From a virus (lineage: Duplodnaviria > Heunggongvirae > Uroviricota > Caudoviricetes), in the IMG/VR virus record IMGVR_UViG_3300029305_003072: DNA of 64,000 nt; one strand, written 5' to 3'. Positions within the stretch are counted from its first letter, which is position 1. Every line of letters starts with the position of its first letter. Position numbers and translations under genes: made by a program. Below are positions 1-64,000 of the stretch, one piece after another. The notes under the pieces are model-generated. The model searched no databases and had not been told where the DNA came from. It saw only the letters and a list, made by a program, of their open reading frames with translations.

Positions 1-771
1 AATCGCAGATTCAGTCTTATTGACGTGCTGACCGCCTTTTCCGCTTGAACGGAAAGTATCAACTCTAACATCTTTCATATCGAGTTCCACAGAGTTATCT
101 GCCTCGATTTCAGGCATTACTTCGACTGCTGCGAATGAAGTATGGCGTCTATTTTGAGAATCAAAGGGAGAAACGCGAACCAAACGATGGACGCCATTCT
201 CAGCGTTCAGCAAGCCGTATACATTCTCTCCTCTGATTTCTACCGAAACACTTTTCACGACTGAGCTATCTTCACCATCTTGCCAATCCAAAATATTGAA
301 TTGAAAATCATGATTACTAGCCCAGGCCGCATACATCTGAAGTAACATTCTGGTCCAGTCTTGTGCTTCTTTACCACCGGCACCAGAATGAATATTTAAA
401 ATGGCGTTGCAGGAATCGTACTTACCTGTGAACATTAACTCTAACTTGAGCTTTTGGATTTCCTCGACGAGGTAATTATAATCCATCTCAAATTCATGCA
501 AATAGTTGACTTCGCCTTCCTCTATTGCATACTCAGTTAAAGTTTTAAGGTCATCATACATATTCCAGATACCGAAATATAAATCATATTTCTTTTTGAG
601 GCGAGAGTATTCCTTCAGCTCCTCTTCTGGAATTTCATTCCAGGTTGAGTGGTTGAACTTAGCTTCGAGATAAGCCATACGGTCTTTCATCTCTTGAGGT
701 TTCAGAAGTTCAGCTACCTGTCTGATTTCCTCGTGCAAGTCTCTCACTTTTAACATAAATTCGCTTAACAT
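1..771 (-). CDS. prfB: peptide chain release factor 2 (RF2), N-terminal ~257 aa; 3' end lies beyond window start
   Basis: Minus-strand translation from ATG (plus 771-769), preceded by GAGGAGG: MLSEFMLKVRDLHEEIRQVAELLKPQEMKDRMAYLEAKF...NAILNIHSGAGGKEAQDWTRMLLQMYAAWA...RVSPFDSQNRRHTSFAAVEV...SSGKGGQHVNKTESAI. The SPF tripeptide is RF2-specific and the GGQ motif is present. No in-frame UGA frameshift site occurs near codon 25. Confidence 0.88.
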   Translation of the reverse strand, partial: MLSEFMLKVRDLHEEIRQVAELLKPQEMKDRMAYLEAKFNHSTWNEIPEEELKEYSRLKKKYDLYFGIWNMYDDLKTLTEYAIEEGEVNYLHEFEMDYNYLVEEIQKLKLELMFTGKYDSCNAILNIHSGAGGKEAQDWTRMLLQMYAAWASNHDFQFNILDWQDGEDSSVVKSVSVEIRGENVYGLLNAENGVHRLVRVSPFDSQNRRHTSFAAVEVMPEIEADNSVELDMKDVRVDTFRSSGKGGQHVNKTESAI

Positions 772-788
772 AATACTCCTCCTCTCTC

Positions 789-818
789 AAAAAGAATGGG
801 GGCGGAAGTCCCGCCCCC
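789..818 (-). terminator. rho-independent terminator (GGGGGCGG..CCGCCCCC hairpin, T-run on minus strand)
   Basis: An 8-bp GC stem at ~798-818 preceded on plus by AAAAAG, which is a U-run on the minus strand, downstream of gene 844-1257. Confidence 0.6.
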
Positions 819-843
819 GTGAATTAAGCTATCTGAGTTAGGC

Positions 844-1257
844 TCAGGCTTCCACTGCGCGGAAAGCCTTTACCTTACGAGCCTTGGCGCCATCAACGCC
901 AGGAACAGTGACATCAGTCTTCTCTGCGTCACCAGCCTCAACCAGCTTAGTCAAGCGGTAAGTAACCTTAGACACAGTAGCGTCTGCGTTGACCTCAGCA
1001 ACAGCAGCGGCGATGTCAGCGATAGTCTGGAACTCGCCAGTCAAAGCGTCACGGACCTGGTCCATGAGAACATCGGCCTCAGCCTTCTTAGCAGCGGCAC
1101 GCTCCTTAGCCTTAGCAGCCTTGGAATCCAAGGAAGCAATCTCCTTGTCGCAGAATGCCATCACAGTGGCAGCATCGAACTTGCAAGAACCAGTCTCGAA
1201 AGTCTCCTTGATAGCCTCGAACATCTCTCTCTTAGTAATCTTTTCCATAATTTGCAC
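844..1257 (-). CDS. hypothetical protein (137 aa, Ala/Lys-rich)
   Basis: Uninterrupted minus ORF with a cassette promoter just upstream (1310-1346). Confidence 0.6.
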   Translation of the reverse strand: MQIMEKITKREMFEAIKETFETGSCKFDAATVMAFCDKEIASLDSKAAKAKERAAAKKAEADVLMDQVRDALTGEFQTIADIAAAVAEVNADATVSKVTYRLTKLVEAGDAEKTDVTVPGVDGAKARKVKAFRAVEA

Positions 1258-1309
1258 CTATACCTTTCAAAAATTTATTTATTTCGTAAGGCTTTCTTTC
1301 TTTACCTTA

Positions 1310-1346
1310 CATATATATTATATCATATTTTTTTGAAAAAATCAAT
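1310..1346 (-). promoter_or_regulatory. early promoter cassette copy A (TTGATT-17-TGaTATAAT)
   Basis: Minus-strand -35 TTGATT at plus 1340-1345 and -10 TATAAT at 1317-1322, with a 17-nt spacer. It is followed by the conserved GTAAG(G/A)TAAAGAAAG leader. The same ~60-bp cassette recurs 7 more times. Confidence 0.75.
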
Positions 1347-3057
1347 AGACGATTTTCCCGAGTAGGTCAATACGCTCTTCATCGCTCTTTGTGGCTTGCA
1401 TTTGCTTTAGCCACTCGATGGTGCGTCGACTCAAATTGCCGGCATTGAAGCCGTCCTCAGTAACATTGCGGATGTCAAATGCTTGGCGTCTATTACCCCA
1501 GCTATCTCTAACATCATACAACTGACCGAATAGAGGTTCATACTCTTCCGGATGGTTCAAACAATCTTCACAGATAGATACATAGAAGTTGTAATTAAAT
1601 CCATCACGAATTTCTTCGTTTTCAGTATCTGCAAACTGAAGATAAATGTGTGCAACGCAATCATTTCTATGATGGTCGCCGCAAACCTCACATTCACTCA
1701 GTTCATTGTGGTAACACCAGTCGCAGGCGATATAATCGTCGTCAACTGTATAGGACTCATCATATGAGCTGTGCCAGTCGCCGCAGAAATCGCAACGCCA
1801 GTGTCCGTCACACGCTCTGCACTGTACAACATGAGCATCGACCTCGTCAAGCTCAATAATATCGCCGCAGCCAGTGCAAACTGCAGGTCCAGAGAAGTTG
1901 CAAGAATAATGGTCATCATCTTCAATCTTCTGGTCTGCCACATATGCTAAACGATAATCATAGACATCATTGTACATATAATTACAGTAGAAGTTGAAAC
2001 GAATGTGTTTATCCTTGACAGTGTTCCAGCTGTCATTTTTCAGCTGAATAGTTTCTTCGGGATAAGGTCCATATCCCGGAATCTGAGTCATCAAATCTCG
2101 AATCCATCTAATCGCTACACCCTGCAAATCATCGCTGATGTAAGGATACTGACGATTTCCAAGAATGACTTCTCTTGTTACGATGTAAAGCTGACGCCAA
2201 CGCTTACTATTCCAGTTACCGCCGGGAGTCCACATAGGCTCCTTGGACTCAACATATGCCACGATGACACAAGGAGAGTTCATCATTTCGATGGTTCCCA
2301 GTCTGTAATCGCCAGGTTCGTCCATCCAGCTCATACAAGAGGTCCAGCCGCAGTTGTTATCACTCATAGTGATAAAATCAAGCGGGTGAATAGACAGGCA
2401 AAGATTACCTTTAATCTGCTTCTGGTTTAGAACTTGAGAATGTGCCTGTCGGAACAGCTCATATCCAGAAGACTTTTCTAACGGCCCGCAGCACTCTGTT
2501 TCGCCATCAGTGTAGTAGCAGCCACAACCGCTGCAGTACATGATGGGGAGTTCTACATTAAGAGCCGCCGCAATCTTACCAAGCATTTTAACAGCTTTGC
2601 AGTTAGCATTAACCACAAGAGGTCGTCCATCCTTAGTAAACTTGCCAGGGATTGTGAAACCAGGACCGGGATAAATATTGTCAACCAACATATCCCAATC
2701 TTCAACAAAGGACTTGAGGCGATAAGTCATATCAATATCGCCCATCTCGTTGCCGATATGTCGAGCAGCATCCTTATAGGCAGAAATAAAGTTACGAATC
2801 ATCTGGTGTCCGTTGTTTAAAGCGGAATACATATCATTGGACAGTTCATCTTTTGGCTTAACTAAACGAACTTCCTTTTTTACGATAAACTGCTCTCCGA
2901 ACGCCCGGAAGAACGGTTCTTTATTTTCGTCCCAAAAACGAAGGAAATATCCCATTTTGTCTAACGGAAGAGTTCCGTTACCTTCATCACCGTAGTGAGA
3001 AATATAAGACTTAAATTGTGACTTATCTTCGTCCGGGAGCCTTTCAAATATACTCAT
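1342..3057 (-). CDS. hypothetical protein, 571 aa, Cys/His-rich (zinc-binding) C-terminal region
   Basis: Long uninterrupted minus ORF with many CxxC/HxxC clusters in the last ~150 aa. Promoter cassette B lies upstream. Confidence 0.65.
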   Translation of the reverse strand: MSIFERLPDEDKSQFKSYISHYGDEGNGTLPLDKMGYFLRFWDENKEPFFRAFGEQFIVKKEVRLVKPKDELSNDMYSALNNGHQMIRNFISAYKDAARHIGNEMGDIDMTYRLKSFVEDWDMLVDNIYPGPGFTIPGKFTKDGRPLVVNANCKAVKMLGKIAAALNVELPIMYCSGCGCYYTDGETECCGPLEKSSGYELFRQAHSQVLNQKQIKGNLCLSIHPLDFITMSDNNCGWTSCMSWMDEPGDYRLGTIEMMNSPCVIVAYVESKEPMWTPGGNWNSKRWRQLYIVTREVILGNRQYPYISDDLQGVAIRWIRDLMTQIPGYGPYPEETIQLKNDSWNTVKDKHIRFNFYCNYMYNDVYDYRLAYVADQKIEDDDHYSCNFSGPAVCTGCGDIIELDEVDAHVVQCRACDGHWRCDFCGDWHSSYDESYTVDDDYIACDWCYHNELSECEVCGDHHRNDCVAHIYLQFADTENEEIRDGFNYNFYVSICEDCLNHPEEYEPLFGQLYDVRDSWGNRRQAFDIRNVTEDGFNAGNLSRRTIEWLKQMQATKSDEERIDLLGKIVY

Positions 3058-3089
3058 ATCGGCTACCTCTCATCTCTTTCTTTATCTTA

Positions 3090-3126
3090 CATATATATTA
3101 TAACATATTTTTTATAAAAAATCAAG
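3090..3126 (-). promoter_or_regulatory. early promoter cassette copy B
   Basis: -10 at plus 3097-3102 and -35 at 3120-3125, spacer 17; same cassette sequence as copy A. Confidence 0.75.
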
Positions 3127-3165
3127 AAAGATTTTTATCTCCCACGAGGGGAGCCCTAAGGCTCC

Positions 3166-4455
3166 TTACTCGTGATGCTCACCGCAGTGGCACTCATGAG
3201 CACCAGCGGGCTTATTAGCGTTCATCATCAGCATAAAGGGAAGCATATCACCCATCTTACTGTCACCGCTCATCAGAGCATACATCATCAGAGGGTTGGA
3301 CATATCGATGTTGCCACCATTAGCCATCAGCATCAGAGGCAGCATATCCTTCACACCATTGCCATCCTCAGACAGCATCATCATCAGACCCAGATTACCA
3401 AAGGGATTATTGGCATCTGCATTGAAAGCATTGCCCAGGAAGTTGACAACCTTGGTAACGAAATTGAAGCCGAAGGGGCTCTTAGTCAGCATAATCTCCT
3501 TACGCTCGCCAGAAACAGGGTCGACTGCAACGACAGCCTTACCGTCCTCAGCCTTGCCAACAACGAACATAGGAACGCTCATATGAACGATGATATCGCC
3601 AACAGCAACATCATTGATAGCCACAGGCATCTTATACATGAACTTGGAACCCTCGAAGTTGAACACATCGACGTCCATAATCTCGCCAGCCTTGGCATCA
3701 TAAGACACCCAAGTACCGACCTTATTTTTCACAGCCATACCGTAAACAGACATACGGACGACATTGTTATTCATAGGACCGAAGTCAAAATTGAAACCCT
3801 TCATAGTAGAATTCTCCTTTTTATTTTCATATTTATTCAAGACATTCTCAACCTTGGAGGTCAAGTCGTCCAGTCTTTTATCAAACTCTGCTTTATCGAC
3901 CTTGGTGTCGATTACGCAAGAAAGTGTGGGACCGGTATCTGCCGCAATAGCAGAAATACCAATGTCTGCCAGCTTATCTTTTGTGATTGCCAAAGAATGC
4001 TTTAGAGCCTCGCCGCAATCAATAGCGATATTTTTTGCAGACTCAATGGCTGCAATATCCAGTTTATAATTCTTAACAGGATATACACTACTGGAGGTGC
4101 ATTGTACCGTTGCATCAATAGGCACCTCGAGTTCATTACTCAAAGGCATATTATAATAATTCCAGTCGTGGTCATATTCCTTGACATCAATCAGATTTTC
4201 AAACAGAAAGTCGCCAAAACTTTCATCACCACGACAAAAGCGATGATATTCATCTTCGTGACCAATAATCACGACAAAGGAATCGCCGCACTTTTCAATG
4301 ATAACTTGAGTTTCATTATCTCTGCTGTATTTCAGCTTTCGCCACATATGGTAATCCATCTTATGAAACACACCATCATAGACGAAATCTTCAAAATCTG
4401 ATAGATAGCCACAAAAATCCCACCAACTCATATAGAGTTTAGAACCTGTCGGCAT
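3166..4455 (-). CDS. hypothetical protein, 429 aa, Met-rich C-terminus ending in a HECHCGEHHE metal-binding-like tail
   Basis: Uninterrupted minus ORF; overlaps the next upstream gene by a few nt, suggesting an operon. Confidence 0.6.
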   Translation of the reverse strand: MPTGSKLYMSWWDFCGYLSDFEDFVYDGVFHKMDYHMWRKLKYSRDNETQVIIEKCGDSFVVIIGHEDEYHRFCRGDESFGDFLFENLIDVKEYDHDWNYYNMPLSNELEVPIDATVQCTSSSVYPVKNYKLDIAAIESAKNIAIDCGEALKHSLAITKDKLADIGISAIAADTGPTLSCVIDTKVDKAEFDKRLDDLTSKVENVLNKYENKKENSTMKGFNFDFGPMNNNVVRMSVYGMAVKNKVGTWVSYDAKAGEIMDVDVFNFEGSKFMYKMPVAINDVAVGDIIVHMSVPMFVVGKAEDGKAVVAVDPVSGERKEIMLTKSPFGFNFVTKVVNFLGNAFNADANNPFGNLGLMMMLSEDGNGVKDMLPLMLMANGGNIDMSNPLMMYALMSGDSKMGDMLPFMLMMNANKPAGAHECHCGEHHE

Positions 4456-4768
4456 ATCTTTTACTTACCTCTCTCTCGATATATTCTATATCATCGGAGG
4501 TCAAAGCATCTGGACTTAGACCTACCGCATATAGCAGATTTGCCTGCGTTGCACTGTCATTCGGGTCATCAGCTGCCGCAAGCCTTTCAACATAATCATC
4601 AATGCAAGTCTGATGATATGCGTAGGCAGAAAATGCCAGATTGTTTATTGAAGTATGTCTGTCCGGTGCAAACAGACCAAATTCACAATGGCTGTGAACG
4701 CCGTGATTATTGTGGTCGCACTCATTATGCTCAGCGCGATGAGCATCACAAAACCAACTCATACGCAT
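4439..4768 (-). CDS. hypothetical protein (109 aa, His/Cys-rich)
   Basis: Minus ORF with ATGA-type start/stop overlap to the neighbouring gene. Confidence 0.5.
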   Translation of the reverse strand: MRMSWFCDAHRAEHNECDHNNHGVHSHCEFGLFAPDRHTSINNLAFSAYAYHQTCIDDYVERLAAADDPNDSATQANLLYAVGLSPDALTSDDIEYIEREVSKRYADRF

Positions 4769-5094
4769 TACCCCATAGAGAAATGACCCGCTCCGAAGTG
4801 TTTGAAGTAATCAAACAGGTTTACTTCGGTGCTTTCGCCGCAGTCTTCGCAATGAGCTTCGAAAGTCAGCTCCACATAAGGATACTCATCTTTCAGAGCA
4901 GTCAGAGCCTCGGCCGCAGCCTTCGCCAGCTCATTGAAACGCTTTTCCTTACGATGCATCTTTTCAAAGTGGATAGCCTTTTCCAGAGCCTCCAGCTCGT
5001 CCCAAGACATATCAATGAAATCTACATTCTTACACATAGTATCAATCCTTTCAAATGTGATGCGGTTTTGGATATTATTCTGGCGAGACCGCAA
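4768..5094 (-). CDS. hypothetical protein (108 aa)
   Basis: Minus ORF and first gene of the transcript from cassette C. It has an unusually long ~270-nt leader that contains the tRNA-like element. Confidence 0.55.
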   Translation of the reverse strand: MRSRQNNIQNRITFERIDTMCKNVDFIDMSWDELEALEKAIHFEKMHRKEKRFNELAKAAAEALTALKDEYPYVELTFEAHCEDCGESTEVNLFDYFKHFGAGHFSMG

Positions 5095-5205
5095 ACTCCC
5101 AGGGGGATAGGTTTTGTCATTTTGGATTACCTGCCCACAACCTCACTAGCCAGTTTTACGACTCCATCTGCTGTCGGTCAAGATACAAGACATATTACAT
5201 AACGT

Positions 5206-5282
5206 CGCTCTAACCAGTTGAGCTACTGGGCCATGTGGCGACCCAGGCAGGACTCGAACCTGCAACCCCCGGCGTGACAGGC
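5206..5282 (-). tRNA. permuted/split tRNA-Asp(GTC)-like element: 3' part (anticodon loop CTGTCAC, T-arm GCAGGTTCGAGTCCTGC, acceptor CTGGGTC, G, CCA; plus 5236-5282) followed by 5' part (GGCCCAG TA GCTCAACTGGTTAGAGC G; plus 5206-5232)
   Basis: Read on the minus strand: ...GCCTGTCACGCCGGGGGTTGCAGGTTCGAGTCCTGCCTGGGTCGCCA CAT GGCCCAGTAGCTCAACTGGTTAGAGCGACGTT. The 3' piece matches the bacterial tRNA-Asp anticodon/T-arm layout and has an encoded CCA. The 5' piece is a textbook acceptor plus D-arm whose first 7 nt pair perfectly, with one G-U, with the 3' acceptor strand. The 3' half precedes the 5' half, so no canonical tRNA can be folded. Confidence 0.5.
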
Positions 5283-5319
5283 AAATTGAAATTGCTGTTA
5301 ATGTCTTTCTTTATCTTAC

Positions 5320-5355
5320 ATATATATTATATCATATTTTTTTATAAAAATCAAA
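5320..5355 (-). promoter_or_regulatory. early promoter cassette copy C
   Basis: -10 at 5326-5331 and -35 at 5349-5354, spacer 17. Confidence 0.75.
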
Positions 5356-5387
5356 GAGAACTCTTTTCGCCAGGTGGCTGGCTGTCC

Positions 5388-6104
5388 TTACTTCACCAAA
5401 GAACAGCGAGTAAGGACAGTAGTTTCCACATTGCGAATGACCTTATGGTCTTTTACAGTACCCTTAATATGACGCTTATCGCCAACTTCCCAACTCTTGG
5501 AAGCAGTGCTCCACAGATACTGATTGCCAGCAGCATCAACCATATAGTGAATAGTCTGCTCACCATAGTAGCCATCACGCTTATGAGCAACGATAACTTC
5601 GACCTCAAGGTCAAGTCTTTCACCTACAGTGCCCTGGAAAGTAGAATCGCCCTTGTCATACAGGATAGACTCAACCGCAGACTTAACATCTGCATCAGGC
5701 TTCAGACAACCTTCTTCTTCACCAACCAGTTCCCACTTTAGCTCAATAGGCTCAAGGCCAGCAGGCAGGTCGAAAGGAACTGCTTCAGTAGATACAATGT
5801 ACCAGCCCCACCACTTACAGTATCTTGCGATGGACTTCTGGAACCATTCCAGGTTAGCATATGTATCACCCTTGAAGATAGTTACATAGCCATTCTCAAA
5901 GCCGAGAACCTGCTTCTGAGTCTTGAAAACTTTTGCAGGAGCATCTACTTTTTCGCCATACATTTTAGCGTACTCAGCTTCAGTATACCAACGAACCTTA
6001 CGAACAGTGCCGGACTTTTCATTCTGAACATTTACATACATCTTACCTTTTTCGCAGAAAGGCTCGCCCAACTGTTTCATACTCTGAAAAGATTTTGCTA
6101 CCAT
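5388..6104 (-). CDS. hypothetical protein (~238 aa)
   Basis: Minus ORF. The start was chosen at ATG MVAKSFQ, preceded by GAGGAGG from the end of the upstream small gene. Confidence 0.6.
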   Translation of the reverse strand: MVAKSFQSMKQLGEPFCEKGKMYVNVQNEKSGTVRKVRWYTEAEYAKMYGEKVDAPAKVFKTQKQVLGFENGYVTIFKGDTYANLEWFQKSIARYCKWWGWYIVSTEAVPFDLPAGLEPIELKWELVGEEEGCLKPDADVKSAVESILYDKGDSTFQGTVGERLDLEVEVIVAHKRDGYYGEQTIHYMVDAAGNQYLWSTASKSWEVGDKRHIKGTVKDHKVIRNVETTVLTRCSLVK

Positions 6105-6105
6105 A

Positions 6106-6297
6106 TTATTCCTCCTCAATCATAGCTTCACAGACGGGGCAAATCATACCGACGCTGATATAGGGATAATCACACTTGTAAATAGGCTCGCCACATTCGG
6201 GGCACTCGAAGAACTCTTCATCCCAGTCCACGTAAGCACCGAAATCTCTCTCAACAAAAGTTGCTACATACTGCCAACTCCATACCATATTTATCAT
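6106..6297 (-). CDS. small zinc-ribbon protein (63 aa; CPECGE..CPVCE)
   Basis: Minus ORF directly downstream of cassette D, with two CxxC pairs. Confidence 0.55.
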   Translation of the reverse strand: MINMVWSWQYVATFVERDFGAYVDWDEEFFECPECGEPIYKCDYPYISVGMICPVCEAMIEEE

Positions 6298-6318
6298 TTC
6301 CTTTCTCTTTCACTTTCT

Positions 6319-6354
6319 ATATATATTATATCATATTTTTTTATAAAAATCAAA
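6319..6354 (-). promoter_or_regulatory. early promoter cassette copy D
   Basis: -10 at 6325-6330 and -35 at 6348-6353, spacer 17. Confidence 0.75.
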
Positions 6355-6387
6355 GAAGCCTACTAGCATCTAGTAGGCTTCTTATCT

Positions 6388-6705
6388 TTACCACATTACA
6401 TCAACGACCACATAGTCGTACTCAGGAAACATATCCCGCAGAAAAGTCTTGATGCAATTTTCCAGACGGATGTGGGCTTCATCCTGCCAAGAATGACCCT
6501 CATATTCATCAAGCTCGTCAATGTAATATTTGCAGCACACATCGTTCATGTAGAAATTATCAAACATTAAACGACGAATACCATTGTGCTTTGCTCGAAT
6601 CTCCTGGATGAATTCAGGTCCATATTGAGCTTCAAGAGCATTTTCTAAATCTCCAACCCAAAAACAGGGAACGGTTTTATATTTCATTATATACACCCTC
6701 CACAT
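6388..6705 (-). CDS. hypothetical protein (105 aa)
   Basis: Minus ORF in a tightly packed leftward operon driven by cassette E. Confidence 0.5.
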   Translation of the reverse strand: MWRVYIMKYKTVPCFWVGDLENALEAQYGPEFIQEIRAKHNGIRRLMFDNFYMNDVCCKYYIDELDEYEGHSWQDEAHIRLENCIKTFLRDMFPEYDYVVVDVMW

Positions 6706-7007
6706 TCACCAGGACGGAAGTCCTCGGCTTGAAACGCCAAATAAATGTCGAACAAAGAAGCCGGCAGGTCATGAACCCAGGGATTCTCCGCAACCCACTC
6801 CTCAAATTCTAGACCATCCTCGTAGTTTCCAAACTGTTCGCACATATCGTCATCAAACCACCACTCTTCATAAGTGCCGGCAGTGTTCATATGAGAAGTT
6901 CGCAGGTCTTCTGGAATCATATGGGAATAATTCACTCCTCCGATGAAGAGTGACCACTCACCAGAGCAACGGCAAGGGTATTCGCCAGACCATTTTGCAA
7001 TTACCAT
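6687..7007 (-). CDS. hypothetical protein (106 aa)
   Basis: Minus ORF overlapping neighbours by a few nt. Confidence 0.5.
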   Translation of the reverse strand: MVIAKWSGEYPCRCSGEWSLFIGGVNYSHMIPEDLRTSHMNTAGTYEEWWFDDDMCEQFGNYEDGLEFEEWVAENPWVHDLPASLFDIYLAFQAEDFRPGECGGCI

Positions 7008-7017
7008 AGAAACCTCC

Positions 7018-7323
7018 TTACTTCACATAAATATCAATATCTTCACCCATAAAACAGTAATTAAACTCTATCTTTTTGACAATATATCCATATTGCCAAC
7101 CATTTAAGTGATGATAAAAGATGTTATTATTATATAGGTCGTAATCAAAACAACGCACAATATTATCAGAGCCACGATAAATGGTTACTGTTCCCCAAGT
7201 TTTTTGATTTTCCCGAAGCCACTTCAGAGCCTCTTCGAGCGTAACAGCATTTTGTTCAATTTCGATATGACCAAAACCGCTGCCCATGTCAGACATCTGA
7301 GGTCTATCAATTATTCGTTTCAT
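7018..7323 (-). CDS. hypothetical protein (~101 aa)
   Basis: Minus ORF. The start was chosen at MKRIIDR, preceded by GGAGG; the longer ORF-track start lacks an SD. Confidence 0.5.
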   Translation of the reverse strand: MKRIIDRPQMSDMGSGFGHIEIEQNAVTLEEALKWLRENQKTWGTVTIYRGSDNIVRCFDYDLYNNNIFYHHLNGWQYGYIVKKIEFNYCFMGEDIDIYVK

Positions 7324-7324
7324 T

Positions 7325-7630
7325 TTAATCCTCCAAATCAAACAACAGTTCTGGCGGGCAACAATACCCGTATAAACGGTACTTATCATTATACCACTTA
7401 GCAGTCTTCCGCAAATCTTGTTCTGCTTCGTTTAATTCCTCGATGGAGATAATGAAATCATGTCCAGTCTCATACTGGTCTTTGATGCGGCGATATTTAA
7501 TCCATTTCTCAATGATAATCTTCTTATCTAGCCAAGCCTGCATACGAATTGTATCCATATGCTTAGCGAAAAGAAATGAACCTAAAAGAATACTCGCCAC
7601 AACAATAGGGATAATGACTGTCTCCCACAT
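7325..7630 (-). CDS. hypothetical membrane-anchored protein (101 aa, N-terminal TM helix)
   Basis: Minus ORF with a hydrophobic N-terminus (VIIPIVVASILLGSFLFA). Confidence 0.5.
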   Translation of the reverse strand: MWETVIIPIVVASILLGSFLFAKHMDTIRMQAWLDKKIIIEKWIKYRRIKDQYETGHDFIISIEELNEAEQDLRKTAKWYNDKYRLYGYCCPPELLFDLED

Positions 7631-7920
7631 TAGAACATCCCCCTCGTACCATTTACAAGGAATTTCATCATATCACACAGCTCAGATTGCTTTTTCATTT
7701 TCTCCAGAACTTCATCGGGAGTTGCCGCACCCTCTGTGAGATAAGTAATGGCCTCCCGCAAACTCTGATTTTCGCATTCATATGCCAACATTTCCTGCTC
7801 CTGGGCAGCTATAATGGCTTGAGATTGATTATATTTCATACGCCACTCTTCAGCCTCGTGACGTAGCTTAGCTCGTTCTCTGTCCCAGGCTAAGTCTTTC
7901 GCAGTTTTTTGATATGCCAT
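7630..7920 (-). CDS. hypothetical protein (96 aa, coiled-coil-like)
   Basis: Minus ORF with start/stop overlap to the neighbouring gene. Confidence 0.5.
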   Translation of the reverse strand: MAYQKTAKDLAWDRERAKLRHEAEEWRMKYNQSQAIIAAQEQEMLAYECENQSLREAITYLTEGAATPDEVLEKMKKQSELCDMMKFLVNGTRGMF

Positions 7921-7929
7921 ACTTCCTCC

Positions 7930-8238
7930 TTACCACCACAGACGATTGGCAGAATTCCAAAACAGTTCAAAAATCAAATCGCCAATCATATTTTCGGGAA
8001 GACGACCATAACCAGTCATATAGTCAAACATAGAATTGACTTCTTCCTCTTCAAAATCTGCCAGACCGCCTTCCCATTCATCAACGATGGCAAACATCTT
8101 AACTTCAACCTGGCAATCGTGAGGCTTAGACAGGAAGTCTACCAGCTCCTTACAGGTACTAAACACAGTACCATCCTCACAGCGGAAGCAAGGAGAGTGA
8201 TTATCATCATCAAGACCCAGAATTCTCAAATTTTCCAT
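7930..8238 (-). CDS. hypothetical protein (~102 aa)
   Basis: Minus ORF starting at MENLRILG, with AAAGGA 10 nt upstream; cassette E is immediately upstream. Confidence 0.5.
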   Translation of the reverse strand: MENLRILGLDDDNHSPCFRCEDGTVFSTCKELVDFLSKPHDCQVEVKMFAIVDEWEGGLADFEEEEVNSMFDYMTGYGRLPENMIGDLIFELFWNSANRLWW

Positions 8239-8281
8239 ATATATCAATTCCTTTCTGAACTTTTCTTATCCTTTACTTTCT

Positions 8282-8317
8282 ATAAATATTATATCATATT
8301 TTTTTATAAAAATCAAT
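8282..8317 (-). promoter_or_regulatory. early promoter cassette copy E
   Basis: -10 at 8288-8293 and -35 at 8311-8316, spacer 17. Confidence 0.75.
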
Positions 8318-8326
8318 AGACCCTCT

Positions 8327-8360
8327 GAAAACCAGAGGGTCTATTTTTTTACATATATTT
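8327..8360. terminator. stem-loop terminator (TAGACCCTCTG/CAGAGGGTCTA) with T-run, probably bidirectional
   Basis: An 11-bp stem followed by TTTTTTT on plus; it overlaps the stop of minus gene 8349-8576. Confidence 0.55.
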
Positions 8361-8576
8361 AAAATACATTTGGCAGACTTTACATTCTAATCGGTCCAAT
8401 TCTCTTTGAACCTTTTCAATATTTTCTTTTGATACTGCGACATAATTATCGCTATAATGTTGATTAAAATATCCCATTGCAACAATAGTGTCATCCACCC
8501 AGTCATGAATAGTTGCAGAACTCATGCCGCTAGCAAGCGCTTTTCTCAGCGCATTTACATTAATAATATTCTCCAT
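8349..8576 (-). CDS. hypothetical protein (75 aa)
   Basis: Minus ORF with its own promoter at 8626-8661. Confidence 0.5.
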   Translation of the reverse strand: MENIINVNALRKALASGMSSATIHDWVDDTIVAMGYFNQHYSDNYVAVSKENIEKVQRELDRLECKVCQMYFKYM

Positions 8577-8625
8577 TTAAAATACTCCTTTATTAAAATT
8601 GTTTTTCGGTTTGGCCTCACCCTGT

Positions 8626-8661
8626 ATTATTATTATACAAAAATTTTTTCAGAAAATCAAC
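8626..8661 (-). promoter_or_regulatory. promoter (TTGATT-17-TATAAT), cassette variant H
   Basis: -10 at plus 8632-8637 and -35 at 8655-8660. Confidence 0.65.
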
Positions 8662-8789
8662 GGATGGATGCGACCAACCGTACGACTTTTCCAGTGAACG
8701 GCACGCGGACAGTTTTAATGAACGGCTCCCGGACACATCTTAATTTTTATATGCTATGGAGCTTGCCCTCAACCGCACGCATCCGACAG

Positions 8790-8818
8790 TTGATTTTGGT
8801 TTAAAATTTTGGTATAAT
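8790..8818 (+). promoter_or_regulatory. rightward promoter TTGATT-17-TGgTATAAT
   Basis: -35 at 8790-8795 and -10 at 8813-8818; it shares the AAATTTTnTGGTATAAT core with the late promoters at 34112, 50283 and 60357. Confidence 0.7.
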
Positions 8819-8850
8819 AAAAGTAAGAAAGTATAAAGGAGGGAAGAAAT

Positions 8851-9420
8851 ATGATAAAGTCTATCATGGCCGGCTTTATGATTACTCTCGCCGCAGCCAT
8901 TTACTTAATCGTAGGTGGAGCGTTGGGTGCTTTCATGTTCTCTATTGGTCTGTTGACAATCTTATTTTTCCAATTCAATTTATTTACCGGCAAAGCCGGT
9001 CTGCTAGCGCAGCGCCAGATTAAACCTTTGTCTCTCGCCACGATATGGATTGGCAACCTAATTGGCTGTGCGTTATGCTCACTCTTGCTTTTGGCAACTC
9101 CACTGGGGGCATCTCTCACAACAGGGGCAGCCGCAATCACTCTGACAAGAATTTCCAATTTGTGGTTTGAAAATATTATTCTCGGTGTATTCTGTGGTAT
9201 TCTTATGTATATCGGAGTGAAACAGTATCCAACGGCGCCATATGTTACGATTCTTTCTGTTGCATCGTTCATACTCTTGGGCGCAAACCATTGTGTCGCG
9301 GATATGGCATATATGTTTTTAGCCGCGGACACCAAGATATTACTCCCAGCATCCGCGGCTCTTTTATTTACAACAGCCGGGAATGTTATCGGCTGTAATT
9401 TAATTCCTTATTCGCAGTAG
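8851..9420 (+). CDS. integral membrane protein, ~6 TM, small-transporter-like (189 aa)
   Basis: Strong SD AAGGAGGG upstream and hydrophobic throughout; architecture resembles vitamin/ECF S-component or PnuC-like carriers, but function is not established. It terminates with TAG. Confidence 0.6.
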   Translation: MIKSIMAGFMITLAAAIYLIVGGALGAFMFSIGLLTILFFQFNLFTGKAGLLAQRQIKPLSLATIWIGNLIGCALCSLLLLATPLGASLTTGAAAITLTRISNLWFENIILGVFCGILMYIGVKQYPTAPYVTILSVASFILLGANHCVADMAYMFLAADTKILLPASAALLFTTAGNVIGCNLIPYSQ

Positions 9421-9779
9421 CAATCTGCGTCATCGTCGTCATAATCATCATCATAACCGTCGTAATCATCGGGGAAGTCGTCGGCTACGGGGACTACGTG
9501 ATAAGTAATCCAACCTTCGATTTCCTCGGTTAATGCGATGTCGACATCTTCGGGGTCAACCTGTTCGATATCTCCATCGTATTCATCGTCGGCAATGGTT
9601 TGACGCATAGAATCCCAGGTATAGAGTCCGTGGTAACCACCGTAAGACTCATATTCCTCAATGGCAACCTCGCGAGCATATGTTTCAGCTTCAGCCTGGC
9701 TGCCGCACTCATAGACTTCACAGAAGTGTGAGCCTCCAAAACCACCAGACAAGCCGGCATAAATTTTAAACTTCGGCAT
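9408..9779 (-). CDS. highly acidic protein (123 aa; C-terminal DDFPDDYDGYDDDYDDDDAD)
   Basis: Minus ORF with an extreme Asp/Glu/Tyr composition, as in DNA-mimic anti-restriction proteins. Confidence 0.55.
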   Translation of the reverse strand: MPKFKIYAGLSGGFGGSHFCEVYECGSQAEAETYAREVAIEEYESYGGYHGLYTWDSMRQTIADDEYDGDIEQVDPEDVDIALTEEIEGWITYHVVPVADDFPDDYDGYDDDYDDDDADCYCE

Positions 9780-10119
9780 TTTCTACCTTCCTTCCTACGA
9801 GGTGGCAGTCTCGCCGCACACACTCGATTATCACTTTTTCAAGAGTATCTAAACCAGTATCTGGTTCAAATGCGGTTAGCCAAACGGGACAGCTGCCGCA
9901 GTAGTTACAAGGATAGGTGTCCTTGTGGTCTTGCATGGTCATATACGGCGTATGGACCGCCGCATAGTTTGCACAGAAAGCCATTCCCCATTGTGCGGAG
10001 GCCGCATGAGCCTCCGTACATTCAAGGGCTTTCTTCCATTCTTCACTCCCGAGACATTTGAGCATTTGACTCATAAACTCGTCTCGGTCGACATAGATTT
10101 TAGTCGTAGACTGGCTCAT
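9766..10119 (-). CDS. hypothetical protein (117 aa, Cys-containing)
   Basis: Minus ORF in an operon. Confidence 0.5.
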   Translation of the reverse strand: MSQSTTKIYVDRDEFMSQMLKCLGSEEWKKALECTEAHAASAQWGMAFCANYAAVHTPYMTMQDHKDTYPCNYCGSCPVWLTAFEPDTGLDTLEKVIIECVRRDCHLVGRKVENAEV

Positions 10120-10540
10120 AACTTACACCGCGGAAGTAGAACTCAATAGGACCCATGTTCTCAGACCAGTTCTTGGGGAAGAGAGTGCCGAACATAAAGT
10201 CTTCCTGTACAACAGCCAATCTGTCATACTCAGCATTAAAGTCTTCAATCTTCTCGTAGTGGCCGAAGCGCACCTGCTCATTGTCGCAATTACTTACGAC
10301 TTCATGGTACAGCATAATGTCATCATACTGTGCCTGCAGGTTACTTACTTCATTGTGGTAGATACCGCCGAGTACCATGCAGAAAGTGATGAGGGCTGCG
10401 CAGATAGCTACGCCGACATAAATGGTTTTACGGTAGGCCTTGGTCTTGAGACGCCCAAACACGCCACCCAGCAAAATGGCTGCAGCGGTTATAATGAGGG
10501 CAATGAGCAGAATCCAGACAATCATTACTTGTTCCTCCAA
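10100..10540 (-). CDS. hypothetical membrane protein (146 aa, two N-terminal TM helices)
   Basis: Minus ORF with the hydrophobic stretches IVWILLIALIITAAAILLGGVFG and YVGVAICAALITFCMVLGGIY. Confidence 0.5.
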   Translation of the reverse strand: MEEQVMIVWILLIALIITAAAILLGGVFGRLKTKAYRKTIYVGVAICAALITFCMVLGGIYHNEVSNLQAQYDDIMLYHEVVSNCDNEQVRFGHYEKIEDFNAEYDRLAVVQEDFMFGTLFPKNWSENMGPIEFYFRGVSYEPVYD

Positions 10541-10986
10541 TTTATTTTAAGATTTTGGCAGCCACACCCATATTCACGCATACAACCATGTTCTACGTGA
10601 TAACATGGGCAACCTTGCGCGCAGGTGGCTTCAACGCGCTTGGGGTTCTGAATTTGTTGCTGTACTACCATATTGCCTTGGCGTTGCTGAACCATCACAT
10701 ACGCTGGCTCCTGGCAGGTTTCGTCGGTATTGAACCGACATTGGATTACTTCCTTGCAAGTTTTGCAAGGGTGGCCGGTCGCGCAATTGTGGCAGAAAAG
10801 ATGGAATACTCCATTTTCCTCTTGGAGGTAGCTATTGCTGAGAATGAGATTACCACAAATCTCACAAATTTTGAGTTCTGTGGTAAAATACGGACAACCG
10901 CTTTCGTCCTCCATATTCGCATTAAAGACCGGGCACATCCCATTTTTTAGCGCCTTGAGGGCGCAGTCGCCGCATTTTCGTTCCAT
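10525..10986 (-). CDS. Cys-rich zinc-binding protein (153 aa, ~8 CxxC pairs)
   Basis: Minus ORF with multiple CxxC motifs. Confidence 0.5.
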   Translation of the reverse strand: MERKCGDCALKALKNGMCPVFNANMEDESGCPYFTTELKICEICGNLILSNSYLQEENGVFHLFCHNCATGHPCKTCKEVIQCRFNTDETCQEPAYVMVQQRQGNMVVQQQIQNPKRVEATCAQGCPCYHVEHGCMREYGCGCQNLKINWRNK

Positions 10987-10995
10987 ATTTTCTCC

Positions 10996-11349
10996 TTAGC
11001 AGTAACAATATGTTACGATATAGATGTTTGGATGACCCCACTTAGTATTGATTTCTTCAATGCTAATGCCGCAGTCAACCAACATTGCACCATACTTGGC
11101 ACCAAATGTGCCGTCGTCCTGTAAAACAGGCAAAGTCGCCAGAGTTTCGAGGCTTTTGGCATCGCCCCAACCGTCGAGTTCATAGACCATCTCACCGAAG
11201 AACCATTTCTCGTCCATATCGTAGCAGAACATTTCGTCCATAATTTCGTTATAGCGCTGAGGATTAGTGTCTTCGAGATGGCCCATTAACTCTTGTCTTT
11301 CTCTCTCAGAGAGAATATAACCTACGCCAACAAAAGTTCCGAAATCCAT
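10996..11349 (-). CDS. hypothetical protein (~117 aa)
   Basis: Minus ORF starting at MDFGTF, preceded by GGAGG; ATGG overlap with the upstream gene. Confidence 0.5.
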   Translation of the reverse strand: MDFGTFVGVGYILSERERQELMGHLEDTNPQRYNEIMDEMFCYDMDEKWFFGEMVYELDGWGDAKSLETLATLPVLQDDGTFGAKYGAMLVDCGISIEEINTKWGHPNIYIVTYCYC

Positions 11350-11594
11350 TATGCTTCCTCCAAGCAAGTCTTAATCTTTTCCCACACTTCGAAGGAAACG
11401 ATAGGGCACGCATCAAAGAGTTCCATATGCTGGATTTCCAACAGGTTATCACCGTACAGATGCTGCTCCAGATACTGGACCGCACTGGTAAAATCATTGG
11501 CGAAACAAAAACCGTGTTCAACTTTATCCTGGTTGGCTACATCGTCAACGACGAGAACACGGAACATACAAATAAAATTAAAGTCCTGCATCAC
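11349..11594 (-). CDS. hypothetical protein (81 aa)
   Basis: Minus ORF. Confidence 0.45.
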   Translation of the reverse strand: MMQDFNFICMFRVLVVDDVANQDKVEHGFCFANDFTSAVQYLEQHLYGDNLLEIQHMELFDACPIVSFEVWEKIKTCLEEA

Positions 11595-12045
11595 GCTCTA
11601 CTCCTTTCGTACAGGGGGTATCCAGGTCAACCGGCTCATTGTCCAGGCCGCACAGATACGTATTCAAAACTTCATCGTAAAAAGAATTGTCACAATATTT
11701 ACAGATGAGTGTATCACTGGGTACCTTATCAGCACAATCGCGGCAAATTCTATTGGCGTGTTTATAGTCTTCCGCAATCACGATAGTCCATCGTTTCCAA
11801 TGGTATTGCGGGTCGTCGGTGATATCACCAGTAATATCGTAGATACGACCGTCAATTTCGGTTGCAAAGTGGTTTATGACTTCATCGTAAACGGGAGTTG
11901 TGCAGAATGGACCGAAACGCTTACGCAGGATAGTCATAAACTGATAACACATTCCGTTGGAAAAACAGTCTACGACTTGCGGCCCGAACTTCTGGAACTG
12001 CTCGATGAAGTTAATGATTACATCATGCTTCGTTTCGAGTTTCAT
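11578..12045 (-). CDS. hypothetical protein (155 aa, CxxC pair near C-terminus)
   Basis: Minus ORF. Confidence 0.5.
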   Translation of the reverse strand: MKLETKHDVIINFIEQFQKFGPQVVDCFSNGMCYQFMTILRKRFGPFCTTPVYDEVINHFATEIDGRIYDITGDITDDPQYHWKRWTIVIAEDYKHANRICRDCADKVPSDTLICKYCDNSFYDEVLNTYLCGLDNEPVDLDTPCTKGVERDAGL

Positions 12046-12310
12046 CTACTCTGATACCTCCATATATGCGGTCCAGCGCCCGCAGTTTTGCCATTAAGTC
12101 GAAGTTATCAAGGCTTCCACCTTCGCCGTTCATACCTCTTTGGATTGCGGCTGCCACGATTTCCGGTACGAAAAAGCCAGGTACGAGATATTCTTTTTCG
12201 GCGTGAGCATAATCAATACGCACGATTGTACCCTCATCACACTCTTCACAGTTGATATCGTACATCGGGTCCAGATGAATGATTGAGGAGCCAATTCTCA
12301 TTGTTTTCAT
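12023..12310 (-). CDS. hypothetical protein (95 aa)
   Basis: Minus ORF. Confidence 0.45.
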   Translation of the reverse strand: MKTMRIGSSIIHLDPMYDINCEECDEGTIVRIDYAHAEKEYLVPGFFVPEIVAAAIQRGMNGEGGSLDNFDLMAKLRALDRIYGGIRVDETRNEA

Positions 12311-12612
12311 TCTTCATCCTCCTTCGGACAGAAAGCATCATATCGCACATTCAGTACGATATGATGGAGCTCGCCGCATTCAATCCAAGCGAAAGATACG
12401 GATGCACCGCTTTCATCAGGATAAGAATCCCAGATGCAGTTCCACTTGACGCGGCAGGACAGGAGGAAGGACTCCACGGCCCGCATACACTTCTCGGTGT
12501 ACTCCTTGGAGGACACGATGAAATCCGCACGGTCAATTAAGTTGTAGATGCCATCTTCAATGGCGGAAGGGGTGAAACCCGCAGAACCGATAGCCATATA
12601 GTTTACCTCCAA
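12307..12612 (-). CDS. hypothetical protein (101 aa)
   Basis: Minus ORF and first gene after cassette F. Confidence 0.5.
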   Translation of the reverse strand: MEVNYMAIGSAGFTPSAIEDGIYNLIDRADFIVSSKEYTEKCMRAVESFLLSCRVKWNCIWDSYPDESGASVSFAWIECGELHHIVLNVRYDAFCPKEDEE

Positions 12613-12724
12613 AGTCGATTTTTTCAGCCTTTTTCTTTCGACGAGAGAAAATGACGGGAAACGATTTTTACGGAGTCCGTCAGCAATCTTTCATCTTTTA
12701 TCTTTATCTCTTTCTTTACTTTAC

Positions 12725-12760
12725 ATATATATTATATCATAAATTTTTTATAAAATCAAT
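12725..12760 (-). promoter_or_regulatory. early promoter cassette copy F
   Basis: -10 at 12731-12736 and -35 at 12754-12759, spacer 17. Confidence 0.75.
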
Positions 12761-12857
12761 TAGCAAATAAATAGTTGCGGTTTGGAGAATCGTAGTGTCT
12801 AGGGGTCCAGAGACGAGAGATTGGTTTAGCTGACATAAAAGCGCTTTGGAGCCTCCC

Positions 12858-13060
12858 GGCCGCAAACTTTAAATGAAAAATGTTAAAAAATTAGACAGCT
12901 ATATTTTTGTTAAAAAATTAGACTTCTATGTATTTGGTTAAAAAAATAGACATCTATATATTTGTTAAAAAAATGTGTTAAAATTTTGTACATCTATATA
13001 AAATGTTAAAAATTTAGACTTCTATATCGTGGGTAAAACTTGTTAAATGGTTAACAACTT
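12858..13060. repeat. iteron array: >=5 direct repeats of GTTAAAAAATTAGAC-N3-CTATAT at ~28-30 bp spacing
   Basis: Repeats are visible at ~12866, 12894, 12922, 12950/12965 and 12990, and three more copies lie at 13715-13780 on the other side of the gene. Confidence 0.65.
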
Positions 13061-13086
13061 TTCTTAAGAATAGTTGGAAGGGAGGT

Positions 13087-13707
13087 GTGATTGTGTTAAA
13101 GATTCAACCAAATTCAAGACAGGTTCCCAAGGCTAAAGATATTTGTTCGAATAAAAAGTATTATGATATTCTTTATGCTTATCTTCAGTGTATCTCAACA
13201 AGAGATGAGAAGAGCGGAACTAGATATTTTTCAAAGAAAGATATAAATTTTAGTAAGCTTGGTGAGATGTTTAACTTATCGAGACAGACGGTTTCAACGA
13301 AGTTTAAGAATCTAAAGGAATTGGGTTTAGTTGTTGAAGCAGGAAAAGATACATATAGATTAGTTGAATTAAGTGCTGATTTAGCTTCTTTGGTTCCATA
13401 TGGGACATTAAAGTTAATTACAGACACTTTAAGTGAGAATTCTATTTCAACTTATATTTATTTATTGAATTGTTATTATGCTAATGAGTGTCGTCCGTTT
13501 TAGTTTACATTAGACCAGGTAAAGAGTTATATTGGAATTAGCACAAGCACGAGAAGTAATAATGATACCGTAACGAATATCCTGTATGTATTAGAAAAGG
13601 TGGGGCTGATTAAGTATTCATTGACTACAATGAAACAAGAGGCGGACACTTTTCAAAATGTGAAAACAATTTATCAATTAGACTGGTTAACTAATACGTT
13701 GAATTAA
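13087..13707 (+). CDS. replication initiator / replisome-organizer-like winged-HTH protein (~206 aa), read through an in-frame TAG at 13501-13503
   Basis: GTG start after GGAAGGGAGG, with an HTH segment LSRQTVSTKFKNLKELGLV. The frame stays open for 68 codons past the TAG and encodes a second wH-like segment (DQVKSYIGISTSTRSNNDTVTNILYVLEKVGLIKY) ending at TAA 13705-13707. Confidence 0.55.
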
Positions 13708-13714
13708 AGTGTTA

Positions 13715-13780
13715 AAAATTTAGACGCATGAGTGTTAAAATTTTGTACATACTTTGTTAAAAAAATAGTATCCTTATAAA
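13715..13780. repeat. second iteron cluster (GTGTTAAAAATTTAGAC..., TGTTAAAATTTTGTACAT...)
   Basis: Same repeat family as 12858-13060, flanking the initiator-like gene. Confidence 0.55.
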
Positions 13781-13872
13781 TAGAAATAGAGAACTGTCAA
13801 TCGTAAGAGGCTTTAAATGTCCCTTCGGGCCATTTAAATCCTCTATACGCGGGGCCGGAGGGAGGTATAGAA

Positions 13873-14091
13873 GTGATTATCTTAGATGAAAACAAATTAA
13901 GAAATGGAACTATTCGGATGATTGGAGAAGATTATGGTATGGAATTAAGTTCTCCAATTGAACATCCAGAATGGTATGAACAAGAAATCGATATGATTGT
14001 AGATAAATTTAAGTTTGATATTGATAGTTTCAAAGAAAGATTAATTGAAACTATTAAAAATGGTATTAAAGTAGAATTGAAGGTGAAGTAA
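13873..14091 (+). CDS. hypothetical protein (72 aa)
   Basis: GTG start after GGAGGGAGG and TAA stop; it overlaps the next small ORF by 1 nt. Confidence 0.5.
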   Translation: MIILDENKLRNGTIRMIGEDYGMELSSPIEHPEWYEQEIDMIVDKFKFDIDSFKERLIETIKNGIKVELKVK

Positions 14092-14276
14092 TGGAAGGTT
14101 TTGAGATACCTAAGGGAGCAGTAAAATTCGCTATGGGTAGTTATGATAAATTACCAGAGAATGTGGTAGAAGTGAAGGTATATATGCGAAGTGGAGACCC
14201 AAAGATGTATATAGTACCAATTTAGAAAAATGAATCGAAAATTGAAATTGAACCTTTGCTAGATAATCCATTTTTA

Positions 14277-14305
14277 ATTTGAAAATTAAAATAAAATTTT
14301 GTATA
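14277..14305 (+). promoter_or_regulatory. rightward promoter TTGAAA-17-TATAAT
   Basis: -35 at 14277-14282 and -10 at 14300-14305. Confidence 0.6.
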
Positions 14306-14397
14306 ATAATAGTAGGAAGAAAAACTGATTTCAAAATCTCGTTTGAAAATCTGAAATTGAAATCAAAAATGAAATGAAAATCGAAAGGAAAAATGAG

Positions 14398-14928
14398 ATG
14401 ACATTTGATTATAATACTTTAAAAAGAGCAGCTAGAGATGGATTAAGACTAGGTAACTGGAATGGTAAGGCTGTATTTGCTGCTCCCTCTAGTAGATTGG
14501 ATAACTTGGGAAGTGGTGCTTATTATATTCTCTATGATGATGAGAATAAGATTGTCGCCAAGACCAGCAACGGATGGAAGAGTTATGGTGAGGTAAGTGA
14601 GAGTGGTAGTGTAAGCGAGTACAGTAGTGTCCGCACTTATAGAACTCCCGCAGAGACAGCAGCAGCCGCACGCAAGGCTTCTACTTCTGGAATGAGATAC
14701 AGTAGTGAACCCATTCCGCAGGCTACTATGACTGTAAGCTATGCGGATTCCGCAGGAACTGGAGGTACTTACTCTCCTGGATATAACAGAACTGAAAGAC
14801 CTGTGGGAGATGTGAAGCTGGGCCTTGATGTTGAAGGCACATTGAAGAAGGCAAGAGAGATGACGGTTGAGAGCCTCTTGGAGGGATTCTTGCCGGAAGT
14901 TGATTTTGGCGTAATGGCTAAAGGTTAA
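14398..14928 (+). CDS. hypothetical protein (~176 aa, Ser/Thr/Gly-rich)
   Basis: Plus ORF. ATG 14398 is preferred over 14374, which is too close to the promoter; a terminator follows. Confidence 0.5.
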   Translation: MTFDYNTLKRAARDGLRLGNWNGKAVFAAPSSRLDNLGSGAYYILYDDENKIVAKTSNGWKSYGEVSESGSVSEYSSVRTYRTPAETAAAARKASTSGMRYSSEPIPQATMTVSYADSAGTGGTYSPGYNRTERPVGDVKLGLDVEGTLKKAREMTVESLLEGFLPEVDFGVMAKG

Positions 14929-14945
14929 GTCACTTCGCTTCGCTC

Positions 14946-14980
14946 GTGACTTTAGGGGAACACTGTAATGGTGTTCCCCC
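14946..14980 (+). terminator. rho-independent terminator (GGGGAACAC..GTGTTCCCC + TTTTTTT)
   Basis: A 9-bp stem followed by a T-run. Confidence 0.8.
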
Positions 14981-15104
14981 CTTTTTTTGCTCTTTTGGAA
15001 GAAATTGTGTGTTTTGCGGAGGTTTTGCGAGAGTGTGGTGGCCGATCGGCCCCAGGTATATGAATCGTATTTTCCACGTCCCCGTCACCGTTAAATTCAC
15101 ATAT

Positions 15105-15148
15105 AAAAAAATAACTCCCAGACCTTTGACAATCTGGGAGTTTCTTTC
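15105..15148. terminator. bidirectional terminator (A-run, ACTCCCAGA..TCTGGGAGT, T-rich)
   Basis: A 9-bp stem flanked by AAAAAAAA and TTTCTTTC, downstream of minus gene 15218-15685. Confidence 0.65.
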
Positions 15149-15217
15149 ATAATTCAATTTGCCTGCTCTTGGTCTTCGTAGCTAGCTATAGAATAAACAG
15201 ACGTCTTTCTCATCACA

Positions 15218-15685
15218 TTAATTAAACATCTTGATAAAATCGGCCAGAATTTGCTCGTCGCTCTTTGCCACAGGAGTAATTCTGCCGCTCGCAGGACCAG
15301 GGTGATGAAGACGCACTGAGCCGCTCTTGTCGGAGTCCAGCTTAGCCTCCAGGTCCGCAAACATCTTCTTCAAATCGCGCATGGCCGCAAACATCTCAGT
15401 GAAAGCCGCAACCAGCTGGTCCATTTCCTCGTCGGAAAGGGTCATCTCATCGGGGTCCATACCCTCCAAAATAGCCAGCTCCTTGATGATATCGACCATC
15501 TCTTCAATTAGGTCTCTCTTGGTGGCTTCCTTCTCTACCTCAGCCTGCTTTGCGGCCTCGGCCTCTAGAGCAGCATTGTGCTCGTCGATAGCGGCATTCA
15601 TCATTGCGGCAATCTCGTTGCCGATAGCAGTCATATCCTCACCATTCTGCAGACGGGTCAGGAAATAATTCTTATCAATAACCAT
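15218..15685 (-). CDS. acidic coiled-coil protein (155 aa)
   Basis: Minus ORF with SD AAAGAGG and promoter 15715-15750. Confidence 0.55.
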   Translation of the reverse strand: MVIDKNYFLTRLQNGEDMTAIGNEIAAMMNAAIDEHNAALEAEAAKQAEVEKEATKRDLIEEMVDIIKELAILEGMDPDEMTLSDEEMDQLVAAFTEMFAAMRDLKKMFADLEAKLDSDKSGSVRLHHPGPASGRITPVAKSDEQILADFIKMFN

Positions 15686-15714
15686 TGGTATATACCTCTT
15701 TCTTTTCTTATTGT

Positions 15715-15750
15715 ATTATTATTATACAAAAAAATTTTATAAAAATCAAA
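15715..15750 (-). promoter_or_regulatory. promoter cassette variant G (TTGATT-17-TATAAT)
   Basis: -10 at plus 15721-15726 and -35 at 15744-15749. Confidence 0.7.
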
Positions 15751-15763
15751 TGGCCGTTCGGCC

Positions 15764-15792
15764 TTGATTTTTATAAAAAAATATGTTATAAT
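15764..15792 (+). promoter_or_regulatory. rightward promoter TTGATT-17-TATAAT driving an ORF-less ~250-nt transcript
   Basis: -35 at 15764-15769 and -10 at 15787-15792. The downstream 15800-16050 stretch has no credible ORF. Confidence 0.65.
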
Positions 15793-15799
15793 ATTAAAA

Positions 15800-16035
15800 A
15801 AACATATTTTTACCGGTCGGCCCGCGTATATGCGGGCGGTTTTTGTAGGACCGGTCGGCTCCCGACCGGGGCTCACTTTACGGGAAAATTAAGTGCATAT
15901 GAAAAGTCGCTAGAAGTAGCAAAAAATTTGCATATGGGGTGTACCGGTCGGAAAATCGGGCCTTGGCCTCCGTCCGCGGCCCGTTGAACCCCACCATTAT
16001 TATACCATACCGGGCCGCACTTGTCAAGTGGTAAA
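15800..16035 (+). ncRNA. candidate structured non-coding RNA (three ACCGGTCGG-containing hairpins); region is also transcribed antisense from the 15999-16027 promoter
   Basis: No ORF of 60 aa or more with an SD. Hairpins are CCCGCGTATATGCGGG, CCGGTCGGCTCCCGACCGG and CCGGTCGGAAAATCGGGCC, and the region lies between convergent consensus promoters. Confidence 0.4.
15999..16027 (-). promoter_or_regulatory. leftward promoter TTGACA-17-TATAAT
   Basis: Minus strand reads TTGACAagtgcggcccggtatggTATAAT. Confidence 0.65.
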
Positions 16036-16036
16036 A

Positions 16037-16068
16037 TGAAAAAAAAATGAGACCCCTGCGGGGGTCTC
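16037..16068 (-). terminator. rho-independent terminator (GAGACCCCTGCGGGGGTCTC preceded by A9 on plus)
   Basis: An 8-bp GC stem with a U-run on the minus-strand RNA. Confidence 0.65.
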
Positions 16069-16264
16069 ACCACCAATTCGGACCGAGGTCATCCAGCGTA
16101 TAGCGGTCTTCGACTTCCGCAATGTCATCGAAAAACTCGCCATCCTCGCAACAGTTACAGCAAGCCACATCGTCTGTGGTTTCCTGCCCCACATGGGTAC
16201 ACCGCATGCATCTATTTTCTGCGGTGGGCTTGGGGTTAATGAATCGGGTTTTCTTATTCTTCAT
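16067..16264 (-). CDS. small Cys-rich protein (65 aa)
   Basis: ATG with GAGGAGG 9 nt upstream. It is one of three tandem small ORFs of 48, 45 and 65 aa between promoter 16538-16566 and terminator 16037-16068. Confidence 0.4.
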   Translation of the reverse strand: MKNKKTRFINPKPTAENRCMRCTHVGQETTDDVACCNCCEDGEFFDDIAEVEDRYTLDDLGPNWW

Positions 16265-16391
16265 CCCAGTCATCCTCCTCACAGGGTGCTTTGCCGAAGC
16301 CATCGAAATGACAGCGGGGGTAATCTTCGTCCTCGTCCTGCCAGTAGTAGCCACAGCCACTATCAGCACAGCCCAGATGCTTTTTGCTCAT
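16254..16391 (-). CDS. small acidic Cys-containing protein (45 aa)
   Basis: ATG MSKKHLG with GAGGA upstream. Confidence 0.35.
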   Translation of the reverse strand: MSKKHLGCADSGCGYYWQDEDEDYPRCHFDGFGKAPCEEDDWDEE

Positions 16392-16508
16392 TGCCTTTGT
16401 CCTCGCTTTCTTTGGGGTTGGTGTTGGATTCTTCTTGGCATCCGCATCTATCGCATCGGCTTTCGTCAATGTCGGTGCGCCAGTAGTTATCACATTTCAG
16501 ACAGTTCA
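16362..16508 (-). CDS. small zinc-ribbon peptide (48 aa; CLKCDN..CDRCGC)
   Basis: First ATG downstream of the promoter 16538-16566 and its conserved leader. Confidence 0.35.
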
Positions 16509-16537
16509 TTGTATCAGTTCCTTTCCTTTGATGAACT

Positions 16538-16566
16538 CATTATAGCACATTCTTGGAGATTTGTCA
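16538..16566 (-). promoter_or_regulatory. promoter, family 2 (TTGACAA-17-TGcTATAAT + conserved leader ..AAACCAGAAAGGAACTGATACT ATG)
   Basis: -10 at plus 16538-16543 and -35 at 16561-16566. About 25 copies of this promoter+leader lie between 16500 and 30300. Confidence 0.75.
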
Positions 16567-16613
16567 ATAGGTTTTTGAAAAATATTTTTCGCCGGGGTTT
16601 CCACTCCCTGCCT

Positions 16614-17219
16614 TTAGAAAGGCAGTTCGTGGTGTTCCGCCGCCCACTGGCAAGCGATTTTGTTGTATTCCTCTGTGATGGAAGGAATGTCGATGAAAGA
16701 GCGACTTGCCATGTAGTCCGCCATGTGAACACATCTGTCCACGCTGGTGAAAGGTCTGTCCTCTCGTTCAGTAGACCATTGACCCATGTGACTTTCAACT
16801 GCGTTCAGCAGAAGAAAATGGGGAGTAAAATCGAACACCTGTTCGCACCAACCTGCAAAAGCCTTGCTTGCGTTTCTTGCGTGGTTCTTGTATTCTGCCT
16901 TGTCAAACCAATCGACACCATACTTTGCGGTATCATGGATGATACAAGCCGCAATTACGAAGTCCTTGTACTCGTCTTTCATGTAGGCGTAGGAACTCAT
17001 GCGGAGCAGTTCTTCAGCGAACATCACAACCGCCTTGGTGTGACGAACCAGACCGCCGATGCCCTGCGAAAACTGGGGATGATACTTGCCAGAAGAGGAA
17101 GCACCATCTGTCCAGAAGTAGTCAGGGGTGGCTTCTTCCATGTAAGACTTGACCGCCATACGCAGGTCTTCATTGACAATCAGATTGATTTCACGCTCAA
17201 ACAGTTTAATGGTTCTCAT
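16614..17219 (-). CDS. HD-domain metal-dependent phosphohydrolase (201 aa)
   Basis: The H...HD...D signature is present: KYHPQ, GGLVRHT and IIHDTAKYG. Confidence 0.65.
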   Translation of the reverse strand: MRTIKLFEREINLIVNEDLRMAVKSYMEEATPDYFWTDGASSSGKYHPQFSQGIGGLVRHTKAVVMFAEELLRMSSYAYMKDEYKDFVIAACIIHDTAKYGVDWFDKAEYKNHARNASKAFAGWCEQVFDFTPHFLLLNAVESHMGQWSTEREDRPFTSVDRCVHMADYMASRSFIDIPSITEEYNKIACQWAAEHHELPF

Positions 17220-17268
17220 AGTAAATTACCCTTTCTTGTGGAGCACTCGCTCCCTTGATTACATACTT

Positions 17269-17297
17269 ATTATAGCACAGACTTAATAATTTGTCAA
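17269..17297 (-). promoter_or_regulatory. promoter, family 2
   Basis: -10 at 17269-17274 and -35 at 17292-17297. Confidence 0.75.
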
Positions 17298-17305
17298 GCA
17301 CTTTT

Positions 17306-17476
17306 TTAATTTTCATTGGAAAAAGGAACACAAGCTAAAAGCTCATTAGACGCTAATTCGATAATGTATCGATACATGGTTGCATCGTCATGGAGAGTTC
17401 CCCCAAAAGATAAAACAGTATCAATAATAACTTTGTGCAATTCAGCTTTAGCCTTGCGCATTTCTTCTGCGGTCAT
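17306..17476 (-). CDS. small hypothetical protein (56 aa)
   Basis: ATG with AGAGGTGAGG upstream and a TAA stop. Its promoter is TTGATT-17-TATACT at ~17495-17540. Confidence 0.4.
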   Translation of the reverse strand: MTAEEMRKAKAELHKVIIDTVLSFGGTLHDDATMYRYIIELASNELLACVPFSNEN

Positions 17477-17614
17477 TTGCCTCACCTCTTAGGATTAGTA
17501 TACCACCAATTGCGGGAAAAATCAAGATGACAAACTGCACAAAAAATTCGATTGGAAATTTACGGGGACTAGTTATTTTGACGAATTCCGGGCGCCACAC
17601 TCGTTGGCGCACGG

Positions 17615-17652
17615 CGCAAAAAAGCCCCTGCCCCACGAATTGGGGGCAGGGG
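17615..17652 (-). terminator. rho-independent terminator (CCCCTGCCCC..GGGGCAGGGG)
   Basis: A 10-bp GC stem preceded on plus by CAAAAAAG, downstream of gene 17666-18034. Confidence 0.65.
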
Positions 17653-17665
17653 GAGGAAGGGGTCA

Positions 17666-18034
17666 TCACTGGATGACCCTGAAGAACGCCTTGCGCTTCT
17701 CCTCGATGCGCTCGACAGACACACCAATCATGCCACGCACGATGGCGCTCACTCGCTGATTAGTCAGCTCTGCGCAGGCAGGCACTTCCTTAATCAGCTC
17801 AGTGATGGAGAACAGACGATTGGGGTCTGCGCTCATGTGGGACAGAATGGCTTCTGCCACACCAGCATTGGCGACCTGCTGGGCAGTAGGCTTCTTCTCA
17901 GCAGAGTTCTTCTTCGCCAGGAGTTCCAGCTCATGCTCGATGAACTCGACCAGCGCAAGGTTGGACTTGACCTCAGCCAGGGTCAGCAGGGTGTTGAAAT
18001 GGTCCTTCTTAGTCAGCTTCTTAGTGTTTGCCAT
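17666..18034 (-). CDS. paralog family A protein, copy 1 (~122 aa)
   Basis: Start at MANTKK after the conserved leader. It shares the core ELELLAKKNSAEKKPTAQQ..VPACAELTNQRVSAIVRG.IG..VER.EEKRKA.FR with 19201-19569 and 22239-22598. Confidence 0.65.
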   Translation of the reverse strand: MANTKKLTKKDHFNTLLTLAEVKSNLALVEFIEHELELLAKKNSAEKKPTAQQVANAGVAEAILSHMSADPNRLFSITELIKEVPACAELTNQRVSAIVRGMIGVSVERIEEKRKAFFRVIQ

Positions 18035-18088
18035 AGTATCAGTTCCTTTCTGGTTTTTTAGGGTTTTCCTTCCCTTGATTACATACTT

Positions 18089-18117
18089 ATTATAGCACAT
18101 GGTTTTGAGTTTGTCAA
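18089..18117 (-). promoter_or_regulatory. promoter, family 2
   Basis: -10 at 18089-18094 and -35 at 18112-18117. Confidence 0.75.
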
Positions 18118-18683
18118 GAGGTTTTCAAAAAATATTCGCGACTATTTTTTTTATTCCCACAGCATCCTTGCGCTCACTGGACTTGTTTCTGCCCCCTGCC
18201 TTGAGTCTACTCGCACCCTTTCGTTGCTCACCACTCACCCTAGTAGGGGGGAATCTTGCGTAGGAGTTGTAGAGTTTCAATTCGCCTGTGTCTGTTTCCA
18301 CCATCTGTTGCGGTCTTGCCTCGAAGGAGTTCCCCTCTTGATTACATACTCATTATAGCACATCTTGTGCTGTTTGTCAAGTGGTTTTTCAAAAGTTTTT
18401 TGAAAAAGTTTCGGTGGTCTGATTGGTGGGACAATCTAACCCCTCTGCCCAACATTTTTCAACCCTCTGCGCCGACCCATCTGCGGGGGTTTACTTCATC
18501 CCCTTGACACTACTAATTATAGCAGATTTTTAGGAAAATGCAAGTGGTAATGTTGTACAAATAATTGGGTAAAAAACTTGTTGAACTTGTGCATTTTGCC
18601 GAATACCGGGCCGCACATCTGTGTGCGGCCGGCCGATTTTTGTGCAAATTGCACAAATTTAAATTTAATTTGGAAAAAATAAC

Positions 18684-18712
18684 GAAAAAATCGCCCTTTT
18701 GGGGCGATTTTC
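18684..18712. terminator. bidirectional terminator (ATCGCCC..GGGCGAT flanked by A- and T-runs)
   Basis: A-run, 7-bp stem and T-run; adjacent to the stop of 18713-19084. Confidence 0.65.
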
Positions 18713-19084
18713 TCAACTTTTTGGCTTGCGTTTCTGCACAAGCGTCAGTTCGTAGGCATTTTCACCAACTTTTAAGGCGATTTGACGCTCTTTATTGGTG
18801 ATTTCGACCATTTCGTAGCCATTTTCAGCCAAAAACTGAGCAATTTCGGCAATTATCGTGGCTTTTGTGGGGTTTTCCTTGCGTTTTCGCTCGGTTTTCT
18901 GCCCATTTGTCTGCCTTGTGCCAGTATTTGCGAATTTTTTGGCTTGCTTTTCGGCTTCAGGTGAGAGGTCAAAAGCCATTCGCTCACCTCTGTCGATTGC
19001 CTTGTCGTCTGCGATAATCTGTTCGGCTTCTTCTTTGGAGCATTTCAGATTTCGCATAATGCGTTCGACTTGACTTTCTGCCAT
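18713..19084 (-). CDS. paralog family B protein, copy 1 (123 aa)
   Basis: Shares the N-terminal ..S.EEA.Q.I.DDKAIDRG..M....P..EK.AKK motif with 21754-22113. Confidence 0.6.
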   Translation of the reverse strand: MAESQVERIMRNLKCSKEEAEQIIADDKAIDRGERMAFDLSPEAEKQAKKFANTGTRQTNGQKTERKRKENPTKATIIAEIAQFLAENGYEMVEITNKERQIALKVGENAYELTLVQKRKPKS

Positions 19085-19109
19085 TGGTTTACCCCCTTTC
19101 TGTACTTAC

Positions 19110-19138
19110 AGTATAGCACATCTTGGGCGGTTTGTCAA
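19110..19138 (-). promoter_or_regulatory. promoter, family 2 (TTGACA-17-TATACT)
   Basis: -10 at 19110-19115 and -35 at 19133-19138. Confidence 0.7.
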
Positions 19139-19200
19139 GACCTTTTTTGAAATTCCGTGCCCCATTTTGGGGGGGCTATTGCCCCCCCTTGGGGAGTGGC

Positions 19201-19569
19201 TCAGCGAATGGCTCTGAAATAAGCCTTTCGCTTCTCTTCCACACGCTCCACAGAGGTGCCGATGAGACCACGCACGATTGCGGACACTCGCTGATTGGTC
19301 AACTCAGCACACGCAGGCACTTCCTTGATAACCTCAGTGATGGTAAAGAGGCGGTTGGGCTGGCTCTGGAGATGAGCCACGATGGCTTCGCCGATGGAAG
19401 CATTGGCGGTCTGCTGAGCAGTGGGTTTCTTCTCAGCGGAGTTCTTCTTGGCGAGCAACTCCAACTCGTGCTCGATGAACTCCACGAGCATTGCGTTCTC
19501 CGCAACAGCGGGGATAGCCTTGAGCATTGCAAACTTCTGAGCCTTGGTAATCTTCTGAGTAGTAGCCAT
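19201..19569 (-). CDS. paralog family A protein, copy 2 (122 aa)
   Basis: See 17666-18034; it has its own promoter at 19621-19648. Confidence 0.65.
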   Translation of the reverse strand: MATTQKITKAQKFAMLKAIPAVAENAMLVEFIEHELELLAKKNSAEKKPTAQQTANASIGEAIVAHLQSQPNRLFTITEVIKEVPACAELTNQRVSAIVRGLIGTSVERVEEKRKAYFRAIR

Positions 19570-19620
19570 AGTATCAATTCCTTTCTGGTTTTTAAGACTG
19601 TCCTTGTCTTTGTGTATTTA

Positions 19621-19648
19621 TTATATCATAGGTTGAGCGATTTGTCAA
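19621..19648 (-). promoter_or_regulatory. promoter, family 2 (16-nt spacer)
   Basis: -10 at 19621-19626 and -35 at 19643-19648. Confidence 0.7.
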
Positions 19649-19903
19649 GAGGTTTTTTTGATTTTTTTGAAAATCTTTTTTGAACCTTTGGCTTTCTCTC
19701 TCCCTTTGATGTATTCATTATATCACATCTTTGGGGGTTTGTCAAGAGGTTTTTTTAAGTTTTTCAAACTTTTTTTCGGTCTGTCCGCTTGGGTCTCTCC
19801 CTTACTGACATAGATAGTATACCACATCCAAAAGCGAATTGCAATAGGCAAACTGCACAAATTACAGGAAAATTAAAAAGATTATTTTGTGCAACATTTC
19901 CTC

Positions 19904-20000
19904 TTGACAAATTGTGCGGGGCATGGTATAATGGTAAATTCGGCCGGGCACAGTCGCGCCCGGGCCGCGCAAAAAGCGAGGGTTTTACTCCTCGCTTTTC
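19904..20000 (+). ncRNA. micro transcription unit U1: rightward promoter (TTGACA-17-TATAAT), 5' GC hairpin (CGGCCGGGC..GCCCGGGCCG), A-tract, bidirectional terminator; ~65-nt RNA
   Basis: -35 at 19904-19909, -10 at 19927-19932, hairpin at 19941-19970, and terminator GCGAGG..CCTCGC+TTTT at 19976-20000. No ORF. Confidence 0.5.
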
Positions 20001-20263
20001 ACCAGCTTCCGCACTTCGCCCAGAAGCTTCTTGATTTGTGCCATCTTTTCGTAGTCGTCCACGCAGGTTTCGATGGTGTCCACCAGATGGTCAATTTCGC
20101 CATTCAGATTGGCTTCGTACTTGCGGAAGCAGACAGTATCTCTGCCATCGATGAAGATTTCGAGGGGTTCGCCCTCGCGGATGCCCATTGACCGACGGAT
20201 TTCTCTGGGGATAACCACTCTGCCGAGGTCATCAACTCTGCGGATAATTCCAGTTGCTTTCAT
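19985..20263 (-). CDS. AbrB/SpoVT-family DNA-binding protein (92 aa)
   Basis: The N-terminus GIIRRVDDLGRVVIPREIRRSMGIREGEPLEIFID matches the swapped-hairpin AbrB/MazE domain. Confidence 0.8.
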   Translation of the reverse strand: MKATGIIRRVDDLGRVVIPREIRRSMGIREGEPLEIFIDGRDTVCFRKYEANLNGEIDHLVDTIETCVDDYEKMAQIKKLLGEVRKLVKSEE

Positions 20264-20295
20264 TGTATCAGTTCCTTTCCTCTTGGATTGTCTTA

Positions 20296-20324
20296 ATTAT
20301 AGCACATTTGGTGGAGTTTGTCAA
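20296..20324 (-). promoter_or_regulatory. promoter, family 2
   Basis: -10 at 20296-20301 and -35 at 20319-20324. Confidence 0.75.
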
Positions 20325-20331
20325 GACCTTT

Positions 20332-20811
20332 TTACAAGGTCTTGCTTTCACTCACAAAGTATTTTGCATCGTATTTTTCAAGCAAGGCTTTGACTTTCTT
20401 GCTTTTCTCTTGGCTGTCGCAGTAAATGTTGAACACAGACCACTTGCCGATTTTGGGAATGTAGTTGCAAGGGATTTCTTCTGCGGTCAAATCACAATGC
20501 AGGCTTTTGGTGTAGGGGTCAAAGACAGTTGCTTCAATCTTCCAAAGCTTGTCCTTGCGTGCCTTTTCTTCAATGAGTTTTACCACATAGACACCCACCA
20601 AATTACACAGAGCCACAATTCCTGCTTTGAGGTAGAGGTCAAGTTCACACATTAAGTAAACAGTGACGATGGTGTACAGACCATAGGCAACCGCATTGAT
20701 AACTGCGGCAGACACCTTTCCGCATTTAACAGTGGCGATAGATTTTACAGTTTGAATGATAACATTGGCGATGTTCAGAGCGATGAACACAATCAGCAAT
20801 TTCGTATCCAT
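20332..20811 (-). CDS. hypothetical membrane protein (159 aa, ~3 N-terminal TM helices)
   Basis: Minus ORF with a hydrophobic N-terminal half. Confidence 0.55.
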   Translation of the reverse strand: MDTKLLIVFIALNIANVIIQTVKSIATVKCGKVSAAVINAVAYGLYTIVTVYLMCELDLYLKAGIVALCNLVGVYVVKLIEEKARKDKLWKIEATVFDPYTKSLHCDLTAEEIPCNYIPKIGKWSVFNIYCDSQEKSKKVKALLEKYDAKYFVSESKTL

Positions 20812-20905
20812 TCACTTCACTTCCTTTCTGTGGTTATTATAGCACAAATCTCTCTGTTTGTCAATACCCTTTTGGAAATTATTTTTCCGGGCGGAGCCAA
20901 AGGGG

Positions 20906-21151
20906 TTAGAACCCCCTGGCATCCTTGTCGTTGTCCTTGGCAGGCATCGGCACCGCAGGAGTGGGAGCCTTTGGCTTGTTGATAATGGCATCCACCTGCT
21001 CATAGAGTGCGTAAGCCCTCTTGGACTTCTTGTACACCTTGCGGAGTTCGGAGTAGGTGAGGGAGTTGAACTGCTCGTCGGTCATAGTGACACCGACCTT
21101 GCTGAGCTTGTTGCGGATGGACTTGAGGGACATTTCATTGAACATTTTCAT
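20906..21151 (-). CDS. hypothetical protein (~81 aa)
   Basis: Start at MKMFNEM after the leader AAAGGAACTGATACT. Confidence 0.5.
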   Translation of the reverse strand: MKMFNEMSLKSIRNKLSKVGVTMTDEQFNSLTYSELRKVYKKSKRAYALYEQVDAIINKPKAPTPAVPMPAKDNDKDARGF

Positions 21152-21246
21152 AGTATCAGTTCCTTTCTTGTTTTCTGTAATTATTATAGCACACTTTTGG
21201 ATGTTTGTCAATAGGTTTTTTGAAACTTTTTTTCTTTTGTGGGGAA

Positions 21247-21429
21247 TTAGTACCCCCCACAACCGCGGTAAGTGCGGAAGAGACTGTCAGCCTTTTCCTT
21301 GGTCATCGGACCGAACTCTTCGCAGTAGTAGCGGAAAGAGAGTTCATCCCAACACTCGACCACACAATCACCGCCGTTGCAGTAGTTCTGCATTGCGTAG
21401 TCCATGAACTGCTTGTAAGTCATACCCAT
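21247..21429 (-). CDS. hypothetical protein (60 aa, Cys-rich)
   Basis: Minus ORF with promoter TTGACA-17-TATAAT at ~21440-21475. Confidence 0.5.
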   Translation of the reverse strand: MGMTYKQFMDYAMQNYCNGGDCVVECWDELSFRYYCEEFGPMTKEKADSLFRTYRGCGGY

Positions 21430-21600
21430 TGTTGTTACCTCCTTGACTTTGTACCCTTATTATACACCCGATAATGGGAAATGTCAATAGTCAATTTGCA
21501 CAAAGATTTCGCCCCAAAAATTGTTGAAACTGGTTATTTCGCCGAAAAACCGGCGCTGGCGTACGTCAGCGCGCGGCCGAATTTTTGTGCAAAATGACGA

Positions 21601-21646
21601 AGACCCAAGGGCGCCCCCCTGGGTCTTTTCTCGGCTGTTTTGTTTT
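21601..21646 (+). terminator. rho-independent terminator (AGACCCAAGGG..CCCTGGGTCT + T-rich)
   Basis: GC stem followed by TTTTCTCGGCTGTTTTGTTTT. Confidence 0.6.
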
Positions 21647-21753
21647 AGTACCATACCCCAGGGTTGGGCGCCTTCCCCCTAGTGGTTTACCTCCAGACGA
21701 TGACAGCACACCGCCAATGGAATGGGGCCGATTGGCTCGACCCCTTAGGAGCC

Positions 21754-22113
21754 TTAGGAACGAGGGCAGGCAAGTGTGACCTTGTACTTCGTTCCATTGT
21801 GGATGAACAAGAACTCGCGTTCGGGGTTGTTGATGGTGAAATCTTCCACACCCAAAACTCGCAGACCATCCATCATTGCGGAGCAGATTTCAGCCTTTTC
21901 AGGCTTGGCTTTCTTCTCTCGCTTCACTGGGGTGGTGCTGACCTTGCGCTCGGCTTGTCTTGCCTTTTTTGCGCCTTTCTCAAGTTCGGGGTCAAGCTCA
22001 AACATCTTTGCGCCCCTGTCGATTGCTTTGTCATCCTCAATCAACTGGATTGCTTCCTCTCGGCTGATGCCGAGGCTTGCCATGTGCTTGGCAATTAACT
22101 TTTCATCAAGCAT
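21754..22113 (-). CDS. paralog family B protein, copy 2 (119 aa)
   Basis: See 18713-19084. Confidence 0.6.
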   Translation of the reverse strand: MLDEKLIAKHMASLGISREEAIQLIEDDKAIDRGAKMFELDPELEKGAKKARQAERKVSTTPVKREKKAKPEKAEICSAMMDGLRVLGVEDFTINNPEREFLFIHNGTKYKVTLACPRS

Positions 22114-22238
22114 TGACTCACTTCCTTTCTGTGATTATAGTATAGCACAGACAGAGGGATTTGTCAAGTGCTTTTTGAAAATTTTTTCGCCGGGGTCAAG
22201 GTGGGCAGGGGTTACCCCCTGCCCTTGGGGGAGTAGGC

Positions 22239-22598
22239 TTACTCCGCAATCTTGCGGAAGTATGCCTTACGCTTTTCCTCGACACGCTCAACCTTGGTGC
22301 CAATCATACCACGCACGATGGCAGAAACACGCTGGTTGGTCAGTTCCGCACACGCAGGAACAGTCTTGATGAGGTCGGTGATGGTGTAGAGGACACCATC
22401 TTCCATCGCATTGACGATGGCATCAGCGACACCTGCGTTTGCCACCTGCTGTGCGGTCGGCTTCTTTTCCGCAGAGTTCTTCTTGGCGAGCAGTTCCAGT
22501 TCGTGGGCGATGAAAGCCTGCTCATCGGCAGTCAGAGGGTAGTTGGCAGAAATCTGCTTGAAGTAGTCAGCCTTGGTCATCTTCTTGTTGTTAGCCAT
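22239..22598 (-). CDS. paralog family A protein, copy 3 (119 aa)
   Basis: See 17666-18034. Confidence 0.65.
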   Translation of the reverse strand: MANNKKMTKADYFKQISANYPLTADEQAFIAHELELLAKKNSAEKKPTAQQVANAGVADAIVNAMEDGVLYTITDLIKTVPACAELTNQRVSAIVRGMIGTKVERVEEKRKAYFRKIAE

Positions 22599-23157
22599 AG
22601 TATCAATTCCTTTCGGTTTTAACGACTTGAACCTGTCGATGAATTTATTTGTAAGAGGTTTTCCTCTTTACATACTTATTATAGCACATCTTGATTTGTT
22701 TGTCAAGAGTTTTTTTTAATTTTTTTTTCTTTGGCTTGGCTGAGCCTTTAAGCCACAGTTAGGGTGAGTCCGCTTTCACCACCAAAGAAATTGGCTTTTG
22801 TATCCTGCGTATCCACGACATTTTTTCAGCCTGCGTGGTCTGGTTCACATTTGTATTCCGCAAACAGGAACACCTTGCGGTCGGGTCATTGGTAACAAGG
22901 TCTTACTCGCTCTCGTGGGCACCCACCTTTTCGTGGTCGCCTTGCCCTCGCCTTTTGTACCCTTATTGTATCACACTTTAAGGGGTTTGTCAAGGGGTTT
23001 TCTCAATTTTTTTTGAGATTTTTTTTTCGCCCTTGGGGGCAGGCTCACCTATCTCCCCTTGACAATGATAGTATACCACAGACCGCACCAAAAGTCAATA
23101 GGTAATAATGCACAAAAACAGGAATTCAAATCAATCAAACTTTGTGTAACTTTTCTC

Positions 23158-23273
23158 TTGACAAATTGCTGGCGGTGTGGTATAATGGAAATTCCGGCGC
23201 CCACATCCGAGGGCGCCGCGCCCAAAAATTGAAATGAAAAAGCCACCCCTTGCGGGATGGCTCTTGGTTTGTT
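23158..23273 (+). ncRNA. micro transcription unit U2 (promoter TTGACA-17-TATAAT; hairpin CCGGCGCCC..GGGCGCCG; terminator AGCCACCCC..GGGATGGCT + U-rich)
   Basis: -35 at 23158-23163, -10 at 23181-23186, hairpin at 23194-23218, and terminator at 23241-23273. Confidence 0.5.
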
Positions 23274-23514
23274 ACTTTGCCAGGTGTGCCATCAGCACAC
23301 CCAGGGTCATCAGAGCGAACTCAGACTGGACGAACTGGTCGGGGTGGTTGACGAGGGCGAGGACTTCGCCAGTCAGACCATCAACGCAGTGGGCGTGGAC
23401 ACCATCCATGTCCCTCTGCATCATTTCCAGAACTGCGACCTCGGGGTCGTTGGTTTCGACAGTGACCTTGGCATCATCGTAGAAGCTCTCAACAACATAC
23501 TTGTAGTTCATCAT
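23272..23514 (-). CDS. hypothetical protein (~80 aa)
   Basis: Start at MMNYKYVV after the conserved leader. Confidence 0.5.
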   Translation of the reverse strand: MMNYKYVVESFYDDAKVTVETNDPEVAVLEMMQRDMDGVHAHCVDGLTGEVLALVNHPDQFVQSEFALMTLGVLMAHLAK

Positions 23515-23602
23515 GGTATCATTTCCTTTCTGGTGTTTGGGATTTTCCTTTCCCTTTGTTGTATTTATTATAGCACACTCTTGGGGGTTTGTCAAGGGTT
23601 TT

Positions 23603-24010
23603 TTACATTCTTTCAGAAAAATATTTGAAACCCTTTTCGCAGATTTCGAGATAAACCTCTCGGCTTACTCTCACCCACTCTTCGCTTTTTTCTACCTTGC
23701 CTTTGCAAACTGCATACAAAATTGCGTGGCACTGCCATTCGGACTTGCCGACCATGGGGCGGGGAATGGTACAAAAATCAATGTGGAACATTCCAGGGTT
23801 GGTGGTGAGATAATCTTTCATTCTGCGTTGCAGGTTGTAGCTTTTACCAACCTTTACCAAATAGATTTCTTCATGGGTAAAGGGATTGAAATTGGTGCTA
23901 CCTACAAGGTACAAACCTTCGCTTTCGGGTGCAGAGAAGCGCAGGGGGTTTGCTTCGTTAATAAATGCGGGAGTATTTCGCATAGCTTCCAAATGTTCTG
24001 CCCAAGTCAT
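23603..24010 (-). CDS. GIY-YIG / T5orf172-like domain protein (135 aa)
   Basis: GLYLVGS..(12)..EIYLVKVGKSYNLQRRMKDY resembles the GIY..YKIGxT..R motif of T5orf172/GIY-YIG modules. Confidence 0.45.
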   Translation of the reverse strand: MTWAEHLEAMRNTPAFINEANPLRFSAPESEGLYLVGSTNFNPFTHEEIYLVKVGKSYNLQRRMKDYLTTNPGMFHIDFCTIPRPMVGKSEWQCHAILYAVCKGKVEKSEEWVRVSREVYLEICEKGFKYFSERM

Positions 24011-24099
24011 TACTGTCAGTTCCTTTCTTGTTTTCTGAGTTAATTATAGCACATGATTTTGAATTTGTCAATACCTTTTTTCGCCCGGGAGGGCAGATT

Positions 24100-24768
24100 T
24101 TAGAATCTGCCCTTGACCACTTGGAAGCGATAGGCGGAATCGCCCTTGTGAACATTGCGAGTAAACTTGCGGTGAGTTGCCCAAACCGCACGCAGAATCT
24201 GCATTTCGATTTCACAATCTGCGAGGGCGGTGTGTTCCTCGACGAACTCAATGTCTCCGCTGATGAAGCGGTAGCAGATTTCTGCGGTCATCTGAACGTT
24301 TCCGCTCTTGGTTACAAAGCCATTTTCACAGCAGAATTTGTTGTACTTGGTGTACTTGCCGATGGTCTCGAAAAATGCCTGCCAAGTGTCGATGAATTCC
24401 ATTCCCTCGATACACTCAGCAACGAAAGTCTTGTTGAAGTCAAAACCGCTGTTGTGGGCGCAGGCGCAGGACACATTGTTTTCAGCAAGCCACGCAGAGA
24501 AGATTTCGCTTGCCTCTGCTTCGTTGTAGCAGATAATAGTTGCAGGGTCGCGGAGCAGGTCGCGGTAGTAGTCTTTTTTGAATTTGCCATAGAACGCAGA
24601 ATCCAAAAGTAGGTTGCCGATGACCACGATGTTGATTCTGCTGATTTCTGCTCTCTTGGTGAAAGCAATGCCAGCGCAGTGGTAGGTAGGGCAGTGCGCC
24701 TGAGAAGCACCGCCGAGGGTTTCAGTGTCGATAATTGCAAAAGTTTTTTCAGTAAACATTGGTATCAT
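24100..24768 (-). CDS. DEDDh 3'-5' exonuclease (DnaQ/epsilon-like), 222 aa
   Basis: Exo I FAIIDTETLG, Exo II AHNSGFDFNKTF and Exo III HTALADCEIEMQIL are all present. Confidence 0.8.
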   Translation of the reverse strand: MIPMFTEKTFAIIDTETLGGASQAHCPTYHCAGIAFTKRAEISRINIVVIGNLLLDSAFYGKFKKDYYRDLLRDPATIICYNEAEASEIFSAWLAENNVSCACAHNSGFDFNKTFVAECIEGMEFIDTWQAFFETIGKYTKYNKFCCENGFVTKSGNVQMTAEICYRFISGDIEFVEEHTALADCEIEMQILRAVWATHRKFTRNVHKGDSAYRFQVVKGRF

Positions 24769-24843
24769 TTCCTTTCACTTGATAAATTTATTATAGCACA
24801 GATTGTTTGATTTGTCAATACCTTTTTTTAATTTTTCCGGGGA

Positions 24844-25248
24844 TTAGCCTTGCTGTAAGGCTACTCCCCTTTCACGCAGGTATTCTGCGAACTCGTCCGC
24901 AGGAAGTTTGTCCATGAGGGTGGACATGGGCAGGTGGGAGACTTCTTTGGTGTAGTTCCACACGCACACCTCTTTGAAGTTCCTCTTGGTGACAGTATAG
25001 TGGTTCATGCCACATTTCACCAATACCTTGGGGGTCTTGAACAGACCGATGTAGGCTTCTGCATTTCTTACCTTGTTTTCACAGACCGCTTCAAAAAAGC
25101 TCTCGAAAGTGTCGTAGTAAGTGCGGTTGGTGCGGTCGAGGGATTCTTCCGCATCGAGCAGGTGCAGGTGCCACCAAATAGAAGTTTCTTCAAAATCTCT
25201 GCGAGGAGACAGAGAGATGGATTGTCCGCAATCGTAAACCAGTTTCAT
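24844..25248 (-). CDS. hypothetical protein (134 aa)
   Basis: Minus ORF with a family-2 promoter upstream. Confidence 0.5.
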   Translation of the reverse strand: MKLVYDCGQSISLSPRRDFEETSIWWHLHLLDAEESLDRTNRTYYDTFESFFEAVCENKVRNAEAYIGLFKTPKVLVKCGMNHYTVTKRNFKEVCVWNYTKEVSHLPMSTLMDKLPADEFAEYLRERGVALQQG

Positions 25249-25397
25249 GTGTATCAGTTCCTTTCCTTTGTTGATACTATTGTATCACACCTTTTGGGAT
25301 TTGTCAACTGTTATTTTGCACAAATAAATTGCACGGAAAATTGTTGAAACTGGTTATTCTGACGAAAATCGGCGCGCCTGGACCGTGAGCGCGCCGC

Positions 25398-25428
25398 CAA
25401 AAACAAACGACTGCTTTTTCAGCAGTCG
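25398..25428 (-). terminator. rho-independent terminator (ACGACTGC..GCAGTCGT with U-run on minus)
   Basis: Stem preceded on plus by AAAAACAAA, next to the GC palindrome CGGCGCGCC..GGCGCGCCG at 25366-25392. Confidence 0.6.
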
Positions 25429-25688
25429 TAAGTATAACAACCTGCGAAGGGGTCGAACCCGCATTCGTCCGCATCGGGCTCGTCCTCGCTTTCGCCCTGG
25501 GTCTGTTCCAGGTCGCGGTATCCTGCAAGGGTGTATTCCTCGTGCCACTGGTAATGGTTTCCGCAGTGGTCGCACTCGCCAACCTTAAAGAGGGTCACAG
25601 TGGTGTTGTCCACCTCAATGTCGAGAGTATCGAACTCAACAACCTCGCCCCCGCAAGTGGGGCAAACTACAATTCCAGTTTTCAGCAT
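25419..25688 (-). CDS. zinc-ribbon protein (89 aa; CPTCGG...CDHCGN)
   Basis: Minus ORF with two CxxC pairs. Confidence 0.55.
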   Translation of the reverse strand: MLKTGIVVCPTCGGEVVEFDTLDIEVDNTTVTLFKVGECDHCGNHYQWHEEYTLAGYRDLEQTQGESEDEPDADECGFDPFAGCYTYDC

Positions 25689-25691
25689 TCT

Positions 25692-25832
25692 TCATCATCC
25701 TCCAATCTTTCTTTGATTGCTTCAACGATTATCTTGCCGACCTTGACAGCCATCATCAAGGCGAATGCTCCGACAAAGCCAACCAATGCCCAGCCGATTT
25801 CTTCGGGGATTGCGCAAATCATTTCTAACATT
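25692..25832 (-). CDS. small membrane peptide (~46 aa)
   Basis: ATG after the conserved leader; the hydrophobic core is WALVGFVGAFALMMAV. ATGCTGA overlap with the next gene. Confidence 0.35.
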
Positions 25833-25901
25833 TTTATCAGTTCCTTTCTTCTTTGTGTCTTAATTATAGCACATCAATTGCCGTTTGTCAAGAGGAAATT
25901 C

Positions 25902-26354
25902 TCAGATTTCTCTGAGAATTTCCAAGATGTTCTGCACATCGTAGGCTCTGCCTGTCCAGTTCGTTCTGTTGCGTTCTTCATCGTCGAACAGAATGTCGAG
26001 AGGATTGTTGCAGAAGTTCTGCTTCGGAGTGCCATAGGGAACGATGTGGATTTCGTTCCAGTTCACGCTCGGCAGGTGCTTTCTCAGCCAGTTCAGCTTG
26101 ACTTCGGTAACTGCTTCGTTGTATTCAGCAGTTCCACTTTTGCTCAACCAAGAGATAACTGCGAGGTTGTAGCCGTTCCGCTGAAGTGCGTTCAGCTTGC
26201 GAGCCAGTGCGGAGAGGTGGAGCAGAGGTCTTGCGTTTGCGTAGGGGAAAGTGTCACCTGCGATGAGGTATTCGAGCCAGTTCTCTACACCATAGAGGTC
26301 AGCGATTGTGCCGTCCATGTCGAAGTTAATTGTGATGTTCATCTGCTTTGCCAT
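25902..26354 (-). CDS. HAD-superfamily 5'(3')-deoxyribonucleotidase-like protein (~150 aa)
   Basis: The motif I sequence INFDMDGTIADL (DxDGT) and overall size match NT5C-type phage nucleotidases. Confidence 0.6.
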   Translation of the reverse strand: MAKQMNITINFDMDGTIADLYGVENWLEYLIAGDTFPYANARPLLHLSALARKLNALQRNGYNLAVISWLSKSGTAEYNEAVTEVKLNWLRKHLPSVNWNEIHIVPYGTPKQNFCNNPLDILFDDEERNRTNWTGRAYDVQNILEILREI

Positions 26355-26444
26355 TTGTATCAGTTCCTTTCCTTTTTGTACCTTAATTATACACCCAAAA
26401 CCGTGATTTGTCAATACCTTTTTTGAAAAAAGGGAAAGTTTTTT

Positions 26445-26918
26445 TTACTTTCCCTTTTTCATTTCTCTTGCCCGCTTCTGTGCCTTGTGGAGCACATCCA
26501 CATTGGTCAGGCTTGCGTTTTCGTACTTGACCTGATACTGAACGCCACCGATTTCCACATCACCGCAGTAGTCAAAGCGGACATGGTCGGGAGTGTACTC
26601 ACCCAGACCGCAAGCCTTGTGCAGATAGGCTTCGCACTTGTGACCCTTGTTCTTGTAAGGAATGGCTTCAAATTCAGCCTTGGTCATGATGGGGGTTGCA
26701 CCCTTGGCAATCAGCTTATCCTTTTCGGATACGCTGATGTACATCTTGAATTTCTGCTGTCCGCCGTTCTTGGAGGACTCAAATTCTTCGTGTGCCCAAC
26801 GAGGAGCGATGTGCTTGCAGTTGTAGATGTAGATGATACCCTTGCGCTCGAAGAAAATCAGAGTGCGGTCAGCGCCAGTCAGCTTGTTGTAGTAGCGGAA
26901 GAAATTACCCTTAGTCAT
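26445..26918 (-). CDS. hypothetical protein (~157 aa)
   Basis: Start at MTKGNFF after the conserved leader. Confidence 0.5.
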   Translation of the reverse strand: MTKGNFFRYYNKLTGADRTLIFFERKGIIYIYNCKHIAPRWAHEEFESSKNGGQQKFKMYISVSEKDKLIAKGATPIMTKAEFEAIPYKNKGHKCEAYLHKACGLGEYTPDHVRFDYCGDVEIGGVQYQVKYENASLTNVDVLHKAQKRAREMKKGK

Positions 26919-27123
26919 TGTTATTATCTCCTTTTCAGTTCCTTTTTGTATCTTAATTATAACACCAGTTTCCCGGTTTGTCAAGAACTTTTTTTCATTT
27001 TCTTGAACTTTTTTTTGATTTAGTGGTCTCTCTCAACCACAAGAACATTGTATCACATCCGGAATAGAAAGTCAAGCACAATTTTAGGAAAAACAACTAT
27101 TTATTTTTTGTGCAAATTGCCTA

Positions 27124-27240
27124 TTGACAAATTGCTGGGGCTGTGGTATAATGGAAATAACGCGCGCCTGGGCCGTGGGCGCGCGACCGAAAAAGCAAAA
27201 TGGAAAAAGCGCCTTAGTAGTAAGGCGCTTCGATTTCCAG
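27124..27240 (+). ncRNA. micro transcription unit U3 (promoter; hairpin CGCGCGCC..GGCGCGCG; terminator AGCGCCTTA..TAAGGCGCT)
   Basis: -35 at 27124-27129, -10 at 27147-27152, hairpin at 27160-27186, and terminator at 27206-27238. Confidence 0.5.
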
Positions 27241-27453
27241 TATCTCGGTTTGAATGAGTGTAAAATGTGCCCTGAACCGACACCCGCACCCGCAAATGTA
27301 ATCGTCTTTTTTCTCTCTGCGGTTGCTTGTATTGTCCTGGTACACCAGTTCGGATTGGGCACTACTCCCGCAGTTAGGACATCTAATGCGAGGGTCACGC
27401 AATTGTGCTTGCCACTCTCGTGCTATTTCTGCTGCTGTTTTCATTGTTCTCAC
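27214..27453 (-). CDS. zinc-ribbon protein (79 aa; CPNCGS...CGCGC)
   Basis: Minus ORF whose stop lies inside the U3 terminator. Confidence 0.5.
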   Translation of the reverse strand: MRTMKTAAEIAREWQAQLRDPRIRCPNCGSSAQSELVYQDNTSNRREKKDDYICGCGCRFRAHFTLIQTEILEIEAPYY

Positions 27454-27489
27454 CTCTTGGCATTATTATAACATGGTTTGGGGATTTTG

Positions 27490-27714
27490 TCAACCCCCGC
27501 AAGCACATTTTTTTTCGTAATGTTCTCTAACAAGGAGAGCATCCCGCACTCGCTTCTGGTTGAAATCTTCTTTGTGAATTACTGTGCAATAGTAGTATTT
27601 TGTGCGGAAAATGGGCCAATTGGGATGAATTATCTTTCGATAGACTACATGAACATAGTCTTCGCCGAGCTTCCATGTGGCTTCGTACTCACCATCTGCC
27701 CCTTTAATAATCAT
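27490..27714 (-). CDS. hypothetical protein (74 aa)
   Basis: Minus ORF. Confidence 0.45.
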   Translation of the reverse strand: MIIKGADGEYEATWKLGEDYVHVVYRKIIHPNWPIFRTKYYYCTVIHKEDFNQKRVRDALLVREHYEKKCACGG

Positions 27715-27866
27715 CCATTATCACCCCTTTTGAATTTCTGTCTGTTGTATTTCTTCTTGCTTTCTACCACAGAGCCACGCTTGCGAAAGTGGAGATACTG
27801 CTGAAGTTCTTCTCCCTCTTTCTTGAACATTCTGCGGTCGATTGTGTTTTTCTTTTTCTTACTCAT
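27711..27866 (-). CDS. small basic protein (~51 aa, Lys/Arg-rich)
   Basis: Start at MSKKKKN. Confidence 0.4.
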   Translation of the reverse strand: MSKKKKNTIDRRMFKKEGEELQQYLHFRKRGSVVESKKKYNRQKFKRGDNG

Positions 27867-27928
27867 TTCGTTTACCTCTTTTCTTTTTGTAATTAAATTA
27901 TACCATAGATTTAGGGATTTGTCAACCC

Positions 27929-28255
27929 CTAAATCCAATTATTTTCACAGTCCCATGCTTTTGCCCGTCTGATGATTTCAGAGTAACCAGCAGGAGGATA
28001 ACCACCAGTAGTTTCGTAGAACATCTTGCAGGCAATCTTCCATCTTGCAGGGTAGGCGGTGACAAGAATGTTGCTCTTGGCATCCATTACCATTAAGATA
28101 CCAGTGGAAGTCAAGCAGTTTCTCTTTCCTCTGTAAATTGTGGTGCAAATGATTTCGCCGAAGCCTAACTCTCTATCCATTTTTACAAGTCTTTCTCTGC
28201 GTTCGGTGTAGCAGTGGTCGGTGAAACTCACGGTGATGCTCATGCTCTTTAACAT
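27929..28255 (-). CDS. hypothetical protein (~108 aa)
   Basis: Start at MLKSMSITV after the leader. Confidence 0.5.
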   Translation of the reverse strand: MLKSMSITVSFTDHCYTERRERLVKMDRELGFGEIICTTIYRGKRNCLTSTGILMVMDAKSNILVTAYPARWKIACKMFYETTGGYPPAGYSEIIRRAKAWDCENNWI

Positions 28256-28322
28256 TTGATTTACTCTCCTCTCTTTTTGTATCTTAATTATAACACGGGA
28301 AAGGGGTTTTGTCAACCCCTTT

Positions 28323-28763
28323 TCAAAAAATTTTTTCGCCAATGTTTGTCACAACTGTGGCTTCAATCCACCGCACGCAAATGCCCTTGCTTTCCAAAAG
28401 GCGATAGTATTGCAGGTCGTTGTCGAAATTTTGTTCGAAGTCTGCGATTGCCTTAAAGTTTGCGAGGATGGGGTTCTTGTGGTAGCGGAACTCAAGACGA
28501 GCACGCCAAGCCTCTTTGCTCTGCGAGGGTGCGAGGATAACAAAGGGAATGTTGTTGTTCATGCAGTATTCAATCACCACACGATGAGCGGAGATGAATA
28601 CATTCTTGTCAGTAGCGAGGGCAACCGCCGTCCGCACATAGTTTTCTTCCCATCCTGCGACCTTGACAAATGCGGAGCTGTCGAGGTCAACAGTAGTATT
28701 GGGGTTATTTCTACAGTAGGTAGATTTTCCACTACCCTGATAGCCACAGTAAATCATTTTCAT
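28323..28763 (-). CDS. P-loop NTPase, nucleotide/nucleoside kinase-like (~146 aa)
   Basis: The Walker A motif IYCGYQGSGKST sits at the N-terminus, at a size typical of phage dNMP/polynucleotide kinases. Confidence 0.55.
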   Translation of the reverse strand: MKMIYCGYQGSGKSTYCRNNPNTTVDLDSSAFVKVAGWEENYVRTAVALATDKNVFISAHRVVIEYCMNNNIPFVILAPSQSKEAWRARLEFRYHKNPILANFKAIADFEQNFDNDLQYYRLLESKGICVRWIEATVVTNIGEKIF

Positions 28764-28814
28764 TTCAGTTCCTTTCCTTTTGTACCTACATTGTATCACA
28801 GAGAAAGGCTTTTG

Positions 28815-29138
28815 TCAAGCCTTTTCTGCGAGAATTTCCAAAAGTTCATAGCCAGAAAGGAAAGTATTTCCTGCGAGGTGGTAGGCTCGGCAGTGCTCAG
28901 CCAGTTCTTCCCTTGCTCTGTCGTAGCTACGCAGAGCGGAAACCAGTACCCATTTATCCTCGGTTACATCGCCCGCAAACATCTTGTATTCTGCGGACTC
29001 TTGGGGCAACATAGCCATTGCCTTCTGTCTGCGGTTGATGACTCTCACACAGTACTCAATCTTGTCCTTTGCATTGCGAGTAGCGATGACGAGTTCGTCT
29101 CTCTTGGTCTCTTCGGCAGTCTTGGTAATCTTCTTCAT
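28815..29138 (-). CDS. hypothetical protein (~107 aa)
   Basis: Start at MKKITKTAEE. Confidence 0.5.
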   Translation of the reverse strand: MKKITKTAEETKRDELVIATRNAKDKIEYCVRVINRRQKAMAMLPQESAEYKMFAGDVTEDKWVLVSALRSYDRAREELAEHCRAYHLAGNTFLSGYELLEILAEKA

Positions 29139-29246
29139 GGTGTTTAGCTCCTTTGTTCTTTTGTTGTACTTAGTATACCACACGGAGACCGATTTGTCAA
29201 TACCTTTTGGGAAAAATAATTATTTATTTTTTTTCTAATTTTCCTC

Positions 29247-29370
29247 TTGACAAAATGGCTGGGATGTGTTATACTGGCAATTAGGGCGCGCCAGGACCGT
29301 TGGCGCGCCTATGGCGGGATTCGTCACATTGCACAATTAAAGGGTGTGCCTTACTCTTGGCACACCCTCA
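29247..29370 (+). ncRNA. micro transcription unit U4 (promoter TTGACA-17-TATACT; hairpin GGCGCGCC..GGCGCGCC; terminator AGGGTGTGCC..GGCACACCCT)
   Basis: -35 at 29247-29252, -10 at 29270-29275, hairpin at 29284-29309, and terminator at 29341-29368. Confidence 0.5.
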
Positions 29371-29572
29371 TCAGCAGTCTCTCATAGGACACACCTGCTA
29401 CCTTACACAGCACACGCAGGTTGTCTCTCACCATCAGCTTCTCTGCGTAGGTGATGTCCTCGTTGTCCTTGTTCAGTACCATGATGATGTACTTGTACTG
29501 ATGGCTTGCCTGCACCTCAGGCTTTAGCTCTCTTACTGTGCTCAGCATCTTGTTGATAGGTCTCTTGTTCAT
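29351..29572 (-). CDS. hypothetical protein (~73 aa)
   Basis: Start at MNKRPINKM. Confidence 0.45.
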   Translation of the reverse strand: MNKRPINKMLSTVRELKPEVQASHQYKYIIMVLNKDNEDITYAEKLMVRDNLRVLCKVAGVSYERLLMRVCQE

Positions 29573-29589
29573 TGTCTTGTCCTCCTCTA

Positions 29590-29745
29590 TTAGTTCTTGT
29601 TGACAGCGATGATAGTGGCAATAGCAGCTACGCCAAAGGCTACGACTAGAGCCACAAGAGTGATACCCAGCCACTCAGGACAAGTAGTAGTATTGTCAAG
29701 GTTGCTGTTAGCAATCCACATAGCGATGTTGTTAGAAATGGTCAT
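29590..29745 (-). CDS. small membrane protein (51 aa)
   Basis: ATG after AAGGAGATAACAACA; the hydrophobic core is LGITLVALVVAFGVAAIATIIAV. Confidence 0.4.
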   Translation of the reverse strand: MTISNNIAMWIANSNLDNTTTCPEWLGITLVALVVAFGVAAIATIIAVNKN

Positions 29746-29950
29746 TGTTGTTATCTCCTTTACTCTGTGAGGTTGTGTCCCTCTCTCTTTGTGTCTTTAT
29801 TATAGCATTACGGGAGCTTTTTGTCAAGAGTTTTTTTGCTTATTTACGCAACTTTTTTTTAGCACCCCCTACAGTATGCCCCACTAGGGGACCTGACGCC
29901 TGTGCTCGGTGGCTACTACTACATAGTATAATAGAGTAAGGCTGTGTACC

Positions 29951-30232
29951 TTACTCTACATCTACTACTCTGTCATCATAGATAGTATCACTGCCCATGG
30001 CTAGCATGGTTAGCACTACCCTTGTGCCTACACATGGTACAGTGTCACCCTCTACATCATAGCACCACACATTGCCTGTGGTGTCCTCTGCGCTGATGGT
30101 GTTACCCTCTACCTCTACTACCACAGCTTCTCTTGTGTACCTATCATTAAGCTGTGCTTGACCTAGTGCATTGAAGGTCACTACCAGTAGTATAGCACAC
30201 AGCACACACAGTACCTTCTCACTCATTGTCAT
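29951..30232 (-). CDS. secreted/lipoprotein-like protein with N-terminal signal peptide (93 aa)
   Basis: The N-terminus MTMSEKVLCVLCAILLVVTFNALGQAQ is signal-peptide-like. Confidence 0.5.
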   Translation of the reverse strand: MTMSEKVLCVLCAILLVVTFNALGQAQLNDRYTREAVVVEVEGNTISAEDTTGNVWCYDVEGDTVPCVGTRVVLTMLAMGSDTIYDDRVVDVE

Positions 30233-30364
30233 TACCTCACTGTTCCTTTGTTGTATCTACAGTATACCACATTACAGGATGTTTGTCAATAGGTAAGATG
30301 CACAAATGTGTAGAACTTTTTTTGTGTAGGGTATTATTGCATGGCAGCTAGGGCCGCGCCGCAC

Positions 30365-30465
30365 GTGCACGGCCCAGCGTGTGTATTGTGTATGTATTAT
30401 TGTGTGTGTATTGTTTATTATACATACATTATTGTGTATGTATGAGGATGTGTTGTGTGTGTCTT
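30365..30465. repeat. TG/TA-rich low-complexity tract (TGTGTAT/TATTGTGT-type microsatellite-like)
   Basis: Simple-sequence composition with no ORF. Confidence 0.6.
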
Positions 30466-30635
30466 TGCGCCTCTTTGCCGGGGCTGGCAATACCTTTGCT
30501 GTGTGCGCTCGCCGCGACGCAGACTATAGACTTTGTGTTTTTCCCCAGATGTGAATAAAACCCCGGGGCCTATTTCGGGAAAAAAATTTTTTTGCCCAGA
30601 CAAAACGCTTTTGTCTGGGCATTATAATCTTGAAA

Positions 30636-31451
30636 TCAATTTTCAATTTCGGAAAACGATAATTCTGGGAAAAAAGATAATAGGTACCCTATTGTCAAAT
30701 TATTATACTCAGTATATGGTATTCTAATAAGACGAATATTATTTTCCTTACACCATTGATTTTTTCTTGTATCACGCTCTTGTTGAATTTTTAACTGTTC
30801 TTCTCCACCCCATAATTCAACAGCTTCAAAATGTTGCTGACCATCATATTCAATCAATCCCAATAATTTACCATCTTTAAAAATGGCGAAATCAAATGGT
30901 GATAAAATATTGAACTCTTTAATCCTATACTGTGTTTGAAAATCAATACCTGCTTTTACCAATAGCTGAGTAAGTTTTATTTCTCCGCTGGATTGAGAAG
31001 CGCATCCACAAGAAATAGTACGATTATGAAATTGACCTTTTAAATGCTCAACTCTGACATCAATAATGTTACCACACTCGCACTTACATTTAACATAACT
31101 GTGATTACCTTTTGATTCAGCTCTATCTATAATTTCTAATAAGCCAAATCTATCTCCTTTATGCCAAGAAATTAAACCTCTTTCTTCTGCTTTTTGTCTA
31201 ATCTTTTCTCCTTTGCATTTATTACAACATTCACTTTTTCCATTTACTAAGCTATCTCTTGAAACACTAATTACTTCTCCACATAATCCACATTTACAAA
31301 ACCAAAATGTTGAATGCTGCTTAGAAGTTGGATGATAATCTCTTTCAATAACTTCCCATTCTCCAAATTTCATACCTGGTATAATTTTTAATGGTGGCAT
31401 AATATTTCCTCCTTGTTTTATGCTATTATATATAATTTTCCCGAAACTCAT
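30636..31451 (-). CDS. zinc-finger + DUF559-like (restriction-endonuclease-fold) nuclease, homing-endonuclease candidate (271 aa)
   Basis: Two Cys clusters (CKCGLCGE..CCNKC; CKCECGN..CGC) are followed by a C-terminal region IEYDGQQHFEAVELWGG..ERD..KNQWCKENNIRLIRIPY, which resembles the EvDG..H-type Vsr/DUF559 endonuclease domain. Confidence 0.45.
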   Translation of the reverse strand: MSFGKIIYNSIKQGGNIMPPLKIIPGMKFGEWEVIERDYHPTSKQHSTFWFCKCGLCGEVISVSRDSLVNGKSECCNKCKGEKIRQKAEERGLISWHKGDRFGLLEIIDRAESKGNHSYVKCKCECGNIIDVRVEHLKGQFHNRTISCGCASQSSGEIKLTQLLVKAGIDFQTQYRIKEFNILSPFDFAIFKDGKLLGLIEYDGQQHFEAVELWGGEEQLKIQQERDTRKNQWCKENNIRLIRIPYTEYNNLTIGYLLSFFPELSFSEIEN

Positions 31452-31476
31452 ATTTCGGGATTTTGTCCAAAGAAAA

Positions 31477-31518
31477 ATGGGAAAATATGTTTTTATTATA
31501 TTTTCCCATTTTTTAATT
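31477..31518. repeat. perfect 16-bp inverted repeat AAAAATGGGAAAATAT-N9-ATATTTTCCCATTTTT
   Basis: Seen directly in the sequence; it lies upstream of the 30636-31451 start. Confidence 0.6.
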
Positions 31519-31523
31519 ATTTT

Positions 31524-32069
31524 TTACGTACACGCTCTTACAGATGCCGTTTTACCGGTTGCCACGGCCGCAGTTAAATATTCCACGACACCTTGCAAAT
31601 TGTCAATACTTGTTGTATAATCATTATACACTTTTGATTCCAGTCCAGAGACCGCTGAACCGGCCTCGCCGCAAGAAATCGTAATGCTGTATCCGGGGTC
31701 TGGCTGTCCCTTTGTTGTCAAAGTATAATCGTAAGGATTATAGTCATATTCCTATACTGTGATAGGCTCATAGATAGAATCAGCCTCGCGCATGAAATAA
31801 TGCCATACATAACCACCCAGGTCTTGCGCTGTTCCTAGATAGCTCATGAACATCAACTCGTCGGGAACCATCCAGCCGGTACCCCAGGCCGCAATCTCAT
31901 AGTTTCTCGCATTGCCATTTTCTTCGACGATTGCCCAGATGTGAGGCCAGCCATTTTGCTCTTGGATATCTAGCCATTTAATTACATCCGCATGAATGGT
32001 AATTACTTCGCCATCTCTTGGCAATCTATATTTAAATATTTTCTTCATTTTTTGCTTCCTCTTCTTCAA
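31524..32069 (-). CDS. hypothetical protein (~181 aa) with one in-frame TAG (plus 31752-31754)
   Basis: ORF-track pieces 31752-32069 and 31524-31721 are in the same frame, separated only by TAG, with no TAA/TGA in between. Confidence 0.45.
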
Positions 32070-32268
32070 CGTGCTTAGTTACACAAATAAACCATCTGCC
32101 ATCAACAAAGGTGGTATAATAGTCCATATTGTCGCCATTTTCAATTCCAAATTTTGCTTTCAAATGAGAAGGTACGACAATTCGACTTGAACTATCAACC
32201 TTATATGGTCTGCCTTCTGGAATCAATTGCGCGTTGTTAATCCAATCACTCATTGGCATAATGTACAT
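32032..32268 (-). CDS. SpoVT/AbrB (MazE-like) domain protein (78 aa)
   Basis: KVDSSSRIVVPSHLKAKFGIENGDNMDYY fits the looped-hinge AbrB/MazE pattern. Confidence 0.45.
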   Translation of the reverse strand: MYIMPMSDWINNAQLIPEGRPYKVDSSSRIVVPSHLKAKFGIENGDNMDYYTTFVDGRWFICVTKHVEEEEAKNEENI

Positions 32269-32303
32269 CCTCCTTCCTTATAGTAGGCACAGAACATTGT
32301 GCA

Positions 32304-32546
32304 CTAGCCGCCGTTCTGGTCACAGGGTTTATATTTTTCTATCATCTCTTGGATATGCGGGCACCGCTCTACAAATCGCAAGAAATAATCATATCCATAA
32401 AGGGCAAAAATGCGGTCAGCTTTAAAAGTATCTCGTTCTACCCGATACTTCTGCGGGTCGCAGCCAATTTGCCCTAGATATGCGGCATAGCTATCTGCTT
32501 CCCACATACCTTCAACTTCTAATAAAATCAAAGTCCATTTATCCAC
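32304..32546 (-). CDS. hypothetical protein (80 aa)
   Basis: Minus ORF overlapping folD by 8 nt. Confidence 0.45.
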   Translation of the reverse strand: MDKWTLILLEVEGMWEADSYAAYLGQIGCDPQKYRVERDTFKADRIFALYGYDYFLRFVERCPHIQEMIEKYKPCDQNGG

Positions 32547-33351
32547 GTTTTAAACTCACCCTTGCTTTCGCATCAATTACATTCTCCAAAAGTGCGCATC
32601 TGGTCAAAAGACCGACCCCTCCTGGAACTGGTGTTACATCTCGTCCTTCTGTATTGAAGGCATCGCCGACAAGTCGGCTTCTGCCTTCAGCATCTGTTAC
32701 AAAGTTAATGCCGACGTCAATAACAGGCACATGAATTGGGTAGCAATTTAAAAAGCCTGCTTTACCTACTGCTGTGACAATCAGGTCAGCCCCATACAAA
32801 TGATGTGACAATTTTGATTTACTGTGGCAAAGAGTTACTGTCGCATCTGCGTCTGTCATCATTCTCGCCAAAGGCTTACCAACAATATTACTGCGACCAA
32901 TGATTACGACGTCGCGTCCCGCAACGTCGTAATCGCAAGCACGAAGATATTTCATGATGCCTGCGGGAGTTGCTGGGTCATAAGGACTATCTGGATGAAA
33001 TCCATCAACATCCTTCAAAGGATTGATTGCGGCAACCACGACCTTCTCGCGGATATGAGGTGGGAGTGGTAGTTGCACTATAACGCCGTCATAGTGTTCC
33101 TGGTCGAGCTTGATATTTTCACATAGCTCATGTTCAGTAATATCCTCTGGATATTGATAAACATCAGCAATGATACCGACCTCTTCACAATCTTTCACTT
33201 TGTTTTTGATATAACGATTTGATGCTTCTACATTTCCAACTTGGATAATTGCTAACTTAGGTGCATCACCAATTGCGGTAATGCGGTCTTTAAATTGTTC
33301 TTTCAGTGCTTTAGTATATTCTTTAATATTTCCAAGGACCATCGTCGTCAT
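32539..33351 (-). CDS. folD: bifunctional methylenetetrahydrofolate dehydrogenase / methenyl-THF cyclohydrolase (FolD), 270 aa
   Basis: The full-length match includes QLPLPPH, KDVDGFH, PATPAGIM, VVIIGRSNIVGKP, TVTLCHS, PVIDVGIN and TPVPGGVG. Confidence 0.85.
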   Translation of the reverse strand: MTTMVLGNIKEYTKALKEQFKDRITAIGDAPKLAIIQVGNVEASNRYIKNKVKDCEEVGIIADVYQYPEDITEHELCENIKLDQEHYDGVIVQLPLPPHIREKVVVAAINPLKDVDGFHPDSPYDPATPAGIMKYLRACDYDVAGRDVVIIGRSNIVGKPLARMMTDADATVTLCHSKSKLSHHLYGADLIVTAVGKAGFLNCYPIHVPVIDVGINFVTDAEGRSRLVGDAFNTEGRDVTPVPGGVGLLTRCALLENVIDAKARVSLKRG

Positions 33352-33574
33352 CCCCCCACCCTTCCGGTAAAATACAGTCTAAAATTGCTTCAAGTACATT
33401 TGCGGCCGCGAATATTGGACCGCCAATAATAAAGATAATGCCTACGATTAATTGGTCTTTCCAATTTAAATCTTTACAGGCTGGTGCATATTGAATCATC
33501 ACCAGGAGTGACATGATTGCCCATAAAATAGCAATAATTAATCCGCTGGTTTCCATGTCCACATTCCTTCCCAA
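33323..33574 (-). CDS. small membrane protein (83 aa, 2 TM)
   Basis: Minus ORF, hydrophobic. Confidence 0.45.
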   Translation of the reverse strand: MGRNVDMETSGLIIAILWAIMSLLVMIQYAPACKDLNWKDQLIVGIIFIIGGPIFAAANVLEAILDCILPEGWGDDDDGPWKY

Positions 33575-33966
33575 GGAGCATATACAACAACATTCTTAAA
33601 TATTGTCGGAGTTCCAAAAGCCTCTTCAAGGATTTCATCGGGAACATCATCACCTTGCGCACCGATATATTCTCGTTCACTTTCTTTCGTACATATTGTA
33701 AAACCTACAATTTTCTTTTCATCATACATCGAAAAATCTGTAATCATCATTTCAGAATCTGAATTGAATTTAACTTGCGAGATTACTGTTGCGGGATAAT
33801 ATTTACCATCATATGCTTTCCCGAATTTCGCGGAAGGTTTGCCGGAGGCCATATCTAAAGAGGCTTCAACAATATCAAAGGTGTTTTTTAGCACCCCAAG
33901 TAACCAAAAAATAAAGGCGGTTGCGCCGACCAATAAGATACTTAGGATAACGATTGCGACAATCAT
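33538..33966 (-). CDS. membrane-anchored protein (142 aa, N-terminal TM)
   Basis: SD AAGGAG and promoter TTGACA-17-TATAAT at ~33990-34022 on the minus strand. Confidence 0.55.
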   Translation of the reverse strand: MIVAIVILSILLVGATAFIFWLLGVLKNTFDIVEASLDMASGKPSAKFGKAYDGKYYPATVISQVKFNSDSEMMITDFSMYDEKKIVGFTICTKESEREYIGAQGDDVPDEILEEAFGTPTIFKNVVVYAPWEGMWTWKPAD

Positions 33967-34111
33967 ATATACTGCTCCTTATCTTTTATTTATATAAATA
34001 TTATAACAAAAAATTTTTCTTTTGTCAAGTCGGTTGCTTCAGGTCAAATCCAATTTATTTTATTGTCAGAATTTTTAAATATAAGTTAGGGAAAAATTTT
34101 TCGGAAAAACT

Positions 34112-34140
34112 TGACTCAAGAAAAATTTTCTGGTATAATA
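34112..34140 (+). promoter_or_regulatory. rightward promoter TTGACT-17-TGgTATAAT at the head of the late operon
   Basis: TTGACTcaagaaaaattttctggTATAAT; it is divergent from the 33990-34022 leftward promoter. Confidence 0.7.
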
Positions 34141-34167
34141 AAAGTATGAAAGACTGGAGGTAAAGTA

Positions 34168-35220
34168 ATGACCAAATTAAATTATACTTTAGAATCTCCA
34201 GAAGAAAGAAAATAGTTAGTCGAAAAAATTTTAGAAGAGTGTCCCAATCCTACTCCCTAGTACCTTGAGACACTTGCGGACTACCTAGTTCTTTGCATGG
34301 AGAAACAAGAGAAAAAGGAGCGTAAGCTATTAACTGAGAACCGAATGGCCACAGTCAATAAACGTGAAACTTCTTTCGAAGGTCTTGTTTCCCAACTCGA
34401 AAATGGCGAAGATGGCATTTATGGAATGATTAGTAATGATAAGAATTAGATTTTTCAACCAAAAGTAATGATAACAAAGAAAGATGTAGAAGAGATACCT
34501 GGGTTAGCACAATTAAGAGAAGCCATTAAGATGTGGGAACAGAAGTTAAAGACTACTTCCGGGCGTGATGCTTTTATCATCAAGACTGCGATTATCGAAT
34601 TACGAAAGGACCAATATATTCTTAAAGATGCCTATCGTAAACCAATAATCCCCAAAAATATCACCCGCTCGAAACACTTTATACCTTTAGAAAGCGACTT
34701 TGATTTTGACGATGAAGGTTATGTGATTCCAGAGGGTGTTTCTTTATGTGACCCGAAAGTCGTTTCAGCAATCTTATGTAACTACTCCTTAATGAAGCAA
34801 GAAAGTTGGGGAGAGTTTGAAAAGGATTTGTGGTATCTTATGTAGGAATTTGATGAAGTTGCGGATGCAGCTTTAAAAGATTATCCTTTATATGACCGCA
34901 TTTGTGAATACAAAGTTGATGGGTTGCAAAATATTGACATTCAAGAAAAACTTCAAATGGAATTTGGGATTAAACATAGTGTTGAATATATTTCAAGTTT
35001 ATGGAGAAATAAAATTCCAAAATTAATAGCTTCCGAGGCGGAAGATAGATTACTTAACTGGTATTTTTTAAATGAAATGAAAGGTAAGTATAAGAAGTGC
35101 AGCCGCTGTGGAGAAATTAAATTAGCACATAATAAATATTTTAGTAAGAATAAGACTTCAAAAGATGGCTTTTACAGTATTTGTAAAAAGTGCAGAAACT
35201 CTAAGGCCAAAAAGTCATAA
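34168..35220 (+). CDS. hypothetical protein (~350 aa) with C-terminal zinc ribbon (CSRCGE...CKKCRN); 4 in-frame TAG
   Basis: ATG 34168 after GGAGG; the pieces 34168.., 34468.. and 34924..35220 are all in one frame and are separated only by TAG. Confidence 0.6.
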
Positions 35221-35262
35221 TTCCGGCCTTGAATTTTCATTATAAGTAAAGGAGGAATTTTT

Positions 35263-36480
35263 ATGGCTGAAAGCTTTTATTGTGAAAAATGTAATCGAAC
35301 AATGAACGCTGATTAGTTCTATGGGTCTAATAATACAAGTAAGTATCCAGAAGGTAAGTTGCATAAATGTAAGAAGTGTGCGACGATGCATGTAGATAAT
35401 TTTAATCCAGATACTTATTTATGGATTTTACAAGAATGTGATGTTCCATATGTTCCAGAAGAATGGAACAAGTTACTGGCATCATATGGTAAAGACCGTT
35501 CTAAATTAACTGGTACGACTATTGTAGGTCGTTATCTTTCAAAGATGAAACTAAAGCAGTTTAGAGATTATCGTTGGAAAGATACTGAGTTCTTACAAGA
35601 AGTCGCAAATAAGAAAATTGAAGAAACTATGAAGCGTTAGGGATATGAAGCTGCGGAAATCGCTCAAGCGCTCGCCACGGCTAGTGTTCCGATTCCCCAA
35701 GGGGAAATTGAAATTCCTGTTTACCAGGAAACTAATGATAATCCATTCCTGTCGTCTGGAGACGACTACTTTGCGGAGCAAAGTGGAGGCCAAGACGATT
35801 TTGTGGATGATTTAACTGAAGAAGATAGAACATATCTTCGATTGAAATGGGGTAAAACCTATAAGCCAGAAGAGTGGATTAGACTTGAATAGTTATATGA
35901 AGAAATGATGCAATCATATGATATTCAAGGCGCCGGACACATTGATACTTTGAAATTAGTATGTAAGACATCTCTCAAGGCGAATCAATTAATCGACATT
36001 GGCGATATTGAGGGCTTCCAGAAGATGAGTAAAGTTTATGACAGTTTAATGAAGTCTGGTAAGTTTACTGCGGCTCAGAATAAAGCTGAGTCTGGCGAAT
36101 TTATTGATAGTATTGGTGAATTGGTTGCTCTCTGTGAGAGAGAGGGATTTATTCCTAGATATTATATTGATGAACCAAATGATAAAGTTGATAGAACATT
36201 ACAAGATTTACAGAGTTATACACGCGATTTAATTAATGAAGAGACTAACTTGAGTTCTATGATTGAACACGCTCTTCGTGAAATTGAAAAAGATAAGGAA
36301 AATGAAGCTAAACTTGAGTCCGATGATGGTTCTGAGGACGAAGATGCATTTGAAGCTTCTCTATTCGAAGATAATGCTGAGAAAGTTTTACATGATGAGG
36401 ACTTTACTGCTTTTAATGATTTCGAAGATGAGCTTGCGGATGATGATGAAGCTTTCTTAAAATCAATTTTAGGTGGATAA
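35263..36480 (+). CDS. hypothetical protein (~405 aa): N-terminal zinc finger (CEKCN..CKKC), acidic C-terminus, 3 in-frame TAG; small-terminase candidate
   Basis: ATG 35263 after AAGGAGG; the frame is continuous through TAGs at 35638 and 35890; it lies immediately upstream of terL. Confidence 0.55.
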
Positions 36481-36482
36481 TT

Positions 36483-38219
36483 ATGGCACTGCAGGATTTA
36501 TTGAATTTATCACAATCTCGTAAAAAGGTTGGTCTTTCTGAAGAAAGAGTGCGTGCCATAATTCCTGTAGCCAGAGACTATGTAGCTTACTGGCGAGAAT
36601 ACCCAGATATGTTTATTGACTTCTTACAAGATGGTGGTAATCCAGAAGTTAAGAAGGAATTAAAATTTTATTTCTATCAACGAGTTTTCTTACGTGCGGC
36701 AATGCGATATAAATATGTTTACATGGTATTCCCCCGTGCGTATTCTAAATCTTTCCTTTCTATTATGGTTTTGATGTGCCGTTGTGTTTTATATCCAGGG
36801 GCAAAGTTATTTGTTACATCTGGTGGTAAAGAGTAGGCAGCTGGCATCGTAAAAGAAAAGGTTCAAGAAATTTGTACTCTAGTACCTGCGTTCCGTCGAG
36901 AAATTGACTGGGGTCGAGGTAAAACACTAGAGGGTAAAGACTATTGTAAATATGTCTTTAAAAATGGTTCTTATTTCGATAATATTGCGGCTCGTGAGAG
37001 TTCGCGTGGTAAGCGTCGTCATGGAGGACTAATTGAGGAATGTGTTGGCGTTGATGGTACCATCCTTTCTGAAGTTATTATTCCTACCACTAACGTTTCT
37101 CGTAGATGTTTAGATGGAACTGTTCATCCAGAAGAGACGCTGAATAAGAGTCAGATTTATGTCACAACCGCAGGATGGAAAAATACTTTCCCATATGATA
37201 AATTAATTACCTTACTTGTTCGTATGGTAACCGAGCCTGAAAAAGCAATTATCATGGGTGGTACTTGGCGAATTCCTGTTTTGGTCAAATTGCTTGATGC
37301 GAATTTTATTAAAGATTTAAAGAATGACGGAACTTTCAATGAAGCTTCTTTTGCTCGTGAATATGAGAGTCGTTGGTCTGGTACTGTTGAAGATGCATTC
37401 TTTAATGGTGAGTTCTTTGATAGAAATCGTAAGTTACAGAAACCTGAATATGAGCATTCCGGCAGGAGTGCGGCGAACGCCTACTATATCCTATCAGTTG
37501 ACGTAGGTCGTAAGGGATGTGACTCTGTTGTTTGTGTATTTAAGGTAACCCCTCAAGCACAAGGTCCCGCAATTAAGTCTTTGGTTAATATTTATACTTT
37601 TGCGGATGAACATTTTGAGGACCAGGCAATTAGAATTAAGAAATTATATTATAAGTATAAAGCCCGCACAATCGTAATCGACGGTAATGGTCTTGGTATT
37701 GGATTAGTTGACTATATGATTAAATCTCAAGAAGATGAAAATGGTGACTTCTTCCCAGACTTTGGTGTTGAGAATGATGAAGATGGTTATTATAAAAAAT
37801 ATCGAACTGCAAATACTGAGTTTGATGCTATGTATATTCTAAAAGCAAATGCTCCTATTAATACTGAGTGTCACGCAAATGCGCAGACTCAGCTACAAGC
37901 CGGTAAGGTAAAATTCCTTATTGACGAGCGTGGAGCTAAGGAAAAATTATTGGCAACTAAAATGGGACAAAATATGAAGCCTGAGGAAAGGGCAGAATAT
38001 TTAAAACCATTTACCTTAACTTCCATATTAAAGGAAGAGATGATGAATTTGCGTGAAGAAAATGAAGGCGTAAATATCATCTTAAAACAAGCTAATCGTG
38101 GAATTAGGAAAGATAAATTTTCCGCTTTTGAATATGGTCTTTATTATATTAAGCAAGAAGAAGATAAAAAGAAAAAGAAAAAGAAGTTTAATGCCGCTGA
38201 TTGGGCATTCTTCAATTAA
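36483..38219 (+). CDS. terL: terminase large subunit (~578 aa), one in-frame TAG at 36835-36837
   Basis: The ATPase region (FPRAYSKSFLS, GLIEECVGVDG, IYVTTAGW) and nuclease region (VIDGNGLGIGLVDYM, ILKQANRGIRKDKFSAFEYG) are both present. The start and stop of the two track pieces are in the same frame. Confidence 0.8.
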
Positions 38220-38230
38220 GGAGGTTGACT

Positions 38231-38587
38231 ATGAGAGCTTCGAGAGGAGAAATTAAGATTGAAGAAATCTTAAAGGAAGCTGAACTCCCCTTTAAAATGG
38301 AGTATATCTTCCCCGACTTAAAGAGCCCAAATGGTCGCCCTTTAAGATTTGATTTTGTCGTTTTTGATGATGATGGAAAAATTGATTTTATTATTGAGTA
38401 TCAAGGTAAGCAACATTATGAGCCTAGTGCGAAATTCGGTGGTAAAAAAGGTTTCTTCCAACAATAGTATAATGATAATCAAAAACGACGCTTTTGTGCT
38501 TTACATGATTTTAAGTTGATTGAAATTCCATATACTGACGAAAATTTAATCTCCTATGACTATATTATGAATTTAGCAGGATATTAA
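38231..38587 (+). CDS. DUF559-like endonuclease-domain small protein (~118 aa), one in-frame TAG
   Basis: RFDFVVFDDDGKIDFIIEYQGKQHYEP..FGG...NQKRRFCALHDFKLIEIPY parallels the C-terminus of 30636-31451. Confidence 0.45.
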
Positions 38588-38601
38588 AAGGAGGTGGAGT
38601 T

Positions 38602-40257
38602 TTGGAGTTGAGTAGACAAGAAGAAATCCGTTCAAAAGGTTTTAATATGATGGATAATCGAATTACCGAATATGGTAAGATTAAAATCAATACTAAAACT
38701 TTGGATGATGCTGTTTTAAATCTTGGCGCGATTCAAGGTGTTACCCGTGGCGTTATTAATAAGGCTATTATTTATCGTGCTTTGATGGATAACGATGTTG
38801 TCCGTTTGCGTGAGATTTCTAATTATTTCTATAAGGCTAGCGGTATTTATCAACGTGTTTGTAATTATGCGGCAACCATGTATAGATATGACTGGTATGT
38901 TGTACCTGAAGTATTTGACGAGGCTGCTAAGACAAATGAGAAGATTTTAACTGATTTGAATAAAGTCCTCCATTATCTTGATAATTCTTACATCGCTAAA
39001 GTTTGCGGTGATATTGCTCTTGGAGTTGTGAAGAATGGCGCTTATTATGGCTATATTGTTCATAGTCCAAAAGGAGTAATCATTCAAGAACTTCCCATTA
39101 ATTACTGTCGTAGTCGTTTCAACCAAGGTAATTTACCTGTTGTTGAATTTAATATGAAATTCTTTGATTAGGCTTTTCCAGACACCACTTACCGTATGCA
39201 AGTATTGAATATGTTCCCTGACGAGTTTAAGAAAGGCTATGTCGCTTACAAGAGTGGAAAGTTGAGTAGACAGAAGTCTCTTGGTCAAGACCCAACCGTT
39301 GGTGGTTACTTGGGTAGCCGTTGGGTGGACGATTCTGGTTGGTGGATGCTGGAACCTCAGAACACTGTGAAATTCAGTTTCGCTAATGGTGGCAATGGTG
39401 CCGCCGACATCCCTTTATTTATCAACGCTATTCCTGCAATTCTGGATTTGGATGCGGCTCAAGATTTGGACCGTAGAAAGCAAATGCAGAAATTGTTGAA
39501 AATTGTAGTCCAGAAGTTACCAATGGATAAAAATGGAGATTTGATTTTCGACGTTGATGAAGCAAGAGATATTCATAATAATGCTGTGCAAATGTTAAAG
39601 CGTGCGGTCGGCGTCGATGTGTTGACCACATTTGCAGACATTGATAGTATTGATATGTCAGATAAAAATACCACTACTTCACAAGATGATTTAGCTAAAG
39701 TGGAGCGTAGTGTGTTTAATGCTCTTGGTATTTCTCAGAATATGTTTAATACCGATGGTAATTTGGCATTAACTCAATCTATTTTAAATGATGAAGCTGC
39801 TTTACGCACATTATTATTACAATTTGAGATTTTCTTTGATAGAATCACTCAATCATTGAGTGGGGCAAAGAAGAAATATAACTTCAGATTATATATGCTG
39901 GAAACCACACAATATAATTATAAAGAGTTAGCTAAGATGTATAAAGAACAAGTCCAAATGGGATATTCAAAAATGTTACCCCAAATTGCGTTGGGTCACT
40001 CCCAGAGCTTTATCTTAAATACTGCTTACTTTGAGAATGAAGTTATGAAGTTGAGTGAGATTATGATTCCTCCTCTAATGTCTTCTACTATGAAAATGGA
40101 AGATTTAAAAGGTGGGGGCAATTCTAATTAGACTCAAACAAATAAAACTCAAACTAATACAGGAGGATAGACTTCTGAGAAATCTGCGGGCCGTCCGGAA
40201 AAACCAGACTCCGAGAAATCTGAAAAGACTATCCAAAATAAAGAATCTATGAGCTAA
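38602..40257 (+). CDS. portal protein (~551 aa), 3 in-frame TAG
   Basis: TTG start after AAAGGAGG. It has the size and position expected after terL, and its frame is continuous through TAGs at 39169, 40129 and 40168 before ending at TAA 40255-40257. Confidence 0.6.
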
Positions 40258-40270
40258 GGAGGAGATTAAA

Positions 40271-41809
40271 ATGCCAATGCATACAAGTATTAAATTGGAC
40301 ACACCTGTTGAATTTATCAATATCACTCCTCTTAATCCTTTGATTTCTAAATGTCAAATTAAAGTGTGTTATGTTGGTGATGAACCAAATCGTAATAGAA
40401 GTATTATTACCAAGGAGACTGCTAAACAAATGGCAAACTCCCTCCCCGGCTGCCCTATTGTCGGATTTTATAATGAAGAAAAGGGCGACTTTGAGGAGCA
40501 TAACCGCATTATTGATATTTCAAATGGTAAGTTTGAAATTAAGGATACAACTAGACCCTATGGATTTGTTGATTTAAATGCTAAGGTTTGGTTTCAAAAG
40601 TTTTTAGATGATGGAATGAATGAGCGTGAATATATGATGACTGAAGGCTGGCTATGGACTGGTCAGTATCCCGAGTGTCGTAGAATTTTATCCCAGGGTA
40701 ATAATCATTCTATGGAACTCGATGAAGACACAATTGATGCACATTGGTCAAAAGATGGTAATGGAGAACCTAAATTTTTCATTATCAATGAAGCAATTAT
40801 CTCAAAACTTTGTACATTGGGTGTGAATAATGAACCTTGCTTCGAAGGTTCTACTATTGGTGCCCCTGTAATTCAATTCGCTTTTGCTGATGGTTTTAAA
40901 GAGCAAGTATTCTCTATGATGAACGAATTGAAAGAATTACTAAATAAAGGAGGAGAAAAAGTGTTTACTAGATACGCTGTTGAAATCGGTGACGCTTTGT
41001 GGACCGCTCTTTATAGCCATGTAGAAGGTACTTACGGCATTGAGAGTGTCTGTGAAGACGAGGGACAGAAGCTATTTGCTGTTCTAACTGCCGATGAAAA
41101 GTACTATCGTCTTGATTTCTCCGTTGCCGAAGATGGCTCTGTTGTGTTTGCGGCCGAGGCTCAGTTATTGGAGGATTATACTCCAGCTGAAGAGCCACAG
41201 TTCGACGCAGCCGCAGTTGCTGAATATGCTAAGTCAAAGAAGGACGAGGGTAAGAAGCCCGAGGACGACGATGATGAGGGCGGCGAAGAGGAAAAATGCC
41301 CTAAGTGTGGAAAGAAGAAGTCCGAGTGTGAGTGCGAGGATGACGACGATTCCGATGATGAGGACGAGAAAAAGAAAAAGCAGGGCAAAAAGGAAAAATA
41401 CAATCTTGAGGAAATTCAAGAATATGTAGAGCTAAGCAATAAATATTCTGCTTTAGAGACTGATTATGCTAATGCACAGTCCACTATCACTACTCTACAG
41501 AGCCAGCTAAATGAGTTGACTACTTTCAAGAAGGGTATTGAGAAGGCAGAAAAAGAGAAGATGATTGCAAGTTTCTATATGCTTTCTGATGAAGATAAGA
41601 AAGATGTCGTAGAAAATATTGACAAATATTCTCCAAAAGAAATTGAAGCAGAGCTTTCTATTTTATGTGTTCGCAACAAGGTCAGTTTCAACCTTGATGA
41701 TGATAAGAACGATGGCAAAGACCCAATGACCTTTAGTTTAAATGGTGGCATGAATGATGATGCTCCAGCTTGGATTAAAGCTATTCGTTCTGTTGCGAGT
41801 GAAATGTAA
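40271..41809 (+). CDS. head morphogenesis protein, scaffold-like (512 aa; acidic coiled-coil C-terminus with a CPKCGKKKSECEC motif); no TAG
   Basis: Position between portal and capsid genes; the C-terminus is a long Glu/Asp/Lys-rich coiled coil. Confidence 0.45.
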   Translation: MPMHTSIKLDTPVEFINITPLNPLISKCQIKVCYVGDEPNRNRSIITKETAKQMANSLPGCPIVGFYNEEKGDFEEHNRIIDISNGKFEIKDTTRPYGFVDLNAKVWFQKFLDDGMNEREYMMTEGWLWTGQYPECRRILSQGNNHSMELDEDTIDAHWSKDGNGEPKFFIINEAIISKLCTLGVNNEPCFEGSTIGAPVIQFAFADGFKEQVFSMMNELKELLNKGGEKVFTRYAVEIGDALWTALYSHVEGTYGIESVCEDEGQKLFAVLTADEKYYRLDFSVAEDGSVVFAAEAQLLEDYTPAEEPQFDAAAVAEYAKSKKDEGKKPEDDDDEGGEEEKCPKCGKKKSECECEDDDDSDDEDEKKKKQGKKEKYNLEEIQEYVELSNKYSALETDYANAQSTITTLQSQLNELTTFKKGIEKAEKEKMIASFYMLSDEDKKDVVENIDKYSPKEIEAELSILCVRNKVSFNLDDDKNDGKDPMTFSLNGGMNDDAPAWIKAIRSVASEM

Positions 41810-41836
41810 TAAAAACTAAAAGGAGGAAATATAGAA

Positions 41837-42721
41837 ATGCTTAAAGAGTTTTTAAGTAAGCATATTACTAGTCAGGCTTCTGTGAAGAATGGCGGATATG
41901 TTGAACTGGGCTACGGCCAGGTTGAGCCTAACCACTTGTCTGCACAGCGCACTGCTCAGATTTATGCTCAGTTACCTGCAGACCCCTCTATTGAGGTTCT
42001 GGAGCAGGGACAGTTTGTTAAGTATGACTATGCAGCTGGCCTTGTAAACTTTGGTTCTGATGACCATGATACTGGTGAATGGATGCTGGTTTACAACGAA
42101 ACTAAGTTGTATCGTGAGCATCAGTTGGATTGCGAATTCGCAATGATTAAGGGCAACTATCAGGCCCGTGTTTATAGTCCATTGGATGGCGATAACAGCA
42201 AGATGGCTGAGGAGCTATATGGACCTACTCGTTTGCTACAGGGTGTTAGCGAAGTGTATAAGAATGGCTCTTTTGAAGCAAGACCTGTTTTTGACGCTAA
42301 TGGTAATGTTGTTGCGCCAGTTGTTGATGAAGAGACTGGTAAAGTAAGTTATCCTGGCGTTGACGATTTTGGTGTCGCTTCTACTGTTTATGACCCATAT
42401 GAGATGAACGATATTAACAATCCTGAAATTAAGGAAGATTATCGTCGTCGTTTGTTTATGAAGCTGCGTGCTGTTAAGCATCCTGAGAAGATGATGCCTA
42501 CTGGCACTACTATGGTACCTCGTGTATTCAAGACTAATGTTGGTGACCATTATACTACTAACATGATTCTTGAGTCTGAATTGGCTGTTGGTGATATTTT
42601 GGCACCTAATGCTAAGGGTATCTTGGCTAAGGATAACAGCCAGGCTATGAAATGGCAGGTTGTTAAGGTTTATACTATGCCCGACCATCAAAAGGGCGTT
42701 AAGATTCTACGTATTGCGTAA
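41837..42721 (+). CDS. virion structural protein, capsid-associated (294 aa); no TAG
   Basis: Strong SD; it lies between the scaffold-like and putative capsid genes. Confidence 0.4.
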   Translation: MLKEFLSKHITSQASVKNGGYVELGYGQVEPNHLSAQRTAQIYAQLPADPSIEVLEQGQFVKYDYAAGLVNFGSDDHDTGEWMLVYNETKLYREHQLDCEFAMIKGNYQARVYSPLDGDNSKMAEELYGPTRLLQGVSEVYKNGSFEARPVFDANGNVVAPVVDEETGKVSYPGVDDFGVASTVYDPYEMNDINNPEIKEDYRRRLFMKLRAVKHPEKMMPTGTTMVPRVFKTNVGDHYTTNMILESELAVGDILAPNAKGILAKDNSQAMKWQVVKVYTMPDHQKGVKILRIA

Positions 42722-42738
42722 GAAAGGAGAGAAGAGTA

Positions 42739-43851
42739 ATGGCTTTAGATAGAAATAATTTAGTACAGTTGGCTAAGACTGTTGCAAAGGCTGACCCTTC
42801 TGCTTCTGTGTCTTATAGCTTTAACGGTGAAAACTTTAGTTATGCCGCTTTGAACGAGACTCTACGTCGTGAGTTCAATGAGTTGGCTGGTACTTATTCT
42901 TTATATCGTGATAACAAGAATTTGATTTTCTCTGTTATCGAAGAGACTTTGGACGAGGTTCTGCCTAAGAAGGTTGAAATGGCTTATATGCAGTTCGCCG
43001 AGACTAAGCAGTTCGCTCAGGGCGACAAGCCTATTTTCCGTCGTAAGAGAGACGTTCGTTCTCGTGCTAAGCAGTTCATCACTCGTGTTGGATTGGCTGG
43101 TATTTACGAAGTATTTAAGCTAGGTCCTGCAGAAGAAGAGAGCTTCGAAGTTCGTACTTCTGCTATCGGTGGAGCTGCTCAGATTGGATTCGAGGAGTTC
43201 CTAGACGGTCGTGTGGACTTCGCTGAAGTAACTAATATTGTTATGGAAGGTATGGATGAGTTAATTATGAAGGAAGTTGGACATGCTCTAGCTGCTTCTG
43301 TTAACCAGTTACCTCCTGCAAATATTGTTGTTGCTACTGGCTTCGATGAAAAGGCTTTCGACAACTTGTTGGTTATCGCTTCCGCTTATGGTGAGCCTTC
43401 TATTTACTGCACTTATGAGTTCGCAGTTAAGATGGTTCCTGAGCAGGGTTGGCGTTGGACTGAGAATATGAAGCAAGAGTTGTGGGATACTGGTCACTTG
43501 GCTATGTACAAGGGACGTAAGGTTATCATCCTACCTCAGGGCTTGGAAGACGAGACCAATACTCGTAAGGTAATCAATCCTGGTTATTGCTATATCATCC
43601 CAAGTGGTGCTGATAGCAAGCCTGTTAAGATTGCTTTCGAGGGTGGTACAATCGTTGACGAGTATGTAAATGCTGACCGTTCTCGTGAGATTCAGGTTTA
43701 CAAGAAGGTTGGCGTAACTGCTATGTTAGCTAATAACATCTGCGCTTATGCTGATACTGAGTTGCTAGGTCAGTATGATTTGGCTGACTCTATTTGGGAC
43801 AGCTCTAACTATGTTGATATGTCCTATAACGTTAAGGACGTTAATGCCTAA
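42739..43851 (+). CDS. putative major capsid protein (370 aa); no TAG
   Basis: Size and position are typical for the capsid gene, a very strong terminator follows immediately, and there is no TAG. Confidence 0.5.
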   Translation: MALDRNNLVQLAKTVAKADPSASVSYSFNGENFSYAALNETLRREFNELAGTYSLYRDNKNLIFSVIEETLDEVLPKKVEMAYMQFAETKQFAQGDKPIFRRKRDVRSRAKQFITRVGLAGIYEVFKLGPAEEESFEVRTSAIGGAAQIGFEEFLDGRVDFAEVTNIVMEGMDELIMKEVGHALAASVNQLPPANIVVATGFDEKAFDNLLVIASAYGEPSIYCTYEFAVKMVPEQGWRWTENMKQELWDTGHLAMYKGRKVIILPQGLEDETNTRKVINPGYCYIIPSGADSKPVKIAFEGGTIVDEYVNADRSREIQVYKKVGVTAMLANNICAYADTELLGQYDLADSIWDSSNYVDMSYNVKDVNA

Positions 43852-43882
43852 TTAAATATTAATATATAACTAAGAGGGGGAA

Positions 43883-43923
43883 GTGGGGATATCCCCTCTT
43901 CCCCCTTTTTTTCATTTTAAAAA
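43883..43923 (+). terminator. strong rho-independent terminator (AGAGGGGGAAGTGGGGATATCCCCTCTTCCCCCT + T7)
   Basis: Long GC hairpin followed by a T-run. Confidence 0.85.
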
Positions 43924-43945
43924 CAGAGAAAAAGGAGATATAAAA

Positions 43946-44566
43946 ATGAGTACAATGTATAGAGTAAAAAACCGTGGTGCAAGCACCGTTGTTTATAAGA
44001 TTCCAGACAAGGGAATTCGTAGAGAATTCAAGCCTGGTCAGATTATTCCAATTAGTTCTGAAGAGTTAGAAGAATTAACTTTCCAGCCTGGTGGAGTTAC
44101 TATGTTAAGTCAATTCTTGCAGATTTTGGACCTTGAAGGAATTCAAGCTGCTCGTATTAAGACTGAACCTGAATATCATATGAGTGAAGCTGATGTTGCC
44201 AAGTTGATTACTAGTGGTTCCTTGGATGCTTTCTTGGATGCACTTGACTTTGCTCCCATTGGAGTTATTGATTTAATTAAGAAGTTGAGTATTTCTATTC
44301 CTATGGTTGATATCCCAAAGCGTAAGGCTTTGAAGGAAAAGACTGGTTTTGATGTGGAAGCCGCATTGAAGCACAATGAGGAAGATAAAGAAGATGACCA
44401 GAAGACAATCTTGAAAACTAATAATGGTGGCGAGCGTAGAGTACAGCCTGCTGCAGCTCCTGCCGGACGTCGTACAGCACCTACTGTAACTGCTCCTGCG
44501 GCCGCACCTAAATATAATATTGTTACTAAACCTGCAGTTGAGGCTCCTGCTGAATCTGCTGAATAA
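43946..44566 (+). CDS. virion protein (206 aa) with Pro/Ala-rich C-terminus; no TAG
   Basis: ATG after AAAGGAG. Confidence 0.5.
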   Translation: MSTMYRVKNRGASTVVYKIPDKGIRREFKPGQIIPISSEELEELTFQPGGVTMLSQFLQILDLEGIQAARIKTEPEYHMSEADVAKLITSGSLDAFLDALDFAPIGVIDLIKKLSISIPMVDIPKRKALKEKTGFDVEAALKHNEEDKEDDQKTILKTNNGGERRVQPAAAPAGRRTAPTVTAPAAAPKYNIVTKPAVEAPAESAE

Positions 44567-44585
44567 TAAATAAGGAGGCAATTAT

Positions 44586-45164
44586 ATGGCTGAGACACAA
44601 TTTTCGGCTGTTTATAATCGCTTTCTTGGACAAGTTACCGATGATTTATACTTGGAATTAACTCCCGAAGATACTTTAAAAGATTTGCAAAATCTTTTAA
44701 TTAATGCAATTCCTGGTTTTGAATTTCCTCGTCAAGATTTATACAATTATACGATTGAAGTTAGAACTATGGGAGCGGATGAATTAACTCCCGATGATTT
44801 TGTATTGGGAACTGTTTGGGGAGAGTTACCAAGTGACACATTGTAGACTCCAAATGTTTTAGTTGATAAGTCTCGATTTAATGTTGAGCTTACTCAAGAA
44901 GAAATCAACATCCTGGCGCTTTTAATGAAGCAAGGTTGGGTTCAGCGCCAGGTTGCTTCTATCGAAAATACTCGAATGAAATATAGTGGCTCTGATTTTA
45001 AAATGACTTCTCAAGCGAACCACTTATCTAAGCTATTGTCTTTATTGACTGAGGCTCGCAGAGATTCGTTCCATATGCAACGCTTATATAAACGCAGAAA
45101 ACCTGCGGAAGGCGGTTATAAGAGCAACTGGTCTAGCTTAATGGAGGTTAGTGCTCTTGACTAA
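44586..45164 (+). CDS. head-tail connector/adaptor candidate (~192 aa), one in-frame TAG
   Basis: Track pieces 44586-44846 and 44925-45164 are in the same frame and joined by TAG. Confidence 0.45.
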
Positions 45165-45459
45165 ATATGGATTTGATTTTGATGATAGAAGCATTGATGT
45201 AAATGTTCGTCGTTTAACCAACCAACTTTGGAAATTAATTCCAATGCGCGAGCATGAAGAAGATTGGCCTAAACAATTAGATACAGTTATTTTAGAAATT
45301 GCGGGCATGAATGAAGTATTCATGAACCCGCAATTTTTACAGCTGCTATGTAAATTAGAGGGACTGAAAGCTCAAGAGACGAATTTTGAACTATACCGCA
45401 AGACTGTGTTTGAAAGCATTAGTCTTTTGTAGGAGTTAAGCCATGGCATCAGGTTATGA
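45151..45459 (+). CDS. hypothetical protein (~102 aa if TAG 45430 is read through to TGA 45457-45459; 93 aa otherwise)
   Basis: The frame continues 9 codons past the TAG to a TGA; where this gene ends depends on how TAG is decoded. Confidence 0.4.
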
Positions 45460-46660
45460 TTTAAGTAGCCGTGTCCCTTTTAGATTAATGAAAGGTCGAT
45501 TAGGAGTTTACGATAAAAGACCGTTTGACCCAGCTGGTTCTACTGCCGAACAACTTGAATAGCAAAATCGTGTAGAAGAATTGATGAAAGTAATTAAAAA
45601 TATGAACATTGATTTAGATACTGTAACAATCCAAAAGATTGAGAATTTGTTGTCACAAGATAAAATTGATGAGGCTGGTATCGTATTGACGCAACTAGAC
45701 CCCAAAATTACTGGTATTTGGGAACAAGCTACTCGTTTTCGTCAGGCGGGCGGTAACAGACAGCAAGAACGTATGATTAAAGACAAGCGTCGTTCTTTAG
45801 ACCATGCAGTTTGGAATTCTTATCAGGCTGCTGAGGTCGTGCGAGTGGATGCGGAGAACCGCAAGCCAGTTCGCGCACTTATTAATCCAAATAAACTAAA
45901 ACAAGACTATGATGATAAAATCATTTCTGTGGGTTTTGAATATAATTTCAAATGCGGCGATGTGTTTGAGTGGTTAGGTACAAAAACTCACTGGTTAGTT
46001 TATTTACAAGATTTAACTGAATTAGCTTATTTCCGTGGTGATATTCGCAAGTGCTCTTATTAGATTGCTTGGGAGGATGAAGATGGTATTCATACCACAT
46101 ATGCGGCCGTGCGCGGTCCAGTGGAAACTAAAATTAACTTCATTCAAAAACATGGAATTAGTGTTGACACTCCTAATCACTCATTGAGTATTTTAATGCC
46201 AAAAAATGAATACACAATGAATTATTTTAAACGATATAGTAAGTTTTATCTTCAAGGCGATGATACTTGTTGGCGTGTTGAAGCTTCTGATTGGATTTCG
46301 ACTCCTGGAATCTTGGAAGTTATCGCAGTAGAGTATTATGCTAATGAAACTGAGGATGATGTAGATGCTGGTATCGTTGGTGGTTTAATTGAACCAATTA
46401 AAGACCCAAATGAAGGAACTGTTGATGAAATGGATATTATTGGAGAAACATTTATTAAGGTTAAGAAATTGTATGATTATGAATTTAATGGTACAAAAGC
46501 TGATGAATGGTATGTCGACAAGAAATATCCTGTTGAATTAATTCCTGACCCAACTGACCCAAGACGAGTATCTGTTCGATGGGTTAGTTCTTATAGTGGA
46601 CAATTTGAATTACTATATGGAGATTATAGTAAAACAATTGTTGTTGAGTCTTTATTTTAA
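45443..46660 (+). CDS. head-tail joining / neck protein candidate (~405 aa), 2 in-frame TAG
   Basis: ATG after AGGAG; three track pieces are in one frame and joined by TAGs at 45560 and 46061. Confidence 0.45.
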
Positions 46661-46687
46661 TAATTAAGTGATAAAGGAGATATAGAT

Positions 46688-47272
46688 ATGAAAAGAGAAG
46701 TTTATTCTTATCCTAAATCAAGTTTTTTGTCTACTGAAAAAGATATGAATTTGATTGTTCAGATGATTATGAAAAATGAGCGTCTGAAAAAAATGTTATA
46801 CTACACAACTCGTGATTGTATGAATAAGCCTAATTTAACCGAGGATGAAACTCTTGGTTTATTTGGTGAATAGATTAAGATTGTACCTAAGCTAACTGTT
46901 GATGGTTCAGTATTGAATTATATTATTGTTAGTTTTGATAATTTTACTGGTAATCGTAAGAATCCCGAGTTTAGAGATAATATTATTGAGTTTGACATTA
47001 TTTGTCATTTTGACCAATGGAAAATGAAAGACTTTGAGTTGCGTCCTTATAAGATTGCGGCAGAGATTGATTCTATGTTCAATGGAAAACATTTAACTGG
47101 AATTGGTGAGTTGGAATTTTTAGGCGCAAATCAAATGATTCTTACGGATGAATTTGGTGGATTGTGTTTAATGTATCAAGCTATCCATGGAGAAGAGGAT
47201 AAAAAGAAAATGCCTAATCCTAATGATGAAGAAGACTTCATCAAAAACTTTGATGCAATGTTTAATAATTGA
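46688..47272 (+). CDS. tail completion/neck protein candidate (~194 aa), one in-frame TAG
   Basis: Pieces 46688-46873 and 46913-47272 are in the same frame. Confidence 0.45.
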
Positions 47273-47994
47273 TGGATACTCGATTATCTTTAATGTGCGG
47301 AACGGATTATCCCGTTCCTGAATGTTAGTTAGTTATTCATCAACCTCGCATCAAAGAGATTGCATTTATAGGGGAAGCAGATTTTTTTACAGGTATTTAG
47401 TGTTTGTGCTTAAATAAATCCATGTTTATCAAGGACGAATCTCTTTTAAGAGATACAAATAATTTTCAAATATTTATGACGATAATGTCAGAAAAAGAAG
47501 CGGCAGATAAAAAGTTTGCGGTGCAGCAAGTCTTTACTTTAATATTTCCAAAATATAAAGTAATGATGACTCCACGCTCTGTGCTACTTAGTGGAGATGG
47601 AATGACAATTCAAATTGATGAAAAGAATTTTGAGTCATTACAAGCAGCGTTGACAAATATCTGTTGTCTGAAAACTGGCCCTATGGATTAGTAGAGTTTT
47701 AATCCAGCAAATGCTAAAGCTCGAGAGATAGCAGAAAAACTTATGCGAGGACGAGCTAAGGTTGCTGCTGAAAAGGGTCAAAGTAATATCAGTATATTTA
47801 GCCAGTATCTTTCAATACTTACAGTGGGATTACATATTCCTATGTAGGAGCTAATGGATTTAACCATGTTCCAATTATATGACTTAGTTGAAAGATATAT
47901 GCTATATATTAATTGGGATATGGACGTCCGTTGTCGTTTGGCTGGAGGCAAACCCGACAATCAACCTGACAATTGGATGAAAAATATTCACTAA
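47272..47994 (+). CDS. hypothetical virion protein (~240 aa), 5 in-frame TAG including a TAG-TAG doublet
   Basis: ATG overlaps the previous TGA (TGATG). The frame is open to TAA 47992-47994, with TAGs at 47326, 47398, 47689, 47692 and 47845. Confidence 0.4.
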
Positions 47995-48020
47995 CTAAAA
48001 TTTTAAGGAGGATACAAACC

Positions 48021-49025
48021 ATGAAATTTGGCGTTCGCGAAATTTGTGATGTTGTCTTAAAGGCAAAGGCTAACCAGAAGGTTGGTAACAAGATTTTCTA
48101 TAAGAACGAACCTGTTATCTATTTTGATACTCTGAAGACTTCTAGCATGGAGGGTGCTGCTACTACCGTTTATGCACAGGGCGGCCGTGGTAACTCTCGT
48201 TTGATGGCTTGGGAAGGTGAGCGTACCATTACTTTCACTATGGAAGATGCTCTAATCTCTCCCGCTGGCTTCATGATTCTATCTGGCGCAGGTTTGATTG
48301 AGGCTAGTGATGCTAAGCCCATTATGGTTCATACTACTGAGCAGACTGATGCTGTTGTTGTTGGCGATGGTGAAGTAACTATTACTCTACAGGAAGCTCC
48401 TTATGTACCTGAGTTGGGTAAGAGTGGCTATGGTGAAGATTTCATTTATGTTATGTTAATGCAGAATGGTGAAATCGTTACTGAGCCTTTCATTCCTAGT
48501 TCTGTTGAAGGCAATGTAATTAAGTTAACTGAAACTTGGACTGATGAAGCTCGTAGTGAGGTTAATCAGCAGGCTCGTGCTAACGATTTGAGTCCTTTCT
48601 ATGCTGGTTGTGTTGTATTGGTTGACTACTATGTTGCTCGTAAGTCTATGGCACAGCAGATTGATATCACTCCCGACAAGTTCGGTGGTAACTATTACCT
48701 AGAGGCTTCTACTCTGTTCCGTAATACTGAGGGTGTTGATATGCCTGCAGAGTTCGTAATTCCTAACTGCAAGATTCAGTCTAACTTTACTTTCACTATG
48801 GCATCTTCTGGCGACCCATCCACTTTCACTTTCACTATGGATGCATTCCCAGATTATACTCGTTTCGACCGCACTAAGAAGGTTCTGGCAGCTATTCAGA
48901 TTATTGAATCTGCTGATACCGATAGCGCTATCGACCGTGTAAGCACTCATTCTACTGATACTATTGACTTCAATGGCATGGTAGCTGGTACTCGTCCCTT
49001 TGCAGGTTTTGCAACTGAGGAATAA
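48021..49025 (+). CDS. major tail protein (334 aa); no TAG
   Basis: AAGGAGG followed by the ATG of MKFGVREICDVV. Size and position match a major tail protein, and a strong terminator follows. The longer ORF-track start at 47973 would include the SD itself. Confidence 0.5.
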   Translation: MKFGVREICDVVLKAKANQKVGNKIFYKNEPVIYFDTLKTSSMEGAATTVYAQGGRGNSRLMAWEGERTITFTMEDALISPAGFMILSGAGLIEASDAKPIMVHTTEQTDAVVVGDGEVTITLQEAPYVPELGKSGYGEDFIYVMLMQNGEIVTEPFIPSSVEGNVIKLTETWTDEARSEVNQQARANDLSPFYAGCVVLVDYYVARKSMAQQIDITPDKFGGNYYLEASTLFRNTEGVDMPAEFVIPNCKIQSNFTFTMASSGDPSTFTFTMDAFPDYTRFDRTKKVLAAIQIIESADTDSAIDRVSTHSTDTIDFNGMVAGTRPFAGFATEE

Positions 49026-49046
49026 TTGACAATTAAATAAATTTAA

Positions 49047-49082
49047 GGGGAGAGATTAAGAAATTAATCTCTCCCCTTTTTG
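49047..49082 (+). terminator. rho-independent terminator (GGGGAGAGATTAAGAAATTAATCTCTCCCC + T-run)
   Basis: A 12-bp stem followed by a T-run. Confidence 0.8.
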
Positions 49083-49108
49083 TCATTTGTAGTAAAAGGA
49101 GGAATAGA

Positions 49109-50278
49109 ATGGCTGAAGGTATTATTTTTGGTGGACATTTATTGGATAAAGATACTTTTATTCAAATATTTGAAGAATGGTATAATGAAAAAAATCAAGA
49201 ATTTTATCACGATTTAGTAATATTAAAAGATGAAATATCTCAAATGTATACTATGGAATTAAGAGAGAGTCAGTCTCATCCAGGAGTATGGAAAAATGCT
49301 ATGAGACGTCAGTCATCTTATAGTGCAAAAAAGATATATGAAAGATGGGAATAGATTCAAAAAAAATATTTTGGTAATAATGCTGTTACCTTAATTGCTA
49401 TTACTAAATTTGGAGAAAAAGAATTGACTTGGTCCTAGAATATAGAAGAAGCAAGTGTAATGACTGAGGGTGGTATTAATGTTACTAAAACTCAATTAAA
49501 TACGGCAGTTGGTTCTTTGGATAAAGATTTAGCTGCATATGCGGCCGCTCAAGAGATTTAGAATTTTTTTAGACGACATTATAGTGATATGTGTAATCAA
49601 CTTTCTGGCTATAAAATGAATAATACAGATGCTCAATTATTACATAAAACAATTTCTTCAAAATCTCCTTTGTATTAGTCTAGACATGAATCTTTTACTG
49701 GACGTAGTTATGGAGAAATTATTTTTGCTTCTTAGGGCAATGCCGAAGGTAAATAGTTAGATGCTTTTATGAATCATGTGGCTCAATACAATAAACAATT
49801 ATTTGGTTTAATGTCTGCTAGTGCTGTTAATAGTAATTAGCTTGTAAATTTAAAAATAGATGACCACGGTGGATTTTCAGGGATTTTTAGTTCTCCACAA
49901 GTAGTATAGCCTTGGTTATTAGCATCATTAAACTCAGCTAGTTGGTTGACAGGAGGAGACGTTGTTGTTATTGATGAGTCTGGAGCCGTAATTTATAATA
50001 TTTAGATTAAATCAACATTAGCAGATTCAGGTAAAAACTTTGAATTAGCATTAACAAGACTTGAGAGTTTAATTAATAGACTTATTAAAAGAATGGAAAG
50101 AATGCATGAAAATCCAAGATTAAAACCTAAGTCTTTAGCTAATATAATGTATAAGTCTTTAAAAACTACTAGTAGCAATGATGTTGCTAAAAGCGAATCT
50201 TTTATGGAGACTGAAGCTTATAATACTGTGCGTAAAAACTTAAATTTAGCTCCAATCAATATAAAGTTTAATGTATAA
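49109..50278 (+). CDS. hypothetical tail-associated protein (~389 aa) with 10 in-frame TAG
   Basis: A single frame runs from ATG 49109 to TAA 50276-50278 and is interrupted only by TAG; there is no alternative ORF on either strand. Confidence 0.5.
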
Positions 50279-50282
50279 AATT

Positions 50283-50311
50283 TGACAAATCAGAAATTTT
50301 CTGGTATAATA
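50283..50311 (+). promoter_or_regulatory. promoter TTGACA-17-TGgTATAAT
   Basis: TTGACAaatcagaaattttctggTATAAT, just upstream of 50346. Confidence 0.7.
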
Positions 50312-50345
50312 TAATTGTAAAATGAGATAAAGGAGGAGTTTAGCT

Positions 50346-50885
50346 ATGGCTAAAGTACCATTTTCAAAACTTCAAGCTAAAGTAGACGGAGGGGCAACAA
50401 GTGTCTTTTATTATAATTTAGCAGGAGAAGAAGTTTATTATGAAGTAAAACATTATTTACCTTTTAAGGAAAAGCTTGAATTAGTATCAAACATTATTAA
50501 TAAGTCTATTGATGATAATGGATTTTACAATCCAATGAGAGTAAAATTTAATATGGTATTAGAAATTACTTATGCTTATACTAATTTAAGTTTCACTGAA
50601 AAAATGAAAGAAGACCCATTTAAATTATATGATATTTTAGTAAGCACTGGTATTTTTACAGATATTGTTGATGTTATTCGTGAAAAAGATTGGCAAGAAA
50701 TTCAAGAAAATGTTTGGTCTACTATTAATAATATTTATCAATATAATAATTCTGTAATGGGAATTTTAGATACATTAAAAGCTGATTATGATAATTTAAA
50801 TTTTGATGCTACTGAAATCCAAAAGAAGATTGGGGACCCAGAGAATATGGCTTTATTGCGTGAAGTCCTAACTAAATTGGGCTAA
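50346..50885 (+). CDS. tail assembly chaperone candidate (179 aa); no TAG
   Basis: Position immediately upstream of the tape measure gene, with an acidic C-terminal half and typical size. Confidence 0.4.
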   Translation: MAKVPFSKLQAKVDGGATSVFYYNLAGEEVYYEVKHYLPFKEKLELVSNIINKSIDDNGFYNPMRVKFNMVLEITYAYTNLSFTEKMKEDPFKLYDILVSTGIFTDIVDVIREKDWQEIQENVWSTINNIYQYNNSVMGILDTLKADYDNLNFDATEIQKKIGDPENMALLREVLTKLG

Positions 50886-50932
50886 TTAAATTATTCTTAT
50901 TATTTAGATTTTTAAATTTTAATAGGAATAGT

Positions 50933-50975
50933 CGGGGATGAGAATTTGATTATTCTCATCCCCGATTTTTTATTT
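50933..50975 (+). terminator. rho-independent terminator (CGGGGATGAGAAT..ATTCTCATCCCCG + T-run)
   Basis: A 13-bp stem followed by TTTTTTATTTT. Confidence 0.75.
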
Positions 50976-51017
50976 TGCAAAATAAAAAATTAGGAGAGAA
51001 AGGAGATAAAAATTTGT

Positions 51018-54000
51018 ATGGCAAAAAATCTTAATGTTAGTTTAGCTTTTACTGCGAATACGAATGAGGCTATTGCCGCAATTAAAAATTTGCAAAAAGA
51101 GCTTAATGGATTGGCTACTGGTTCTGCATTGAAAAATAGTGGAATTTCACAAATTACACCTGAAATTCAAAGAGCTATGACCGCAGCAGGAGAGTTATAG
51201 GCTAAACTAGAAGCGGCTACAAATTTAAAAACAGGAAAATTAGATTTAGGTCAATTTTCTGATTCCTTAAAAAAAGGCGGAGTTTCTCTTCAGCAATATG
51301 CTAATCAATTAAATGCTCTTGGTCCGGCCGGTCGTCAAGCATTTACGAATTTAGCTTAGTCTGTTTTATAGGCAGAAGCTCCTTTAATTAGATGCAGTCA
51401 AAGGGTTAGAGAGCTTGGTACTACATTAGCAAATACTGCAAGATGGCAGTTATCTTCTAGTATTTTACATGGTTTTATGGGAACCGTATAGTCTGCTTAT
51501 GGATATGCTCAAGATTTAAATAAATCTTTAAATGATATTCGCATTGTTACTGGTGCTAGTGTTGCTGAAATGGATGCATTTGCAGCTAAGGCAAATAAGG
51601 CAGCGCGGGCATTAAGTACAACAACTAATGAATATGCTAAAGCTTCTTTAATCTATTTCCAATAGGGTGATACTCAATCTGAAGCTATGCAAAAAGCTGC
51701 TGTTACTGCAAAAATGGCAAATGTAACTGGACAAAGCGCAGATGTTGTTTCTAATCAATTAACTGCTATTTGGAATAATTTTAACAAAGAAGGCGATGTT
51801 GCTTATGAACATTATGCCGATGTATTAACAAAATTAGGTGCTGCAACTGCGTCTAGCACTGATGAAATTGCTGGTGGATTAGAGAAATTTGCCGGTATTG
51901 CAGATACTATTGGTTTGAGTTATGAATATGCTGCATCTGCTTTGGCAACAATTACTGCAACATCTCGTGAAAGTGAAGAAGTTGTTGGTACAGCATTAAA
52001 AACAATCTTTGCACGTATTCAAGGTTTAAAGCAAGGAGACACCCTTGAAGATGGTACTACTTTAAATAAATACTCTGAAGCTTTGCAAAAAGTCGGTATT
52101 AGTATTTTTGACCAAACTGGCGAATTGAAGAATATGGATAGTATTCTTGAAGAAATGGCCGCAAAATGGGTAACTTTAAATAAAGACCAATAGTTGGCAT
52201 TGGCTCAAACTGTTGCTGGTGTTCGTCAATATAACCAAATGGTTACTTTGATGGATAATTGGGATTTTATGGAAGAAAATCTTGCAACTGCTGGCGCAGC
52301 GGATGGAGAACTTAATAAACAAGCTGAGATTTATGCTGAAAGCTGGGAGGCTGCTCGAGACAGAGTAACAGCAGCAGCAGAAAATTTATATACTAAAATT
52401 TTAGATGACGATTTTTTCATTGGTTTTTTAGATGGTTTAAGCCATGTTATTGATGGAGTAGGTAGTTTAGTTGATGCTTTTGGAGGTTTAGGTGGCGTTC
52501 TAGCAACTATTGGAGCTATTGCCACAAAAGTTTTCCATAAAGAAATTGCTTAGGGTTTAAGAAATGCTGCTTATAGTATTAAGCAATTTACTCCAGCGGG
52601 TAAAAAAGAACATGAAAAGACTAAAGAAGATGCTCTTGAGGGTATTCGTAACTTAAAATCTAATATGCGTGGTCGTGAAGGCGATGCAGAAAATGCTTCT
52701 CTTGATAGAGAAATTCGTATGCAAGAATAGCTACGTGCAGCTGCTGGTCGCGTAACTGAAGAAGAGCTTAAATAGCTTCAAGTTCAAATGGATTTAGTAC
52801 GAGCAATGGATAAGAGAGCAATTGCTGCTGGTAAAGCAGCGGATGCAGCAAGGGAAGAAGTTGAAGACGCTCGAGATTTAGCAAAAGCCTATGAGAAAAT
52901 TGAGGCTAGAGATAAGGCCAAGGAAGATTTTTAGAAGAAACATTAGGGTGAAGAAAATCAAAAACGAAATGACGCAATATCTCAAGCCTTTGACGATGTA
53001 ATAGATTATGGAGCAAATCACAGAAAGACAAAACATCATCGATTTGGTGAGTAGGGAGATTATATTAATTAGCAATATGCTTAGGCTCGGTAGAGGGTAG
53101 TAGATTCTGGTGAAACAGTAACAGCTGATGCTGTTCGAGGAGAATTTTTAGCTGGATTAAGAGAGGCGGCCGACAGTAGAGATGAAATGGCGAAAGCTAT
53201 TTTTGATAAAGTTAAAGCTGCTGGAGAAGAAGCTGCTTAGGCATATGGTGAAGCTATGAAGTCTGAGCTAGATGAAGCAATGAGAGATGCTGAAAGATAG
53301 GCTAGCGAAAAAATTGAAAATATTGGAAAAGCAGTGGATAAAGGTGCTATGACGGAAGTCCGTGCCAAAGATTTAAGAGAAACTGCTTCTAAACTTTCAG
53401 TAAAAACTAAAGACGATAATGGTAATGAAGTTTATAAAACTGCCGATACTGGATTAGGTAAAGTATAGGATACATTAAAACAAAAGCTTGCTGCGACAGC
53501 TGCTGAAGCTAAAGAATTATAGGCTGCATTAGCTGCTTTGGGTAAATCTGATAGTGTATTAGATGGTAGAATTGCAGATTTAGAAAATATGACACAAGAA
53601 TTAAATAGTACTACTGCTAGTGCTGAACGTCTTGAAGAAATTTTAGGATAGCTATCTAGTGAAGAGGAAGGCGGTATTACTTCAGTTCTTGAAGATTAGG
53701 CTCAAATGTTGACAGTGGATGCAGCAGGAACGCCTTATGGTGGAGAAACAAGCGCAGATGCAAAAACTCGTGGAGGAGAAGATTATCTTCGTTCTAAGCA
53801 AGCTGCTTAGAAACAAATGGATAGCGAAAACGCTAATTTAAATGTTGGCGGTAGTGAAGAAGGTTTAAATGAATCTTTTAATAAGAGCGGTTTAACAGAT
53901 TGGGCCGATTAGATTACTAATACTACTGATTTAATTATGGGACTAGGCTCTGCAATCAGTTCAGTATAGGGAGCTATTGATGTTTTTAATAATCCTGATG

Positions 54001-57000
54001 CAACAGCTTGGGATAAAATTAGTGCAGTAATCAGTGTTGTAATCGGTATTTTACCAGTTGCATCAACTTTAATGACAATGTTTGGTACTACTGCAGCAAC
54101 AGCAGGTGCAACTGCGAGTGCGGGTATGACCGCTGCGTTAGGTTCAATTGGTTGGATTATTTTAGCAGTAACAGCATTGATTGCAATTTTTATTGCTTTA
54201 GGTTCTGCGATAGCAGCAAATTCTCCAGAAGGATAGCTGAAGAGTGCACAAGAAGCCACTGAAAAAACTGCACAAGCGGCACAAAATGCAAAAAGTGCTT
54301 ATGAAGAATTGTTAGCTACTATCAATAGATATGATAGTGCAAAAGAATCGTTAGAAGGATTAGCTAAGGGTACCGAGGAATATACGGAAGCTCTCATGGA
54401 GGCTAATGCTGCGGCAAGAGAATTAATTGATACTTATGAATTAACAAGTGATTAGTTCCATGTGGATGAAAATGGTTTAATTCAAATTGATGAAAATGCT
54501 CTTTAGACAAAGAAAGATGAACATCGTGAAAGAGTTGAAAAAACTTCTAGTGCATTAACAGGCGCTTAGAAATATGAGAATGAAAAAGAAGACGATGTTA
54601 CTATTTCTAATATTCGAAAAGAAGCTAATAAGGATTCCATGTATTATGGGTCTGATTATTAGAATTATTTAATCTCTGATACTAATATTGAAACTGTATT
54701 AGCTGCGGCCAGAAATGCAGAAGGTGGTTCTGATGCTTATTTCGCTGAAGGTGAAAAAAATATTGCAGCAACAATGGGATGGGACCCAGATGCATTAACA
54801 ACTTATTAGCAAGATTTTATAAATGCATTAATGGAAAATTCCGCGGCCCTATCTGAAGCAAATGCAGCAATTTTAGCAAACGCAGCGGCCAATGAAGCTG
54901 CTACAAAAGCATAGTTGGCGCAAAATTTGAGTGATGAAACTGCATTTTAGGACAGTGAATATCAAGATGAGTTATTAGAAGCTGCATTAAATACTCAAGG
55001 GACTGAGGAATCAGAAGCTCAAGATAAGCTTGACGGAATGACTCAAGACCAAATGTATGATGCTTATGCTGAAATGATGGGCTATACCAATAATGGTATA
55101 GGTACTTGGTTAGATGGTAAGCAAGAGTTCTTGGATGCTGACGGAAATCCAATTGAGTTAACTCCAGAGCAAGTAGAAGCTCAAATGCGTGAAATGTACG
55201 CGCAAGAGGGTATGGAAGAAAATGCATTAAATCTTGTAGATACTATGAATCAAGTAATGGCACGAGCTGATGAAAATAAAGGTGTTATTAGTACTGCTAT
55301 TACTGGAGATACAGAAAAATTAACTATTGGTTAGTAGGGTATGAGTGCAGATGAAGTTGCTGCTATGGTTACTGATGAAGAAGCTCAAGCGATGGGCTTT
55401 GAAAGTGCGGCAGCTTTTGGAGAATCATTTGCTTCTGCTACAGAGAGCTTTGCTGGTGAATGGCAATCTTTAATGGGAAATTATGTTGACTCCGTTTCTG
55501 ATTAGATGCAAACCATGTTTGATAATGGAGAGTTAGATAATCTAACTCTTGGACAGTCAGAAAATTTAGCAAATGCTTTTGAAACTGCATATGCAACTAG
55601 TGGATAGGCTGGTATGGATGTATTGGCTAAGATGTTTACTGATGCTGGTGAATATTCTGACGAATTTGCAAATGCTCTTGGAACTATAGACTGGAGCACT
55701 GCTACCCCAGAGACTTTACAAGACGCATTGGATGCCGCGGGTGTTGCTACTCATTATACTGCTGATGAATTAAATAATTTAATTAATGTAATGAACGAAG
55801 GAGCTATGGGCTTCGAAAATGCTGCAAATAAATATAAAACATTATCTGAGATTGTTGATTCATTAAAATCTGGTGATACTATTACAGCTGAGCAATTTAA
55901 AGAATTGGGTCCAGGTATGGAAGATTATTTCATGCGAATGGCTGATGGTACTTATAAATTAATTGGTGATGCAGAAGCTTTCTATGCTGCTGTTAATGAA
56001 TAGTAGTTGGAAGGTTTTGAAAATACAATTACTGCAAAAACTGAAGATAATGCAGAAATTGAAAATGTATTAAATCATGATATTAGCTCTTTGGGTAAGA
56101 TGGATAGTACTACAATGGGTGGTCATGTTTACACTGGAAATGGACAATTTGTTTAGAATACTGATGTAGCTAATGCTCAATTAAATTTCTTAGAGTAGAC
56201 TGGCTATGACCCCGCTCAAGTTCAACAATGGCGTGATGATATGTAGGCTGGCACTTTAGATGTTAAAGCATTGACAACTGCTGTGAATGAACAAACAACG
56301 TCTCTTGGCGGAGCAGCAGCTGCAGAAGAATATTTAACACAATAGCTGGATGCTAATAATACAGAAATTGAACAAAGTAAAGAGGCTATTGCATCTACGG
56401 CTACATCTTTAGATGAATTAGATTAGATGTTGCAAGATGGTAAGATTTCTGTAGAAGCATATGATAAAGCTGCCTAGGGTGCTTTTGAAAAAGAAGTTGA
56501 AGCTGAGGGTTTCGACACTGAAGAACTTAATAATTATGTTGATGCATTAATTGAATCTGGTAAATTCTTAGAAGAAAATCGACAAGAAGCTCAAAAATTT
56601 GCTTTAGCTCAGTATCGGATGGAAAAAGGATGCACTGAGTTGGTTGAAAGTTATGAAGATTGGGACAAAGTTTTATCAGATAATGAAGCTAGTTTAAAAG
56701 ATATTAATAAAGTTATGCCAAAAGTAAATTCTATGTTACAAGATATGATGGACTTATCTGATGAAGAATTTGCTTTATTACCAGATAATTTTGCTCAAGA
56801 TAATTGGAATTTAATTCAAGACGTTTATAATGAAGTTGATGGAGCTTATGAAGCTTTAAGAGCAAAAATAACAGAAGAAATTGTTATGAAGGTTGTACTT
56901 GATGAATCTGCTTAGGGTCAAGTTATGACAGAAGTTAATAATTTTTTAGCCAATGTTAATTTGGATGATATTGAAGTTGGAGCAACTTTAGATTCCACTG

Positions 57001-60000
57001 GATTTGCAGCTGGTTTATAGGGATTATTGGATTCTGGCGCAGTAACTGTAGAACAAATGAATGACATTTTATCAGGTATTGGTTATGAACCAATTATTGA
57101 ATATGAACAAGTAGCAGTTAGTTCTTTTGCCCGTCAAAGCCAATAGGGTTATATTCAAGTTGCAGGTGTTGATGGAAGCATTGAATATGTGCCAATTACA
57201 TCTGACATGGATATTAGTGGTGAACAATATGTATATGTTCCAAAAATCGGTAGTTCTAAATATAAAGGCGGCGGTGGTGGTGTCGCTGATGCTAAAGCCA
57301 ATAAAGGCGGTGGCGGAGGAGGCGGTGGCGGCTCCAAGCCAAAGAAAGCCGACAAAGTAAAGAAAACTGATGTTGTTGACCGATATAAAGAAATTGACGA
57401 TAAACTTGATGACATTGCAGATAAAATGGATGATGCTTCTAAGGCTGCTGACCGTCTATGGGGTCCTGCACGTTTAAAGCAAATGAAAAAAGTTAATGAT
57501 GCTTTAGAAGAAGAAATTGATGCATTAAAGAAAAAACGAAAAGAAGCACAAGATAATCTTGATATTGATAAAAAAGCTTTGAAAGATACTATTAGTGCAG
57601 AAGCAGGAGTTACAATTACAGACGCAGATTTTGACGCAGAAGGCAATTTCACTAGATATGATGAAGTTTTAACTGATTTATATAATGAAATTGATGCTGC
57701 TATAGAAGCGGCCAATGCTGATGGTAATGCTGATGAAGATGAACAAGAAAAAATTGATAAAATTCAAGAGCGTATTGATAAAGTAAAAGAAGCAATTGAC
57801 CAATATGATGAAACTCGTGAATTAATTGAAGATTTAGACAATGATATTCAAGATAAAATTTACGAATGGCAAGATAACAATTATGAACAATTAAATTATA
57901 AACTTGAATATGAAATTGAAATTAATGATTCTGAACTTGAATTATTAGAATATTATATGGGCAAAGCTGAAGGTAATATTTATAAAACTGCAGAAGCTTT
58001 TGGATATTTAGCTGGACAAGCCGATATTTATACTGATAATTTAAAGCATCAAGAAGAATATGTTAATGAATTAACTAGGGCTTATTATGCTGGTGAAATT
58101 TCTATGGATGCATATAAGGAAGGTTTGCGTGAAGCTCAAAGTGCAACCATTGAAAACTTATAGGCATTAGAAGAACAAAAGAAAGCTATGCAAGAGTATT
58201 ATGGTGAAGTAATGGATATGGCTCTTGAAGAAATTTCTTTGTATACAGATGAAATGGAAGAGTTAAATTCTGTTCTCGACCATTATTCTAATATTCTTGA
58301 ATTAGTTGGTAAGCAAGAAGATTATGCAACCAAGGGTAAAGTTTTACAATCCAAAGCCGCAAATCTTCGCAATGAAATGCAAGTCCAACAAAAACTTTAT
58401 GAAAAGTCTAATGCCGAAGCTGAAGATTGGGCTGCTAAAATGGCAACAGCAATTGAAGGTTCTAATGAGTATGAAACTTATAAAAAGAATTGGATTGCGG
58501 CCCAAGAGGCAGCTAATGAAGCTCAAGAAAATATGTTAAGTAAGACTGAAGAGTGGGCTGAAGCAATGAAGGCAGTTATTGAAAATGAATTAGCTGGATT
58601 AGCTAAGACCATGGAAGAGTCTTTAACGGGCGGAACTTCATTTGATGAGTTATTAACTTCTATGGAGCGCCGCAGTAGTCTACAAGAAGAATATCTAACA
58701 ACTACAAATCAAATTTATGAAACTAATAAATTGATGCGTCAAGCTCAACAAGAAATTGATAAAACTACTAACTCTGTAGCAAAGCGAAAGTTGGCTAATT
58801 TCATTAATGAAACAGAATAGATGCAAAATCAAACTGAGTTAAGTCAATATGAGTTAGATATCCAGTAGGCCAAGTATGATTTACTTTTGGCTGAAATTGC
58901 ATTAGAGGAAGCTCAAAGTGCTAAATCTACTGTTCGCTTACAGCGCGATAGTGAAGGCAATTTTGGTTATGTTTATACTGCGGACCAGTCTGCGGTCGGT
59001 GAGGCCGAACAAGAATTGGCAGATAAGCAAAATGCTCTTTATAATCTTGGATTAGAAGGTGCTAATGATTATAGTCAAAAGTATGCTGAAACCATGCAAG
59101 AAGCTCAAGATGCTATTACTGAATTAACAGAAATGTGGATGAATGGTGAAATTGAGTCTGAAGAAGAATATCAAAGACGCAAGGCTGAAATTCAGGATTA
59201 TTATTATGAGAAATTAAAGCAATATTCAAGCTTATATCAAGTAGCATTAACTACTGATAGTAATGTTATCAAAGATGCTTGGAGTACTGACTTTAGTGAT
59301 ATGATGTATAAGACTGAAGATTGGAAAGTCGCAACTGATGATTACTTTGCCGGAGCTGCTGAAAGCATGAAGACCTGGGCTGAAGTTTGTGGAACCGTTC
59401 TTGAGGAATCTGGTCTTGATGACGTAAGTAAAAAGGTTGAAGAAATCAATACCAAGAGTGAGAATTTGAAAAATACTCTAATTGGTGAAGATGGCGAGAG
59501 CGGCGTTGTTGGTGCAATGATGTCTGAAGTTGAAGCTGCGGGTAAGTTAAGTGAAGCTTATATTGGCATTCAAAATCAAATTGATGAAGTTATTAAGAAG
59601 TATGAAGAAATGATGGGTGTAATTAATGAAGATTATACCAATGAAAATACTCCTGAAGTTACTCCTGCGATTACTCCAGACCCTGAACCCGAGCCAGAAG
59701 AACCAGTTCCTGAACCAGAGCCTGAACCTGAGGAGGCCACTGTTCCTGAATTAAAGGTTGGTTCTACAGTTACCGTTAAGAAGAGCGCAAGCAGATGGGC
59801 TACTGGAGAAGGTATTTGGAATCCAGTTAAGGGCAACAATTTCAAAGTTAAGAAAATTAATGGAGAAAAAGTTCTTATTGGAGACCCTTCAGGTCCTAAC
59901 TATAGTGCTTCTGGCATTACAGGTTGGATTAAGAAAACTGACCTAGAGGGCTTTGCTACTGGTGGCTACACTGGAGACTGGGAAGGTTCTTATGGTAAGT

Positions 60001-60293
60001 TAGCAATGTTACACCAAAAAGAATTGGTGCTAAATGCAAATGATACTGAAAACTTCTTGCAAGCAATGGATATTCTTGATAAGATTGTTTCTGCTATTGA
60101 TTTGTATAGTATGAATTCTCAGCTTGGTGGAGCTTTATCTAGTCCGTCTCTTGGAAATATGGGCGGTGGAGATGTCCTTGAACAACAAGTACATATTGAA
60201 GCTAGTTTCCCAGGAGTACAAGATAGAAACGAAATCGAAGAAGCATTTAATACTCTTATCAATAGAGCATCTCAATATGCTAATCGTAAATAA
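51018..60293 (+). CDS. tail tape measure protein, ~3091 codons, containing ~50 in-frame TAG
   Basis: Nine ORF-track pieces (51018, 51687, 52194, 55038, 55614, 56619, 57189, 58188, 58887) share one frame. Codon-by-codon reading shows only TAG interruptions and a single TAA at 60291-60293. The protein has Ala/Gln/Glu/Lys-rich coiled-coil composition, Gly-rich (GGGGGVADAKANKGGGGGGGGGSKPKK) and Pro/Glu-rich (PEPEPEEPVPEPEPEPEE) linkers, and a conserved-looking C-terminal domain. Confidence 0.8.
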
Positions 60294-60299
60294 ATTTTT

Positions 60300-60339
60300 G
60301 GGTAGGTTATAGAAATATAACCTACCCTTTTCTTTATTT
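60300..60339 (+). terminator. rho-independent terminator (GGGTAGGTTATA-GAAA-TATAACCTACCC + T-rich)
   Basis: A 12-bp stem with a GAAA loop. Confidence 0.8.
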
Positions 60340-60356
60340 GGTCTAATTAAAAAAAT

Positions 60357-60385
60357 TGACTTTTCACAAATTTTATAGTATAATA
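60357..60385 (+). promoter_or_regulatory. promoter TTGACT-17-TATAAT
   Basis: TTGACTtttcacaaattttatagTATAAT. Confidence 0.65.
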
Positions 60386-60417
60386 GATTAAGGAGAGAAA
60401 GGAGAGTTTGAGTATTT

Positions 60418-63400
60418 ATGGCAATTGAAGTTGATAATCTATTTCAAGCACTAGATATTATTTTAGATTAGCGCTTGCAAAATATGAATTATGATAAAAC
60501 CGATGTTTGTATTATTACTGATGATAGAGATGCTAAAAATGGTCACTATTGGGTTTCTCCAAACAATGGTGAAACTAGATATGAAGCATTTAGTGAGTCA
60601 GAAGAATATAAAAAAGGTGAGAGTGTCAGAGTTTCTATTTTAAATGGAGATTATACTCAAAAGAAATTTATCGTAGGTAAATATGTAGTAGATGATGCTA
60701 TTACTCCCATTACTTATGTTTCTCCTCTAGATACGGTTATTGATGTTACTGGAAATATGATTAGTGAAGCCAAAGCTAATGCTCAATATGGTTTAATTTC
60801 AAATGGTACAGTATCAGAAATTCCGATTTGGAGTGCGGATTTGGCTTTAGACCAATCTTATAAAGATTTACAAGCCAGTGGCATTTATAATACTATTAGT
60901 TTATCTGCTAATTTTAAAACTTTATTAGATAACTATGATATGCGTTCAGGCTCTTTTGGATTGCGCCTAGATGTATATGTAAAATTAAATCCAAGTAGTG
61001 AAAAATATATTGTTCGCTCTGTGTATATGGATAGTTCTGAAATGTTTGGTAATCCATATGCTTTTACACTATATTCTCCCCAGAGTAGAAAATATGATTT
61101 AAGTCAGCTTGGTGCCGTTGAAAAATTAAGTTTATGGTTTTATCAACGAGGAGATTTTTCTTATTATGATTCAAATCAAAGACAAACAGTTAATATTGAT
61201 TATAAAAAAATTCCAAGAGAAAATATTTTATTGAGAGATATTAAAATTGGATTTGGTAGCGATTTGACTATTGTTCAAGATAATACAATTCAAGCTTTTA
61301 CAACCAATTCTTCTACTTATAGATTAATTGTTACTAAAGCAGATAATGAAAAAGGATTAGGATTTTTGTGGTATAACAAAGATGAAAACAATCAATATTT
61401 GGGATACAGCGATGGCATTGTTGATTTTGAATATAAGGATGGAAATGTTGTTTATACCAATAAGCTTGATAAAAATTAGAATAAAGTAACTCAAGATGTT
61501 CTTGATGAAAAGAAACGAGCTATTTTAGAATTTGCTAAGGATGATAAGGATAATGTTATCCTAGTCTCTGTATTAGATGATGATGGATATGAAATTTCTT
61601 TTGATGATTTAAAAATCACTATTGACGATGCTTTAATCATTTTAGCAAATGAGGTTAGTAATTTAAAACTCCAATTACAAATTCAATATGACAATGAAGA
61701 AATTGGTTTTAATGAGTTCATAGCTCGTAAATCAGATATTGATAATTATGAGCGAGTTAAACGGACTTATCTTAATACTAATTATTCTAATGAAGAGCTT
61801 GAGCAAGCTATTGAGAGCCAGCGTAGTGCAGAATTGGAGGGTTTAAGATTACAATTCGAAGCTGGTGCTTTTGGCGAAGGCGATGAAGCAAATTAGAGAT
61901 ATAATAAAGAAATAGCAAAAGTTAATGATTTATATAACAATAAGCGTGCTGAATTAAGAAATTATAGAGTTCAAAAAACCTATGTTCTTTAGAAGAAATA
62001 GCAAGATGTAATGATACAAAAAGTCGCTCCATATGATGAGTTTAAATATATGGAAGAAAGCGAAACAGATGCTCGTTTAACCGCACAAGCCGGCAAAGAA
62101 GGCGTTCCTTCTGATGCTAAGAGTTTAAAATTATCTGCAGATTTGGCTGAAGTTAAGCCTTTAATGACTAAAACTTTTGATTTAGTTACCAAAGATTTAA
62201 CTGCGGTGCTCCGTCAAATGCGCGACCGCACGAACTCTATCGCAGATATCACTACGGCTTTAAATGCATTACTATTAACTCCTACCAAGGATGCCGCAGG
62301 ACAAATCCACGGTACGGAAAGAAATAACATTCTTGCTTGGTATGATTTTACTGATGCAATGAGAGAAGAAATGTATGGTGTTTATACAGAACTTCTAGAA
62401 TATAATTATTTACATTAGGAAAATTTAAAGAAACTTCCTGCAGAGCAAGAAACTGATGCTATCCTTAGAGAGAAAATGGGAGAGCATTTACAAGCTTGGA
62501 ATAAATCTGATTTATATTTAAATATTCAAAATAGTTTTAAGTCTTCTTTAATTCCAATGATAACTAACTTTTTTACAAATGCTCAAACTACAATTGATGC
62601 AAATTATAGTGGTTATCAAGGTATTTATGATACTTATAAAACTAAGGCTGATAAAATAATTGTTCAAATTAATGAGAATTTAAATAAAATGTGGGCAATT
62701 GTTGATGACAATAATGCTATTATGGTAGACATGAGACCTTATAATAATGGCCGCGTATATTTAGATTATAATAAAAAAGATTTATCTAACTATGATAATC
62801 GTTATGCAATCTATTGGTATAGATATGAGCCTGGATACACAAGTGATGATAGATTATATCCAACTGAATGGAAACGTTTAACGACAAAAGCTGATTTCGG
62901 TATTGATGAGTCTGATGAATTAGTATATAACTTTGGATTACCAATTTATGATGATTTTGTTTTAAGAGATGGACAATACTATTTTTCTGATAAGGTTCAA
63001 GGAACCAATGTCTCTGCAATTCGCATGATGGATGGACAGAGAGTAAATGAAAAATATAAAATTGTTTTATTCTATAATCACGAAATGTATGAAAGTAATG
63101 AAGTAGAATTTACTAATTTAGATGATGTAGTTGACCCAACCACAGCAGATAAGAATGATGCTATTGTTATTACTCACGGCACGAATTCACAAGATACTTA
63201 CCAGAGTTATGGTTTAAGTAATTTCTTGGTAAATGCGGCCGACGCAAGTAAGGTGCGAGAATTATCTGTGCATTATGAAGGTATTCTTGCAGGAGATGAA
63301 GCTTTAGCTAATACACAAGTATATTGGTATATTCCAAATACTGCTACTATGTTAACTTGCGATGATAAGCATTTAACTGAAACTTTAGGTTTTTATTCTG

Positions 63401-64000
63401 ATTTAAATATTTCAGACGGAGAAAAACCTGATTATAGTAGAAATGGTTATACTTGTTATTATAAAACAATTGGTGTAGAAACAGTGCAAATTACAGATGA
63501 CCCAGAAACAGAAGAGGTTGAATCTGGAGAAAAAGTTACTGCAAAAGCAAGTGATTTAACATTCACTTATAAGATTAAAGATTATTATTTATCTACCTCA
63601 AGCCGCAATGAAATTTTCTGTAAGGTAGTAAAGGATGAATATACATTTGAGACAAGTATTGTTTTGGCATTTACGTCTCTTGGAACCAGTGGTACTGATT
63701 ATACATTGGCAATTACTCCTTCTACAACTCAAATTGCAACTTATGCTTCTGGATATTTGCCATTAAATATTGTTTTATATGATTATAAAAATAATACTAT
63801 TCCTATGACTACAAATTTATTATCGACAGTAAAAGATGGAGCATCTAACTTTAAGTTAGGTTGGGAAGGACCACACTCCTATGATTTTGCTACATTATCT
63901 GATGCCGATGATAATATCGTTGGAGCGAATATTCAATTAACAACTTAGCCATAGGATAATAATAGTTTAATTTATGGTGTTTTAAAAGCAACTGTTGATT
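60418..64000 (+). CDS. large tail protein (distal tail/baseplate/fibre candidate), >=1194 codons, continues beyond window end; >=8 in-frame TAG
   Basis: ATG 60418 after AAAGGAG. One frame stays open to the window end with no TAA/TGA; the 61480-62010 and 62419-62475 gaps were checked codon by codon. Track pieces 60475, 62011 and 62476 are in this frame. Confidence 0.6.

What the first reader, a model, noticed from the sequence alone, without database searches (positions are those of the whole stretch)
19904..29370. Four tiny rightward promoter-hairpin-terminator units embedded antisense among the leftward gene clusters
At 19904-20000, 23158-23273, 27124-27240 and 29247-29370 a consensus rightward promoter is followed within about 8 nt by a perfect GC palindrome of the GGCGCGCC-N8-GGCGCGCC type, then an A-tract, then a bidirectional terminator. 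The predicted RNAs are 60-90 nt and have no credible ORF. Promoterless relatives of the hairpin+terminator module occur at ~21569-21646 and 25366-25428. These could be small regulatory RNAs, transcriptional insulators between convergent units, or binding sites for a palindrome-recognising protein.
Basis: seen in the sequence. Interest (0 to 1): 0.65.

Follow-up and report, generated by a model that had tools for sequence, protein, structure and literature searches.

The report
Antisense promoter-hairpin units at phage gene-module boundaries
The four tiny rightward promoter-hairpin units are real and belong to a conserved boundary element, with at least 136 distinct copies in related uncultivated gut phages, that sits between early gene modules; what it does is not settled.

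Summary
Consensus rightward promoters at 19904, 23158, 27124 and 29247 are each followed 7-9 nt later by a G+C-only hairpin. Next comes the terminator of the leftward operon that ends there.

The window has eight such hairpins, not six. All lie on the + strand, inside a 14-kb early region holding about 27 leftward consensus promoters.

The element is conserved in 45 related phage contigs:
- 136 distinct copies were found, always in the same polarity relative to the genes.
- The stems differ between copies but stay paired.

A promoter faces the hairpin from the antisense side in about 60% of copies. One faces it from the sense side in about 27%, and about 22% have none. The hairpin is therefore the constant part and the promoter is the variable part.

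The "A-tract + bidirectional terminator" is mainly the leftward operon's own terminator.

My best reading (about 35%) is a module-boundary insulator cassette. It would be akin to the T4-type PeSL cassettes, with an added head-on promoter making a 60-90 nt antisense RNA capped by a 5' hairpin.

Rival readings are a trans-acting small RNA, a nut-like antitermination site, and a DNA-level structure. The element matches no Rfam family and no phage record in GenBank (INPHARED). I rate it a new variant of known kinds, of moderate interest.

The parts
19904..19932 (+). Unit 1 antisense promoter (TTGACA-17-TGgTATAAT)
19941..19967 (+). Unit 1 polar G+C hairpin (CGGCCGGGC...GCCCGGGCCG)
19971..19999 (-). 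Terminator of the leftward AbrB/MazE-like gene (19985-20263). It has an A-run, a stem and a T-run, so it works in both directions. It is the predicted 3' end of the unit 1 RNA (about 60 nt).
23158..23186 (+). Unit 2 antisense promoter
23195..23218 (+). Unit 2 polar hairpin (CGGCGCCC...GGGCGCCG)
23237..23270 (-). Leftward terminator after gene 23272-23514; its rightward U-tract is weak
27124..27152 (+). Unit 3 antisense promoter
27161..27185 (+). Unit 3 polar hairpin (CGCGCGCC...GGCGCGCG)
27204..27236 (-). Leftward terminator (listed at 27231-27206 on the minus strand)
29247..29275 (+). Unit 4 antisense promoter (TATACT -10)
29284..29310 (+). Unit 4 polar hairpin (GGCGCGCC-N9-GGCGCGCC)
29342..29367 (.). 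Second hairpin of unit 4, at the end of the leftward gene; it has no good U-tract on either strand
17588..17615 (+). Polar hairpin with a decayed promoter; not in the finding
18607..18632 (+). Polar hairpin with a decayed promoter; not in the finding. It is followed by the perfect palindrome TTTGTGCAAATTGCACAAA at 18639-18657.
21553..21572 (+). The leftward terminator follows at 21600-21627.
25370..25396 (+). The leftward terminator follows at 25407-25429.
19816..19844 (-). Leftward promoter back to back with unit 1 (TTGCAA-17-TGgTATACT), with TTGTGCA upstream of it
   Evidence: sequence
23070..23098 (-). Leftward promoter back to back with unit 2
27047..27075 (-). Leftward promoter back to back with unit 3
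29172..29200 (-). Leftward promoter back to back with unit 4

Best explanation
The units are the promoter-bearing form of a conserved boundary cassette that separates neighbouring early (host-takeover-type) transcription modules of a large phage.

Read in the direction of the genes, a cassette runs:
1. the canonical terminator of the upstream module;
2. a polar G+C hairpin;
3. in most copies, a consensus host-sigma-A-type promoter that fires back, head-on, into that hairpin and terminator;
4. an A+T-rich stretch with TTGTGCA motifs;
5. the first promoter of the next module.

I propose the cassette works as a two-way insulator. The hairpin acts on any leftward read-through as an attenuator or 3' structure. 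This follows the logic of the stem-loops in T4-type PeSL cassettes.

The head-on promoter opposes read-through polymerases. It also makes a 60-90 nt RNA that is capped by a stable 5' hairpin, complementary to the 3' end of the upstream early mRNAs, and stopped by the same terminator read in reverse.

What is shown: the anatomy, conservation, covariation, polarity and position.

What is inferred: that the RNA is made, that it ends at the terminator, and that either part reduces read-through.
For: Position. All 8 window copies and all copies in relatives lie between modules. A canonical terminator lies within about 70 nt in 113 of 136 copies. A divergent sense promoter follows, with 40-60 bp between the two -35 hexamers.

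Polarity. All 83 covariance-model hits and all 186 hairpin-only HMM hits lie on the strand antisense to the genes.

Structure under selection.
- 77.8% of cells are paired, against 61.8% in shuffles (0 of 500 shuffles reach the observed value).
- 121 cells show a change on both sides, against 62 in shuffles. Controls with the partner slid by 1-3 columns pair at 32-52%.
- Stems are 7-10 bp and almost purely Watson-Crick.
- Orthologous copies differ by compensating changes while the neighbouring genes are about 70% identical.

Hairpin independent of its own promoter. 81 copies have a full antisense promoter, about 25 have only a sense promoter, and about 30 have none. The hairpin is intact in all.

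Sense-side promoters. They sit 2-4 nt from the stem, so their start site falls inside it. This is the arrangement described for PeSL stem-loops that stop upstream transcription while letting the local promoter escape (PMC2839356).

Antisense promoters. They sit 7-9 nt from the stem, so the whole hairpin lies at the RNA's 5' end.

Shuffling. The cassette at an orthologous junction differs between the window and L001, as expected for shuffling cassettes.
Against: The hairpin is a poor canonical terminator. Its loops are 7-11 nt. Its U-tract score in the sense direction is only -2.7, against a background of -2.1 and -3.4 to -5 for the neighbouring true terminators. In the antisense direction it has no U-tract.

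A good terminator already precedes the hairpin, so a backstop looks redundant.

The distance from the antisense promoter to that terminator varies from 7 to 43 nt. A precisely placed polymerase roadblock is therefore not supported.

The partly conserved loop (..CGTG) and flanks (AAATTC / GCC-N-AAA) are not explained by insulation alone.

There are no transcript data.
Confidence: 0.35

Rival explanations
1. The product is what matters. The units encode a family of small RNAs whose conserved part is the 5' hairpin. The hairpin protects the RNA from 5' exonucleases in a Firmicute host. The RNAs then act either in cis-antisense fashion on the 3' ends of early mRNAs (like lambda OOP, through double-strand RNA cleavage) or in trans as a decoy for an RNA-binding protein.
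For: The commonest configuration is a consensus promoter with the hairpin starting 7-9 nt after the -10 (81 of 136 copies). The loop and flanks are partly conserved. A terminator that usually has runs on both sides follows at 10-35 nt. The RNA would be fully complementary to the terminator of the upstream operon.
Against: About 40% of copies lack the antisense promoter yet keep a perfect hairpin in the same polarity. Stems differ widely between copies in one genome, so a sequence-specific mimic, such as a CRISPR-repeat mimic, is unlikely. G.U-type pairs in the antisense RNA are no commoner than A.C-type pairs, 19 against 20. No Rfam family matches.
Confidence: 0.22
2. The hairpin is a nut- or put-like site in the nascent antisense RNA. 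An early phage factor loads on it and makes RNA polymerase resistant to terminators. The short RNAs then become long antisense transcripts that shut off the early modules and run towards the rightward late genes (from about 34 kb).
For: The hairpin is promoter-proximal and at a fixed distance from the promoter. All hairpins are co-oriented, so promoterless copies would still be transcribed as repeated loading sites. The antisense promoters have their own conserved spacer, AATTGCTGGGG, which could be a factor-binding site as in lambda Q. All units point towards the late gene cluster.
Against: There is no boxA-like element. There are no rightward genes for at least 4.7 kb after the last unit. 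The promoters are host-consensus and would be active from the start of infection. Sense-only copies are not explained. No candidate factor was identified.
Confidence: 0.1
3. The palindrome works as DNA. It is a hairpin or cruciform, extruded with the help of the adjacent promoter's strand opening and supercoiling. It is then used by a structure-specific protein, as a priming or replication site, a gyrase/REP-like site, or a recombination site that shuffles modules.
For: Pairing is almost perfectly Watson-Crick with no strand bias. Promoters face the palindrome from either or both sides. The flanks are A+T-rich. The arms are enriched in alternating CG/GC (62 of 136 arms against 41 +/- 5 expected). 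Cassettes are swapped between relatives. Spacing is 1-2 kb.
Against: Stems of 7-10 bp with 7-11 nt loops extrude poorly. No HUH, Rep or RAYT-type protein was seen in the region. Restriction to the early region is odd for a replication function.
Confidence: 0.15
4. The element has no function of its own. The antisense promoters are by-products of duplication or inversion of the very abundant early promoters next to ordinary terminators.
For: The region is saturated with near-identical promoters, and it shows paralogous genes and mosaicism.
Against: The geometry and polarity are the same in 136 distinct copies across contigs whose genes are only 40-70% identical. There are compensating stem changes. 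In 45 loci, 108 of 152 antisense consensus promoters are followed by a strong hairpin, against 61 of 1190 sense ones.
Confidence: 0.05

Closest known systems
PeSL (promoter-early stem-loop) cassettes of T4-type phages (Arbiol et al. 2010, PMC2839356; Comeau et al. 2014, PMC4122927)
   Same: Both involve near-consensus host promoters with an A+T-rich upstream region and a G+C stem-loop abutting or overlapping the promoter. Both recur between small accessory early genes in a plastic region. PeSLs are proposed to stop upstream transcription and to mediate module shuffling. The sense-promoter copies in relatives (-10 at 2-4 nt from the stem) follow the same logic.
   Different: In the four window units the promoter is antisense to the genes and transcribes the whole stem-loop. 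A separate canonical terminator is also present. The hairpin has a fixed polarity, long loops and partly conserved loop and flank sequence. The host is a Firmicute-type one and the phage lineage is unrelated.
Lambda OOP RNA and P22 sar RNA (short cis-antisense phage RNAs; from my own knowledge)
   Same: Each has its own promoter and makes a non-coding RNA of about 70 nt that ends at an intrinsic terminator. Each is antisense to the end (OOP) or start (sar) of a neighbouring mRNA.
   Different: Those are single-copy and have no conserved 5' hairpin family. Here there are 4-8 copies per genome, the overlap is with the terminator rather than much coding sequence, and many copies lack the promoter.
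SPO1 host-takeover module and T5 pre-early region (from my own knowledge; SPO1 context in PMC6873191)
   Same: Both are clusters of short early genes, most with their own strong host-type promoter and ribosome site. They often lie in or near terminal repeats. Several related loci here lie at contig ends, and one contig carries the region at both ends.
   Different: I know of no equivalent antisense promoter-hairpin units described there. No sequence relationship was found.
nut (lambda N) and put (HK022) antitermination sites
   Same: Each is a promoter-proximal RNA hairpin in a transcript that otherwise meets a terminator.
   Different: Here there is no boxA, no genes to be reached, and no cognate protein identified. 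The hairpins are also kept without a promoter.
REP/BIME extragenic palindromes of enterobacteria
   Same: Both are G+C-rich palindromes repeated after genes and close to terminators, with a defined polarity.
   Different: There is no GTAG head and no RAYT transposase. These copies are phage-borne and tied to promoters.

Membership tests
PeSL cassette (T4-type) | Near-consensus sigma-70-type promoter with an A+T-rich upstream region | tested here: met
   12/12 or 11/12 matches with TG before the -10
PeSL cassette (T4-type) | The stem-loop overlaps or abuts the promoter of the SAME direction, so it stops upstream transcripts but not those of the local promoter | tested here: not met
   In the four units the promoter is antisense to the genes and the whole hairpin is transcribed (-10 at 7-9 nt). 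The feature is met only by the sense-promoter copies in relatives, where the -10 is at 2-4 nt.
PeSL cassette (T4-type) | Lies between small accessory genes of a plastic region and is associated with module exchange | tested here: met
   The copies sit at module boundaries, the synteny is mosaic, and a different cassette type occupies an orthologous junction in L001
PeSL cassette (T4-type) | The stem-loop terminates transcription in vivo | not testable with these tools
   Only tail scores could be computed: sense -2.7, antisense -1.7
Canonical intrinsic terminator | G+C stem, a short loop (3-5 nt) and a U-tract immediately after the stem | tested here: not met
   Loops are mostly 7-11 nt. There is no U-tract rightward and only a weak one leftward.
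Cis-antisense small RNA of the OOP/sar type | Own promoter, short non-coding transcript, intrinsic terminator | tested here: inconclusive
   The promoter and the lack of an ORF are met. The rightward terminator is good in unit 1, weak in units 2 and 3, and absent in unit 4. No transcript data.
Cis-antisense small RNA of the OOP/sar type | Complementary to a neighbouring mRNA, with a regulatory effect | tested here: inconclusive
   Complementary to the terminator of the upstream operon and, in unit 1, to about 15 nt of coding sequence. The effect is not testable here.
nut/put antitermination site | Promoter-proximal hairpin plus conserved boxA or a two-stem put fold, with downstream genes that need read-through | tested here: not met
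   A single hairpin and no boxA. There is no rightward gene before about 34 kb.
CRISPR-repeat mimic (RNA anti-CRISPR) | A constant repeat-like sequence matching a host CRISPR repeat | tested here: not met
   Stem sequences differ among copies within one genome. No repeat-like 3' handle is conserved.
Any Rfam family | Covariance-model match | tested here: not met
   No hit at gathering score, and none on the units at E<=5
RNase III processing site (T7 / SP82 early mRNA type) | About 20 bp of double-stranded stem | tested here: not met
   Stems are 7-10 bp

The most novel reading that the evidence does not exclude
The polar hairpin is the recognition site of a dedicated phage factor, read either as nascent RNA or as extruded DNA. 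The factor would switch the constitutive 60-90 nt antisense transcripts into processive antisense transcription. That would silence the early modules by head-on collision and double-strand RNA, and feed polymerase towards the TAG-recoded late genes. This would be a new kind of early-to-late switch, built from repeated promoter-hairpin units.
Probability: 0.1. Interest if true: 0.8.

Novelty: new variant of a known kind. Interest (0 to 1): 0.55.

Why it matters
Large uncultivated gut phages of the stop-codon-recoding clade have no experimental system, and their gene regulation is unknown.

This cassette offers three things:
- It is a sharply defined, highly conserved non-coding element that marks every early module boundary.
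- It gives a ready-made covariance model for annotating early regions in metagenomic phages.
- It predicts abundant small antisense RNAs that can be looked for directly in gut or rumen metatranscriptomes.

If the head-on promoter plus hairpin proves to be an insulator, it is also a compact part for synthetic biology. If it proves to be a factor-dependent switch, it would be a new mode of phage temporal control.

Tried and rejected
- **Rfam.** Gathering threshold on the whole window, and E<=5 on 15.5-30.8 kb: nothing on the units.
- **tRNA or tmRNA.** None in the window.
- **Phage records in GenBank (INPHARED).** Megablast of the region, blastn of one unit and tblastn of the neighbouring protein gave no useful match. 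The early region of phAss-1, the nearest named phage, has only one weak model hit.
- **CRISPR-repeat mimic.** Rejected because the stems differ between copies.
- **RNase III site.** Rejected because the stems are too short.
- **Canonical terminator.** Rejected in both directions on loop length and tail score.
- **G.U versus A.C test for the functional strand.** Uninformative: 19 against 20, and 3 against 1 within clean helices.
- **Terminator tuning test.** I asked whether the neighbouring terminator is more two-way when the antisense promoter is present. There was no difference, and the measure is crude.
- **Fixed-geometry polymerase roadblock at the terminator.** Not supported: the distance varies from 7 to 43 nt.
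- **RNAalifold on the MAFFT alignment.** It predicted nothing because stem registers slip by one base. This was solved by giving the structure to a covariance model.
- **First IMG/VR pattern scan (TGGTATAATGGAAAT).** Too unspecific: 117 or more mostly unrelated hits. A stricter pattern found only 3.
- **Pfam on ten early proteins.** No obvious RNA-binding or structure-specific nuclease candidate.

Full report
**Observation.** Rightward TTGACA-17-TATAAT promoters with TG before the -10 lie at 19904-19932, 23158-23186 and 27124-27152 (12 of 12 matches) and at 29247-29275 (11 of 12).

Each is followed 7-9 nt after the -10 by a G+C-only hairpin, at 19941-19967, 23195-23218, 27161-27185 and 29284-29310. 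A second hairpin follows. The four predicted RNAs fold at -31 to -47 kcal/mol, with z-scores of -2.4 to -5.6. Perfect consensus promoters are far beyond chance: 27 in the window against 0.01 in shuffles.

The finding needs four corrections.
- Only unit 4 is literally GGCGCGCC-N9-GGCGCGCC.
- The "A-tract plus bidirectional terminator" is the intrinsic terminator of the leftward operon that ends there. The A-run is its U-tract on the minus strand. Rightward, the U-tract is good in unit 1, weak in units 2 and 3, and missing in unit 4.
- There are eight hairpins, not six.
- No credible ORF lies in the predicted RNAs.

**Context.** Positions 16,000-30,300 form an early region. About 27 leftward consensus promoters each stand before a ribosome site and a small gene. 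The genes include an AbrB/MazE-like protein, an HD-domain protein, a nucleotidase-like protein, a T5orf172 protein and paralogous families.

The TGTGnTATAAT form of the -10 region is typical of Firmicute promoters (from my own knowledge). The 122-aa paralog gene (19201-19569) has a 100% amino-acid match in a contig binned as a Clostridia MAG, and relatives sit in other Clostridia-type bins.

Structural genes start rightward at about 34 kb. Their closest named relative is the human-gut phage phAss-1 of the "code 15" clade (PMC10607447).

**A conserved family.** A protein next to unit 1 has relatives in 45 IMG/VR loci from phages of 120-200 kb. In these loci, 108 of 152 antisense consensus promoters are followed by a strong hairpin, against 61 of 1190 sense promoters.

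I built a covariance model from 56 copies. It finds eight copies in the window, all on the + strand and none outside 17.5-29.4 kb. In 24 loci it finds 83 copies, all on the strand antisense to the genes.

Evidence that the stem is under selection:
- On the model alignment, 77.8% of cells pair against 61.8% in shuffles (0 of 500 reach the observed value).
- 121 cells carry changes on both sides, against 62 in shuffles.
- Slid controls pair at only 32-52%.
- My own helix calling gives stems of 7-10 bp that are almost purely Watson-Crick (614 pairs, 3 G.T, 1 A.C) and loops mostly of 7-11 nt.
- Orthologous copies in the window, L001 and L004 differ by compensating changes while the flanking genes are about 70% identical.

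The column profile is TATAAT-GG-AAATTC-stem-loop(..CGTG)-stem-G-CC-N-AAA.

**The hairpin is the constant part.** A hairpin-only HMM, without the promoter, gives 186 hits, all in the same polarity. The 136 distinct copies divide as follows:

| Promoter configuration | Copies |
|---|---|
| Full antisense promoter | 81 |
| of which also a full sense promoter facing the same hairpin | 12 |
| of which a -35-only stub on the sense side | 22 |
| Sense promoter only | about 25 |
| No promoter | about 30 |

On the antisense side the -10 lies 7-9 nt from the stem, so the whole hairpin is at the 5' end of the RNA. On the sense side it lies 2-4 nt from the stem, so the start site falls inside the stem.

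The window's four "promoterless" copies carry recognisable decayed promoters, which recur in L001 and L004. At a junction orthologous between the window (unit 3, full promoter) and L001, the cassette type differs. A canonical terminator precedes the hairpin, in the gene direction, in 113 of 136 copies.

The motif TTGTGCA, allowing one mismatch, lies about 9 nt upstream of the -35 of 48 of 81 antisense promoters, against 2.7% of background windows. It also lies upstream of the adjacent leftward promoters. The perfect palindrome TTTGTGCAAATTGCACAAA occurs at 18639-18657.

**What the hairpin is not.**
- It is not a canonical terminator. Tail scores are -2.7 in the sense direction and -1.7 in the antisense direction, against -2.1 for background and -3.4 to -5 for the neighbouring true terminators. 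The loops are also long.
- It is not an RNase III site, because the stems are too short.
- It is not a CRISPR-repeat mimic, because the stems vary within a genome.
- It matches no Rfam family and is not a tRNA.
- It is not a site for a sequence-specific double-strand DNA binder, since the arms covary.
- The count of G.U-type against A.C-type cells (19 against 20) gives no hint of which strand folds.

**Mechanism.** I commit, at about 35%, to a two-way boundary insulator. The cassette isolates neighbouring early modules.

The hairpin would act on leftward read-through. This is the logic shown experimentally for the stem-loops of T4-type PeSL cassettes, which also abut consensus promoters and mediate module shuffling (PMC2839356, PMC4122927). 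The sense-promoter copies reproduce that arrangement exactly.

The added antisense promoter is the new feature. It would oppose read-through head-on and release a 60-90 nt RNA. That RNA would be capped by a 5' hairpin, complementary to the 3' end of the upstream mRNAs, and stopped by their terminator.

The anatomy, conservation and polarity are shown. Transcription, termination and any effect on read-through are inferred.

Against this reading:
- The hairpin has a weak U-tract.
- A good terminator already stands next to it, so a backstop looks redundant.
- The spacing between promoter and terminator is variable.
- The conserved loop is left unexplained.

**Rivals.**

| Reading | Weight | Main support | Main weakness |
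|---|---|---|---|
| The RNA is the point: an OOP-like cis-antisense RNA, or a protein decoy | about 22% | Geometry of the commonest configuration | The many promoterless but intact copies |
| A nut- or put-like site that turns short RNAs into long antisense transcripts, shutting off early genes and running towards the late genes | about 10% | Explains co-orientation and the conserved promoter spacer | No boxA, no target genes nearby, no factor |
| A DNA-level hairpin or cruciform used for priming, gyrase binding or recombination | about 15% | Strand-neutral perfect pairing, and promoters on either side | Short stems with long loops extrude poorly |
| No function | about 5% | The region is saturated with near-identical promoters | Conservation of geometry and polarity |

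**Comparison and novelty.** The nearest described system is the PeSL cassette. The nearest RNA analogues are lambda OOP and P22 sar. The membership tests show that the four units meet some PeSL features (consensus promoter, plastic region, shuffling) but fail the defining one, a same-direction promoter overlapping the stem-loop.

I found no description of this element in the phAss-1 paper, in three other literature searches or in annotated phage records. I file it as a new variant of known kinds. It is of moderate interest, with a small chance of being a new type of temporal switch.

Noticed in passing
window 34000-64000 (for example 50916-60293): Late genes need TAG read as sense. With TAG read through, stop-to-stop frames of at least 200 codons rise from 4639 to 8095 codons in total. 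One frame of 3125 codons (the tape-measure protein) carries 51 in-frame TAGs. The early region gains almost nothing. No suppressor tRNA, and no tRNA at all, lies in the window. This fits the phAss-1 'code 15' clade (PMC10607447).
   Followed up: partly
window 16000-30300: About 27 leftward perfect or near-perfect consensus promoters, roughly one per gene, each with a near-identical leader and ribosome site (…AGAAAGGAACTGATAC(A/T)ATG). It looks like a host-takeover-type early region. Related loci carry 21-37 such promoters per 20 kb.
   Followed up: partly
window 18639-18657, and half-sites at 19854, 19887, 21497, 21585, 23109, 25317, 27108, 29330, 30299: An operator-like motif, TTGTGCA. It occurs as the perfect palindrome TTTGTGCAAATTGCACAAA and as half-sites about 9 nt upstream of the -35 of one class of promoters (the antisense ones and the first promoter of each module). 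This suggests a dimeric regulator that co-controls the divergent promoter pairs.
   Followed up: partly
window 15880-16027, minus strand: The leftward consensus promoter at 16027-15999 is followed by no ORF. Instead there is a G+C-rich structured stretch (GGTGGGGTTCAACGGGCCGCGG…GGCCCGATTTTCC). The same arrangement is present in L003 (13485) and L004 (12526). It may be a sense-strand small RNA at the end of the early region. It is not a tRNA and has no Rfam match.
   Followed up: partly
window 17666-18034, 19201-19569, 22239-22598; also 18713-19084 and 21754-22113: There are three paralogs of a 119-122 aa protein and two of a 119-123 aa protein, none with a Pfam domain. The early region has grown by module duplication.
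   Followed up: no
window 30330-30460: An odd TG-rich degenerate repeat tract (TGTGTATTGTGTATGTATTATTGTGTGTGTATTG…) lies just upstream of the first early promoter. It is preceded by a hairpin, GGGCCG…CGGCCC, that gives a weak model hit.
   Followed up: no
window 16000-30000 compared with 34000-64000: G+C content is 44-48% in the early region and 30-42% in the late region. The GC-skew sign changes at about 34 kb, where gene direction flips.
   Followed up: no
L166 (JAZNAJ010000173.1) and other loci: The 122-aa paralog gene (19201-19569) has a 100% amino-acid match in a contig of a 'Clostridia bacterium' MAG. Many contigs of that MAG carry paralogous phage early genes. Relatives are binned with Lachnospiraceae, Acutalibacteraceae, Treponema and Elusimicrobiaceae MAGs. 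Phage contigs seem to be mis-binned into bacterial MAGs.
   Followed up: no
L003 10958-11053; also L015 2695/2789, L032 5211/5304, L037 13180/13275, L042 12596/12690: Two consensus promoters face each other across a single hairpin. Their start sites are only about 25 bp apart, so the two polymerases cannot both be bound.
   Followed up: partly
window 30636-31451 and 32539-33351, minus strand: An HNH/homing-endonuclease-like gene and a FolD-like (methylene-tetrahydrofolate dehydrogenase/cyclohydrolase) gene lie between the early region and the late genes.
   Followed up: no

What the first reader, a model, noticed from the sequence alone, without database searches (positions are those of the whole stretch)
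34112..64000. TAG is a sense codon throughout the late structural operon (about 90 in-frame TAGs); genes terminate only with TAA/TGA
From 34168 to the window end every rightward gene keeps a single open frame that is interrupted only by TAG. Per-gene TAG counts are terL 1, portal 3, the 49109-50278 gene 10, tape measure about 50, and the last tail gene at least 8. TAG-TAG doublets occur, for example at 55333-55338 and 56002-56007. There is essentially no competing ORF on other frames or strands. The leftward early genes use standard stops. This is the signature of amber-recoded phages (TAG read as an amino acid, Gln in most described cases) that switch code for late expression. The decoded amino acid cannot be read from DNA alone.
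Basis: partly seen in the sequence, partly recalled or inferred. Interest (0 to 1): 0.95.

Follow-up and report, generated by a model that had tools for sequence, protein, structure and literature searches.

The report
Amber-recoded (TAG=Gln) phage late operon
The rightward half of this window is the late structural operon of a large gut siphovirus that reads the stop codon TAG as glutamine. This is a real but already described phage trick, and here the phage also carries its own release factor 2 gene.

Summary
On the + strand from 34168 to 64000, 19 genes (9,704 codons, 98% coding) contain 89 in-frame TAG and no in-frame TAA or TGA. All 18 complete genes end in TAA (17) or TGA (1).

TAG means glutamine. 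Relatives have Gln or TAG at the conserved TAG sites, and TerL site 118 is Q in 65 and TAG in 5 of 70 relatives. Two cultured standard-code phages have Q at that site. A likelihood test over 20 sites puts Gln first by 13 units. In the reverse direction, 2,166 in-frame TAGs in relatives lie opposite the window's Gln at 13.8-fold enrichment.

The window also holds the start of a phage release factor 2 gene (1-771, minus strand), which reads UAA and UGA but not UAG. An identical public contig shows that gene followed by a tRNA array.

I did not find a suppressor tRNA(CUA) for this phage. More distant relatives do carry one.

The genes for abundant virion proteins, including the major capsid and tail tube proteins, avoid TAG across the whole clade.

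The phenomenon is known (genetic code 15; Borges 2021, Peters 2022, Babkin 2023), and public gene calls already translate this phage with TAG=Q. This is a new member of a known kind, of modest interest.

The parts
1..771 (-). N-terminal 257 codons of a phage-encoded class-I release factor of the RF2 type. The gene is cut by the window edge; the full 360-aa gene is seen in the identical contig L082.
   Evidence: prfB TIGR00020 scores 276.5 bits (E 2.9e-82) against 147-158 bits for prfA. The PCRF and RF-1 Pfam domains match, and the SPF and GGQ motifs are present. The gene is TAG-free with a strong Shine-Dalgarno site, and it is a single ORF with no +1 frameshift site. L082 is 100% identical over 3,257 bp.
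1300..1346 (-). A copy of the AT-rich sigma-A-like promoter class (TTGATT ... TGATATAAT), upstream of the small gene 844-1131 and of RF2. The same element recurs through the tRNA array of L082.
   Evidence: Repeat families D7, D8 and D16. Copies in L082 and L098 were found by blastn. The promoter function is inferred from the consensus only.
31524..32048 (-). Leftward DUF7352 gene with an in-frame TAG at codon 99. It shows that TAG is also read as sense outside the late operon.
   Evidence: Pfam DUF7352 match. Homologs in L121 and in L002, L004, L005 and L006 align over residues 1-171 or 1-174, across the TAG. The gene abuts the next gene.
34000..34028 (-). Leftward consensus promoter (TTGACA-17-TATAAT, TG-extended).
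   Evidence: 12 of 12 match. Function is inferred.
34111..34139 (+). Rightward consensus host-type promoter (TTGACT-17-TATAAT, TG-extended), just upstream of the first late gene.
   Evidence: 11 of 12 match. Function is inferred.
34168..35220 (+). R01, 350 aa, 4 TAG with the first at codon 16. It belongs to a PHROG family annotated 'sigma factor' and has a C-terminal Cys4 zinc-finger-like motif.
   Evidence: phrog_5767 E 2e-51, match spanning the TAGs. The exact protein with Q at the TAG sites is in public data as P0241. The function is not verified: there is no PDB or Pfam match, and the AlphaFold model has pLDDT 40.
35263..36480 (+). R02, YonG-like, 3 TAG.
   Evidence: phrog_3314 matches residues 2-345. 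The homolog carries Pfam YonG_N. TAG site 126 is Q in 54 and TAG in 10 of 68 relatives.
36483..38219 (+). Terminase large subunit (YonF-like), 1 TAG at codon 118.
   Evidence: About 50% identity over 94-99% of its length to Enterococcus phage H1 and Geobacillus virus E3 TerL. Both have Q in the motif SGGKE-Q-AAG at the TAG site. Among relatives, 65 have Q and 5 have TAG, of 70.
38231..38587 (+). Small gene of about 118 aa, nuclease-like (DUF2726-type motif), 1 TAG.
   Evidence: ORF scan with TAG as sense. A 118-aa gene is called at the syntenic place in L121.
38602..40257 (+). Portal protein (YonE-like), 3 TAG.
   Evidence: phrog_2739 E 1e-81, residues 15-549 matching profile positions 11-495 of 501. 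tblastn against phage portal proteins.
40271..44566 (+). Four TAG-free genes: R05 (YonD-like), R06, R07 (major capsid protein, YonB-like) and R08.
   Evidence: Precomputed Pfam YonD_N and YonB hits. R07 homologs are annotated as major capsid protein in Bacillus phages Kirov and PJN02. These genes have 0 TAG, and three of them prefer CAG.
44586..47994 (+). Five genes: R09 (1 TAG), a small gene at 45151-45459 (1 TAG), R10 (2), R11 (YomW-like, 1; the only TGA stop) and R12 (YomV-like, 5, including a TAGTAG doublet).
   Evidence: PHROG matches run through the TAGs. R12 site 43 is Q in 37 and TAG in 20 of 58 relatives. Pfam YomW and YomV hits.
48021..49025 (+). R13, tail tube protein (YomU-like), TAG-free.
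   Evidence: Pfam YomU_Tube. phrog_2729, virion structural protein. It has 0 TAG, 0 CAA and 11 CAG.
49109..50885 (+). R14 (389 aa, 9 TAG, no family assignment) and R15 (YomO-like, TAG-free).
51018..60293 (+). Tape measure protein, 3,091 aa, 50 TAG. TAGs make up 37% of Gln-type codons in codons 1-2100 and 6% in the last 1,000 codons.
   Evidence: phrog_4211 is hit by both the N-terminal and C-terminal parts. The gene is called as one 3,091-aa protein with PhageMin_Tail in public data. TAG distribution.
60418..64000 (+). First 1,194 codons of a 2,547-aa tail protein, 8 TAG so far.

Best explanation
Window 34168-64000 is the late (virion) operon of a large SPbeta-like siphovirus. The genome is probably 140-200 kb, comes from animal or human gut, and probably infects a Clostridia host. 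The operon is written in genetic code 15, in which TAG encodes glutamine and only TAA and TGA terminate.

Shown here:
- TAG is a sense codon.
- It stands where relatives have Gln.
- It is nearly absent from the leftward early genes, both as a sense codon and as a stop.
- The phage encodes its own RF2, which reads UAA and UGA only, in the TAG-free leftward arm next to a tRNA array.
- Genes for the most abundant virion proteins (capsid, tail tube and neighbours) exclude TAG across the clade, and three of these genes (R06, the major capsid protein R07 and the tail tube R13) use almost only CAG for Gln.

Inferred from the layout and from published models:
- After infection, host RNA polymerase transcribes the leftward genes from many consensus promoters.
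- A phage tRNA-Gln-like suppressor with anticodon CUA, not found for this phage but present in more distant clade members, then competes with host RF1 at UAG.
- Phage RF2 keeps termination at UAA and UGA efficient and independent of RF1.
- Only then can the TAG-bearing proteins be completed: the terminase, portal, tape measure and tail proteins, and the first operon gene R01, whose first TAG is at codon 16 behind a host-type promoter. TAG therefore acts as a translational timer for late functions.

RF2 is an accessory, not a requirement. A relative about 95% identical in the late region is recoded in the same way, but it has no RF2 at the syntenic site.
For: - Sense status: 89 in-frame TAG against 0 TAA and 0 TGA in 9,704 codons, with 98% coding density.
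- Full-length matches through the TAGs.
- Gln identity at individual sites: TerL site 118 is Q in 65 and TAG in 5 of 70 relatives, R02 site 126 is Q in 54 and TAG in 10 of 68, and R12 site 43 is Q in 37 and TAG in 20 of 58.
- Likelihood over 20 TAG columns: Gln -48.1, next best Glu -61.3.
- In the reverse direction, relatives have 2,166 in-alignment TAG against 14 TAA or TGA. These lie opposite window Gln at 13.8-fold enrichment and opposite window TAG at 18-fold.
- Cultured standard-code phages have Q at the TerL TAG site.
- In a relative about 95% identical, 6 of the 7 differences at sites where either phage has TAG are TAG/Gln swaps.
- RF2 identity. The full gene followed by 13 tRNAs is in the identical contig L082.
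- Early-gene stops are 41 TAA, 17 TGA and 2 TAG.
- Six TAG-free genes carry 63 Gln codons, P about 1e-6 at the pooled rate. Across the clade, TAG/(TAG+CAR) is 0.004-0.02 for four of them (R06-R08, R13), against 0.17-0.36 for R01-R04 and R09-R12. R05 (0.127) and R15 (0.105, only 7 loci) are not TAG-poor clade-wide.
- Consensus promoters at the divergent junction and about 25 more in the early arm.
- tRNA(CUA) is present in clade members L089, L094, L123, L125 and in phAss-1. It was not seen in the roughly 20-kb stretches of the arrays examined in two standard-code relatives.
- The relative without RF2 is still recoded.
- Literature: Borges et al. (bioRxiv 10.1101/2021.08.26.457843), Peters et al. 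(PMC9523058), Babkin et al. (PMC10607447).
Against: - No tRNA(CUA) was found for this phage: none in the window, none among the 13 tRNAs of L082, and none among the 29 ARAGORN-called tRNAs (or extra Rfam tRNA hits checked) of the close relative L098. Both arrays run beyond the sequence I could reach.
- Two pattern scans for the clade's known suppressor types hit none of the 80 nearest relatives.
- Timing is not measured.
- At least two leftward genes contain TAG, so 'early = standard code' is only a tendency.
- R01's regulatory role rests on a PHROG label alone.
- RF2 does not by itself reduce RF1 action at UAG, so its benefit is conjectural.
Confidence: 0.85

Rival explanations
1. TAG is an ordinary stop. 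The pieces are separate short genes or pseudogene fragments of a decaying prophage.
For: Under code 11, 72% of the region is still covered by ORFs of at least 100 codons. Older GenBank annotation of the relative phAss-1 lists many short 'hypothetical proteins'.
Against: - All 89 interruptions are TAG, never TAA or TGA (P about 1e-71).
- The frame never changes across a TAG.
- Profiles and homologs align straight through the TAGs.
- The same TAG positions are conserved or swapped with CAA/CAG in dozens of relatives.
- No Shine-Dalgarno site or start codon follows the TAGs.
Confidence: 0.005
2. TAG is a sense codon but encodes an amino acid other than Gln, for example Glu, Lys, Tyr, Trp, Leu, Ser or pyrrolysine.
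For: - Several TAG sites are variable, with E, K, T or N most common in relatives.
- ARAGORN labels CUA tRNAs 'Pyl' by default.
- The clade's roughly 90-nt CUA tRNAs carry a long extra arm, a feature of the Leu, Ser and Tyr tRNA classes.
Against: - Gln wins the likelihood test by 13 units over Glu and by more than 20 over all other residues.
- The strictly conserved sites are Q only (TerL 118, R02 126, R12 43).
- Relatives' TAGs sit opposite window Gln at 13.8-fold enrichment and opposite no other residue above 1.4-fold.
- The CUA tRNAs have a tRNA-Gln-like acceptor and D arm.
- Published proteomics on other code-15 phages found Gln (PMC9523058).
Confidence: 0.03
3. There is no switch. TAG is read as Gln throughout infection because the host itself, or the cell state, already reads it that way. 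The early/late difference in TAG content is only a codon-usage or ancestry effect.
For: TAG is essentially never used as a terminator anywhere in the 74 kb seen. A few leftward genes contain TAG. Recoded and standard-code relatives are interleaved, suggesting gradual drift.
Against: - No bacterium with TAG=Gln is known (general knowledge).
- Published host predictions for such phages point to standard-code Firmicutes or Bacteroidetes (Borges et al.).
- The phage invests in RF2 and a large tRNA set placed in the TAG-free arm.
- TAG makes up about 20% of Gln-type codons in the late genes, against near zero in about 60 early genes.
Confidence: 0.06
4. This lineage recodes TAG without a dedicated suppressor tRNA. 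It would inactivate or outcompete host RF1, so that near-cognate tRNA-Gln(CUG) reads UAG, while phage RF2 takes over termination at UAA and UGA.
For: No CUA tRNA was seen among the tRNAs examined in this phage and its close relative. The known suppressor types are absent from the 80 nearest relatives. Borges et al. detected suppressor tRNAs in only about 40% of TAG-recoded genomes. RF2 is present here.
Against: - The tRNA arrays were only partly visible, because of an assembly break at a mobile endonuclease.
- More distant clade members do carry tRNA(CUA).
- A recoded close relative lacks RF2 at the syntenic site, so RF2 cannot be the core of the mechanism.
- 50 TAGs in one essential 3,091-aa protein demand very efficient decoding.
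Confidence: 0.1

Closest known systems
Genetic code 15 (TAG to Gln) recoded gut phages: crAss-like, Lak, Agate and other clades (Ivanova 2014; Borges et al. bioRxiv 10.1101/2021.08.26.457843; Peters et al. PMC9523058)
   Same: - In-frame TAG is concentrated in structural and late genes, aligns with Gln, and is not used as a stop.
- The early genes are compatible with the standard code.
- The phage carries large tRNA sets.
- RF2 was reported in Lak phages and in two TAG-recoded Agate phages.
- Standard-code and recoded phages are interleaved within one clade.
   Different: - This lineage is not one of the named genomes I could compare, and membership of 'Agate' could not be tested.
- No suppressor tRNA has been found for it yet.
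- RF2 is present here but absent at the syntenic site of a relative about 95% identical.
- I did not see a description of the clade-wide exclusion of TAG from capsid and tail-tube genes, together with their CAG preference, in the text I searched.
phAss-1 / proposed 'Phassvirus' group (Babkin et al. 2023, PMC10607447; NCBI 'Caudoviricetes code 15 clade')
   Same: - It is a large siphovirus of about 136 kb with TAG=Gln.
- The structural genes run rightward and everything else leftward.
- The tape measure protein is about 3,150 aa.
- It has a long tRNA array.
- The predicted host is Clostridia.
- Homologous portal (37% aa identity), TerL (45%) and major capsid protein (45%).
   Different: - It is far too divergent for the same genus: megablast found no match.
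- phAss-1 has three tRNA(CUA) genes and no RF2 in the 130 kb I examined, and the paper does not mention a release factor.
- The window's phage has RF2.
Bacillus phage SPbeta and related large Firmicutes siphoviruses (Enterococcus EF1, H1 and VRE9; Geobacillus E3; Brevibacillus Sundance)
   Same: The structural module has the same order and families: YonG, YonF (TerL), YonE (portal), YonD, YonB (major capsid protein), YomW, YomV, YomU (tail tube), YomO and a very long tape measure protein.
   Different: Those phages use the standard code. TerL shows at most about 50% aa identity.
Bacterial release factor 2 (prfB)
   Same: PCRF and RF-1 domains, the SPF tripeptide and the GGQ motif are present. 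The best score is to the prfB model.
   Different: The gene is phage-encoded and forms a single uninterrupted ORF, without the programmed +1 frameshift site that autoregulates most bacterial prfB genes (the prevalence of that site is from general knowledge). It reaches 276 bits for the 257 residues in the window, so the curated full-length cut-off of 370 could not be applied.

Membership tests
Code-15 (TAG=Gln) recoded Caudoviricetes | Conserved genes are interrupted in frame by TAG only, never by TAA or TGA. | tested here: met
   89 TAG, 0 TAA and 0 TGA in 9,704 codons.
Code-15 (TAG=Gln) recoded Caudoviricetes | TAG positions correspond to Gln in homologs. | tested here: met
   Gln is best by 13 log-likelihood units, and cultured phages have Q at the TerL site.
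Code-15 (TAG=Gln) recoded Caudoviricetes | TAG is not used as a terminator. | tested here: met
   None of the 18 late stops is TAG. Two of 60 early stops are TAG, both followed in frame by TAA, and one of the two genes is shown to be read through.
Code-15 (TAG=Gln) recoded Caudoviricetes | The phage encodes a suppressor tRNA with anticodon CUA. | tested here: inconclusive
   None in the window, in the 10-kb extension L082 or in the close relative's 29-tRNA stretch. Both arrays are incomplete. The tRNA is present in more distant clade members.
Code-15 (TAG=Gln) recoded Caudoviricetes | Recoding is concentrated in late (structural and lysis) genes. | tested here: met
   89 TAG in the late operon, against 1-3 candidate TAGs in about 60 leftward genes.
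Code-15 (TAG=Gln) recoded Caudoviricetes | Gln is actually inserted at TAG in the proteins. | not testable with these tools
   This needs proteomics. It has been done for two crAss-like phages only (PMC9523058).
Phassvirus (phAss-1 genus) | Genus-level nucleotide similarity to phAss-1, BK046881 or BK025033. | tested here: not met
   Megablast of 24 kb found no match to phAss-1. Portal identity is 37% aa, TerL 45% and major capsid protein 45%.
Release factor 2 (prfB) | PCRF and RF-1 domains, with a better score to the prfB model than to prfA. | tested here: met
   276.5 bits against 158 and 147 bits. PF03462 and PF00472 match.
Release factor 2 (prfB) | SPF stop-codon recognition tripeptide and GGQ catalytic motif. 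| tested here: met
   'RVSPFDS' and 'SGKGGQHVN' are read directly in the translation.
Release factor 2 (prfB) | Programmed +1 frameshift near codon 26 (typical of prfB but not universal). | tested here: not met
   The gene is a single 360-codon ORF starting at an ATG with a Shine-Dalgarno site. The profile alignment is continuous from profile position 2.
SPbeta-like structural module | YonG, YonD, YonB, YomW, YomV, YomU and YomO families in SPbeta order, with a very long tape measure protein. | tested here: met
   Precomputed Pfam hits on the identical proteins.
'Agate' clade of Borges et al. | Placement in the TerL phylogeny with the named Agate genomes. | not tested
Only general traits match: about 130-200 kb, Firmicutes host, mixed codes, and RF2 in two members.

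The most novel reading that the evidence does not exclude
This lineage may carry out TAG-to-Gln recoding without any dedicated suppressor tRNA. It would neutralise host RF1 so that near-cognate tRNA-Gln reads UAG, while an optional phage RF2, lacking the usual frameshift, takes over UAA and UGA termination. On this reading, TAG density is tuned gene by gene as an expression rheostat: zero in capsid and tail-tube genes, and up to 40-67% of Gln-type codons in low-copy proteins.
Probability: 0.1. Interest if true: 0.75.

Novelty: new member of a known kind. Interest (0 to 1): 0.33.

Why it matters
In practical terms, this window is mis-annotated by any standard-code gene caller. The terminase, portal, tape measure and tail genes break into about 90 fragments, so recognising code 15 is essential for annotating it.

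In biological terms, it adds a common, uncultured lineage of SPbeta-like gut phages to the recoded phages. Thousands of near-identical copies exist in public assemblies. It also offers three handles on how recoding works:
- RF2 is present or absent between relatives about 95% identical, which makes a natural experiment on what RF2 contributes.
- TAG is excluded across the clade from the most abundant virion proteins, which suggests that TAG decoding is costly or slow.
- The first operon gene sits behind a host-type promoter but has a TAG at codon 16, which makes it a candidate translational gate for late expression.

None of this changes the known picture. It makes parts of it testable.

Tried and rejected
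**Search for this phage's suppressor tRNA**
1. ARAGORN and Rfam found none in the window.
2. I walked left using the identical IMG/VR contig L082. It has 13 tRNAs and none is CUA.
3. The contig ends at a PF11645 endonuclease. That gene exists in hundreds of copies on short contigs and seems to be inserted in a tRNA-Met gene, so assemblies break there.
4. A metagenome scan for L082's end found nothing.
5. Anchoring on a gene inside the array reached only a relative, L098. It has 29 tRNAs and none is CUA. One extra Rfam tRNA hit there is tRNA-Phe.
6. An anchor deeper in the array and a tRNA-Gln/Sup pattern gave no hits.
7. Two scans for the clade's roughly 90-nt CUA tRNA types found 21 and 11 contigs. 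None belongs to the 80 nearest relatives.
8. Walking right failed, because the code-11 fragment I guessed is not on record.

**Function of R01**
- There is no Pfam or NCBIfam match.
- There is no PDB match by sequence or by a 17-member profile.
No fold search was run.

**TGA or TAA recoding in the left half**
I considered this because of long frames containing only TGA stops. I rejected it for two reasons. Those frames overlap clear standard ORFs in other frames, and TGA is very common off-frame.

**Context of the base after TAG**
The base following TAG does not differ from the base following CAA or CAG (p = 0.32).

**Host**
MAG bins carrying near-identical capsid genes disagree: Treponema, Acutalibacteraceae, Eubacteriales.

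**HDV-like 'theta' ribozymes**
No such ribozyme reached Rfam's gathering score in the window, in L082 or in six relatives' arrays.

Full report
**1. The observation**

Counting stops frame by frame shows that the + strand from about 34150 to the window end forms one nearly gapless series of open frames, but only if TAG is not a stop. ORFs of at least 100 codons cover 72% of the region under the standard code. They cover 99% with TAG as sense, 75% with TGA as sense and 79% with TAA as sense.

Nearly every frame begins with ATG a few bases after a strong AGGAGG-type ribosome-binding site. This gives 17 gene models, plus two small ones found later.

Inside these 19 genes (9,704 codons, 98% of the region) there are 89 TAG, 0 TAA and 0 TGA. 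The two off-frames contain 819 TAA, 908 TGA and 324 TAG. If the interruptions were random stops, the chance that all 89 are TAG is about 1e-71.

The 18 complete genes end in TAA (17) or TGA (1).

- Gene 49109-50278 has 9 TAG, not 10.
- The TAG-TAG doublets lie at 55332-55337 and 56001-56006, one base earlier than stated.
- A third doublet lies at 47689-47694.

**2. The merged frames are real proteins**

With X at the TAG positions, the merged proteins match profiles across their full length:
- The portal matches phrog_2739 at E 1e-81, residues 15-549 against profile positions 11-495 of 501.
- R01 matches a 393-position profile over residues 29-346.
- R02 and R12 match their families end to end.
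- The N-terminal and C-terminal parts of the 3,091-aa tape measure protein hit the two ends of one 2,625-position TMP profile.

The merged TerL aligns over 94-99% of its length, at about 50% identity, with terminase large subunits of cultured standard-code phages: Enterococcus H1, Geobacillus E3 and 'YonF' of Brevibacillus Sundance.

Public assemblies that carry identical proteins call the TMP as a single 3,091-aa product. They label the module with SPbeta families: YonD, YonB, YomW, YomV, YomU tube, YomO and YonG. Homologs of R07 are annotated as major capsid protein in Bacillus phages.

The region is therefore the late structural operon of an SPbeta-like siphovirus.

**3. TAG encodes glutamine**

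A portal search in IMG/VR found 233 relatives. I kept 80 loci with 55-77% portal identity and aligned the window's proteins to them.

At conserved TAG sites, relatives have Gln or TAG:

| Site | Q | TAG | Relatives |
|---|---|---|---|
| TerL 118 | 65 | 5 | 70 |
| R02 126 | 54 | 10 | 68 |
| R12 43 | 37 | 20 | 58 |
| R02 210 | 36 | 21 | 69 |

Further tests agree:
- I built substitution profiles from the same alignments and scored 20 usable TAG columns. Gln scores -48.1, Glu -61.3, and all other residues score lower.
- In the reverse direction, relatives have 2,166 in-alignment TAGs against only 14 TAA or TGA. These TAGs sit opposite window Gln at 13.8-fold enrichment and opposite window TAG at 18-fold. 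No other residue exceeds 1.4-fold.
- Two cultured standard-code phages have Q in the motif SGGKE-Q-AAG exactly at the window's TerL TAG.
- A relative 90-96% identical at the nucleotide level has R01's four TAGs at the same positions. Six of the seven differences at sites where either phage has TAG are TAG/Gln-codon swaps.
- The protein collection holds the exact R01 sequence with Q at the four TAG sites (P0241). Public pipelines therefore already read this phage in code 15.

**4. The rest of the window**

The left 34 kb has a higher G+C content (0.42-0.48, against 0.30-0.42 on the right). It encodes mostly short leftward genes.

A greedy gene model gives 61 leftward genes. One runs off the window edge. 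The other 60 end in TAA (41), TGA (17) or TAG (2), and each TAG is followed in frame by TAA.

One of the two TAG cases, the DUF7352 gene at 31524-32048, is conserved well beyond its TAG. A leftward gene just outside the window (L082 7011-7748) has in-frame TAGs (at least two visible in the translation; three counted in the slightly longer open frame).

TAG is therefore avoided in early genes rather than used as a stop, and the split between early and late genes is strong but not absolute.

The leftmost gene (1-771, minus strand) is a release factor 2:
- It scores 276 bits to prfB, against 147-158 bits to prfA.
- It has the PCRF and RF-1 domains and the SPF and GGQ motifs.
- It is a single ORF without the usual +1 frameshift site.

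An IMG/VR contig, L082, is 100% identical over 3,257 bp. It extends 10 kb further left and shows the complete RF2 gene, four more genes, and then 13 tRNA genes.

The divergent junction carries two near-perfect host-type extended -10 promoters. One points leftward at 34028-34000. The other points rightward at 34111-34139, 29 bp before the R01 start. The 'repeats' of the early arm are about 25 further consensus promoters with a conserved leader. A second, AT-rich class lies upstream of RF2 and recurs all through the tRNA array.

**5. How it probably works**

Shown: TAG is sense and stands for Gln. TAA and TGA are the only terminators. RF2 and tRNA genes lie in the TAG-free arm.

Inferred, following Ivanova 2014 and Borges 2021:
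- Early transcription by host polymerase yields the tRNAs, including a suppressor, and RF2.
- The suppressor competes with RF1 at UAG.
- RF2 secures termination at UAA and UGA.
- TAG-bearing late proteins can then be finished.

Three results refine this picture.

First, I could not find the suppressor for this phage. The window has no tRNA by ARAGORN or Rfam. L082's 13 tRNAs and the 29 tRNAs of the close relative L098 include no CUA anticodon. Both arrays continue beyond reachable sequence. The break sits at a mobile PD-(D/E)XK endonuclease that appears inserted in a tRNA-Met gene. More distant clade members and phAss-1 do carry tRNA(CUA). It is often a form of about 90 nt with a tRNA-Gln-like acceptor and D arm plus a long extra arm. 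In two standard-code relatives, the roughly 20-kb stretches of the arrays examined show none.

Second, RF2 is dispensable. The relative about 95% identical has a DUF2726-type gene at the syntenic RF2 site, yet it is recoded in the same way. phAss-1 also lacks RF2 in the 130 kb I examined.

Third, TAG use is graded.
- Six late genes have no TAG despite 63 Gln codons (P about 1e-6): R05-R08, which include the capsid protein, the tail tube R13, and R15.
- Three of them (R06, R07 and R13) use almost only CAG for Gln, and R05 and R08 lean the same way, whereas TAG-bearing genes prefer CAA (TMP 122 CAA to 9 CAG).
- Across 58-77 relatives, TAG/(TAG+CAR) is 0.004-0.02 for four of these genes (R06-R08, R13), against 0.17-0.36 for R01-R04 and R09-R12. 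R05 (0.127) and R15 (0.105, only 7 loci) are not TAG-poor across the clade.
- Within the TMP, TAG accounts for 37% of Gln-type codons in the first 2,100 codons and 6% in the last 1,000 (p = 7e-6).

This pattern suggests that TAG decoding is slower or costlier than CAG decoding, so it is selected against where output must be highest.

R01 belongs to a PHROG family annotated 'sigma factor'. It sits behind a host-type promoter and has its first TAG at codon 16, so it could act as a translational gate. Its function could not be verified.

**6. Comparison with what is known**

TAG-to-Gln recoding of late genes in gut phages is established:
- Borges et al. (bioRxiv 10.1101/2021.08.26.457843) describe the clades, the late-gene bias, the suppressor tRNAs, RF2 in Lak and in two Agate phages, and standard-code close relatives.
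- Peters et al. (PMC9523058) give proteomic proof in crAss-like phages.
- Babkin et al. (PMC10607447) describe phAss-1, the closest annotated relative here. It is only 37-45% identical in portal, TerL and major capsid protein, and megablast finds no nucleotide match.
- NCBI taxonomy has a 'Caudoviricetes code 15 clade'.

In my sample, 17 of 81 relatives have no in-frame TAG at all, and they are interleaved with recoded ones. This matches the published picture of frequent code changes.

The window therefore holds a new member of a known kind. It is not a Phassvirus. Whether it belongs to 'Agate' could not be tested.

**7. Verdict**

The decoded amino acid is now resolved as Gln.

Interest is modest, because the phenomenon is known and public gene calls already handle this phage. 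Four features may repay follow-up:
- the presence or absence of RF2 between near-identical phages;
- the exclusion of TAG from abundant virion proteins;
- the possible TAG-gated first gene;
- the still-missing suppressor tRNA.

Noticed in passing
window 16500-30300, minus strand (e.g. 16523-16598, 19701-19776, 23551-23626, 26940-27015): There are about 25 copies of a consensus host-type promoter. Read on the minus strand, it is TTGACAAA, a spacer of about 12 nt, then TGTGCTATAAT. A conserved leader and ribosome-binding site (GAAAGGAACTGATAC-ATG) follows, in front of nearly every small leftward gene.
   Followed up: partly
window ~1300, 3080, 5309, 6308, 8271, 12714 (minus strand); L082 8124-8199, 8559-8632, 9022-9091, 9526-9604, 11416-11487: A second, AT-rich promoter-like repeat (TTGATT...TGATATAAT...ATGTAAG) is shared by the RF2-proximal genes and the tRNA array. 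This suggests that RF2 and the tRNAs are co-regulated, separately from the 16-30 kb gene set.
   Followed up: partly
window 19862-19938, 23116-23192, 27082-27158, 29205-29281 (+ strand): Four conserved rightward promoters (TTGACAAATTGC...TGTGGTATAATGG) lie inside the leftward early region and face oncoming genes. They may produce antisense RNAs or drive small rightward genes.
   Followed up: no
window 12882-13040: Five iteron-like 36-nt repeats (GTTAAAAAATTAGAC..CTATAT..) are spaced 27-40 nt apart, in an AT-rich gap next to a rightward HTH gene (13093-13707, with a TAG at codon 137). This may be an origin or an operator array.
   Followed up: no
L082 12781-13257 (about 10 kb left of the window): A 137-aa PD-(D/E)XK endonuclease (PF11645) follows the first 43 nt of what is an intact tRNA-Met gene in relative L098, so it looks like an insertion or intron in a tRNA gene. 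Hundreds of near-identical copies sit on short contigs, and two assemblies break exactly there.
   Followed up: partly
L121 12319-14881: In a relative about 95% identical, TerL is split by an HNH/NUMOD homing-endonuclease insertion that the window lacks. Enterococcus phages EF1 and EF5 show the same kind of split.
   Followed up: no
L089 2219-2309; L123 8380-8469; L125 1611-1702; phAss-1 (L086 15443-15533): The suppressor tRNA(CUA) genes of clade members are about 90 nt long. They have a tRNA-Gln-like acceptor and D arm, an unusual long extra arm, and an encoded CCA end.
   Followed up: partly
L091 12471-12543 and 12894-13544; L089 5274-5614; L123 3814-3913: A standard-code relative carries a tRNA with the ochre anticodon UUA and a ROOL RNA (313 bits) in its tRNA array. 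Other relatives' arrays hold a tmRNA and a skipping-rope RNA.
   Followed up: no
window 51018-60293: TAG density within the tape measure gene drops sharply. TAG is 37% of Gln-type codons in codons 1-2100 and 6% in the last 1,000 or so (p = 7e-6). This could reflect mosaic ancestry or local constraint.
   Followed up: partly
window 32539-33351 (-) and 8851-9444 (+): There are two auxiliary metabolic genes. One is a FolD-like methylene-THF dehydrogenase/cyclohydrolase. The other is a formate/nitrite-transporter-like membrane protein whose frame reads TAG, then 7 more codons, then TAA.
   Followed up: no
window 1342-3057 (-) and L082 5537-6943: Two paralogous Cys-rich proteins of 571 and 468 aa flank RF2 and have no family assignment. 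An M28-like peptidase lies between RF2 and the tRNA array.
   Followed up: no
L130-L132 (genome contigs): Near-identical capsid genes sit in MAGs labelled Treponema (96%), Acutalibacteraceae (89%) and Eubacteriales (86%). The phage contigs are evidently binned inconsistently, so the host is unresolved.
   Followed up: partly

What the first reader, a model, noticed from the sequence alone, without database searches (positions are those of the whole stretch)
51018..60293. Exceptionally long tape measure gene (9.3 kb, ~3,090 residues)
Using the usual ~0.15 nm of tail per tape-measure residue, this predicts a tail of roughly 450 nm, far above typical siphovirus or myovirus tails. The protein has Gly-rich and Pro/Glu-rich flexible linkers near residues ~2,060 and ~2,890 and a distinct C-terminal globular region. 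If TAG is decoded inefficiently, about 50 suppression events would also make this protein strongly dependent on suppressor supply.
Basis: inference. Interest (0 to 1): 0.6.

Follow-up and report, generated by a model that had tools for sequence, protein, structure and literature searches.

The report
Amber-recoded giant phage tape measure gene
This is one real 3,091-residue tail tape measure gene of a gut phage that reads the stop codon TAG as glutamine. It predicts a tail of about 450 nm, but equally long and equally recoded tape measures are already described in related phages, so it is a new example rather than a new kind.

Summary
The frame 51018..60293 (+) holds 3,091 sense codons, 50 in-frame TAG, no TGA, and only the terminal TAA.

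TAG is glutamine. At the most conserved TAG site (aa 216), 120 of 120 homologs carry Q. Against a roughly 90%-identical relative, all 9 discordant TAG sites are CAA or CAG.

It is a single tape measure protein (TMP). PF10145 and TMP PHROGs hit the N-terminus. Both ends match homologs. It is colinear with the single-ORF, standard-code TMP of Enterococcus phage VRE9_2 and with the recoded TMP of phage phAss-1.

The length is not unprecedented in this lineage of large Firmicutes siphophages:
- phAss-1 group: 3,149-3,209 aa, also TAG-recoded (published 2023).
- Bacillus phage Kirov: 3,055 aa, 438 nm tail.
- Lactococcus phiL47: 3,275 aa, 480 nm tail.

Calibrated on these relatives, the predicted tail is about 443-464 nm.

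New details:
- A conserved poly-Gly hinge sits about 1,000 aa from the C-terminus.
- A mosaic C-terminal module is poor in TAG.
- A swappable cell-wall-binding cassette occurs near the C-terminus: SH3-like here, CW_7 or LysM in relatives.
- No muralytic domain was found.
- Terminator hairpins bracket the gene.
- The capsid and tube genes avoid TAG completely.

Verdict: real, correctly interpreted, and a new member of a known kind.

The parts
51018..60293 (+). Tape measure protein gene: 3,091 codons plus TAA, with 50 in-frame TAG read as Gln
50992..51006 (+). Extended Shine-Dalgarno AGGAGAGAAAGGAGA. The same motif lies upstream of the TMP genes of relatives and upstream of the next gene in the window
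50930..50977 (+). Intrinsic-terminator-like hairpin (16-bp stem plus U-run) directly upstream of the TMP RBS. A hairpin plus U-run sits at the same place in L005, L006 and L008 with unrelated stem sequences
51594..52220 (+). PF10145 PhageMin_Tail core (aa 193-401). The wider TMP PHROG match spans aa 23-514
52464..52535 (+). Hydrophobic segment, aa 483-506
54003..54230 (+). Cluster of two long hydrophobic, membrane-like segments, aa 996-1026 and 1033-1071
57267..57401 (+). Poly-Gly hinge (G5 ... G9) followed by SKPKK...VDRYKEIDD (aa 2084-2128). It is conserved in position, about 1,000 aa from the C-terminus, in L005, L006, L008 and phAss-1. The TAG-rich part of the gene ends just before it, at aa 2043
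59649..59735 (+). Pro/Glu-rich low-complexity linker (aa 2878-2906). It is hypervariable in composition among relatives
59736..59957 (+). SH3-like beta-barrel cassette (aa 2907-2980). It is 40% identical to aa 250-309 of the Enterococcus phage phiEf11 endolysin. Orthologs carry CW_7 or LysM at this position
59961..60035 (+). Invariant motif GGYTGDW..G.YGKLAMLHQKELVLN (aa 2982-3006)
60036..60290 (+). Conserved helical C-terminal end (aa 3007-3091), ending ...FPGVQDRNEIEEAFNTLINRASQYANRK
60300..60327 (+). Terminator-like hairpin (12-bp stem plus U-run) 7 nt after the TMP stop. A different hairpin occupies the same place in the 99.9%-identical contig L009
48021..49025 (+). Tail tube gene, 58% identical to a YomU_Tube-annotated protein in L006. 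It has 0 TAG and all 11 of its Gln codons are CAG
49109..50278 (+). Unknown 390-aa ORF with 9 TAG. It lies between the tube terminator (49045-49078) and a 12/12 consensus promoter (50282-50310)
50346..50885 (+). 180-aa gene just upstream of the TMP gene, 33% identical to the L006 protein with a faint YomO Pfam hit. It is a possible tail assembly factor and has 0 TAG
60418..64000 (+). Next late gene, at least 1,194 aa with 8 TAG, running off the window. It is a presumed distal tail or baseplate protein, but no family match was found

Best explanation
The frame is one gene for the tail tape measure protein of a large, uncultured, long-tailed non-contractile phage of a Gram-positive (Firmicutes) gut bacterium. 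Its late genes are written in genetic code 15, where TAG means glutamine. By inference from the family, the protein acts as the length ruler around which the tail tube polymerises, so 3,091 residues predict a tail of about 443-464 nm.

Its anatomy runs as follows: an N-terminal TP901-type core; three hydrophobic segments; a long helical, charged ruler; a conserved poly-Gly hinge; a C-terminal module of about 1,000 aa; a low-complexity linker; an SH3-like cell-wall-binding cassette; and an invariant GGYTGxW...KELVLN end. That end presumably sits in the tail tip and leaves first at infection. No muralytic domain is present.

Full-length synthesis needs 50 consecutive TAG-to-Gln decoding events. 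Per-codon efficiency must therefore be high, since 0.99 per codon gives 60% full-length product, 0.95 gives 8% and 0.90 gives 0.5%. This means the protein can only be made once the phage's amber-decoding state is established late in infection.

Shown here: single gene, TMP homology, TAG = Gln, the architecture, the mosaicism and the flanking hairpins. Inferred: tail length, cell-wall binding, the dependence on a suppressor tRNA, and the role of the terminators.
For: Frame statistics: 50 TAG, 0 TGA, and a chance probability of no TAA/TGA of about 3e-80.

TMP homology: PF10145 scores 91 bits against a cutoff of 33.2. PHROG 4211, 34405 and 28, all named tail length tape measure, hit at E = 2.5e-72 and weaker.

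Single gene: the protein is colinear from end to end with the phAss-1 TMP (five ordered HSPs) and with the uninterrupted 2,673-aa TMP of Enterococcus phage VRE9_2.

TAG = Gln: Q is found in 120/120, 98/120 and 82/120 homologs at TAG sites aa 216, 392 and 158. All 9 discordant TAG sites are CAA or CAG in the ~90%-identical module of L008.

Synteny: tube, unknown ORF, YomO-like gene, TMP, giant distal ORF, matching L006, L008 and VRE9_2.

Ruler calibration: Kirov has 3,055 aa and a 437.6 nm tail. phiL47 has 3,275 aa and a 480 nm tail.

C-terminal cassette: the AlphaFold model has five beta strands with pLDDT up to 90. SH3, KOW and SH3b-like barrels are the top fold matches. The cassette is 40% identical to an endolysin module. 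CW_7 and LysM occupy the same slot in orthologs.
Against: No suppressor tRNA or release-factor gene lies in the 64-kb window, so the decoding machinery is not seen. The SH3-like cassette has no Pfam match, and its fold matches are weak, with E = 0.02-0.1 against PDB and 3e-5 for the best viral hit. Tail length and morphology rest on relatives, since no virion has been imaged. The host is unknown.
Confidence: 0.9

Rival explanations
1. The stretch is a row of separate small genes, or a decaying pseudogene full of amber mutations, read with the standard code.
For: Under table 11 the frame breaks into pieces of at most 468 aa. Public annotations of relatives list such fragments as separate hypothetical proteins.
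Against: There are zero TAA/TGA in 3,091 codons, against 178 expected. The TAG sites align with conserved Gln. The protein is colinear with uninterrupted TMPs. TAG occurs in-frame in most other late genes, while TAG almost never serves as a stop: 1 of 27 early genes and none of the 18 complete late genes.
Confidence: 0.01
2. The gene is a fusion of two functional units joined at the poly-Gly hinge. One is a ruler of about 2,080 aa. The other is a tail-tip or cell-wall-binding module of about 1,000 aa that is cleaved off or does not contribute to length, so the tail would be nearer 300 nm.
For: The hinge is conserved in position in five relatives. TAG density drops 8-fold just before it, at aa 2043 (Fisher p = 3e-6). 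Identity to L008 jumps from about 25% to 62-93% beyond it, which makes it a recombination boundary.
Against: In relatives with measured tails, the full TMP length gives the canonical 0.143-0.147 nm/aa. The C-terminal motif lies at the very end of every TMP in the family, including those without a poly-Gly run, such as VRE9_2 and phiL47. Region aa 2147-2801 is an ordinary part of the TMP alignments with phAss-1 and VRE9_2.
Confidence: 0.08
3. TAG is decoded only partially. Together with the upstream terminator, the 50 TAGs then act as a built-in attenuator or timer that holds TMP output at roughly 1% of tube-protein output.
For: The probable high-copy virion genes (capsid, tube and three neighbours) have 0 TAG in 58 Gln codons, against 89 TAG in 396 Gln codons elsewhere (Fisher p = 1.6e-6). 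A per-codon efficiency of 0.91 would give about 1% full-length product, which is close to the copy ratio expected for 3-6 TMP copies against about 110 tube rings (ring count from Kirov). The TMP has no promoter of its own and sits between two terminators.
Against: Orthologous TMPs carry 2, 16, 36, 50 and 110 TAG. Under leaky decoding that would mean output differing by orders of magnitude. TAG density in the TMP (1.6% of codons) is ordinary for the other low-copy late genes, which range from 0.7% to 2.3%. The +4 context of TAG equals that of CAA (p = 0.12). TAG avoidance in capsid and tube genes goes together with a general switch from CAA to CAG, which is ordinary codon optimisation.
Confidence: 0.12

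Closest known systems
Tape measure proteins of phage phAss-1 and the proposed genus Phassvirus (Babkin et al. 2023, PMC10607447; OQ749652)
   Same: Human-gut metagenomic phages of about 135 kb whose late genes use TAG = Gln. Their TMPs are 3,149-3,209 aa and interrupted by TAG. My extraction of the phAss-1 TMP gives 3,150 aa with 110 TAG. It is colinear with the window TMP and has a poly-Gly hinge at the same relative position.
   Different: Identity is only 24-39% over the aligned blocks. There is no nucleotide-level match. TerL is 45% identical, whereas it is 50% identical to the Enterococcus EF1-like phages. phAss-1 lacks the GGYTG motif and carries three tRNA-Sup(CTA) genes, while none lies in this window.
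Enterococcus phages EF1, EF5, VRE9_1-4 and H1 (about 134-142 kb, standard code)
   Same: These are the closest cultured relatives, with TerL 51%, MCP 40% and tube 42% identical. Their TMP is a single 2,673-aa ORF that is colinear at the N-terminal core, the middle and the C-terminal GGYTG...KELILN end.
   Different: They use the standard code with no TAG recoding. The TMP is about 420 aa shorter, has no poly-Gly hinge, and no SH3-like cassette could be aligned.
Lactococcus 949-group phages (phi949, phiL47, AM4; Audreyjarvisvirus) and Bacillus phage Kirov or PBC2
   Same: The TMPs are homologous, sharing the N-terminal core and the C-terminal motif, and have the same or greater length: 3,275, 3,280 and 3,055 aa. 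Measured non-contractile tails are 480-500 nm and 438 nm. The best viral fold match of the window's C-terminus is an SH3b-annotated PBC2 protein.
   Different: They use the standard code, are cultured with known hosts, and share only 24-35% identity in short blocks.
Bacillus subtilis SPbeta YomI (CwlP) tape measure
   Same: The virion module is related. Relatives of the window carry YomU_Tube, YomO, YonB and YonD Pfam hits. The YomI N-terminal core matches at 25% identity.
   Different: From my own knowledge, YomI is 2,285 aa and carries lytic transglycosylase and peptidase domains. The GenBank record found also labels it a putative transglycosylase. No muralytic domain is detectable in the window protein. 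It has a binding-type cassette only.
TP901-1 tape measure protein (founder of PF10145; PMC5099701)
   Same: It shares the N-terminal core family and the general ruler logic.
   Different: From my own knowledge it is about three times shorter (937 aa). It is not recoded and has no cell-wall-binding cassette.

Membership tests
Phage tail tape measure protein (TP901-type core) | PF10145 / TMP PHROG match above threshold | tested here: met
   PF10145 scores 91 bits against a cutoff of 33.2, at aa 193-401. phrog_4211 hits at E = 2.5e-72, with six further full-length TMP PHROGs over the N-terminal ~510 aa and a weak one (phrog_12717) at aa 2997-3027.
Phage tail tape measure protein (TP901-type core) | Position in the tail module, after the tube and assembly genes and before the distal tail genes | tested here: met
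   The order is tube (48021-49025), two small genes, TMP, then a giant downstream ORF. L006, L008 and VRE9_2 have the same order.
Phage tail tape measure protein (TP901-type core) | End-to-end colinearity with accepted full-length TMPs | tested here: met
   Ordered HSPs from the N- to the C-terminus with phAss-1 and VRE9_2. Both termini coincide with those of homologs.
Phage tail tape measure protein (TP901-type core) | Internal hydrophobic segments in a long, charged, Ala-rich protein | tested here: met
   Hydrophobic segments at aa 483-506, 996-1026 and 1033-1071. Charged residues (DEKR) make up 17-40% and Ala 6-18% of residues in 200-aa windows along the protein. Helicity of the whole protein was not modelled.
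Phage tail tape measure protein (TP901-type core) | Protein length determines tail length | not testable with these tools
   Only calibration on relatives is available: Kirov at 0.143 nm/aa and phiL47 at 0.147 nm/aa.
Code-15 (TAG = Gln) phages | In-frame TAG in genes that have no in-frame TAA or TGA | tested here: met
   50 TAG in the TMP and 1-9 in twelve other late genes. The early minus-strand genes have none.
Code-15 (TAG = Gln) phages | TAG positions correspond to glutamine in homologs | tested here: met
Code-15 (TAG = Gln) phages | Phage-encoded suppressor tRNA with anticodon CTA | tested here: inconclusive
   ARAGORN and Rfam find no tRNA in the 64-kb window. The rest of the genome is not available. 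Some recoded members of the phAss-1 group also lack one.
Genus Phassvirus (phAss-1, BK046881, BK025033) | Genus-level nucleotide similarity (members are 80-86% identical to one another) | tested here: not met
   There is no megablast match of the TMP gene to any phage record. TerL is 45% and MCP 45.5% identical at the protein level. The window phage is a relative in the wider clade, not a member of the genus.
TMPs with muralytic domains (SPbeta YomI/CwlP, TM4, T5 Pb2 type) | Lytic transglycosylase, lysozyme or peptidase domain | tested here: not met
   No such Pfam hit at E <= 0.1 on the full protein or on the C-terminal 197 aa.
SH3b-type cell-wall-binding domain | Sequence-profile match to an SH3 family | tested here: not met
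   Zero Pfam families for aa 2895-3091.
SH3b-type cell-wall-binding domain | Small five-stranded SH3-like barrel fold | tested here: inconclusive
   The AlphaFold model has five strands and a local pLDDT of 57-90. PDB matches are KOW, SH3 and YorP barrels at E = 0.02-0.1 with TM-scores up to 0.75. The best viral match is the PBC2 'SH3b domain-containing protein' at E = 2.8e-5.
SH3b-type cell-wall-binding domain | Homology to a module of a known endolysin, and positional equivalence to known peptidoglycan-binding domains | tested here: met
   40% identity over 82 aa to phiEf11 endolysin aa 238-309, between its GH25 and LysM parts. CW_7 (32-35 bits, cutoff 25) and LysM (32 bits, cutoff 20.9) occupy the same alignment slot in orthologs.
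SH3b-type cell-wall-binding domain | Binds peptidoglycan | not testable with these tools
   Needs a binding assay with the purified cassette.

The most novel reading that the evidence does not exclude
In this phage lineage the reassigned TAG codon may be used as a graded expression dial. It is absent from the high-copy capsid and tube genes and abundant in the low-copy TMP. Together with a conserved read-through terminator in front of the TMP gene, it could set the roughly 1:100 TMP:tube stoichiometry and delay TMP completion until amber decoding is fully established. Separately, the TMP tip carries an exchangeable endolysin-type cell-wall-binding cassette (SH3-like, CW_7 or LysM). This could act as a host-range or penetration determinant that has not been described for tape measures.
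Probability: 0.15. Interest if true: 0.55.

Novelty: new member of a known kind. Interest (0 to 1): 0.27.

Why it matters
The practical point is about annotation. Under the standard code this 9.3-kb gene is split into dozens of 'hypothetical proteins', as has happened in the public records of its relatives. Recognising code 15 restores the longest gene of the phage and its morphology prediction: a siphovirus with a tail of about 450 nm.

Biologically it adds an independent, divergent example to the recently described clade of amber-recoded, very-long-tailed gut Firmicutes phages. It also shows three features that could be tested in cultured relatives: modular exchange of the C-terminal third of the ruler, a swappable cell-wall-binding cassette at the TMP tip, and expression-linked avoidance of the recoded codon. 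It does not change what is known about tape measures or about stop-codon recoding.

Tried and rejected
- Megablast of the gene against 50,697 phage records gave no match.
- Exact-match scans of IMG/VR and of the JGI metagenome contigs, aimed at recovering the rest of the genome and any suppressor tRNA, found nothing. Only a 5-kb, 99.9%-identical fragment was reached, through the protein index.
- PDB sequence searches with the C-terminus, a profile of it, and an N-terminal homolog returned only coiled-coil noise.
- Pfam on ten neighbouring proteins found nothing. The local Pfam copy lacks the newer SPbeta families (PF27xxx) that the precomputed tables list for relatives.
- Tandem Repeats Finder detected only tiny repeats in the linkers, so the length is not due to recent tandem duplication.
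- Rfam and ARAGORN found no RNA genes.
- I tested whether depletion of TAG in the last third of the gene is a general property of these TMPs. It holds for the window, phAss-1 and L006 but not for L008, so I dropped it as a rule. I prefer a mosaic-origin explanation for the window.
- I tested for a special nucleotide context after TAG and found none.
- I considered a myovirus reading. No sheath-like hit appears among the tail-module proteins, and the relatives that have been imaged (Kirov, phiL47, phi949) are siphoviruses.
Full report
**Observation**

It runs from ATG 51018 to TAA 60293 on the + strand. It holds 3,091 sense codons, with 50 in-frame TAG, no TGA, and TAA only at the end. From the base composition of the stretch, about 178 TAA/TGA would be expected, so the chance of finding none is about 3e-80. 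The other five frames hold 95-415 TAA+TGA. Under the standard code the region falls into pieces of at most 468 aa. The Gly-rich run (aa 2084-2105), the Pro/Glu-rich run (aa 2878-2906) and the count of 50 TAG all match the finding.

**The window as a whole**

The window is about half of a phage genome. Bases 1-34,000 carry small genes on the minus strand. These have no in-frame TAG and almost never use TAG as a stop (1 of 27). Bases 34,150-64,000 form a + strand late block with lower G+C. Most genes in that block contain in-frame TAG, and every complete one ends in TAA or TGA. No tRNA and no Rfam family is present in the window.

The large terminase is 62% identical to a human faecal phage contig. 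It is 51% identical to the Enterococcus phages EF1, EF5, VRE9 and H1. It is 45% identical to phage phAss-1 and 33-35% identical to SPbeta-like Bacillus phages and Lactococcus phage 949. These are all large Firmicutes phages of 115-170 kb, and those that have been imaged are siphoviruses. The major capsid protein (42739-43851) and the tail tube (48021-49025) have the same set of relatives.

**What TAG means**

Two independent tests give glutamine.

- In an alignment with 120 metagenomic homologs of the N-terminal 511 aa, none is interrupted at the window's TAG positions. They carry Q in 120/120 cases at aa 216, 98/120 at aa 392 and 82/120 at aa 158. Q is the commonest residue at six of the seven sites and a close second at the seventh (aa 61: K 38, Q 37).
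- The C-terminal part of the protein is about 90% identical to that of a relative on a 63-kb JGI contig (L008). In that part, every site where one phage has TAG and the other does not shows CAA or CAG in the other phage (9 of 9), and one site is TAG in both.

The base following TAG has the same distribution as the base following CAA (p = 0.12). TAG therefore sits in the sequence like an ordinary sense codon.

**What the protein is**

With TAG read as Gln, the protein matches Pfam PF10145 (PhageMin_Tail) at aa 193-401, scoring 91 bits against a gathering score of 33.2. It also matches eight PHROG families, all annotated as tail length tape measure protein. The best hit is phrog_4211 at E = 2.5e-72 over aa 23-514, and there is a weak hit at aa 2997-3027.

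It is colinear from end to end with two reference TMPs:

- The TMP of phAss-1, which in my extraction is 3,150 aa with 110 in-frame TAG.
- The uninterrupted, standard-code 2,673-aa TMP of Enterococcus phage VRE9_2.

Its first residues (MAKNLNVSLAFTA...) and its last residues (...NRASQYANRK) coincide with the termini of many homologs. Gene order is the same as in relatives: tube, an unknown TAG-rich ORF, a 180-aa YomO-like gene, the TMP, then a giant downstream ORF. The 'several genes' alternative is therefore refuted.

**Anatomy**

From N- to C-terminus the protein contains:

- The TP901-type core (aa ~20-510), ending in a hydrophobic segment (aa 483-506).
- A charged stretch.
- Two long hydrophobic segments (aa 996-1026 and 1033-1071).
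- About 1,000 aa of Ala/Glu/Asp-rich sequence.
- A poly-Gly hinge, G5...G9-SKPKK...VDRYKEIDD (aa 2084-2128).
- About 750 aa of charged, aromatic-punctuated sequence.
- A hypervariable low-complexity linker (aa 2878-2906).
- A cassette of about 70 aa (aa 2907-2980).
- An invariant motif, GGYTGDW..G.YGKLAMLHQKELVLN (aa 2982-3006).
- A conserved helical end.

The hinge recurs about 1,000 aa from the C-terminus in L005, L006, L008 and phAss-1. It is absent from VRE9_2 and phiL47. There are no sizeable tandem repeats.

**The C-terminal cassette**

An AlphaFold2 model of aa 2895-3091 was built with 73 aligned sequences and has a mean pLDDT of 71. It shows five beta strands followed by two long helices.

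Fold matches are to small SH3-like barrels. Against the PDB these are Spt5 KOW, ribosomal KOW proteins, c-Src SH3 and the SPbeta protein YorP, at weak E-values of 0.02-0.1 with TM-scores up to 0.75. The best viral match is an 'SH3b domain-containing protein' of Bacillus phage PBC2 at E = 2.8e-5. Pfam finds nothing in this region.

The cassette is 40% identical over 82 aa to residues 238-309 of the phiEf11 endolysin, which lie between that enzyme's GH25 and LysM parts. In orthologous TMP C-termini the same alignment slot is occupied by other modules. P0124, P0128 and P0142 carry a CW_7 repeat (32-35 bits, cutoff 25). P0200 carries a LysM domain (32 bits, cutoff 20.9).

I infer that the slot holds an exchangeable peptidoglycan-binding module. 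No transglycosylase, lysozyme or peptidase domain is detectable, unlike SPbeta YomI.

**How unusual the length is**

Against phages in general it is very long. Within this lineage it is normal.

| Phage | TMP length | Tail length | Source |
|---|---|---|---|
| Bacillus phage Kirov | 3,055 aa | 437.6 ± 12 nm, non-contractile |; PMC10454425, |
| Lactococcus phage phiL47 | 3,275 aa | 480 nm |; PMC3888941, |
| Lactococcus phage AM4 | 3,280 aa | not looked up | |
| Lactococcus phage phi949 | not looked up | 500 nm | PMC3888941, |
| Lactococcus phage phi111 | not looked up | 470 nm | PMC3888941, |
| phAss-1 and two congeners | 3,149, 3,150 and 3,209 aa, TAG-interrupted | not imaged | Babkin et al. 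2023, PMC10607447, |

Metagenomic relatives found here have TMPs of about 2,817 aa (2 TAG), about 3,100 aa (16 TAG) and 3,046 aa (36 TAG).

The two calibrations from relatives (0.143 and 0.147 nm/aa) and the textbook 0.15 nm/aa give 443, 453 and 464 nm for 3,091 aa.

**TAG load and expression**

TAG makes up 28% of the Gln codons in the TMP, with counts of CAA 122, CAG 9 and TAG 50. This density (1.6% of codons) is typical of the other low-copy late genes, which range from 0.7% to 2.3%. The count of 50 mainly reflects gene length.

The probable high-copy genes behave differently. These are the capsid gene, the tube gene and three genes next to the capsid gene. They have 0 TAG in 58 Gln codons, against 89 TAG in 396 Gln codons elsewhere (p = 1.6e-6). 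They encode Gln almost only with CAG.

Within the TMP, 47 TAG lie in aa 1-2043 and only 3 in aa 2044-3091 (p = 3e-6). The break lies just before the poly-Gly hinge.

Identity to L008 is about 25% over aa 400-2000 and rises to 62-93% from aa 2200 onward. The C-terminal third is therefore a recently exchanged module, and its low TAG content probably reflects its history. A similar C-terminal dip occurs in phAss-1 and L006 but not in L008, so it is not a general rule.

Full-length yield would be 60%, 8% or 0.5% at per-codon efficiencies of 0.99, 0.95 or 0.90. However, orthologs carry anywhere from 2 to 110 TAG, which argues that decoding is efficient rather than limiting.

**Transcription signals**

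Strong terminator-like hairpins with U-runs lie in three places: after the tube gene (49045-49078), directly upstream of the TMP RBS (50930-50967), and 7 nt after the TMP stop (60300-60327).

Consensus sigma-70-type promoters lie at 50282-50310 (12/12 matches, with an extended TG) and at 60356-60384. No promoter-like site lies between the upstream hairpin and the TMP start.

A stable hairpin plus U-run, with unrelated stem sequences, sits at the same place upstream of the TMP gene in L005, L006 and L008 (z-scores -4.6 to -6.5). None was seen in phAss-1. The 99.9%-identical contig L009 carries a different hairpin after the stop codon.

I infer that the TMP is transcribed by read-through of a partial terminator, which fits its low copy number. 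This is not shown.

**Verdict**

This is a genuine, single, amber-recoded tape measure gene predicting a siphovirus tail of about 450 nm. It is a new and divergent member of an already described kind: code-15 gut phages related to phAss-1 and to the EF1-like, 949-like and SPbeta-like phages. Interest is modest. The exchangeable cell-wall-binding cassette, the modular C-terminal third and the expression-linked avoidance of TAG are the parts that might repay experiments.

Noticed in passing
window 40271-44566 and 48021-49025, compared with the rest of 34168-64000: There is a sharp split in Gln codon use among the late genes. The capsid gene, the tube gene and three neighbours use CAG (48 of 58 Gln codons) and never TAG. 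The TMP and the other late genes use CAA plus TAG and hardly any CAG (Fisher p = 1.6e-6 for TAG and 1e-25 for CAG against CAA).
   Followed up: partly
window 50930-50967, 60300-60327, 49045-49078; L005 2173-2300; L006 9579-9700; L008 1941-2053; L009 4939-5016: The TMP gene is bracketed by intrinsic-terminator-like hairpins and has no promoter-like site of its own. The upstream hairpin is conserved in position, but not in sequence, in three relatives. A near-identical contig carries a different hairpin after the stop codon.
   Followed up: partly
window 57600-60293 (aa ~2200-3091) compared with L008 2054-11194: The TMP is mosaic. Identity to the L008 TMP is about 25% over aa 400-2000 and 62-93% from aa 2200 on. 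The boundary lies near the poly-Gly hinge and the drop in TAG density.
   Followed up: partly
window 59736-59957; P0124, P0128, P0142, P0200: The cassette just upstream of the invariant GGYTGxW motif is exchangeable among orthologous TMPs. It is SH3-like here and CW_7 or LysM in relatives. A fourth type (WDKVYGAYKKINSGAWG...) in P0125, P0126 and P0147 has no Pfam match.
   Followed up: partly
window 49109-50278: A 390-aa ORF with 9 TAG (41% of its Gln codons) has no match in Pfam or PHROGs. It sits between the tube terminator and a perfect consensus promoter. ORFs in the same position in L006 (479 aa, 18 TAG) and L008 (407 aa, 3 TAG) are also TAG-bearing.
   Followed up: no
window 1-34000, minus strand: The early-gene block has higher G+C (0.42-0.48), no in-frame TAG, and TAG as the stop codon in only 1 of 27 ORFs. 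This is a code-neutral early region next to a recoded late region. Many long spurious ORFs appear on the opposite strand.
   Followed up: partly
window 60418-64000: The next late gene is at least 1,194 aa with 8 TAG and runs off the window. It has no Pfam or PHROG match. ORFs in the same position are 2,122 aa in L008 and 2,175 aa in phAss-1.
   Followed up: no
P0226 (relative's TMP C-terminal fragment): The precomputed Pfam list for this homolog of the TMP C-terminus shows Hint/intein-type families (PF07591, PF05203, PF14890). This suggests an intein inserted in a relative's tape measure. The window gene has none.
   Followed up: no
L009 (JGI 3300018430, 5,016-bp contig) = window 55356-60293: The same TMP 3' half occurs at 99.92% identity in a public metagenome. 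Similarity drops sharply right after the stop codon, which points to a recombination junction at the gene boundary.
   Followed up: partly
L006 (GCA_023665325.1, contig JAMPED010000012.1): A 52-kb contig with this phage type's tail module and a TAG-recoded TMP of about 3,100 aa is binned in a MAG labelled Acetobacter sp. This is probably a mis-binned phage contig.
   Followed up: no
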